Source: Reclinomonas americana ATCC 50394
Lineage: Eukaryota
Direction of reading: 5' to 3'
Length of the DNA stretch: 41,657 nucleotides
NCBI GenBank assembly: GCA_048213135.1
Contig: PS015249.1
Coordinates: forward strand, 101,867-143,523
The position numbers were made by a program, and so were the translations under genes. The notes beneath the pieces were generated by a model. It was not told the origin of the DNA. It saw nothing but the letters and a program-made list of their open reading frames with translations, and did no database searches. Positions 1 to 41,657 of the stretch are shown in pieces (position 1 is the stretch's first letter; each line of letters starts with the position of its first letter).

Positions 1-45
1 ACACACACGCCAAGAAAACAAAAGTGATGATGATGGCGCACTGAC

Positions 46-358
46 CTCCGGGGATGTCGCGGGAGGCAGAGCGCGGGCGGTTGTGGCTGCCGCTGCGCGG
101 GCGAGTGCGAGAGCGCGAGCGATGCGCGCCCTCAGCAACGGGCAGAGCCTCAGCCGCCGTTTGCTCATTGATGGGCGCAACTGCACGGCTGCTGCTGTGG
201 TGGTGATGATGGTGGTGGTGGTGGTGCGCGCGCGGCTGCTGGCCATCGAGCACCGAGTTGGCGCGGCGACGGCGAGTGCTCGTGCCGCGATGTTGGCTGT
301 CCTTGAGAGCGACTTCAAAGTTCTTTTTGGAAAAGGCGACTCCATGGTGTGCACCCAT
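46..358 (-). CDS. First exon of a His/Arg/Ser-rich protein; gene continues off the window
   Basis: ATG at 358 reads MGAHHGVAFSKKNFEVALKDSQHRG...HHHHHHHHHH...RSASRDIPG, then donor G|GTCAGT at 45. The MG start may be N-myristoylated (inference). Confidence 0.65.
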
Positions 359-632
359 TCACACGCGCAGTTCGATTGGTGAGGGTTGGGGGGAGAAGAA
401 GAGGGAGAGTGCGCGCGTGAAAGAGAAAAAGTTTTTTGGTTGGCAAAATGAAAATGCGTTTCGCGCTTGGCTGATGCAGCAAGTCGATGTCGACTTGCGA
501 GGTGCTTGCTTGTCAGGGAGCCTTGGAGAGAAGGGCGAGCTGCAGTACAAGTCGAGTAACAGATCTGCACGGTGATCATGCAGTTCCAGAAAAACGGAGG
601 CATGCGTGACACGAGAAAAAGGAGAAGAGAAT

Positions 633-1251
633 TCGAATTCGAAAAGCTGAAACCGAAGAGCTCGAGTTTTTGGCACGGAAACCAGTACCCATGGCATACA
701 AGTGGATAGCATGAATGCACGAATCAATAGCGGAAGGGCACAGAGCTCGTCGTCATGGAAACGGCCTGCGGATATCGAATTCGTCGGTGCAAGAAATGCG
801 CGGAACCGGCTTCTTCCGAACCGTCTTCGAATGGATGCCAATTCCCGTGGCATGAGGTACTAGGGCTTGAATGCACACTGGAATGCAGAAAATGGCCCAA
901 CGCACTCTCGAGCTTGGAAACGGCGAACGCTTGCTGATATCGAATCGCCGAATCGTCTTCCATGGCTGCAGCTGCAGCTTTTCTCAAACCCTTCTTGGAT
1001 GCACGCCACTTCTCGTGCCCTGCGATCGTAGGGCTCGGATGCAGACATGGCATGCGCAAAGCGTTCTGGATCCCAACCGCTGTTGAGTTCCCGCGGCCGG
1101 CCAAGACCGCTTGACGGCATTGTCAGCACCTTGAAGAATGAGCAAAGCATATCCAGGATTTTAGCCCACGGGTTCCCCACGAGAAGCTGGGACCGCACGA
1201 CAATTCGAACCCGCGCGCATACGCGATATCGAACCAGTTTTTCGAATTCGA
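633..1251. repeat. Intergenic segment bounded by 17-bp inverted repeats, with an internal degenerate duplication
   Basis: tcgaattcgaaaagctg (633-649) and cagtttttcgaattcga (1235-1251) are a 16/17 inverted match. Internal repeat tggaaacggc...gatatcgaat at about 756 and 915. Confidence 0.4.
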
Positions 1252-1413
1252 TTTTTCCCACCAAATCACTCGAGCCCTTCCTCCACCCCTTCTCCTCATT
1301 CTCCTTTTGTCAACCCACCCTCTCCTCTCCTGCGCCCCAAGTCCCGACATGCAAAATCCGACAACCATCGACCGTTTCGTCGCACAACGAAATTGCGCTC
1401 GACAACAACAATC

Positions 1414-2898
1414 ATGCGTGGCCCGGGGAGAGGCAACAGCGACGATGCTGCGGCTCGCATACCACTGACACGTTCGCGCGACGATGACGACGACGTGCCG
1501 GACGCACATGGTGGCGGCGAAGAGCTACGACGAATGGGCGCGCTGATTGGCAGTGCTCCCACTGCAGGAGGCGGCGCTCCCGTCAGCAGCTCGCCCATGG
1601 GCTCCAGTGGTGGTGGTGGTAGTGGAGGCGCAGGCGGCTCCCTGCTGCCCTCACACTCCTCGTCGTCTTCGTCGTCGGCGGCTGGTACGCGTGTTGGTCT
1701 TCGCTGTGCGCGCGCGCATGTTGGATCTGCGCGCCATCACTCACACGTGTGCGTGTGTGTGCACAGAGAGCCCATACATCAAGTACGCACCGGCGTTGTT
1801 TGCCGTTCTGAACGTGCTGTCCACCATCAGTCTCGTGTCGGTCAACAAGCTGCTCTTTATGACGCCCGATTGGAACTACCGTTGCGCCTCTCTCCCCTTC
1901 ACCCCTTCACCCCATTCTCCTCATCCCACTCACCCATGCACAGACGGCGTGCTCGTGCTGTCCCACTTGCTGGTGACGTGGCTGTACGCGATTCTCGCCG
2001 AGCGACTGGGCTTCTACGTGAACACACCGATTGATGTGCCGCAATGGAGGATCGCCCTTGACGCCTTCCTGCTCGACGTGTCGGTGCTGTCGATGAACTG
2101 GACGCTGGACAAGACCAACGTGTCGTTCTACCAGTTCACCAAGCTGCTGATCATCCCCGCTCAGGCCCTCCTGCAGTTCCTCTGGCTCAATGTGCGACCG
2201 ACGCTGCAAGGAGCGGTGGCGCTCGCCTTGCTCGGCGTGGGACTGGCACTGATCTTTGTCACCGAGTTTACGGTGACGGGCCTTGGGCTGCTGGGAGCCG
2301 TGGTGGCACTGGTGTCGACCACGGTCGGTCAGCAGGAGCTGCAGCAGACGCAGAATGTGTACAAGCTGGACTCGATTCACTACCTGCGGCATCTCAGCTT
2401 TTACCAGACCGCCATCATGCTCGTCTTTACGCTGCTGTCGGGCCAGCTGAATACCGATTTCATCGGCGTCGCCCTCTCGCAGGATGTGTTTGTGCGTTCA
2501 TCCGAGCGATGATGATTCTGCTGGGCGACTGCGCTCACTCTTCGCATCTACGCACAGGGTCTCTTCTTCCTGTCGTGCACGTTTGCGTTCTTTGTCAACC
2601 TGACCTCGGCGCTGGTCATTGGCAAGCTGACGGCACTCATGTTGCGTGCAGCGACAACAGCGAATTCGTGTGTGAAAGTTTTCGTCGATCCTCATTCGTG
2701 TGCTTGCATGCATGCAGGTACCAAGTGATTGGTCACGCCAAGACTGTGGCCCTGCTGGTCATCGGCACCGTGTTCTTCGGCACTGTCCTCGGCCCGCGCG
2801 GTATCACCGGCCTAATCATTGCCGCCGCCGGTGTCGTTTGGTACACCAAGCTCAAGCTGGAAAAGGCCGCCGATTACACACCACCGGCGAGGACATGA
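1414..2898 (+). CDS. Nucleotide-sugar / triose-phosphate transporter family (SLC35E-like)
   Basis: Exons 1414-1684, 1767-1880, 1944-2491, 2558-2640, 2718-2898. Motifs ISLVSVNKLLF, NVSFYQFTKLLIIP, FFVNLTSALVIGKLTALMYQVIGHAKT; many TM helices. Confidence 0.9.
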
Positions 2899-2987
2899 GC
2901 ACCCGTGCATAGGAGAGAGCCAGGCAGGCTCAGAGGAGGAAGAGTAAAAAGTCCGTCGTTTCGCACTTGTCTTGTCCCACCGATCTC

Positions 2988-3954
2988 ATGGCTTCCTCCT
3001 CGTCGAGCATTGACCACACTCGCGCCTCCGGCCTCGTGCTGGTCTCCGGCAGCAGCGAGAGTGGCATCTGGACGGTGACCATGAACCGTCCCGATGCCCT
3101 CAACGCCCTCAGCCTGGACCTCCTGCGCGACTTGGTGAGCACACACACTGCGAAGAGCAGAGAAACCAGTCTGTATCTCACTCCACACACATGCAGGCAG
3201 AGGCATTCCGCGCTCTGCGCAACGACGCCTCTGTCAAGGTGGTGATCTTCACGGGCGCCGGGCGCGCCTTCACCTCGGGCATTGATCTCACCGCCGCCAA
3301 GTCCGTTTTCCAAGGAGTTGAGTGGCGGGAGGAAATCTCCGCAGCCTGCATGCATGCATGTGTCTCACACACATTCACGTGCAGTCCAAGGACGGTGCTC
3401 CGGCCACAGTGGAGAACGATCCACTGGTGGAGATGGACCTGTGCCCATTCCCGATCATTGGCGCCATCAACGGCTTTGCGATCACCGGAGGCTTCGAGTT
3501 GGCGCTGGCGTGCGACTTCCTCATTGGCGCCCCCGAGGCCAAGTTCATGGACACGCACTGCAAGTTCGGCCTGATGCCATCGTGGGGCCTCTCGCAGCGG
3601 CTGGCGCGCGTGGTCGGCCCCAACGTGGCGCGCGAGATCTCGTTGACTGCGCGCCCAGTGTCGGCCGAGGAGGCGCTGTCCTGGGGCCTGCTGAACCGCG
3701 TGGTGGCGACGGCCGACGATCTGTTGCCGACGGCGCAGAAGCTGGCGCGTATGATTGCGGAGAATTATCAGCCGGTGGTGCGTGGCTACCGGGCGGTGCT
3801 GAACGAGGGCTTCTCCAAGACGCTGGCCGAGGGTCGGCGCCTGGAAAAGGAGCGCGCCTTTGCGTACTATGCCAAGATGCGACCGGAGCAGTTCGCCGCC
3901 ATGCAAAAGTTCATTGCTGCACGCTCCAGCCAGCAGCCGCGAGCCAAGCTGTGA
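2988..3954 (+). CDS. Enoyl-CoA hydratase/isomerase (crotonase family), peroxisomal
   Basis: Exons 2988-3134, 3197-3316, 3385-3954. Motifs TMNRPDALNAL, TGAGRAFTSGIDL, PIIGAINGFAITGGFELALACD, GLMPSWGLSQRL; C-terminal AKL is a PTS1. Confidence 0.93.
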
Positions 3955-4224
3955 CAACTCGTTGTGATGCCACACAAAAGAGCTCATTTCGCGACTCAGA
4001 AAATATAAGAAAACGGAAAGGAGAGGAACATGCGACCTTCTCGCCATTCACTGTTACACCACACTCACGCACAGATGTGTGCGCCTCATTCTTCAACCAT
4101 AACATTCGACAGAGGGTGGGGTAGAAATCAAAAATGAGGCAGTGGCAGGGAGGCGGCAACGGGACAGAGCGGGAGACAACGAGGAGGAAGCAATTGGCAA
4201 AGCGAGGGGTGGGGGGTTCCCAAT

Positions 4225-4950
4225 TTAGTGGCCAGCGGCGCGCAGGTGCATGAGGTCGCGGAACATGGCCTGGATCTCCTCCTTGGACTTGTTCTTGATG
4301 AGCGACATCATCTTGGCGTGCGTTAGCGAGGTCAGATCGCTGATCGACAGGTAGTTGGCGGCCTCAATCAAGCGCAGCAGCAGCTCCATGTTGCAGGCGG
4401 GCTCGTTGACGAACTCGCGATCAAACTCGGAGATGGAGTCGTCAAAGTTGAACGACTCCTTGTACTGCAGCTCCAGTGGTCGCTTGATCTCCTCCATCGG
4501 GTGCACGGCGTGGTGGTTGATGAACTTGACCACCGCCTCTAGTGTCTTGGTGTGCACACGGCTGAGCTCCACGCGCTCAGAGCCATCGCCCTCAGCCTCA
4601 GCCTACAAACACAAAAATGAAAACGTCAGACAATACGGCGATACGAGTTGTGGTGGCGACAGCAGCAGCGCAACTCCCTGCATGTCGATGATGAACTGCG
4701 AGGCAATCGACAGCGCATGGCCTTCGCCATTGACGCCGCAGATAATGGAGCGGGCCACCTCAAACTCGACGCCCTCGAGCGACACGAGCGTAATGCGCGG
4801 CGCCGAGGCCGGATCAATCGGCTCATATGACACACGCGCGTGCATGGCCGCCGCCTTGGCCGCAATGGCCGGGTCAGTCGAGGCCGCTGCTGCCGCCGCC
4901 GCCGACGCCGCTGCAGGCGCTGCTGCCGATCCAGATGCTCCCTCAGACAT
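4225..4950 (-). CDS. Skp1-like protein (divergent, C-terminally truncated)
   Basis: Exons 4950-4675 and 4602-4225 (intron 4603-4674, GTTGCG...TAG). Motifs ITLVSLEGVEFEV, KTLEAVVKFINHH, SEFDREFV, LIEAANYLSI, IKNKSKEEIQAMF. Confidence 0.88.
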
Positions 4951-5835
4951 GATTTGTTCCGTTCTATAACACAACAAACACACAAACACAACAATGAGCA
5001 ACAAAAACAACAAAAAGAGTGTGCAGCATGTGCGAAGAAGAGAACGCACGCGAGGAACAACAACACACGCAAATAAAAGAGTCAACAATTTTGCGCGGAC
5101 ATTTCCCCGACCAAACTCACTCTCTCTTTCTCTTGCGTTCTCTCACTCTCTCTTCATTTCTCGCGTTTTTGTGAGTGAGCATGCGCATACCACGTGTACA
5201 CACAACAAGGAGTGACACGGTGAGTGCGACGTGAGGTGATGTGTAAATAAAAAACGTGCACACTTTGTGCGTGGACAGCAATAGCAAGCGCGCGTGGCCC
5301 TCTCTTATGTGCACGCGCGTGAGGTGCTTTGAAGGAGAGCGCGCGAGGTGGAGAGAGAGAGAACGAAGATTGACAAAAGTGGGTATGTAGTTGAAAAGTG
5401 GGAGACACACACTTCACCGATGTGTGTGACGACAGGCAGAGAAAAGAAGCTCTCTCTCTCACACACACCCGCAATGAGTGGTGGTGTCGCGTGTGAGAGT
5501 GGTGGGTGTTGTTGCTCACCGTGTGCGACGAGTGTTCGGTGCTGACTGGTCGAGTGACGGGACACTAAAAAAATCTTGTCTCGTGTCCATGGTTGTTGCT
5601 TTCACGAGAATGGAGGTGCAAGTATACAGATGTGCTTATGCTACATGAGTCTCAGCCTGATCGCCTGCTAAAACTTCATTGGACCTCGATTTTGCAGGTC
5701 GACCTTCGAATTCATGATCACGAAAGCACCGTTGGTGTCGACGGGCAACAGCGACAGCGACGTAGAATGGTACCACCTGTAGTTTCCTTGCGTTCGATCT
5801 TCGCGCTTTTGTCAATTGCCGTCGACCATTTTGCA

Positions 5836-7386
5836 TTACACTTCTCCAATGGCCAGCTCGTCCACCAGCACGTCGAACAGTGTTGCATCGGTGGCCCGCT
5901 GTCGCACCGCAGCACTCTGCAACACCTCCACCACGCGGGCCACCGGCACCGCGGCCGCGCAGAGGCGCTCGACCAGCGCCACCAGTCGCGGCACGACTTG
6001 TCGCTCGGCGTGAATATCGCAAAACACCAGCTCCTCGATGCCGGCAGCGTTGGCCGCCAGCACCTGGATCAGGGCCTTGCAGTGGTGGCTACCGCCGAAT
6101 GCACCGCAGCCCCAGTGGCCCGTCACCACTCGCCGTGTGCCGTGCTGGCGAGCCGCATGGAAACCGGCAAAGCACTGCGGACCGCCGTCAGCTGTTCTTT
6201 CTTGCACCACCCAGCTTGTCTTGCCTATTGCAGCTCACCTTGACCAACTCACGCTCAGCCATGCCAGGCACCACCAACTCGGCTATCTTGTCCTCCTCCT
6301 CCCGCTCGTCACCTCCATCCAGCTCTGCCGCATCCATGCAAATGACGGAGCGCGGTCTTTGCTCGACCACTCGGCCTGCAAACGCCGTGGTGCGGCCGTA
6401 TCCCGACAGCACCGCACTCGCCGCCGTGCCCGTCACCAGCAGCACATCACCATCGTCGAGGCCTGCACCGCACACCAGGGCCGCCAGACACAGCTGCAGA
6501 TGCACATAAGAGTCAGCAGGTGGCGATCATGCCGCGGACGACGAGGGTCACCGACCTCTGGTGTGGATCCCATCAGTCGCTCCTCTTGCGTGCCCGACGC
6601 ACCAAAGCCGACCAGCCGGTTGGCAAAGTCGACCTCGGCCGTGTCTGCCTGCCGACGTGCCTACACATACATACTCCACATGAACACGACAGCGCTGCGA
6701 CACGAACTTCTTGGTCGTCGCACCTCTTCCGCCATATCGCCCACCACGTGACGCACAGTGGTCGCAAACGCGCTGCAGCCAGCGGCCGCCGTCGCAAACA
6801 GCTCTGCTGTGGAGCAATGCCTGCTGACGGAGACCACGCCATCATCATCTGCATCCCACTGCTTCACAAAGTCGAAGAGCGACTGAATGTACGCGACCGC
6901 CGGCTGATTCTCCGCGTCACTCTCGTACCACACACCAAAGTTCTGCGCCACACGCGCCTCTCCATCGCCACCACCACCACCACCACTGATGGTACACAGT
7001 GCCATGTTGGCCAGCAAGCATCGCGTCTGCGCGCGCGTCAATCGCGACAACTCCACGCCTTCCTCCAGCACAGCACACGGAAAGAGCTCCGGCAGCAGTG
7101 TGGCCCACGCGATCAGTGAGTGACGCAGTGCATTGGCACTCTCCTCTCCCATCTCGCACAGCACGTGACGCAGTGCTTGCAGCTCGCGGGGCCGAGTGCG
7201 TGAGGGTGAGTACGAGTCGGGCCAGAAGTGGTCGAGAATCAGTGTGTCAAGCGGAGGCAGACTCGCCTGCGAGAGCACGGCCACAATCAGCTCCCATGCT
7301 GGCACCGTTGGCTCGTCGGCGGAGACGAGCGAGAGCGGATCGGCGACATGCTGTGAGGGGTGGTGGGGAAGGCGCACAGACACCAT
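5836..7386 (-). CDS. PARG: Poly(ADP-ribose) glycohydrolase
   Basis: Four exons. CLLANMALCT, EVDFANRLVGFGASGTQEERLMGSTPELC (QEE), SGYGRT, ERELVKCFAGF, VVTGHWGCGAFGG. Start may be the upstream in-frame ATG at about 7422. Confidence 0.9.
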
Positions 7387-7490
7387 TTCAACAATAAAGA
7401 GAGGACTTGCGGACAACTTCATTCGTTTCCATCGTCGTGCAAGTCCGTCTGGTCTGGCACAGGAGACGAGGTTCTGCTCCGTCACTTCAG

Positions 7491-7830
7491 TGTCTCGACC
7501 GATCGCCGTCACACGCAGCGGTTGATTGAGCAGCTGCAGTTGTCCGTGTTCATCATCGGTGAGGCACAGCCGCTCTTCAACTTACAGGCGAACTCAACGC
7601 ACCTCCTGAATCGGCCGGAAGGCCAGCGGCGAGACGCTGTCGCTCTTCAGCTCGCAAGCATACTCGACCACTTCTTGAATCGGTCAGCGGGCAGGCAGCA
7701 GTCTGTCTGCCTTCGCCAGCGGTGCCTCGCCGCCTCCTGAATCGACCAGCATGTAACAGGCTGTCTGCCTTCGCCGTCCATGAGACGCAGTCGCTCTTCA
7801 GCTTTTCAACCTCGATCATCGGTCGAGACA
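7491..7830. repeat. 340-bp segment with 13-bp inverted ends and internal degenerate repeats
   Basis: tgtctcgaccgat (7491-7503) / atcggtcgagaca (7818-7830). Internal copies of gctcttca (x3), tgaatcg (x3) and ctgtctgccttcgcc (x2). Confidence 0.45.
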
Positions 7831-7863
7831 GTTGCTTGCTTGGTCGCATTCGTCTCCCCTTCG

Positions 7864-9170
7864 TCAGTCTGGCTCCTCGTCGGTCTCCATCACCGAGCCG
7901 GGGAGGGGCGACAGCAGCACCATCGGCGGAGGCGACAGTGTCGCGCGAGACGACGGCGACCGCTGCTGCTTGCCGAAGAAGCTCTCGGAAGCCGCTCGCG
8001 CCACTTGCATGTCGGCATCGGTCGGCGCGTGCAACACCCAGCTGTCGCCCCAGTGCGGATCACTGGCGGCGAGCAGCGCCGGTGGCGGTGGGTAGCAAGG
8101 ACTGGAGAACATGACGGGCGACAGCACCGGTCGCTTATCGCCGCCGCCGTCGTCGTCGTCGTCGTCAAATAGCGACGAGGCGCCCTCGATTACGGTCGGA
8201 GAGCGACGCAGCAACTCCACTGGTGGCTATAGGGAAATGTGAGGTGCGGGAAACGAGGACGAACAGGCGAGGGACGGGAAGTGGTCGACGAACCGGGTAT
8301 CGCACATCACGTGGCCGATCGCGCTCACACACCTCCCGTCGCAGTGCCACGGCCTCCTCATGTCGCTCTGCAGGCAACAGTGAGTGGGTGGGAAGGGGGG
8401 AGGAAGAAGCGCGTCACCCGGCGGCCACGCAACGACGCTCCCGATGCACTCGCATCATCTCCAACATGACGAGCTCTTCACCGTGCGCCAACACCGCCAG
8501 TGCACGCCGCTCCTCGTTCTGAAACTGTCGGATTCTGCAGCGGGACACGTCGGCGACGACTGGGCAAATCTCTAGCTCAACAAGACTTGAACGCAACTGC
8601 CGAGCCTCGCAACAATACGACACCTGTATTCATCATGCATAAGCACGAAATCGATACACATCAATAGAGGACACGCGCGACTATAGACTCACCCAGCACG
8701 GAATACACGTCAGGCGACAGCACACCAAGCACAGATCACTCGGCGTCTGCACCACGCAGCGGATCAATCTCTCTGCCTCATTCACCACAAGCTCTTCGTC
8801 GGGGGCAAACCTCGATCACCGGACACAATCCCGCGCAGCAAAACGAGCTCAGAAACTCCATCGACGCCGCTCTCCCCTGCTGCATGGTCAAATACCACAT
8901 CTGTCTCGCCCGCTCGCGCAGCACCTCCTCTGCGTCCGCCACCGCCTCTGCTGCAGCAGCGGCTGCTCGCGCGCCAACTGGCTCTTGTGCTACAGCGGCG
9001 ACTGCTGCAGCAGCGATGATAGGCGAGGAGGCGGAGGCGGGCGAGTCGGCGAGGCGAGAGGAGGAGGGAGAGGGACTGCGGTGGGACCTGCGCGCGGGCC
9101 AGTCGTCGTCCTCCGCATAGAGAGGAGAGGGGCGCACGCGGAGACTGTTGGCACGTGCTGCGGCAGCCAT
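7864..9170 (-). CDS. Hypothetical protein with a Cys-rich centre and Ser/Pro-rich termini
   Basis: Spliced reading MAAAARANS...FCCAGLCPVIE|TPSDLCLVCCRLTCIPCW|VSYCCEARQ...RHEEAVALRRE...|PPVELLRRSP...ETDEEPD*. Intron phases are compatible; no family recognised. Confidence 0.65.
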
Positions 9171-9659
9171 GCGCGCGCGCTGGAGGAGCGCGTGTGCGTC
9201 TCTCTCTGTCCAAAGCTGCGATTAACTGACGGTGGCAGGACACGCTGGTTTTCGAGGCATTCCTTCGCTCGGGGGTGGGTGCCGTTGTGGGTTAACACAT
9301 GTTGGTCGGTGGAGGCATTCGTGGTTTCACAAGAGGGGTGGCGCGGGGGCAATATTTCCCGCAACTTCGACGTCGAGTCGTGAAGTTGCACAGAAAATGC
9401 ACTATTTGATTTCTTCGGCCATCCTCGAGCTGCACGGGTTTTCTGCCTTCGTGGTACCACACACCCTGTTTGTCCATGACCCTTGACGTCGACATATACA
9501 TGAACAGGACATCAAGGCCAATTGCGGACCCCCACTCCACCTCGGAGTGCGACCTGCACTTGCATTCTGTGCTCGTGTGCGTGAGATCTGTGACTGTAGG
9601 GCCTGGCAGCCAAGATCAGTCAAAAAAGAAGCAAAAAACACTCGCTGCATTTCTCCGAC

Positions 9660-9664
9660 AAAAA
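9660..9664 (-). terminator. RNA polymerase III oligo-T terminator of the tRNA gene
   Basis: T5 run 3 nt after the tRNA 3' end. Confidence 0.7.
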
Positions 9665-9667
9665 GAG

Positions 9668-9739
9668 CTCTCCCGCCGGGAATTGAACCCGGATCACCTG
9701 CGTGACAGGCAGATATCCTAACCATTAGACTACAGGAGA
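9668..9739 (-). tRNA. tRNA-Asp (GTC)
   Basis: TCTCCTG TA GTCTAATGGTTAGGAT A TCTGC CT-GTC-AC GCAGG TGAT CCGGG TTCAATT CCCGG CGGGAGA G: 72-nt cloverleaf with A and B boxes, followed by TTTTT. Confidence 0.96.
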
Positions 9740-10077
9740 AATACGTAATCTGCGCGCCATGATTGGTGCCCAGCAGCGAACTCGACGCAGCAACCAATCG
9801 CAGCAGCTCCGTGTTCGCATTCAACAGAGCAATCTCCGGANNNNNNNNNNNNNNNNNNNNAGCGAAGGGGGAAATGAGAAGGAGGAGAGAACGGGGAAAC
9901 TGCGGGAAAGGAGAAGCACAGACGGAGGCAAGAGGTGAAGCAACGGGAACTGGGGGATTGGGGGAAGCGAAAGGGGAAGGAGAGAGTGAGAGCACTGACC
10001 TCTGGCACTCTTTCTCTTCAACTCTGGTGTCTCAGTCCTTTCTCTTCCTCTTCCCCCTTCCCCCTTCCTCCCCTCAC

Positions 10078-11232
10078 CATCAATCATGGCCTTCTCGGTC
10101 TCCCACAACAGCTGCAGCAAGCCTTTTGGCTGCAGCACCACATCGTCGTCCAAGATCAAGTAGAAGCGCTTGTCGGGGAAGGCCCGCCACAAGTCCACTG
10201 GCGCAAACTCCATCTTGCGCTGCCCTGAGCTCTTGTTGGCCCGGAACGGACACCCGGAGATCTTTTGAATCGCGCGCTCTGGCACATCACGATCCGACAG
10301 CACCACGTGGTGCGGAAACGCGCGCAGAAACGTGCGCTGCTGACACGCCACTCGCACCGTATCCTGAAACCGATGCGACACAATCGCCACTCCCACATCC
10401 TCAAACGACGGCGCCTGCGTGCGTGCACGAGCTACATAGTCGTCCCAGGTCGGCGTCGCGCTGTAGATTGCCGGGCTGTGAAGCAAGAAAAGAGAATTGT
10501 CAGCAGGGGAACAGTAAGAGAGACAGGAAACGACTGCCTGTCTTTGTCTTCTTTCTCCGATTACACTTCCCCATCTCTTCATTCTCCTGCTTGCCTATCG
10601 CCGTCTTGCTCTCAACTAGCATCTTTCCTTCTCGATCCCAGTCTTCACATCATCTTGTCTCCCATCCCTCGCCTCGACTGCTCTCTCCATCCTTCTGCCT
10701 GCACCAGTGCGAGTTGCTTCTTGTCTCGTCTCCTCTCGATCTCAACTTGCATTTCTTTACCTCTGATATCTTCTCGTCTCTGGTCCCTCAGTCTTCAATC
10801 TCATCAGCTTGCACCAGTGCAAGTCTTTCGTTGTGCTTCTCTCCTTCCAGCCTTTCTGCTTCTGATCAACTCTCGCTCGTCTGCTTGCATCAGTTCCCTT
10901 CTCGCCCTCTTTTCCTTCTCACTGATCAGTCTGCATCAGTCCCTGCCTTATGACCTTCTTGTCTCTGGTCCCTCTGATCTTGAGGCGCACGTGCCTTCTC
11001 TCTTCCCTCTCTCTCTCTNNNNNNNNNNNNNNNNNNNNNNNNNNNNNNNNNNNNNNNNNNNNNNNNNNNNNNNNNNNNNNNNNNNNNNNNNNNNNNNNNN
11101 NNNNNNNNNNNNNNNNNNNNNNNNNNNNNNNNNNNNNNNNNNNNNNNNNNNNNNNNNNNNNNNNNNNNNNNNNNNNNNNNNNNNNNNNNNNNNNNNNNNN
11201 NNNNNNNNNNNNNNNNNNNNNGGCGCGCGTCG

Positions 11233-11289
<57 letters not shown>

Positions 11290-11730
11290 TCTCCCTTCCC
11301 TCCGATCACAACTCCAATCGGCCTTGGTTTCTCTCAACTCCTCCTCCCTTTCCCCTCCCTCTCTCTCCCTCCCTCTCTCACGCAACTCCTTCCACGTCGT
11401 GGGCCCATACAACAGACTAACCACCGCATCCCACCACCAATCCTCCTCCTCCTCCTTTGCCTCCTCTCTCCTCCACTTCTTATACGCATGTCTTGACTCG
11501 CGCTCACACGCAACACCTCCTCCTCCTCCTCCACTCCCCGCGCTCTCTGCAATGAGGAACGGGCGCGAGAGGTGTGTGGAGACGGAGGAGGGAGGCGGTG
11601 TGCCCCCAAAGGGACTGCGATCGCGCGGAGCCACCAGTGGGATAATGGCGGCAGAGACAAGGAGAGAGGCGGCGATGAGGATGAGGATGTAGAGGGCGCG
11701 GAGGAGGTGGTGCGGAGCTATGCGAGGCAT
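10078..11730 (-). CDS. Type II membrane glycosyltransferase, GT31/Fringe-like; 3' part lost at a gap
   Basis: N-terminal signal-anchor LYILILIAASLLVSAAIIPLV. Exon 2 reads VAIVSHRFQDT...HHVVLSD...PDKRFYLILDDDVVL (DxD). Intron 10477-11386 (GTTGCG...CAG) is phase-compatible. Confidence 0.72.
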
Positions 11731-12066
11731 TCCTCCTCCCGACGCACAACAAGGAGTGGATTGTGTGCTGTTCGGATTCAATGTATTTCGGTCCGACGAG
11801 AGCTGCTCATGCAGTGGGGACAAAATGTGATGGACTGTGAGTTGCGTGCTGCATGGCGTGTGTGCATTAGAGAGGCAGTGCGTGGAGCATCGCCCATCGT
11901 GTCTTGTGCTTGGGATCATGAGTGGAATACCGGGGTAATATATCTTCAGTATCCGAAACTTCCTTTCTCGATCGACAAAAGGACAACCCGATGCAAACTA
12001 CACCACGCTGACACAAGTAGTACAACTGGGACACACTCTACAACCATAGAAGAGAGGCGAATGTGA

Positions 12067-12303
12067 TGCTGGGTCTGCAAGAGAAACCACTATCAACTTG
12101 AACAATCCAACCTGCAACACAGCTGCGTGAGGATCACTGCGTTGAGGAGACACTAGAAACGGAGACGCGATCTGAAGCAATAGCAGAGAGTCAGAATGTA
12201 CTGCTGGCGATTCTGCAAGAGAAATGCAACGACAACAACAGCTTGAACAATCGAACCTGCAACATAAGGATCATTGCGTTGAGGAGACACCAGAAACGGA
12301 GAC
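12067..12303. repeat. Diverged direct duplication (period about 135 bp)
   Basis: ctgcaagagaaa...cttgaacaatc-aacctgcaaca...aggatca-tgcgttgaggagacac-agaaacggagac occurs twice. Confidence 0.8.
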
Positions 12304-12633
12304 ATCGCAGAAACAATGCGATCACTTGCCCTCCTGCCCTTAATTTAATACTCTATCACTTGCCCATGCACTCATAAAATTGCGAAACCCTAATACACAC
12401 CTCCTCTCGAAATAGATGCCGTCTCGCTCACGTGTACTCATTCGCCGCAGCAGCAGAAGTCCCAATGCACATGCAAGTCTGCACCGATAAGCCAAACCCT
12501 GACCACCAAACCCAGAAAAAGAGCAGCAACGACAGGAGACGAAGACAGCTCGCAACCCACTCGCTCCACTCTATCACCCCTTTCGATCACTTCAAAACGA
12601 CTGTTGGTAATTCACTACTCTCTTTAACTCTCC

Positions 12634-15004
12634 TTACTCCTCCTCCTCCTCCTCGCGCTTCTGGTGCTGCACGCGGTTCTGCTGGAACAGACGCGGTGGT
12701 GCGAGGCTCGAGCCGGCCGAAGCCTGTGGCGCGCGGTCATTCATGAGACGACCTCGTCAACAAGCAAGCATACCCCTCAAAAAAACAGCAACATACCAGT
12801 GGCACATCGTCATCGTCGTCAACATTCGGCACCGCACCGCGTGGCACGGCGGAGCTGAGCGCACTGGTCGACTTCTTCTTGCTGTGCGACAAATGAGAAT
12901 GAGTCCACCGCACAGCCAATCACCAAGAAACACAAGAGACGCACGCATTGTAGAGCACGCGAGCGGCGGCATCGCCACGGCGGTTGCTGCGAGCCTTGGA
13001 GACAGCCGCGCGCGGCGCGTCCGCGGCCATTTCAAGACCTGGTCGCGATGCGATGAGAACACAAAGGCACAAGTATCGCACGTCGAGAACGAGCTGCAAG
13101 TACCTTCGCTGCGTTCCGTCTCCATCTCACGCTCCAGCTCATCGTCGATCTCGCGTGAGGCGGCAAACACGTTGGAGAGCACATTCTGCTCCACGCCACG
13201 ACGACTGCCCGCACAGGGTAAGCAACAGAAACGAACAGATCATCACGCCGCTCCTCTCACAACAAGACGCAACGCTCCCACACTGCCCACGTAGTCCATC
13301 CACACGCGGGCATTCGCCTGCGCCTCGCGGTACTCGCCACGCATCGCCTGTATCAACAACAGCTATAAGTGACATGCTTCATCATCACTCTCTGCGCGTG
13401 GCGCACCATCTTGGCGGTCTGCTGCACCAGGTTGGCACCGAGCAGCGTCACATCGACGTCGCTCTCGGCCACCTCCTGCGCCTCGGTGACCTGCTGCACC
13501 TTGGTGATGGTGCGGCAGACTTGCGAGCCGTCGGGACGAGTGTAGGTGATTTGCGCTTGGAACGAGATCTGCTTGAGCGCCTTCAGTGCCTCCATGCACT
13601 CCGGCTTTGGCAGGTACTCGTACACGGTCTCGGTCTCCGACTGTGCACGATGATGGTCAGCGAAAGGGACATGACTGATAAATGAGTGGGCAGCGACAAC
13701 CGCAACAGTGACATTGCCGACATCGGCGCAGTAGACGTGGTCGGACTCGCTCGGCTCCTCGTTGAGCAGCGAGAATCCCTTGCGCAGAATCAGTCGCACT
13801 TGCACACGCGTGGCGACTACCGGAAGCGCGAGAATGTTGGCAAACTCGCGAATGAGTTGCAGCGGATCGACCACGTTGACCGAGCCGCCGGTGACGTCGG
13901 CCACGGAGCCCTGCGAAAAGAGGTTGTTGAGCAGCAATTGAGGGGAGAGAGGAGAAAGAGAGAGAGAGAGAGGCGCCTCACCAGCTTCTCGAGGCGGCAG
14001 TCGGTGCCGGTGATGGAGACGACGCTGACCGACACACCCTTTTGCTGTGCCAGCTGGCCGATCTGCTGGTAGAACTGATCGACGGCCTCGCGCTCCTCGT
14101 CGGTCTTCAGGTCCTCCAGGGAGCCGAGACCGACGTTGGCCAGGCCTGCAAGTGGGGGAGAAAAGGGGGAAGGGGGAAGGGGGAGGGAAATGGGGAAGAG
14201 GATAGGGGCAGAAGAGAAGAGGAGGGGGAAGGAAAGGGAGTGAGACTTGGAAAAATGTAACAGGAGTATTTGGGGGTTGAATGCTCACCGTCAGTGCACA
14301 GAATGACTTGCGAGCCGATCTGGTTGGCCATGGCCACGGCGGTCAGCAGGGCGGGTCCCAGGGCGGTTTGACCTGTGGGTCGAGGTAGAGGAGTGAGGAC
14401 GGAGAAGGAAAAGGTTAAGGGCGACGTTCTCAATCCAAGTTTTGGAGTCCGTGCCTGCTTGTTTCTCCCCTTCTCCCTCTCTCTGTCTCTCCGTCCTCTG
14501 CTCCCACACACAAACCTCCATCCTCCAGCTCATACAACCGACTGACCAGCGTCTCGTGCGTCTCGGCCACACTCTTGCCCATCAGCGTGTCGGCCACCTC
14601 CTCGCCACGCTCCACCAGCGAGTCAAAGTCGGAGAGAATGTCCTCAGGCAGCGATTGCGGGTCCTTGGAGCCGTCGCCGAGCAGATTGACGCCGTTGGAG
14701 AAGGTGACTGAAGAAGAAATGAGGACAACCGAGCACTGAAAAAGTCACGCCTTCCCATCAACAAACTCACCGAGACCAGCACGACGGCGCGGATGCTTGG
14801 CCACCATGTCCTCCACCTGCGACTCCACGGCCGCCTTGACGGCCTGCAGTCGGGAGACGTAGGTGACTTCACGGCTCTGACCGGGCATCCACTGCTCGCC
14901 GTCCTCGCGCAGGAACTCGGCGAATGTGGAGGTGGTGTCCTTGACGCCCTTGAGCTTGATCTTGCCGCGGACCTCGGTGGAGACGCACATGGAGCCGCTG
15001 GTGT
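12634..15004 (-). CDS. vWA / Sec23-trunk-like protein resembling the vWA region of circularly permuted Ras proteins; 5' end lost at a gap
   Basis: MIDAS DTSGSM, YVSRLQAVKAAV, GQTALGPALLTAV, VILCTDGLANVGLGSL, GVSVSVVSITG, ADVTGGSVNVVDP, FQAQITYTRPDG. About 11 exons, ending REEEEEE* at 12634. Confidence 0.8.
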
Positions 15005-15440
15005 CTGAGGAGGGAGAGAAGGGGGAGAAGGAGGGGAAGGGTAAGGGGGGAGGGGAAAGAGTGAGAATGGATTCCACATTGCGGAGAAGAGCAAGCGTCA
15101 CATATNNNNNNNNNNNNNNNNNNNNNNNNNNNNNNNNNNNNNNNNNNNNNNNNNNNNNNNNNNNNNNNNNNNNNNNNNNNNNNNNNNNNNNNNNNNNNNN
15201 NNNNNNNNNNNNNNNNNNNNNNNNNNNNNNNNNNNNNNNNNNNNNNNNNNNNNNNNNNNNNNNNNNNNNNNNNNNNNNNNNNNNNNNNNNNNNNNNNNNN
15301 NNNNNNNNNNNNNNNNNNNNNNNNNNNNNNNNNNNNNNNNNNNNNNNNNNNNNNNNNNNNNNNNNNNNNNNNNNNNNNNNNNNNNNNNNNNNNNNNNNNN
15401 NNNNNNNAAAGCAGCAGCTTCTCCTCCTTCCTCCTTCCCA

Positions 15441-15446
15441 TATAAA
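15441..15446 (+). promoter_or_regulatory. Candidate TATA box of the WD40 gene
   Basis: TATAAA 87 nt upstream of ATG 15528 in a GC-rich background. Confidence 0.4.
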
Positions 15447-15527
15447 CCAGTGAATCACCGCCACACACTGCAGACGTCCGATAATGTCCGGTACGATCGT
15501 CCGAAGTTCCCCTCAAACCATCAACCA

Positions 15528-18500
15528 ATGTCGTCGCAGAGCGCGCTCTTCTCGCTCTGCGCCAACAGCAGCGTAGGCCCACCCGCCAGCGCCACCGCAC
15601 CAATCGTAGTCCACACCGACTTCATCTCCTGTGTGCGCTTCTCGCCTCGACATGGTGTCCGAGTCATGGCTACTGCGCAGACCGCCGGAGTCATGCGACG
15701 CACAGCGAACCCGGTCTTTGTGTTTGTGTTGCGCAGTGGCGCAGGCGAGGCTGCAGAGGCTGAAGAGGAGGAGGAAGACGAGGAGGAGGAGGAGCACAGG
15801 AGAGAAGGCGATGATCATGCTGAGGCAAAGGAGGACGGTGATCCTGTGTATGAGGTGAGAGGGAGTGAGTGAGAGAGAGAGTGAGTGAGTGAGAAAGAGA
15901 GAGAGAGAGCAGAGACCTCGATGGATGATGATCACGTGACGATTTCTTCGATATTCAGCTCTCGGAGACGTTCCTGTCACATCGCAACAACATTCGCGAT
16001 CTGTGTTGGACTCGCGATGGACGGTGCTTGATCTCGGCCTCGGATGATGCGCGTGTCATGGTGTGGAATGTTACGCTGGAGTCGGAGAGACCCGGCGGGC
16101 GATTCCGATTGGTGCAGCAGACGCTGGTGCTGCCGTGGAAGGAGTTTGCGGAGGCGCGAGGCTCGATGATGTCGGTGGCTGCGTCGCCGTTTGATGATGA
16201 TTTGGTGGCCAGGTAGGAGGAGGAGACAATCGGAGCACGAGGGCACCTCTTTGCTCATGATCTGTGCTGTGCGTGCAGCGCGTCGAGGGATCGTTGCATC
16301 CGACTGTACAACCTGCGGCGGCATTCGAGTGGACCGCATTTGGTGGCGTCGCACGAGTATGCACATGAGATGGCGTGTACGGCTGTCGCGTGGTCTGCAG
16401 TGGAGGTCTGTTGCTTCCACACGTTGTACTCCTCTCGTATTGTCTGCGTATCAACTATGCCCTCGCAGAATGTTCTCCTGTCGGCTGGCGACGACGGCTT
16501 TGTGCGCATGTGGGACTGGCACAATCTCGACGGGCGGCCACTGCGAGAGCTGCGGCTACACACGGGACCTGTTACGTGCTTGGCGTGCGCCGAGTGTGGC
16601 TCACTCGCTGCCAGTGCGTCGGCCGATCGCACCATCCAACTCTTTGATGTGGAAACTGGCGAGACCATGGCCACGTACATTGGTCACCGCGACACGGTGG
16701 CCAGCATCACGTTTAGTCCCGCCGACGGTGCTCGACTGGCCTCGGTGTCGCCCGATCGCACACTCCGCGTGGTGCGCTCACTTCAATCACCTGCTTTTCT
16801 CCTCCGCTCTCTCACCAAAACGTGCGTGTTCCACAGTGGGACACCTCGTTCCCCTTTCAAATGACGCAAGTGCTGGAACACGGGCATCACAACGGCATCA
16901 ACGACGCCACGTGGTCGCGAGACGGCAGCACGCTCGCCACCGCCGGAGACGATCGTCATGTGGCCATTTGGCGGTGTCAGCGTTGCGTCACAACACCAGC
17001 AACAACTCGCCGCGCAGCGTGATTCAGCCACTCACTCCCCTTCGCAGCCCCGACCACACTGAACGTGTTCTGCCGCAACTCCTTCTCGGCCGAGATCTCC
17101 TGGCGTCCTCCGTCGCGCAAGAATCTCGACGCCGACGTGCGACTGGTGGTGGCGGGTCCGCTGGTCGACTTGCCCACCACCACTGCAGATGCCAACCGAC
17201 CGCCGTCACCCGCATCTCCTGCACGCTCGCCGTCGCCCATTGCCTCACCTACGGCAGCGGATGGCACATCGCCTGCGCTTCTTGCGCCACTGGTCTACGA
17301 TTGTGCTCGTGTCGGAGCGGAGCGGCTGGCGTTGGAAGCACTCGTTCCAAACACAACGTACACGGCGCTACTCTTTTCCATCCAGCCAGACGGACTGCCA
17401 CTGATGATTGGCCGCGCCGAGTTCACCACGCCGCCGGCCTTTGAGGACGATGCCGAGCTGCGCCAGCATTTCGAAGCCGTGCTGAATGCCGTCGGTCGGC
17501 GCTCACGGTCCCTTCTGCGACCGTCGCCGTGGGCATGCATGCCGTCACCATATCCACAAGGTATTGTGCCATGGGTGAAAAGAGAGAGACGGGAGAAGAG
17601 ATGTAGGATTCTCACGTTTGCAAATAGATGTTTATCGGGCGGCCGAGCGTGCACACCGAATGCTGGCCTCGTGGTCGCGACGGCTGGCCGAGCTGCACGA
17701 GCAAATGAAACCCCGCAGCAGCCGTGACTCGACCTCGGCCGCTCCACTGTGTGCCATGATTGAGCGCCACTTGCAGTACTTGCGCGATTTTCCGATGCAG
17801 GTGAGCTCGACAGCGTGCGCGAAGAGGTGAGCTGGTGTGGTGCTCACTCCGCTTCACGCGTACACAGGTGGCGTATCACCAGACGCACACCGATGTCGCA
17901 TTCTTGCGGCGCATGAACACGTATCTAGAGGAGCAGCTGATTCCGCCGTGCACCGAGTGGTGTGACACCCTGTCCAAGGCCGTCGAAGCCGATCGCCACA
18001 TGCAGGAGGCTTGCGCGAGCGAAGACGTGACGCAGGCGGCGCTGAGTGCCGACGCCAGATATCGCACCTCCAAGTGTGCGTCTCTCACCTCAAGCAACCT
18101 CCTATCAGTGTCTGTGCTTGGCTCATCACTGCAATGCATGCACACAGTGGTTCGGCGACTGGACATGTTGCAGTGGGAGAAGCCGTCGGTGCTGCTCGAG
18201 CCGTGGTGGGAGGACGCGGCTCGTAGGGGTGAGGAACGGCACCGACCGCTGGACGAGATCGATCGCGCACTGCGAGAGGTGGAGTACGACAACAAGGTGT
18301 TGCAGAAGCGGCGCGAGCGGCTGGCGAATGATCGAGACGCGCAGCTCAAGATCAAGGCTGAAGCCGAGCGGCGATTGCAGATGCTGCGAATCGAGGAGCA
18401 GGTGTGTTGTGCAAGAGCTCCCCGTCCCCACTCAACTCCCAGTCACAACTGACACACACTGTGCGCGTGTAGGCACTGGACGTGATGACTGGAACGCTGG

Positions 18501-19607
18501 TGGGCAAGCGGCGCATGCTGGAAGGCACACGGCAGCGCGTGATGGAGGAACTGCAAAAGTCGTCGCTCTTTGTGCCACCGGATCCACCAAAGGCGGACGA
18601 CGCGGAACAGCAGGGCGAGAACGAGGCAGATGGCGAGGGTGCCATGGCGGGTGATCCGACCGGACGCGCCAACGGGCCCCCGCCCGGCCTTCCCAAGTGG
18701 TTCCTGGACCAGACACGCGAGCTCACCTACGATGTATTCAGCATGCATCGTTCCGCACAGAACCACGAGCAAATGGCCCTCCGCGACAGCCTCACCGACG
18801 CGCGGCGCGAAGTGGTCGCCCTGATGGAGCGGGCCAGTGATTTGCTGGCGTCGCTCAGAGTCGAGCAGGATCGTGTGCGAGTGGCCATGGACATGCTGGT
18901 GGCGGGTCAGCCCGAGGTGCAGGTGTCATTGCAGCAGTCGTTGGAGCGCACAGCGGCCAGGTACGATAACTACACAGCGTGCTTCTGTACCTCGCAGCAT
19001 TCTCACTCGCTCGCGCAGAATTCGGGAGGAGAGCGGCAAGCAGGCTCGATGCGAGGAGGCCGTGCATGCCATTTCCCGGCGTCTGGGTCGCAAGAAGCAA
19101 GAGGTGGTCGAGGAGATGGAGAGAATACGAGCGGCCTCGACACTGCGTGCGGAAACGGCCTTTTCAGCGAACCAGCGACCGGGGACGCCCGCCAGCCGGC
19201 CTGTGAGCGCCGTGGCTGGCGGTGGTGGTGGTGGTGGCGGTGCCACGGACATTCCGCAACACTTTGCACGCTCCTTAAGTGACTTGCTTTTCGAGGCCTT
19301 TCCGCACTGCCCGCCGGCGGGTGTGACGGTGAAACGGCGGCACATTATCGTCGACTTTGATGTGGACGAGGAGGAGGAGGTCGGCGGCGGCGGCGGTGGC
19401 GGCGACAACAAGACCGCGCGAGATGTGGCGGCGACGCGCGGACATTTTGTGGCGGTGCTGCGGACGGCGCTCGGCCACGATGCCTCGTCGTCGATCGAGA
19501 CAGAAGGCAACTTGGTGCGCATTCCGTACGAGGGCAGCGCCAGTCAGCGCTGGTTGCAGCGGCTCGGCGAACTGCTGCCGTCGGCGTCATCGCGCGGGGA
19601 GAGATGA
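15528..19607 (+). CDS. WD40-repeat + FN3-like + coiled-coil protein
   Basis: WD repeats LISASDDARVMVWN, LLSAGDDGFVRMWD, ASASADRTIQLFD, GHRDTVASITFSP, LATAGDDRHVAIW. FN3-like SAEISWRPP...LVPNTTYT. Long E/R/L-rich helical C-terminus; about 12 exons, with the junction near 17500-17560 uncertain. Confidence 0.8.
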
Positions 19608-19654
19608 CATGTGGGGGGCGAGGAGTGAAAAATAAGCAAAATTGTTTTCTATTG

Positions 19655-19699
19655 TCACTGGTATTGCGCGTTTGTCGCCTGTTGTTGTTGTTGCTGTTG

Positions 19700-19730
<31 letters not shown>

Positions 19731-22700
19731 TGTTGCTGCTGTTGAGCCTGTCGCGGTGGTGGTACGGGTCCGGTGCGGGCCGTCGACACCACCTCGATTT
19801 GTGAGGCGGCAATGGCCGTGGCCGGACGCCGCGCGGCGGCCACACCCGGAATGAAGCACTGCACGAGTTTGGGAGCCACCAGGATGGAATCCCACAGGCC
19901 AACAATGGCGGCGAGGGAAGGGCTGGCGGATTTGCGGCCCAGAGCTTCCATGTGGCCCTCGAAGATGGTGATGGAGCGGCGGTGGTCGTCTGTAGAGGGG
20001 CGAGAAGGGGAAGGGTGAGGGGGAAAGGGGGGAAGGGGAGAAGGGAAAGAATGATAGACTGCGGCAGTGCAAGAGATATGCGACGCGGGTGACAATTTGA
20101 GGAAGCGAGGAAACACACGACAAGATGGAAGGGAATGGAAAGGGCGAGGGAGAAGTGGAAGGGCACGAGATAAGAGCGACAGCACTCACCGAGATCGAGG
20201 TCCACCAAATCAAATGTGCAAGTGATGTTGACTTCACGCATCCGCAGCGCCGCGTCGCTCGTCACTCGCGAACTGTATGTGTATGGAACGAGCAGGCGGA
20301 GGCGTGCGGTGTTTGGTCGCTCGCCTGCATGACGTGCGTCGTGAGGACACAGAGCACTTTGCGCTTGCGCTTTAGAGGAGTGTTGACGCAACAGACAAAG
20401 AGAAGGCCGTCGCTCTTCACGGCCAGATTCAGTACGAGATGGGGCGTGCGCAATCGCGGCATCAGCATGTCCACTTCGGCCTCGAGCGCTTCGAGTGCAC
20501 GGCGAATGATCTGAGCTCGCGCATGTCAGCAAACAGTGACCCAGAAGGGCAATCAAAGACACAGACGCACCTGTGGACTCGGGGTCGACAGCACCTTGAC
20601 GATTTCGGAATGCTGCTTGTGGTCGACGAGCATGGACGACGACTCTTCTGTTGCGTGCGTCCAGAGCAGTGGAACAAACATTTCGCATGTCTCTGGCAAG
20701 ACTGCGAACAGACATGGAGGACAAGGGAAAGAAAGGAGAGTGGTGTGAGGACGAAAGAGAGAAGATAGAAGCTAGGTGGCAAACGCACTGAGAGGTGAAG
20801 AGAGACGAACAAGAGTGTAACAAGAGAGGGAGAGGGGCGGGATGGGAAGAAACTAAGAAGAAAGGAACACAGACGAGGAGATGTGACGCGATGATGAGAC
20901 AAAAGAGAGCAAGGAGTGCGGTGGAAAGTGCATGCAAGAGAGTTTGAAGAAAATTGACGTGAGTGCAAGGAAAGACTGAATGAACGTTTCAGCAAAGGCA
21001 AGAGGGCGAATGAGAGACAGAGTTGAGGAGTGAGGAAGGAGCAGAATCATCGGCACATAAAGAGACGGAAAAGAGTGAAGACGGATACACGAGGGAATAA
21101 GGAGAAGAGAGAGACAAGGACAGAGGGAAGGCAAAGAGATGCGTGAATCAAGAGCGCAGAGAAGTGGAGAGCAAGGCGAGGCTCCGACAAGCATTCGCGA
21201 ATACGCAACTGGGGGTGGACGTAAGCGTCATGCCAGTATCCATGTCACGTTCGGCTTCGCTCGCCGTCTGCCAGCGCACGTCCACGACATGATCGACCTC
21301 AATACGATGTACGATCCACTCGCCCGCCGAGCCTCGAAGTCGGAAGGAGAAGCGCTGCGGGTGCGGTGATAAGACACAGATGATATCTGCAGCTACTGCC
21401 AACATACATACCGACTGCGTCACTCGACGCTCGCTTGGCATGTACGACTTGAGGATGCGGGAGGGGGCGCGAGTCACCTTGCCACCCGCGCTGTGTGACC
21501 GTGAGCACCACGGGAGATGATTCGACCACCACAAGCATCCTGCCTGAACGCAACGACGAGATGGCGGTGCCAGTGGCGACGGAACACGTCGATTCAATAA
21601 CAGTGCTGCGCGCATATCGGCGCGTCACCGACAGCGGGTGCTCCATTTCGCTGACACTCAGCAGGCGATGACCGGGGTAGCGCGGATCGTTAACGTCGGG
21701 CACCGACAGCAGTTCCGGTGAAATGACCGTCTGCCACCACAGACGTGGTGTGCCGACCGTGTGCGGCATGCCGAAGGAGCCTGTGGGGAGGGAAAGGGAG
21801 GTGACATATGAGTGCGGGGAGGTTATGCATGTATGGTTGAAGGGAGAGAGAGAGAGAGAGGAGGAGAGAGAGAGAGCGAGAGAGAGAGAGACTGACAGAA
21901 AGAAAAAGACGAAGCTGTGNNNNNNNNNNNNNNNNNNNNNNNNNNNNNNNNNNNNNNNNNNNNNNNNNNNNNNNNNNNNNNNNNNNNNNNNNNNNNNNNN
22001 NNNNNNNNNNNNNNNNNNNNNNNNNNNNNNNNNNNNNNNNNNNNNNNNNNNNNNNNNNNNNNNCGGCACGCTCCAGCATCTGCAGGCTGAACCCCTGCAC
22101 TTGCTTGTTGGCCTGTCGGAGTACTCGCACACGCTCCATGATGATTTCACCCTTTTTGCTGCGCTCGGCCACGTACGAGAACTGACATCACGCACGCGAG
22201 GTGAGTGCGCTGAGTAACAACACTGTCATAGTCATGCAACTCACCAATCGCATGTAGTTCTCCGGCGAGAACGGCGGAAAGCTGCGTCTACTGGCATCGG
22301 CAGGAGCCGCCGCCGCCGCAGCCGCAGCGGCTGCTGCTGCCGTCGCCGCGGAACCAGGCTGCTGCTGCTGAGCAGCGGGTGCAGTAGCGCGGGGTACCAT
22401 GGGGGCGGCAGGCACAGAGGGAGCAGCGGCAGTCGGCGGGCGCTGTGGCGGCTGTGGTTGAGGTTGGCCGGCCGGCGGCTGCTGCCGCTGCGGTAGTGGC
22501 TGCTGTTGCGGTGGTGGCTGCTGTTGCGGTGGTGGCTGCTGCTGTGGCGGCGGCTGCTGCTGTGGCGGCACCGCGTACGGATACGTCGGTTGGGCAGGCT
22601 GTGCAGGCTGTGCGGGTCGGTACTGCGGGTTTTGCGGCGGTTGCTGTTGCTGCTGTAGTGGCTGCGGTGGTGGTGGCTGCTGAGCAGGAAGCGGAGCCGA

Positions 22701-22955
22701 AGTAGGTTGAGGAGCAGCAGGTTGAGGAGCAGCCGCAGTGGGAGGCGCCTGCTGCGGCTGCTGTTGTTGGTATGCTGGGTGCCGTTGTGCACTGCGGAGG
22801 AGGAGAGGGTGAGGGTGATGCTGCAAGGGAGGGAGGCAGACAGGCGAGCACAACTTTTGCAACTGCGACTGGTATTCGCGCAAGGTGACCTCGTGCTGCG
22901 TGAACCACGAGAAGATCTGCTCGTTGGTGCGGCGCGGCAAGTCGTTTTCGCTGAT
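19655..22955 (-). CDS. Q/P-rich protein resembling Mediator subunit MED15 (5' end missing)
   Basis: Long Q/P tract, FSLQMLERA helix, and C-terminal LRLLVPYTY...SPSLAAIVGLWDSIL resembling the MED15 C-domain (LRLLVPxxYP...SLxxIAxxWD). Assignment is by recalled motif only. Confidence 0.55.
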
Positions 22956-23634
22956 CTGCGGAGGTGGACAAGGGAGGTGAGGAGAAGGGAAAGGGAGAGT
23001 GACACAAAGGAGGGAAACGCAGACAAGAATGGAAAGGGAGTGGGTATGCAAAGATTGACGAGGAATGGCGATGAGCAAAAGGAGAAGGGAAGGAGAGAAA
23101 GGGGAAAATGGAGAAAAAGAAGACAAAGAACTGAGAGAACGAGAGAAAGCAAACTGGAAGAGAATGGGAAAAAACGGAACACGAAGGGCGAATGCTGACG
23201 CGATAACGAAGAGTGGCGAGAAGCAGGGCAAGGTGGGAAGGGCAAAACAGGAGAGAGATATAGAGAGAAGAAGAAGAAGAAGANNNNNNNNNNNNNNNNN
23301 NNNNNNNNNNNNNNNNNNNNNNNNNNNNNNNGCAGGCGTGTGTGTGTGTGAGAGAGAGAGAGTGCGTCTCATTTGGTAGTGAAGTGGGCACTTGAGTCGT
23401 AGAACCGTGGCGCTGCGTGCTGCTTGTTCACTTGCATTCCACGATCCTCTTCGTCAGCGCCTTCTCCCCACTCTTTGTTCCCTTGGCTCGCCACTCTTTT
23501 TCCTTTGTTGCCTCTTTCTCCACCTCCCTCCCACCCTTCCTCTTCTGCTTCAAAAGTGGCCATTCATTGTGCGGAGTTCGTTCAACACACACGCAGAAGC
23601 TCAGGGGAATCAGAACAGGCGGCGGGCCCTTGTC

Positions 23635-23851
23635 TTACCACCAGCTGTAGACGTCGCTGGCCGCCGTGGCCGCCGAGGCGGCAGCTGCATCGAAACAAGG
23701 AGGTGAGACGTTTGCGAGGGCGGCAAGCAGCCATGTCCATGGTACACGTACCGCCCGCATAGTCGCCGCTGGCCGCTTCCACCACGCCAGTCACGCCAGC
23801 CACCACCGCACCGAACAATGAGCCAGTCGAGGATCCAGAGCTGCTGTCCAT
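23635..23851 (-). CDS. 49-aa Gly/Ala/Ser-rich microprotein (spliced)
   Basis: Exon 23851-23752, intron 23751-23685 (GTACGT...CTCAC...CAG), exon 23684-23635. Product MDSSSGSSTGSLFGAVVAGVTGVVEAASGDYAGAAASAATAASDVYSWW*. CAA-repeat leader and a TATA box upstream. Confidence 0.7.
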
Positions 23852-23936
23852 GGTTGTTGTTGTTGTTGAGGTTGTTGTTGCTCACAGGAAGAGAGAGAGA
23901 AAAGCGATGGTGAGAGCAGCACCACAGTCGACGCAA

Positions 23937-23942
23937 TTTATA
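23937..23942 (-). promoter_or_regulatory. TATA box of the microprotein gene
   Basis: GGTATAAATT on the minus strand about 86 nt upstream of ATG 23851. Confidence 0.6.
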
Positions 23943-24089
23943 CCGGCGCCGTCAACTACATGTCCATTTGACATGCATGTGAGGTTGAGGTGGGAGCTGC
24001 GTCGACTGGACATCAATGAGTGTCAAAACCTGCCAGCCCCACTCGACAGTGGCTCGACACTCGTCTCATGCGCGGGTGAGTGGCCGGGC

Positions 24090-24716
24090 GGATATCAGTC
24101 GCGGCAAAAACCGGAGCATCATCGCCTGGATGGACGACTGCAGCAATAACTGCAGTGATCCAAGCAGCAGCAACACATCAGCAGTGTTCTCTGCAATCGT
24201 GCACGACTGGAAGCCACCATGGTGGAGAGTTCTAAGCTCAGAGACGCGTCGTACCAGCAATGAAGGGAACTCGGCAATTTCCAAAACCGGAGACAGGATT
24301 TTGAGGTCGTATACAAGAGTGAATTTGGTGCTGATTACCCAGACTTGTTTGGAGATGAACTTGCGGAGAGTTTTATGCTTCAGCATTCCAAGAAAACAGG
24401 AGGCTTGCTGGTGAGAACACAGAAAAACAAAATCGAAACCGGACAATCGACAAGAAATGATACCAACACCCACCAACAAACACTGCCACCACCATCATCA
24501 CTGATAATCCAACCGCATGCTAAGCAGCTGCAGGATCACGTGCACTCTTTGTGTGACCACCAGAAACGAACGCTCGCTGCGCGAGACATCCCAGAAACAC
24601 CTATCGCGAGAAAAGTCGGTGCAGACAGCCACGCCAACGTCTGCAAGAGCTCGATCTCGAAGACTCGGGCCGCAGTTTCAACCCTGCACCTCACTCGGCC
24701 ACCAGGTCCACTGTGA
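24090..24716 (+). pseudogene. Possible decayed coiled-coil gene
   Basis: A protein-like frame (RLQQ*LQ*SKQQQH...YQQ*RELGNFQNRRQDFEVVYKSEFGADYPDLFGDELAESF) is broken by stops at 24147, 24156 and 24261; donor-like G|GTGAGA at 24411. Confidence 0.3.
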
Positions 24717-25307
24717 TTCACATGCAACCATCGTGGATTCGAATTCGGACATCGATATTCATCGTCGCCTTGCCGCGCGCTGCAGTGCATCGAAGCTCCG
24801 GATCCTTGAGTGAACGCACACACACACACGTACTGTCGAGACAGGCGTTCTGACAAGAGGTGGACCTCTGTCATCAAAAAAAGCGGTTTCGACCTCCTGC
24901 CGTTGTACATGTTTGATTCGCACCGTCTCCTCTGTCATCGCACAACATTCCCCAGCCATACCCCTTCTCCTCTCCCCCTCTCCCCATCACCCCTCCCTCC
25001 CTCCTTCCCTTTCAACTCCTGTTTCTCCCCCCACTGCATGAAATTAGACAAACCTCAAATTCACCACTTCCCCCACTTCCCCACTTGCGCTCCACGCGCG
25101 CGTCACAGCACCCTGCTCCTCACACCACCACGCACCACCACACCCCACACTCACTCCCGCGATAATTGATGAACTTGAAGCCGGTTGTTCGACAAAGCAG
25201 GCCCTCCAATAGAACGCTGACTCACTGTCCGAACTCTCACGCTCAGCCGCCCGAACAAATGCCACACAATTTTTTCGCAACGTGCGTGGAGAGCAGAGCA
25301 ATAGATA

Positions 25308-27337
25308 ATGATGGCACTGCAACACCCAGGCGCTACCTCTCCCCAACCACCACCACCAGCAGCTGCAACTGAAGACGTGCCCACTGCTGCAGTCATTGCC
25401 TCGCCCTCTGCGCACCAGAGAAGGCGCAACAGTGTGAAACGCCCTGCGCAACTCATGGTTGAGGTGCATGAGGAGGACGACGACGATGACGAGGTGACTA
25501 TGATGGACACGGAGGACGGCGACGATGACGACGACGACGATGAGCTCGAGGAGGAGGAGGAGGAGGGCGAGGCGGACGAGGACCGTGGGCGGGTTCCGAA
25601 GTTGATTGTGACGCCCAGCGTCGCCTCGGCCTCTGCTGCAGCATCAGCTGCCACACCGGCTACTGCATCAGCGAGGAAGGCGTGTCGTGTGCCGTTCACC
25701 AAGGCGCAGCGGGAGCGATTGAGAGAGGCTTTTGAGCAGAGCCCGTATCCGAGTCGGTCAGTGAGCGCAATGTGCTCTTCGTTGCTTTGCCTGTCTGTCT
25801 GTTTCTCATCTCTGGATGCGCGCACAGGCAAGTCATTGCGCAGCTGGCGGGCGAGCTGAACCGCACTGCGCGTTCCATTCGCGTCTGGTTCAACAACACG
25901 CGTCTCCGGTACGTCAGTGTATTTCGAACCCATCAGCTCAGTGTGCCCAGCTGCCCCCTCACCAGTGCTTCTGTGGACAGTGATGGAAAGGATCGTGCAC
26001 AGCAGCAGCAGCAGCAATTGTTGCACGCGCGCGTGAGCTTGTTGCGGGCGAGGTCGACATCGCCGAGTGGGATTCGCGCGGGATCGTCGCCATGTGGCAC
26101 TCCGCAGAGTATGTCTGGCGATATGCCGTCGCCGTTTGCGGAGCAGCATCAGCAGCAGCAGTATGGCAGTGGAGCGGAGCCGGCGTACAAGAGAAGGCGC
26201 ACGGATTCGTTGTCGCAGGCCTATTCGCCCATGTCGCTTGCCACGCCCATGTCGGCGACTCTGTCTCCACTGCGTATGATGCATACGCCGCCTCCACCCA
26301 TGCCGACGGTGCTTGGGACTCCCTCCTCCGCGAATGCCATGGGATACATGTTTCCGATGATGTCGTTGCCGCCGACACCGGTAATGACGCCGACGACGAT
26401 GATGACGCCGACGCACTTGTCGGTGTCGACGCTGATGCACGCGCACATGGGCGGCAGTCCGTCACCACCACCACCACCACCGACCATGACGATGATGCAT
26501 CACGCGTCGCCGTCGGTCATTACGCCGGTGCCACCGCCCATGCATGTCGTCACCATGCCGGCATTCTCCTTTGCCTTTCCACCCATGCAGCAGCAACAGC
26601 AGCAGCAGCAGCCATTGCCCCAGCAGCCGCTGCTGGTCAGACCTCGTGCGTCGCCACCACCATCATCGCCACCACCACCACCACCACCACCACCCGCACC
26701 ATCAATCAGCGAGCCATCTTTGCCGACCGCCGCTGCTGAGCCACCACCACCACCACCGCCAGCAGCGCCTGCTGCCGTGTCGCCTGCCAACCTCCCGTCG
26801 CCGACAACTCCCCACGACGTTCCTGTAGAGACCCGACCACCACCACGCTTTGCGGGTGTAGCGAGCCTGACCATGCTGCCGCCGACGGCGCTCATTGGCG
26901 CTTCGTCGGCGCCAGTGTCGCGCTCGAAACACTCGGTGCACACGGGCATCACCCCGACGACGCCGGCGACGAACTACTTGCTGCTTGACTTGTCGCCAGT
27001 GTCGCCTTCAGGCATGACGCCGCTGTTCCCCAGTGGCAGCGACAGCTGGCAACAGCAGCAGCAGCAGCAGCAACAACAACCACCACAATCGCAGCAGCAA
27101 CAGCAGCAGCAGCCGCAACAACAGCAACAGCAGCAGCTGCAGCAGAGTGCCCTGCTGTCTGCGCAGATGGCCATGCAGCAACGGCGACTGCAGCTGTTGG
27201 CAGCGCCGACTACGCTTGCACTCTCCAGCACACCATCGCCGTCGTGGGACGACAATGCCGAGTTTGTCGGCAGCGGCGGCACGTGGAATCAAATCTTTGC
27301 GTCACGAAGTGGCGCAGAGCCGTCGCCGCCGGCATGA
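25308..27337 (+). CDS. Homeodomain transcription factor with acidic and P/Q/M-rich regions
   Basis: After removing introns 25757-25827 and 25909-25965: RKACRVPFTKAQRERLREAFEQSPYPSRQVIAQLAGELNRTARSIRVWFNNTRLR. NLS-like YKRRR. Confidence 0.88.
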
Positions 27338-27453
27338 GTGCCCCCCTGTATCACTACCCTTTCTCCCCCTCTCAAAAACATAATTATGGACTGTTATTGT
27401 ACTAGACGAAACCACTTGTTTGCATTGTGAACATTAATTGCTTTTCATTCGGA

Positions 27454-30400
27454 TTACATGCACACGGGAACGTGGCTGTGAAGGAAATCCCAGTCCCTCA
27501 AGTCGCGTATTACATCGTCACCGGGCAGTGTGGCATACGACTGTGTGCAGACGATGATGATGATGATGGTAAGTACGTGGCGACAAAGGGGTACAGCGTG
27601 GAAGGAGAATGGACGCTCACCGTCGCCTGTCCTCGCAGCTTCTTACCGGCGAGATCTGCCGGTGTGCGCAGCATGCGAGCCTCATGTGCGGCCACCAGCG
27701 CGTCAAACTGCACACACAAGTCAGTGAAACACAGTTCGTTGCACACACGGCTCACCCCAAGATACGACTCACCTCCGTCTCAAACGCCTCCATAATCGGC
27801 CGCTGCGACTCGAGGATTGTGACGCGCACAAACTCCACCGACGTGTCGGGGTGCGTCTGGAAGTATTCGACGATGGTGGCCAGAATGACATGAGCGGATC
27901 TGTGCACAACGAAAAAAAGCATGAGCGACAATCATCGCAGTACGGTGTGGTGGTGGCGGGCGAGCACGGGAGTACGCAACACTGCAGGCGGGCACGAGTA
28001 CACGCCCGTGGCCAAGGCCGGCATGGCAACGCTGCACAGGTTGTACTCGTCGGCCGTCGCCATGATGGAGAGCACGGCCGCTGACAGTGTCTCCTCGTGA
28101 GCTCGCTCGCCGGCTTCGGGCGGCGATCGGAAGTCAGGTGGAACCACGTGGAACACAAACGCTGACGGCAGCGCGCCGGCACTCGTCACCACCACGTCGC
28201 CAGCCGCCAAGCATCGCCGATCGCCAATAATTGCCGCGCACTCGGCGGCCAGGCCTGCACCAGCACGACGCACGAGCTCCGACGGCAGACCCGCCGTCAT
28301 GTCCAGTGTCAAGTTGGCGGGGCACACCAGACCCTCGGCGTCCTCTGCCAGCAGGTCACCCGTGCGAATCTGCAGCAAGTGAATCAGAAAGTCGTGTGAT
28401 TGGCATACGGCGGTGCACAGCAGCACAGTACCTCAATAACACGACCGCAGCGAGTGCGCAGTTGTCGCGAGAGACCACGAAGTGAGGCCGCGTCAGCTGC
28501 GCAGAGACAAAAGGAATAAGCGTACTCTCTACGAAGAACTCATTCAATAGCAAGTAATCACGAACCAGCCACATAGCCCGCATGCACGTACTCTACCACC
28601 TGATCCATCCGCGCGGGCTCTGCCGCCGCCGCCGCCGCCGTCTCTTCCACCGCACGCTGGTGAGCAGGTGTGCTGCTCAGTAACCTCTTGAGGTCGGCCT
28701 TCCAGTGCATGTCCTGCATCGAGCCCCCCGGCAAACAAGTGAGGATTGGAGACGGAAACAAAGGATGTGCACCAGCGCTGTGCTCACCTTGCCAGCATGG
28801 GCGAGGACGCGAGCCATCTCCTCGGCCACACGCGACACGCGCAGCCACTGCTGCTGCGGGTCGAGCATCTCCAGCAATCCGCCGGCATCCATCTCTGCAA
28901 CACACACACGCGTGAGTCCACCGCCACAGCACATTCGCCTTTCTCCCCAACACACAAACCGTGCTTCTTGAGCGCGCGTGCTTCCTGTGGGAACACCGGC
29001 TGGCACGCACGAAGCAGCACCGATGGCTCCCACAGCTTGGAGTCCGCCGTGGGAGTGCGGCCGCGTCCGTCGAGCGCCGCCTCCAACATGCTCCACAGGA
29101 ACGGAGAGAGGACGGGCACGCCGGCGGGCAGCGGACGACCCTCGCACATGAGCTTGGCGAGGATGCGACCGAGAGCCACATCCGAGTCCGCCGACTCGCG
29201 CGCACCCACATCGACAGTATGTGTGTTGAACAGGACGCAGCGGCCGCCTTCGCCCGCGGTGAGCATCTTGGATTCGGCGAGGCCACGGCCAAGAACCTGT
29301 GAGGTATGTGTGAGTGCGTGATTGAGCGCATGTGTGGCGAAGAACGAAAGGCAAGCACGGTAGACGCGCAACATTTGACACATAGGCGTCCGGCATGTCG
29401 GCGCGCAGCAGCTTGTCTGCGCTCATTCTCTTGACCTCGATCAGCAATTCAGGCGTGGTCTGCACGTCGCTCTGCGACGAAGCACGCATGAGTCACTCAA
29501 GCAAGACACTGGCGAGTGAGACATTCTGCTGCCTCACCGATGCAGGCATCATCATCTCCTCCTGCGCGTCGTGAAGACGCTCGAGCTCCAGCACTCGCCG
29601 CTCCGCGTACTGCGCCGGCGACAGATTGGGGTGCAGCGCAAAGTACGCATGCTGCGCCGTGGCACTCTCGTGTGACATGAGGATCTCGGGGCGTGGAGTG
29701 CGGCACGCGGCGGTGAGCACATCGATGCCGAGCGGTTGCGTGACGCGGCATGCGTTGTCGCACGCACGGCGGGCGGTGGTCGCCAGCTGGAACAGGTATG
29801 ACTGGAAGGGAGAAGGTGGAAGGGAAAGTGAGTGAATAAAGGATATGTGGGAAGGGAAGGGTGTGGGAGGGAAAGGTGGCAAGGAGAGAGTGAAGGTGAG
29901 GGTTGATGGGAGAGGGCGAAAGGGAAGTGGAATGGAGCGGGTGGAAAAGGAAGCGTGCAAGGGGCAGGGCGGAAAAGAAAGGCAGAGAAGGGAAGTGAAG
30001 GGTGACGGTGGACGGCAAGAGAAGAACGGGAAAGGGTGGAAGGAGGAAGGTGGCAAGGAGAGAGTGAAGGTGAGGGTTGATGGGAAGGGAAAGGGTACAG
30101 CGTGGAAGAGCAAAGGTGTAAGGGGCAGGGCGGAACAGAAAGGCAGAAGAGAGTGAGGTTGGGAGTCTTCAGATTTCTGGTCGGACTCACCACCACGCTG
30201 CCACGCGACAAGCTGGGAGGCAGATCACCGCGCATCTCCAACAGACTGCACGCCAGCGAGAAGCGGAAGTAGCGAGTGGCCACCCACACCGGATCCGAGT
30301 TGACAGTCACCGAGGAGTAGTCGCACGCCGGCGGCATGTACACCAGGTTGGCCAGATTGCGCGCCATGGTGAGTTCGAGCACCAATTGCGCAATGCAGTC

Positions 30401-32858
30401 CGAGGCGCGCTCCATCGCCACTGTCATCAATGTGCCACGCTGTGGCGACTCGTACAACAATTGTTCGTCCGTGGCCTGCTCGACGAGCGCGGAGTGTGAG
30501 CAAGGAGAAGGAAAGACACATCAAATAGGAGTGTACGGGAGACGCAACACAGCGCATCAAGGCCTCGACAACGAGCACCCGCTCCTCCTCCTGTTCCGTG
30601 ATGCTCTCCGCCACACTCTCGTCGTCGTCGAGCAGCGCATCCTTGACAGACATCGAGGAAGCGGCGGCGCCGTTTCCGAGCGCCAGCATAAGCACAGTGG
30701 TGCCGGAGGCATCGGGTGTGGCCAGGTTGGCCAGCAGGACCTCCTCGGCATCGTCAAAGTCGTCCTCCAGCAGCCAGAGGAGAGCCAGCGGGTAGAACGC
30801 GGCCATTTGGTGGAGCGGAGTCGTTCCGTTTTCTGCAAGAGGCAATTGATTGTTGAGTGTCACATGAAGAGACAATTCAGAATGCAGAGCATACGCACCA
30901 CTGACGGTGAGCGCCTCGGCGGGAACCACGGTCAGCGCACGGCGCAGGAGCGCGCCGTTGCCACGGAACGCGAGTTGTGACAGCAGGTTGGCCGAGAAGA
31001 ACATGTCGGGATTGAAATTGCCACCGAATCCGCGGAAGCCACCACCGCCACCGCCGTTACCACCACCACCACCGCCACCACCACGCCAGTCGTCGGTTCG
31101 TCTCCTCTTGTACGGTCCCGACTCGTCGTCGTCACCGCCACTGCCATCGCCGCCGCCGCTGCCGTCTTCGTCGTCGTCGTGCGCATCGTCCGAGTCTCCG
31201 GAATCGATGCCGCGCTTGCCGCCGCCAAGAATGGCGTCGGTGCTGGCCGGCACCACGTACACGCGATGCGGCAGCGAGAGGGAGCCATCGGCGGCACCCA
31301 GCACCACGTCACATGCGCCAGGTGATTCGAGGAGCACGCACACCAGCACCGACTCCTCGGCGAGACCGAGCCCCTGCGAACCGGGGGGCAGATAGAACGG
31401 GCCGGCCACGACGCGCGCCACTTGTGGACTCGCCGGCACGTTGTAGGCGGCGGAGCTGAAAGCGTGCGCTCGATCCACATCGTGGAAGCGACGGCGACTC
31501 GCGTCGCTCACTCGTTGCGTGAACTGCAGCCACACTGGCGACTGCTGGTTCGGCGGCGGCGACAGCATATACTCGCTGGCCGTCGGCGTCAGCGCAAACA
31601 CCGAGGCACTTCGCTCGCCAGAGACGTTCAAGTGCTGGAACGAAGGCATGAGCGGCGGGCGCGCGGGTTGCCGAACTGCGAATGGGGAGGGAAGATTGTG
31701 AGGCGGCGAAGAAAGACGGGGAGGCAAGTGAAGGAGACGCAACGAGGTGTGGACACGTCAGTCAAGCGCAGGCGCACGAGAAAGTCGCCGAGGCGCAGCG
31801 TGCGCACGCCCATTTTCTCGTCCTCGGCCGCTTGCTCTGCGTCCTCCTCCTCCTCCTCTTCATCCTCGTCCTGGCCGTCCACCGACATGGACGGCTTGCC
31901 AGCAAAGTGCCACTCACGCGACCGCGTGTACGTGACGTCAATGGCCGAGGCCACACACAGGCGCAAGCCGGTGCAGGAGGGGCTCAGTGGGGCGCTGAGC
32001 AGGACCGTCGATGATGATGATGATGANNNNNNNNNNNNNNNNNNNNNNNNNNNNNNNNNNNNNNNNNNNNNNNNNNNNNNNNNNNNNNNNNNNNNNNNNN
32101 NNNNNNNNNNNNNNNNNNNNNNNNNNNNNNNNNNNNNNNNNNNNNNNNNNNNNNNNNNNNNNNNNNNNNNNNNNNNNNNNNNNNNNNNNNNNNNNNNNNN
32201 NNNNNNNNNNNNNNNNNNNNNNNNNNNNNNNNNNNNNNNNNNNNNNNNNNNNNNNNNNNNNNNNNNNNNNNNNNNNNNNNNNNNNNNNNNNNNNNNNNNN
32301 NNNNNNNNNNNNNNNNNNNNNNNNNNNNNNNNNNNNNNNNNNNNNNNNNNNNNNNNNNNNNNNNNNNNNNNNNNNNNNNNNNNNNNNNNNNNNNNNNNNN
32401 NNNNNNNNNNNNNNNNNNNNNNNNNNNNNNNNNNNNNNNNNNNNNNNNNNNNNNNNNNNNNNNNNNNNNNNNNNNNNNNNNNNNNNNNNNNNNNNNNNNN
32501 NNNNNNNNNNNNNNNNNNNNNNNNNNNNNNNNNNNNNNNNNNNNNNNNNNNNNNNNNNNNNNNNNNNNNNNNNNNNNNNNNNNNNNNNNNNNNNNNNTGG
32601 CGAGGAGGCGGCGGCGGCGGCGGAGTACAGCAGTTGTGGGGTGACCGGCAAGAGGAAGCCGGCGACGGGGGCGTTGGTAGGGAGCTAATGAGGGGGAAGG
32701 GGAAGGGGGAAGGGGTGGGTGACGGGAGGGGGGAAAGGGGAGGGGGAAGGGGAGGGAGGATGTAAGGAGAAGTAAAGATGCAGGGAACTAGAAGGAGGGG
32801 GAAAGGGAGGATCGTAATGCTTCGCACGAAGCGCAACTCGCTCTTTGCTCTCGCTCAT
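27454..32858 (-). CDS. Large multidomain protein: beta-rich N-region, NLS, Gly-rich region, ankyrin repeats, HECT-N-lobe-like stretch, C-terminal macrodomain
   Basis: About 15 phase-compatible exons spanning one gap. Ankyrin-like ENGTTPLHQMA and DASGTTVLMLAL. Macrodomain IRTGDLLAEDAEGLVCPAN...GDVVVTSAGAL...VFHVVPP...SVAMPALATGVYSCP. Stop TAA at 27454; the first exon is tentative. Confidence 0.78.
29790..30190. repeat. Pyrimidine-rich intron with an internal duplication (period about 160-175 bp)
   Basis: aaggtggcaaggagagagtgaaggtgagggttgatggga (x2) and aaggggcagggcggaa-agaaaggcaga (x2). Confidence 0.75.
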
Positions 32859-33003
32859 AGACTCACTAGAAAAGCACGTTAACAACAGCGACTAATCTTG
32901 GGGGAAGGGAGGAAAGATTGTAATGCTTCGCATGAAGCGCAACTCGCTCTTTGCTCTCGCTCATAGACTCACTAAAAAGCACGTTAACAACAGCGACTAA
33001 TCT
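32810..33003. repeat. Near-perfect tandem duplication (106-bp period) containing a micro-exon
   Basis: gtaatgcttcgca-gaagcgcaactcgctctttgctctcgctcatagactcacta-aaaagcacgttaacaacagcgactaatct occurs twice. Confidence 0.9.
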
Positions 33004-33519
33004 GATGCACACGATTAACTCCGCCACTCTCTCTACGTTGCAATGAATTTCAATCGATGACGATTGACAATCAAACAGTGAATACAAACGTTTCTAGCTC
33101 TGTCGATGCTTCACTACATGCAACGTGACAACGGATAGCAAGGAGACCACGTTACACGGAAGGGGGTGAAGGAGAAGGAGGAGGAAGCTGATGAGCGTCT
33201 GATTAACGAACTTCACAGCGGTGTGCATATCATAGAAGCAGGAAGCCACATTTAACAGCGCATACAAACAGCCTGGCTGGCATCAAGAATAGAAGGCATC
33301 CGTCTCACTACGGCGCAAGACGCATCAAGAGCAGGAGACATGCTGGCATTCTCTATCAATCATCACACGAATGAAAAGACCTCAATCTCGATTCGACACA
33401 AGCCGCATCAAGAGCAGCGAATCAGGCAGGAGTCAGACTGGCCTCTTCATCACATACAAACACGAGACGACATCAATGTCACTGCGGCACACAAGGCGCA
33501 AAGAGCAGTGGATTGGGAG

Positions 33520-33866
33520 ACAGGCTGACCTCCACACTCTCCAACTATCCAACTGCGACACAGGAAGCTCCAGATAAAAAACAAAGAAGCAGGAGACAGG
33601 CAAGCTTCCACACTCTGCAACTGTCTAACTGCGACACAAGAAGCTCCAGAGAGAAAGCAACACAGCAGAAGACAGGCAAGCCTCCACATCTAACTGCGAC
33701 ACAAGAAGCTCCAGATAAAAAGCAAAGTAGCAGTAGACACTCTCCAACTCTCTAACTGTGACACAGGAAGCTCCAGATAAAAAACAAAGAAGCAGGAGAC
33801 AGGCAAGCCTCCACACTTTCCAACTCTCTCACTGCGACACAAGAAGCTCCAGATAAGAAGCAAAGC
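33520..33866. repeat. Minisatellite, 5 units of 62-76 bp
   Basis: Core actgcgacacaRgaagctccaga at about 33551, 33627, 33692, 33754 and 33830; the intervening segments are homologous to each other. Confidence 0.9.
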
Positions 33867-34199
33867 TGGCATCGTTCTGCCTAATTATCTGTTCTCATTC
33901 CCATGCTCACCACTACACTTCTCACAGTCTACACAGTACACGCTGCCACACACAATCATTTCTCATTTTCACAGGAGGCAGCCACGCGACCAATGCACCA
34001 CTCAATAAAAAAGAAGCAGCCACTCAACAAACAATAAACTGAAACCAACACAACACGACCACCACACGAAAACAGCACCAAAAGCACAGCAAACGGTGAC
34101 CAAAACACGAAGCAAAAAAACCGGGTGCGAGACACAAATCAATACATCATGCGTCTGCGTCACTCTTTCCCTCACACACTCAACACACACGACACTCAC

Positions 34200-34405
34200 A
34201 CGAGAGAGATGTGTGTGTGTGTGTGTGTGCGTGTGTGTGCGTCGTGCGTGTGTGCCTGTGTGTGTGTGGCCGCAAAGTCACTCGCGACCACACACTGAGA
34301 CACGCACACACAACACACGCTCTCTCTCTCTCTCTCTCCCTCCTCCCCCCCTCCCTCTCTCTCTCTCACTCACACACACGCACACACACACGCACACACA
34401 CGCGC
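34200..34405. repeat. (GT)n / (CT)n / (CA)n microsatellite cluster
   Basis: GT tract 34210-34268, CT tract 34321-34367, CA tract 34372-34405. Confidence 0.85.
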
Positions 34406-36165
34406 AAAGTTAAAACAGAAACAGTGTTGTTTCCCTCTCTTTCCCTCCTCTCTCTCTTTCCTCTTTTCTCTGCCTCTCTTACCTCAAAGCACATGAGATG
34501 TGGTCGACAATGCTCCACATATGCCATTGAGACACTTGTGGTCGTCATTGCTGATGACGCACAGTGGCGGTGTCGACATGCGACACTCTCCACGTGAATC
34601 ATTCGTGTGTGAGAGAGAAAGAGTCACAAAGAAGAATGAGTGTCTATCTGTCTGTCTTCTTGTGAGTGTTTGTTGTGTGGTTGTGTGTGCGTGCAACCGC
34701 CTGAGTGAAGTGTGTGTCAATGCAAGCTGGCCGCCGCTTCGTGTGGAATCTGGCTGCCTGCTGTTAGACAAGGGAATATCGATGCGTGCATTGGGCCGGG
34801 CGGTGTTTCCCCTGTGTGCTGTGTGAGTGGCTGGGCGTGTGTGTCGTGTGCGTGCTTGGCGACTGTGCTGGCGGTGTGTGTGGGCGTGTGTGTGATGGTT
34901 TTCTGTCGTGTACTCTATTCGAACATGGATCCCGGTGATTGCCTTTCTCGGCGGTGTACATATTTCACCACGGTTTTTTGTGCCGGGGTTTCACTTGTGA
35001 TGCAAGGCGAGTTGACGGCGGCTATCGGGTGGTGGTGGTGGGGGAGTGGAGATGGAGAGGAGAACTAAGTTGCAAAATGATTCATTCGACCAAAAACAGC
35101 TGTTTTTACGAGATTTCTTCGTGGCAGGGGTAATTGTGTGCGTGCGTTCTCTCTCGGATTATCGAAGATTTGCAGTTCGGTTTCCTCAGCCACGTATACG
35201 CGTAGAGCTCCTGCACACACAGCCAGTCATGAGCCGTGGTTTCGAATTCTCTTGCAGAAACGCCAGCATGCCATCTCGACTTTTTCTCGAGTTCGTTTTT
35301 CCTGTGATGTCTGAGTTTCTCGTGCTCACTCAGATGGTGCTCATCATGCAGCTCATAGCAGAGTGGAGTAGACGCAGTCCCCGCGCTTCTGCAGTCTCCG
35401 CTGCACACTGCAGCAGCTCAGTTGCAAGCTTCGCCTGTCTCGGCGGATTCGCGCAGCTCCGATCCCGGCGCCGCCGCAGCAAGGCGACCCGCCAAGTTTC
35501 CGAACAGCTGGCACCCACCCTTGTACAGTTAGTCATCCTCCAGTGTCAGCTCCCACAGCTCGTGGCATCGATAAGCTGAAGGCCAGGCGACCGTGCAAGT
35601 ATGCACGCCAAGAGTCGACTCTGGCCTCATGATCATAACTTGGACACGGGAATCTCACGGTAGTGATAGACCAGGCGACCTGTGGCACATCCGCGCAGTG
35701 GACGCGCCGCCAGTTACTGGCACACGCCCTTACGTATACCTCCCGCCGATCGAATGCATGTACACCGTCCAAATCCAGCACACGCAACTCTCGCGACAGC
35801 GATCGATCAGCCACCACTGTCGGCTCTGGCTCCCGACGCTGCAAGGCGACGGTCGAGAGAGATGCTCCGTGTGCGGCATATTCCGACACGCTAGATGTAG
35901 AAACAGCTGTTTTCGCTGCGTCGCGCTGACATGATAGACCTCCTCCCCACCACCGTGGTGGCCTCCAAAACAGACAAGCAGCCAGCGTGGGTGGGTGGAG
36001 TGGAGTGGTGGACGCCTGCATGAACAGAGGGGACGACGGAGGAGCAGTTGGAATATGCCCATTTGGCGCCCACTCCTCCTGTGTTGACAAATGCGGAAGT
36101 CCGCCGGATGCAAAAAGAATTTCAGCAGTTGTTATTGAAGTCTCCTGTGTGGTGTTGTTTGATTA

Positions 36166-38926
36166 TCAGTGAATCGGCGACACTGGCAGTCGGAAGGAGT
36201 CCACCGTGCTGCGCGCGGGAGCAGCGTGTGTGTCAGCAACTGCATCACGGCGAAACAGGAATCACTTGCACTTGCACACACACACACCTGCCGGGACTCT
36301 TCTCCGGCACACCGCACGAGGCGGTCTCCCCCGGCAATGTGCTGCCGTCGTACCCATTGTGCGCCTACTCATGCCATGTCACACTCCAAGCCTTCCGACA
36401 ACGGACACACACGCACAAACACTGACCTCCACCAAGATTACGGGCGAGTCGGGATCCGTGTTGCCGGTGAACAGAATGGCGCGTGGCGATGATCCAATGT
36501 CATACGAGGCGTGCATCATGGTCGTGGAGCAGCTGGCCGATCAAGTCAGGTGCATCACTGCACAACACTCTTTTCCCCACGTTATACATACCTCGACAAT
36601 CCACCCGTCTTCTCCCGCGACGCCAGCGAGAACCACTCCTCGGCCGGCGCAAACGTGTAGTCCAACACATACTTGGTCGAGGTCGGTCGCTGGTCACACA
36701 CGGCCGGCGATGCTTGCTGCATGTCGAGATGAGCACAATATTCCACAAAACCAGGAGAGTGCATTTCTCTCCCACCTTGTTGTGGTCCTCGGAGTTCCAG
36801 CAGAAGCCATCGTCGTTCACCAGCAAACTGCAGCAGGTTGAGACCGTAATTCACACATTCACGCGCTCACAAGATCGCCTCACATGTACGGCACAGGCGT
36901 GCCGGCCACCGTCAGTGCCGTGCGCGCCAGGTGCACCGAAGAACCGACGCTGACCGCCACTGGCGCATCGACCACCGTCAACGGCGGACCAAGCGAGAGC
37001 GTGGCCACATGCAGCGTGTGACTCGCGTCGGTAAAGGCCACCAGCGCGCGCTGCTTGACGGCATCTGTTCACCACCGTGAGTGCACACACCCACCCGACC
37101 CTTCTATTCAAAAAAACAAACCAGCCGCCGTCACGCTCGCCGACAGCACCGAGCCCGACGCCGCAATGCATTGCACGCCACCGGTCACCGACAGCGAGTA
37201 CGTCTCCCACACGATGCGGATGGGTACGGCGCCGACCGCGCACGCCGGCGTGGATACCAGCGCCACAATGCCGCCCTCCGCAGTGACATCGGCTGCCAGC
37301 AGAGCGTTCCAGCCGGTGCCCGTCAGCGCCCCGCACCGCCGCACTTGCGTGTCGTTGTGCGAGGCCATGCTGAACTCCACAAAGCAAAAGTTGACATTAG
37401 ACGAGAGCAGCAGTGCCGTGTGGTAACTCGACGGTGCCGGATCCTCCACCACCATCGCCGCCATCGTGTCGTACATGCCAGTGAGTGGCAGTGGTGCCGT
37501 GGCATCAATAGACACTATGTGTATACAGGCGGCGGATCAGCACACGTGCGCACACCTGCCCCTTCTCCGCCTCACAACGCAACGAGTGCCCGGCCACGTG
37601 GCGATTCCGCGCTGCACCTCAAAGCCACTGGCGTGTCGGCACACCAAGGCCACATCGGCCGACGAGGTGGCGGCATTGGAGCCGAGCAGCAGGGGGAATG
37701 GAGCGGAGCAGTCGGCGGCCACCGAGTGGTGCAGTCCGTACTGCGAGAGCGGACTCGAGTACGTCTGGAACATGGCCTGTGTGTGGGAGAGGAGAGGGCT
37801 GTTAGCACTGCCTCCTACTCAAAAAAACCAGCACTCCCACGCAACTGGATCAATGTTAATGGCAAAACGCAGGCCGCTCGGATGCAACAGCGACGGGTCC
37901 TTCATGTACGCCCGCGACACATTCAAGACTTTCGGCGCGCGTGGTGAGCCAACACCACCATGACAGCATTGTCGCCATGACAACCACGCAACTGGACGAC
38001 TCATCCGCCGGCTCCCACACCTGGAACGGGTACGTGACATTGGCGAACTTGCCCCACTTGACATCGCGGAGGAGCGTCACAAACATCGACGGATCCAGCG
38101 GTGCCGTCGGCAGATTCAAAACCTTTGCAGAGAGGATGATGAGCAAGCTGGAGAGGCAGCAGTATGAGCTGGTGAGGGGAGGTAGCACACCTGGAATCGA
38201 TCGTATCCCTTGGCAGCATCGTCGCTAAAGGCGGCCTCCCACGCATTCCCCGGATAGATCCACGTAGAAACGTACGGGCGATAAGCCTGCGCAAAGCACG
38301 AGGCCGCCGCCGATCCCGATCCATCCATGACTAGCTCCACATCCGCAAACGAGCTCGGCTTGCGCGCCCTTGCCTGCGTAAAAGCATCGACAAAGCGCTG
38401 CATTTCCGCGCGAAAGGCCACCGCGTTGGAGGACGACGTCGAGCACACGTCACCGAGGCCTGTGTACTTGAAGCAGGCGGCCAGGGTCAACTTCGTGGCT
38501 CCTCCTCCGAGGTACGGCTGCATGTCCTGAGAGAAGAGGTAGGCGACGAGCTCGTCGGAGGTGTTGTAGCGTTGTGTGAGAGGAGTCGGCGTGTTGTGGA
38601 TGAGCACAAAGCAGGTGGTGCGAGGGGAGAGGCCTTGATGCGCACAGGAGGCTGCGTCGTTGACGAAATGAAGATCCGCCTGTGATTGAGTTGTGTGTGT
38701 GAGTCCTCTTTCTCTCTCTGTGTGTGTGCGTGCGTGTGCGTGTGACCTTGAGGTATCGTGCTCCCTTGATGAGCGCCTGTGGCCACTCGCGCAAGTCATC
38801 CCATGAGTGGATTTGGAAGTCGATTTGAGGAAAACGCAGTGGCGAACTCGACACCACCACGACGACACCCGTGAGTGACACGAGAAGTGCGACGAGGAGG
38901 AGAAGAACACGTGATCTCTGCTTCAT
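36166..38926 (-). CDS. Secreted PLC-like phosphodiesterase (TIM-barrel) protein with an uncharacterised C-terminal region
   Basis: Signal peptide MKQRSRVLLLLVALLVSL. QIHSWDDL...ALIKGARYLKADLH...CFVLIHN follows the H...GxRxxExD...H pattern of the superfamily. About 12 phase-compatible exons ending PIH*. Confidence 0.6.
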
Positions 38927-39016
38927 GAGCCACCAAAATCAGGAGGGTTTTACAGCGAGGGCTCGCCGGGACGAGAGGAGGACGACGAGAAGGGAGATGG
39001 GAAGAGCGAGTGTCGA

Positions 39017-41457
39017 TCATGACCGCGACGCAGAGGATTGTGCGCCAGCGCCCGACACGGCTCCGGCCAGGTCGCGAAGATTGGGCGTGCTCTCCATGGG
39101 AGGCGGGGCGCGCCAGGCGCGGCGACCGCCGCCATTGCCGTTTCCACTGCCACTGCCGCCTTCGCCGCCGTCGCCACTGTTGCGATCGCGCCAGTTGCCG
39201 CCACCACCACCCCGATTGCGATTGTAACCGCCACCGCGGCCTCCACCACCACCACCGTAGCCACCACCATTACCACCCGCACCCCGTGAGCCATCTTCAC
39301 CACCGTAGCCACCACCACCACGGCCACCACCGCGACCGCCACCACCGCGTCTTGGGCGACCCGGCGCACCACGACCAAACGTCTCCATGTTGGTCGCTCG
39401 CTGCTCACGCATCGACACGCGGCCATCGGTCTTTGTTTCGCAGCTGCGAGGAGGAGGACAAGTAAGCGAGTGAGTGAGAGACAGGAAGGAGATGCGTAAA
39501 AAAGGGGNNNNNNNNNNNNNNNNNNNNNNNNNNNNNNNNNNNNNNNNNNNNNNNNNNNNNNNNNNNNNNNNNNNNNNNNNNNNNNNNNNNNNNNNNNNNN
39601 NNNNNNNNNNNNNNNNNNNNNNNNNNNNNNNNNNNNNNNNNNNNNNNNNNNNNNNNNNNNNNNNNNNNNNNNNNNNNNNNNNNNNNNNNNNNNNNNNNNN
39701 NNNNNNNNNNNNNNNNNNNNNNNNNNNNNNNNNNNNNNNNNNNNNNNNNNNNNNNNNNNNNNNNNNNNNNNNNNNNNNNNNNNNNNNNNNNNNNNNNNNN
39801 NNNNNNNNNNNNNNNNNNNNNNNNNNNNNNNNNNNNNNNNNNNNNNNNNCCGACCTCAGCGTGTCGAAAAAGTCCTCCTTCTTGTACGCCGCTGGTGACT
39901 TTTCCGGTGCTCCCTCCGACACTGTGGTCTTGGCGGCAAACTCCTCCAACAACTTATCCTTGTCGAGCCGTGCATTGGCCGACGCAAAGTCAAAGTCCTC
40001 CTTGAACTTTTCCCGTTCGGCGGCCATGGCTGCAGGATCGCCTCGTGGACCACCACCGCGCCCGGCACCACCACCAGCACCACCACCTCCGCGATGACCA
40101 CCACCACCGCGACCTCCACGGTGATACTGCTGCTGGCCCGAGGGCGAGCCGCCGGCCGATTGTGGTCGTCCACCACCACCACGACCACCACGATGTGAGC
40201 GTTCGCCACCGGGTGGTGATTGGGCGCTAGACGGGGGCATCGAGGGCGGGGGCTGCGTGTGGGGGAAAGGGTGTGAGGAAGGGGAAGGATTCGGGGGGAA
40301 GGGAGATGAAGGAGACGCAACAGCCGAGGTGATGATTGCGGGGTCGACTGGCGGTTGCGGTGGTGGTGGTGCACCACTCGGGACCTCCAGGTCTGCGGAG
40401 GGGGAGGGGCAGGTGAGAAGAGGGGTAAAGGGAAAGGGGAAGGGGAAAGAGAGAAGGAGAGGGAGAGAAGGAGAGGAGGTGAGACAAGACAAGCAACACC
40501 GTGACAACACGAACTGCCCTCTCTCTCTCTCTCACTAGTCCCTCCTCCGAGAACCAAGGGAAGGGAAGAGGAAGAGGAGAGGAAGGGGAAGAACGACAAA
40601 GAGACAAAGGAGGAGAGGATGGAGATGAAGAGGAAGGAGGAGGAGCGGCGAGGAGGAAGAGGAAACATGGTGACAACACGAACTGCCGACGGCGTCGCCT
40701 GATCCCTCCCTCTCTCTCACTCGGGGAGGAGGAAGAGGAGAGGAAGCGGAAGAACGACAAGGAGAGGGAGGAGGAGGAGTAGGAGATGAGAAGAGGATGG
40801 AGGAAGAAGACAAGGAGACAAGACGAGCAATACACGGCGTCGCTTGATCCCTGCCACCCTCCCTCTCTCACTCACTCGGGGAGGAGGAAGAGGAGAAAAA
40901 GGGAAAGAACAACAAGGAGAGGGAGGAGGAGGAGAAGGGGAGGAAAGAAGAAGAAGGAGGAGGTGAGATAAGACGAACAACACACGAACTGAAGACGGTC
41001 TCTCCAACTTCTCTCTCCAAGAACGGGGCAAAGGAAAGGGCAGGAGAGGAAGAAGAACAACAGGGAGCACAATGGGGAGGAGAGTAACAAGAAGGAGGAG
41101 AGACAAAACGAGCTACACACGAACTGAAGATGCCGTCGCTTGATCCCTGCCACCCTCTCACTCATCCCTCCGAGAAGGGGGAAGGAGAAAGGGGAGGAAG
41201 AGGAAGAACAAGGAGGAGAGACAAGACGAGCAACACACGAACTGAAGACGGCGTCGCTCGATCCCTGCCACCCTCTCACTCATCCCTCCGAGAAGGGGGA
41301 AGGAGAAAGGGGAGGAGAGGAAGAAGAAGAACAAAGGGAGGAAGGAGGAGAGGAGGGGAGGAAGAGGAAGGAGGAGAAAGAACAAGGAAAGTGGTGAGAC
41401 AAGACGAGCAACACACGATCTGCCTCCTCTCTCCCGTCTCCCTTCTCCTTCACCTCA

Positions 41458-41489
<32 letters not shown>

Positions 41490-41655
41490 CTCTCTCTCTC
41501 CCTCCCCCTCTGCACAGGTCACACACAGACTCGACCACACACACACACACCCTTAATATCCTGACTGCGGAACAGAATGTACGGGTACACAGTCTCATTG
41601 GGCGGAATCTCCTCCTCCGGTCGCGCCGCACGCCCTTCCGTACCAAAGATACGCA
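39017..41655 (-). CDS. LSM14: Lsm14/Scd6/RAP55 P-body protein (5' end off window)
   Basis: Lsm domain VRIFGTEGR...IPPNETVYPYILFRSQDIK|DLEV, FDF box EDFDFASANARLDK, FFD box YKKEDFFDTL, TFG box QRATNMETFG, and RGG tracts. Confidence 0.95.
40480..41425. repeat. Intronic repeat array in Lsm14 intron 40393-41550
   Basis: About 7 full or partial copies of gagacaagacgagcaacacacgaactgaagacggcgtcgcttgatccctgccaccctctcactc, separated by GA-rich tracts. Confidence 0.85.
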
Positions 41656-41657
41656 CT

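Follow-up and report, generated by a model that had tools for sequence, protein, structure and literature searches.

A GTTGCG donor class confined to exons that do not end in G suggests recognition of some 5' splice sites in a shifted register

How does the splicing machinery select 5' splice sites that begin GTTGCG, and why should such sites follow only exons whose last base is not G? The question is raised by the window, by which we mean the whole of the single 41.7-kb stretch of DNA analysed here, from a GC-rich microbial eukaryote. All splice junctions in it were inferred from gene models, which we built independently of the preliminary description using a Viterbi exon/intron finder that excludes exon positions from every signal score; because no exon base is scored, an association with the -1 base cannot be built in. 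A pattern-aware run, with scoring that favours GTNNG and GTTG[ACT]G, modelled 74 introns in the window, 55 of which form a stricter subset. A donor-neutral run, in which all GTs were given a score of 0 and the first 12 nt were left out when training the model of intron content, yielded 79.

These models point to two kinds of 5' splice site in this organism, both in U2-type GT-AG introns. Class A, H-G/G-U-N-N-G (a slash marks the splice junction), appears to be exon-anchored, with an obligatory exon-end G and a G at +5 (39 of 41 donors), the rest of the intron side being loose; class B, H/G-U-U-G-C-G-U, appears to be intron-anchored. Class A would account for about 55-60% of modelled introns and class B for about 25-30%, proportions that are biased because the pattern-aware scoring favours these motifs, a bias that the neutral run counters for 13 donors only. 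In the pattern-aware models, GTTG[CA]G starts 21 of the 74 introns and is preceded by A, C or T in all 21: there are 0 GTTG[CA]G and 41 other donors after G, versus 21 and 12 after A, C or T (Fisher 2.3e-10), and the stricter subset gives 0 and 31 after G, versus 17 and 7 (Fisher 5e-9). From intron phase and coding composition, 7.4 of the 21 class-B exons would be expected to end in G (P=9e-5). The donor-neutral run has GTTGCG at 13 of its 79 introns, every one after a non-G base, and at none of the 36 that follow G. Both runs thus bear out the earlier claims that the class is restricted to non-G exon ends and that GTTGCG is absent after G. The class-B heptamer makes up ~28% of donors in the window (21/74) and ~64% of non-G donors (21/33); as previously described, 20 of 21 have C at +5 and most (15 of 21) have T at +7. 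After G, donors show no constraint at +3 and +4, solid non-G donors are GTTGCG(T) or GTGCGT, and non-G donors appear to require a long intron-side match. The missing -1G in class B may conversely reflect relaxed selection, a long motif being needless where -1G is present.

Could the class be an artefact of gene modelling, with GTTGCG placed by eye or by the scoring and the true splice sites lying elsewhere? We consider this very improbable. The pattern-aware scoring does favour the motif, and at seven of the 21 donors the neutral model prefers another in-frame GT, 3-30 nt away (3305, 4644, 8436, 13712, 16976, 29381 and 27995); the basis for these seven is motif, homology or intron length, not frame. 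Against an artefact, 13 donors were picked without donor information: given 46 GTTGCG among 4,928 GT, the chance of at least 13 such donors in 79 is 6e-13. GTTGCG as such is barely enriched (46 in the whole window, both strands, versus a mean of 35.8 in dinucleotide shuffles, with at least 46 in 4 of 100); the enrichment sits at intron starts. In addition, the -1 base entered no score, and three donors, 1881, 2641 and 13706, are fixed to the residue by protein homologues.

Two of these three lie in a TPT/SLC35E3-like gene (1414-2898), and both are donor-neutral picks. The junction of intron 1881..1943 (plus strand; c/GTTGCGC, 63 nt, phase 1) falls within ungapped alignments to homologues P0001 and P0002, the split codon c/ac (His) being conserved in both. 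For intron 2641..2717 (plus strand; t/GTTGCGT, 77 nt, phase 2), taking 2668 as the donor would add nine residues and lower the scores against three homologues from 677/625/580 to 660/611/563. The third, 13641..13706 (minus strand; t/GTTGCGG, 66 nt, phase 0), is in a vWA-like gene (15103-12634), and its junction, GNVT/SETE, is ungapped in homologue P0271 and in P0272, a Mastigamoeba balamuthi protein; the neutral donor 13712 would remove two aligned residues. The same gene has a donor-neutral pick at 13205..13273 (minus strand; c/GTTGCGT, 69 nt, phase 2), with flanks poorly conserved among homologues. Also modelled by the donor-neutral run, all on the minus strand, are 21491..21554 (c/GTTGCGT, 64 nt, phase 2), 20702..21209 (a/GTTGCGT; at 508 nt a length outlier with an uncertain acceptor), 20325..20392 (t/GTTGCGT, 68 nt, phase 1), 31676..31743 (c/GTTGCGT, 68 nt, phase 1), 30476..30548 (t/GTTGCGT, 73 nt, phase 0), 37929..37992 (a/GTTGCGT, 64 nt, phase 1, acceptor AAG, not YAG), 37777..37845 (a/GTTGCGT, 69 nt, phase 0), 37515..37583 (c/GTTGCGT, 69 nt, phase 1) and 40253..40321 (t/GTTGCGT, 69 nt), the last in an LSM14/Scd6-like gene with a Pfam LSM14 match on exon 1. 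A tentative intron at 32685..32837 (minus strand; a/GTTGCGC) adjoins an N gap (32027-32597) and belongs to a 36-residue gene fragment (score 17) in the neutral model.

The other donors come from the pattern-aware model. Intron 3317..3384 (plus strand; variant a/GTTGAGT, 68 nt, phase 0) is in an enoyl-CoA hydratase-like gene (2988-3954); the neutral model prefers 3305, and PDB crotonase alignments put the junction in a variable-length loop. Reading through intron 4603..4674 (minus strand; a/GTTGCGC, 72 nt, phase 0), in a Skp1-like gene (4950-4225), meets an in-frame TAG, and the downstream exon matches Skp1 from residue 38; the neutral alternative, 4644, would make a 42-nt intron, below the 54-nt pattern-aware minimum. 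Intron 8368..8433 (minus strand; c/GTTGCGT, 66 nt, phase 1) has its neutral alternative 3 nt upstream, at 8436. For 16982..17047 (plus strand; c/GTTGCGT, 66 nt, phase 1; WD40 gene 15528-19607) it is 16976, for 29297..29372 (minus strand; t/GTTGCGC, 76 nt, phase 0) 29381, and for 27900..27980 (minus strand; t/GTTGCGT, 81 nt, phase 2) 27995. This last intron lies within a Macro domain: the upstream exon aligns with PDB macro domains as far as GVYSCP, two residues short of the exon end, and the downstream exon matches the next macro-domain helix, which is consistent with the junction, if not a strict test of it. In all, the independent models recovered 20 of the 22 positions at which GTTGCG(T) or GTTGAGT donors had been described. 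Donor 8597 is ambiguous with 8613: one minus-strand intron within 8535..8613 can be placed at 8613-8560 (t/GTTGCGA, 54 nt), as in the pattern-aware model, or 8597-8535 (a/GTTGCGT, 63 nt), both keeping the frame and neither having a clear branch motif, and the neutral model has a different structure there, with donors 8739 and 8674. At 11381..11386 (minus strand; a/GTTGCGT) the motif of a previously described donor is present, and the intron enters an N gap (11019-11221).

The preliminary description read the motif as GTGCGT or GTGAGT plus one T, which fits the one GTTGAGT member and three other solid non-G donors, all GTGCGT. These three are 2492..2557 (plus strand; t/GTGCGTT, 66 nt; pattern-aware model), with a junction that is ungapped against P0002 and has a one-residue gap against P0001, and, in both models, 12882..12944 (minus strand; c/GTGCGTC, 63 nt) and 18076..18147 (plus strand; t/GTGCGTC, 72 nt). 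They were among about four non-G donors said to lack the extra T, a figure that roughly holds; the other, 36883, occurs in an earlier version of our models only. Within the window, the T-inserted form is thus used 21 times after non-G and GTGCGT three times. The pattern-aware model also contains a class-B-like donor at 22792..22854 (minus strand; a/GTTGTGC, 63 nt), for which the neutral model has 22851, as well as t/GTTATTG at 28440 and seven low-confidence non-G donors beside gaps or repeats.

Downstream of the donor, the two classes look alike. Median intron length is 66 nt in class A and 68.5 nt in class B (Mann-Whitney p=0.16), the commonest branch-like motif is CTCAC in both, the branch A lies at a median distance of 17.5 versus 17 from the 3' splice site, and the acceptor is CAG in 36 of 41 and 17 of 21, respectively. 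Since length, branch motif and acceptor are shared, class B appears to consist of ordinary U2-type introns. U12-type introns have a long, near-invariant donor, RTATCCTT, and need no exon-end G; class B likewise has a long, near-invariant intron-side donor that is independent of an exon-end G. Class B is nonetheless not U12-type: its donor is not RTATCCTT, and its branch motif, branch distance and acceptor match class A. The introns might instead be copies of a mobile intron family (an introner) with its own conserved 5' end, as the fixed 7-nt start and the narrow length range (63-81 nt in 19 of 21) could suggest. However, class-A introns do not differ in length distribution, and insertion would avoid an exon-end G only if targeted. 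Moreover, in an all-versus-all blastn of the 74 introns, similarity within class B was limited to one pair, 31743 and 40321, with identical first 15 nt, the remaining matches being low-complexity or within the 41-kb repeat region. Common descent is accordingly a far-fetched explanation.

We next consider what class B could pair with. Against the standard U1 5' end (AUACUUACCUG, as printed in PMC4856993), the mean predicted energy is -1.1 kcal/mol for class B versus -7.4 kcal/mol for donors after G; class B barely pairs with a human-type U1 5' end in any register. A shifted register with canonical U1 is therefore insufficient, and the near-invariant C of class B calls for a G in the RNA with which it pairs. 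With a Mastigamoeba-type test U1 (the hexamer ACGUAC in standard flanks) the class-B mean is -4.75 kcal/mol, and the best duplex places +1G opposite nt 9 in 11 of 21 cases and nt 8 in 3, leaving it unpaired in 7. H/GUGCGU pairs better than H/GUUGCGU with either RNA (-1.4 vs +0.5 for standard U1, -7.3 vs -4.2 for the Mastigamoeba-type U1), yet the GTTGCG form is the one commonly used; the extra T is thus not accounted for by pairing energy. A search for snRNA genes within the window found none.

The exon side is more informative about register. G is absent from -2 of class A (0 of 41, versus 7.8 expected; 0 of 36 in the neutral run), whereas class B is unconstrained there (7 of 21, versus 7.6 expected). 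Position -2 of class B differs from -2 of class A (Fisher 2e-4) and not from -3 (0.78); the exon sides of the two classes agree only if class B is slid by one base. This offset in G exclusion is a new observation, and it favours a +1 shift over a bulge. The preliminary description had proposed routine use of a shifted or bulged register; the offset backs the shift, although canonical U1 would not suffice for it. We propose, with about an even chance of being right, that class B is the class-A consensus read in a U1 register shifted by one base. Class B would be the full consensus G/GUGCGU one nucleotide off: its +1G would face U1 C9, where the final exon G normally sits, +2U would be mismatched with U1 C8, and UGCGU (+3 to +7) would pair with the five U1 bases that follow. 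In the partner U1, a G most likely stands opposite the conserved C, as in the M. balamuthi U1 candidate and unlike the standard ACUUAC. Cleavage would occur before the sole available GU, one base upstream of the position set by the U1 register, a choice presumably settled on transfer of the site to U5 and U6. The +5G is normally also read by U6; with C at +5 in class B, U6 would need a bulge or lose one pair. What the analysis shows are the two classes, the -1 exclusion, the common 3' halves and the one-base offset; the roles given to U1, U5 and U6 are inferred. Since GTTGCG occurs only after non-G, such sites may be read one base off by the splicing machinery as a matter of routine. Counting against the proposal, no pairing rule known to us bars G from facing U1 U10, although the case for a shift draws on that exclusion.

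A bulged register would instead keep the normal U1/U6 frame (+1G-C8, +2U-A7), with the U at +2 or +3 flipped out and GCGU pairing as in GUGCGU. It would account for a motif equal to GTGCGT plus one T and would retain the G:C and U:A pairs to the U6 ACAGA box made by +5G/+6U of class A. Indeed, the optimum with the Mastigamoeba-type U1 was bulged for a G-preceded test sequence, and +2/+3 bulges are validated in human, with 68 predicted sites of 201,541 (PMC4856993). Nevertheless, a bulge predicts G exclusion at -2 of class B, contrary to the counts above; it costs energy for no gain over GUGCGU, itself seven times rarer after non-G; and +1G faces nt 8 in so few of the best duplexes. We regard a bulged register as unlikely.

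A doubtful but possible reading is a dedicated or altered U1, or a second variant, with a 5' end fully complementary to GUUGCGU; it would resemble ACGCAAC and exceed ACUUAC by one base. Class B would then form a separate, perfectly paired class, whereas class A would be recognised via GGU together with U6 pairing at +5G, or else by an additional U1 of the standard kind. Such a U1 complementary to GUUGCGU would explain the seven near-invariant positions of class B, of which G4, C5 and G6 cannot pair with standard U1, and the excess of the T-inserted form over GUGCGU. The nearest named homologues of two genes in the window are amoebozoan, and the amoebozoan U1 recognition sequence has, according to 10.1101/2022.06.08.495308, changed at least twice. 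An eighth G:C pair, at -1, might over-stabilise the duplex, an idea that reportedly comes from yeast Prp28 work. On the other hand, -1G would pair with this U1, and a further assumption is required to account for its absence; the G exclusion seen in parallel at -2 of class A is left unaccounted for, and the class-A +5G would face G in the GUUGCGU register.

How does the proposed shift compare with known systems? Human 5' splice sites recognised by U1 in a shifted register were reportedly described by Roca and Krainer in 2009. As in human shifted or bulged sites, the GU of class B precedes a consensus that is off by one base, the exon-end G is missing, and cleavage stays at the GU despite what would be an offset U1 helix. 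Both kinds of register are proven in human cells, where validated non-canonical registers together make up 1.5% of 201,541 sites (Tan et al. 2016, PMC4856993) and the sequences are rare and varied; here, by contrast, a single heptamer supplies more than a quarter of the donors in the window. The division itself has a parallel in two major classes of published 5' splice sites, U5-type AG//GUNNN and U6-type NN//GURAG (PMC11732430; PMC9803359, PMC10581693, PMC11842720). In these, exon-side and intron-side strength are likewise anti-correlated, an exon-end G being traded against a long intron motif. Those classes overlap and share one register, however, whereas exclusion is complete in our sample; the exon-anchored class here retains +5G, unlike AG//GUNNN, and the intron-anchored class has an inserted U, G at +6 and C at +5, unlike NN//GURAG.

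The Archamoebae, with which the organism studied here probably shares an amoebozoan background, offer precedents for altered donors and partners. In the available part of Roy and Bowser (bioRxiv 10.1101/2022.06.08.495308), each species has one consensus, unlike the organism studied here, and that part mentions neither dependence on -1 nor a GUUGCG class; standard and modified U1 variants are reported for Physarum. Entamoeba, with the donor GUUUGUU and a 7-nt U1 sequence, AACAAAC, sets a precedent for donors that span 7 nt and have U at +3. The window is not from M. balamuthi on the evidence of one gene, which differs from its M. balamuthi homologue by many substitutions and gaps (63% identity over one 54-residue exon). 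According to Roy and Bowser, M. balamuthi has GC-rich GUGCG-type donors (GUGCGC) with C at +4, and its U1 candidate, ACGUAC, places a G opposite that C, a precedent for the partner that class B would need.

Twenty-one of the 74 introns in our pattern-aware gene models begin GTTG[CA]G, and the base before these donors is A (6), C (7) or T (8), never G. We refer to donors of this kind (H|GUUGCGU) as class B, and to donors that follow an exon-end G (HG|GUNNG) as class A; introns are named by their first nucleotide in window coordinates, with negative positions on the exon side of the junction. GTTG[CA]G was used by 0 of 41 donors after G and by 21 of 33 after any other base (Fisher 2.3e-10), as the preliminary description had proposed in restricting GTTGCG to non-G exon ends. 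In a stricter set of 55 introns, none of 31 donors after G had this start, and donors after non-G were divided 17 to 7 between GTTG[CA]G and other sequences (5e-9). GTTGCG occurs 46 times in the window, against a shuffle mean of 35.8, and 46 was reached in 4 of 100 shuffles; the oddity of this hexamer is its placement, hardly its frequency.

The junctions all come from sequence models, and the sample is one window of 41,657 bases with about 58% G+C, seven N gaps (1,630 N in total) and densely packed, intron-rich genes. We used an exon/intron Viterbi finder in which exon bases never enter the signal scores; a first finder, based on codon usage and GT/AG only, was too noisy and was dropped. The pattern-aware version, self-trained for two rounds, favours donors beginning GTNNG or GTTG[ACT]G. 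In a neutral repeat, all GT dinucleotides were scored equally and the intron content model was blind to the first 12 nt. Thirteen of the 79 introns from the neutral model begin GTTGCG, every one after a non-G base, a result with a chance probability of 6e-13 given that GTTGCG accounts for 46 of the 4,928 GT dinucleotides in the window. Among the 36 neutral-model donors after G, 33 have G at +5 and none is GTTGCG. The neutral model moved 7 of the 21 class-B donors to another in-frame GT, 3-30 nt away, so that support for these seven comes from the motif, intron length or homology. We reject a modelling artefact as the source of class B, given the 13 neutral-model donors and the homologues at 1881, 2641 and 13706. 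The pattern-aware model recovered 20 of the 22 donor positions in the preliminary description. At 8597, it takes the adjoining GTTGCG at 8613, with both sites being compatible with the frame and both following non-G; 11386, which is outside the 20, enters an N gap. The original observation is thus confirmed, within one window and for inferred junctions. If it holds across the lineage, gene finders that rely on one donor matrix will put about a quarter of donors in the wrong place.

Homology bears on several single junctions; apart from the vWA-like protein, the genes named here were recognised by comparing individual exons with Pfam or PDB. In a TPT/SLC35E3-like transporter (1414-2898, +), the alignment to the two best relatives is ungapped across 1881, and the split codon encodes a His found in both. 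We reject cleavage after the G, with the exon keeping G and the intron starting UU, since at 1881 such a cut would replace the conserved His or shift the frame. The transporter alignment is likewise ungapped at 2641, where the alternative donor, 2668, adds nine residues and scores lower with each of the three relatives tested. At 13706, a vWA-like protein aligns without gaps to two relatives across ..GNVT|SETE.., and substituting the neutral-model donor, 13712, loses two aligned residues. Alignments of a Skp1-like protein (4950-4225, -) and a protein with a C-terminal Macro domain (32026-27510, -) agree with 4674 and 27980, respectively, although these are not strict tests; Skp1 exon 1 had no real match in PDB. 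PDB alignments of the crotonase, an enoyl-CoA hydratase (2988-3954, +), cannot place the 3317 junction, which falls in a loop whose length varies. A homologue search detected no relatives of the exon at 37123-37512 (-), which lies among class-B introns 37992, 37845 and 37583, and these three therefore have no homology support. For a WD40 protein (15528-19607, +), the homologue search with the WD40 exon returned generic multi-WD40 proteins and the protein atlas returned generic WD40 clusters, neither being informative for 16982. Metagenome contigs scanned with the TPT alignment gave just two loci, 29% identical and too distant for use. For two genes, the nearest homologues with a named source are amoebozoan, from Stygamoeba regulata (39%) and Mastigamoeba balamuthi (63%, one exon), although the window is not M. 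balamuthi itself.

The two classes differ on both sides of the junction. Class A (n=41) has A 19, T 12, C 10 and G 0 at -2; G 22, A 10, T 6 and C 3 at +3; A 14, T 13, C 12 and G 2 at +4; G at +5 in 39 donors; and T at +6 in 23. In class B (n=21), G1, U2, U3, G4 and G6 are set by the class definition; +5 is C in 20 donors and A in 1, and +7 is T in 15. The other credible donors after non-G are GTTGTG at 22854 and GTGCGT at 2492, 12944 and 18076, the latter corresponding to three of the four non-G donors previously described as lacking the extra T. A non-G exon end therefore needs a near-perfect intron side, mostly in the T-inserted form. Another of those four, at 36828-36883 (-), is a possible donor t|GTGAGG that overlaps the TGA stop of the gene at 38523-36880; one model stops the gene there and another splices on to 36166.

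Downstream of the donor, we found little to separate the classes. Median intron length is 66 nt for class A and 68.5 nt for class B (p=0.16), and the branch A lies a median of 17.5 versus 17 nt from the 3' splice site. In both classes, CTCAC leads the branch-like motifs and most acceptors are CAG (36/41 and 17/21, respectively). GT-AG ends were modelled for all 21 class-B introns, 13 of them set by frame in the neutral model; the acceptor is YAG in 20 of the 21, and among the 20 class-B introns no longer than 160 nt, 18 have CTNAY within the last 48 nt, as CTCAC in 11. Class-B introns thus combine GT-AG ends, restored frame or homology, and a branch motif with YAG, as U2-type introns do. U12-type introns have an RTATCCTT donor, and their branch site, TCCTTRAY, sits 10-15 nt before the 3' end; the GTTGCGT donor and the CTCAC branch motif, which is that of class A, match neither, and we reject this identity. 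We also reject an introner or other mobile family: in an all-against-all blastn of the 74 introns, similarity among class-B introns was limited to one 15-nt shared start. This start (GTTGCGTCTCCTTCA) is identical in the introns at 31676-31743 (-) and 40253-40321 (-), which are in different genes; no other class-B pair in the comparison has more than the motif in common. Since the 3' halves of the two classes are alike and there is no family structure, class-B introns are, judged by these signals, ordinary introns of the U2 type whose 5' end is of a second kind. A further intron with a class-B-type donor may lie in a 5' UTR, at 7598 (-), where c|GTTGAGTT is followed, 65 nt on, by CTCAC and a YAG, between a gene ending at 7864 and the start of a PARG-like gene (7386-5836, -).

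The usual rule at -2 is a weak preference for A; the exclusion of G from this position in class A is far stricter (0/41 versus 7.8 predicted by coding composition and intron phase, P=9e-5; 0/36 among neutral-model donors). Class-A donors without G at -2 include 3135+, 6238- and 17801+. In class B, the excluded position is -1 (0/21 G versus 7.4 expected on the same basis, P=9e-5), and -2 is unconstrained (7 G versus 7.6 expected). Indeed, class-B -2 is unlike class-A -2 (p=2e-4) and like class-A -3 (p=0.78). Class A, H-G-G-U-(G)-(C)-G-U, and class B, H-G-U-U-G-C-G-U, can therefore be written as one eight-position pattern with G or U in third place, and cleavage would fall before the first GU in both. 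Such an exon-side offset is a prediction of a +1 shifted register, and not of a bulged register. The preliminary description had suggested that a displaced register replaces recognition of the exon-end G. The offset favours this proposal, which would, however, need a non-standard U1 and leaves the extra T unaccounted for; we consider a displaced register the best available reading of class B.

Scored against the standard U1 5' end (AUACUUACCUG, taken from PMC4856993), donors after G have a normal-register mean of -7.4 kcal/mol, whereas the class-B mean is -1.1 kcal/mol without a stable or consistent register. Class B thus shows the poor normal-register pairing associated with shifted registers of the Roca and Krainer type, as scored with standard U1. 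The near-invariant C, which is at +5 in class B and at +4 in the three GTGCGT donors, suggests that the partner RNA has a G opposite it. There is precedent for U1 sequences changing together with donors: a U1 candidate of M. balamuthi contains ACGUAC and donors in this species prefer GUGCGC, and Entamoeba has U1 AACAAAC and GUUUGUU donors (both from bioRxiv 10.1101/2022.06.08.495308). We placed ACGUAC in standard flanks, a construct of our own from which the R. americana U1 may differ. Class-B pairing improved to -4.75 kcal/mol, with the +1G of the 21 donors, in the best duplex, opposite U1 nt 9 in 11, unpaired in 7 and paired with nt 8 in 3. H|GUGCGU is predicted to bind more strongly than H|GUUGCGU with both standard U1 and the ACGUAC construct, so U1 pairing energy does not explain why the extra T is preferred seven-fold. 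An Rfam search of the window for spliceosomal snRNAs found none, with E<=1 giving only low-complexity, sub-threshold matches.

An alternative possibility is that two U1-type modes coexist, with a standard-length site serving HG|GUNNG and a U1 with a longer complement, or a second U1 variant, serving GUUGCGU. The recognition sequence of the GUUGCGU partner would then be one base longer, GC-rich and fully complementary. Early recognition would split nuclear introns into two classes, with U2, branch site and acceptor common to both. We think this unlikely, and regard it as a live alternative that is more novel than a displaced register; if true, it would constitute a natural "second major 5' splice-site code" within the major spliceosome.

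Other features of the window touch on gene organisation. The stop codon ending at 2898 and the next ATG at 2988, on the same strand, are 89 nt apart, so that this one gap has to accommodate both 3' end formation and the promoter or 5' UTR of the next gene. The sole Rfam match at gathering score is a tRNA-Asp (anticodon GTC; 9667-9739, -) between two protein-coding genes. A 118-nt tandem repeat (41074-41329; 2.2 copies, 92% matches) lies in a presumed long intron region of an LSM14/Scd6-like gene (41656-39851, -) and makes introns 41548, 41242 and 40683 unreliable. By-eye reading of the model at 25455-27337 (+) suggests a protein of 580 residues that has a stretch resembling a homeodomain (..RVWFNNTR..) as well as long runs of poly-Q and poly-P.

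Judged by titles and the opening lines of abstracts, no paper among the matches listed gives GTTGCG(T) or GUUGCG(U) a role in splicing, and the single match for the GUUGCGU forms concerns HERV-K RNA and Toll-like receptors; GUUAAGU-type words returned unrelated sequence matches only, and a broader search, on introns in protists, turned up nothing specific. Shifted and bulged U1 registers in mammals are rare, heterogeneous exceptions, and the debate over how the cleavage site is fixed with U1 out of register, and how U5 and U6 then take the site over, still relies on mutants and reporter genes. For these questions, a genome with a quarter of its introns on one fixed out-of-step motif, in a strict either/or relation with exon-end G, would provide a large natural sample. 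In humans, these registers are established yet rare: validated non-canonical registers make up 1.5% of 201,541 sites, with a bulge at +2/+3 in 68 (PMC4856993). In the passages covered, we found no GTTGCG-type class in two Mastigamoeba papers (bioRxiv 10.1101/2022.06.08.495308; PMC8136499); the genome paper on M. balamuthi reports, in its main text, how many introns there are and their size but no donor classes, although its supplement may hold more (PMC8136499). A known parallel is the two-class system of AG//GUNNN (U5-type) and NN//GURAG (U6-type) donors, in which the classes overlap and share one common register (PMC11732430). As in that system, exon-end G is anti-correlated with the intron-side consensus here (0/41 versus 21/33). 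Unlike NN//GURAG, the intron-side class in the window is GUUGCGU, with C at +5 in 20 of 21 donors, and unlike AG//GUNNN, which is free at +5, the exon-side class keeps +5G (39/41; 33/36 in the neutral run). We propose that this arrangement would widen the co-evolution of U1 and donors reported in amoebozoans, from one altered consensus to a pair existing side by side.
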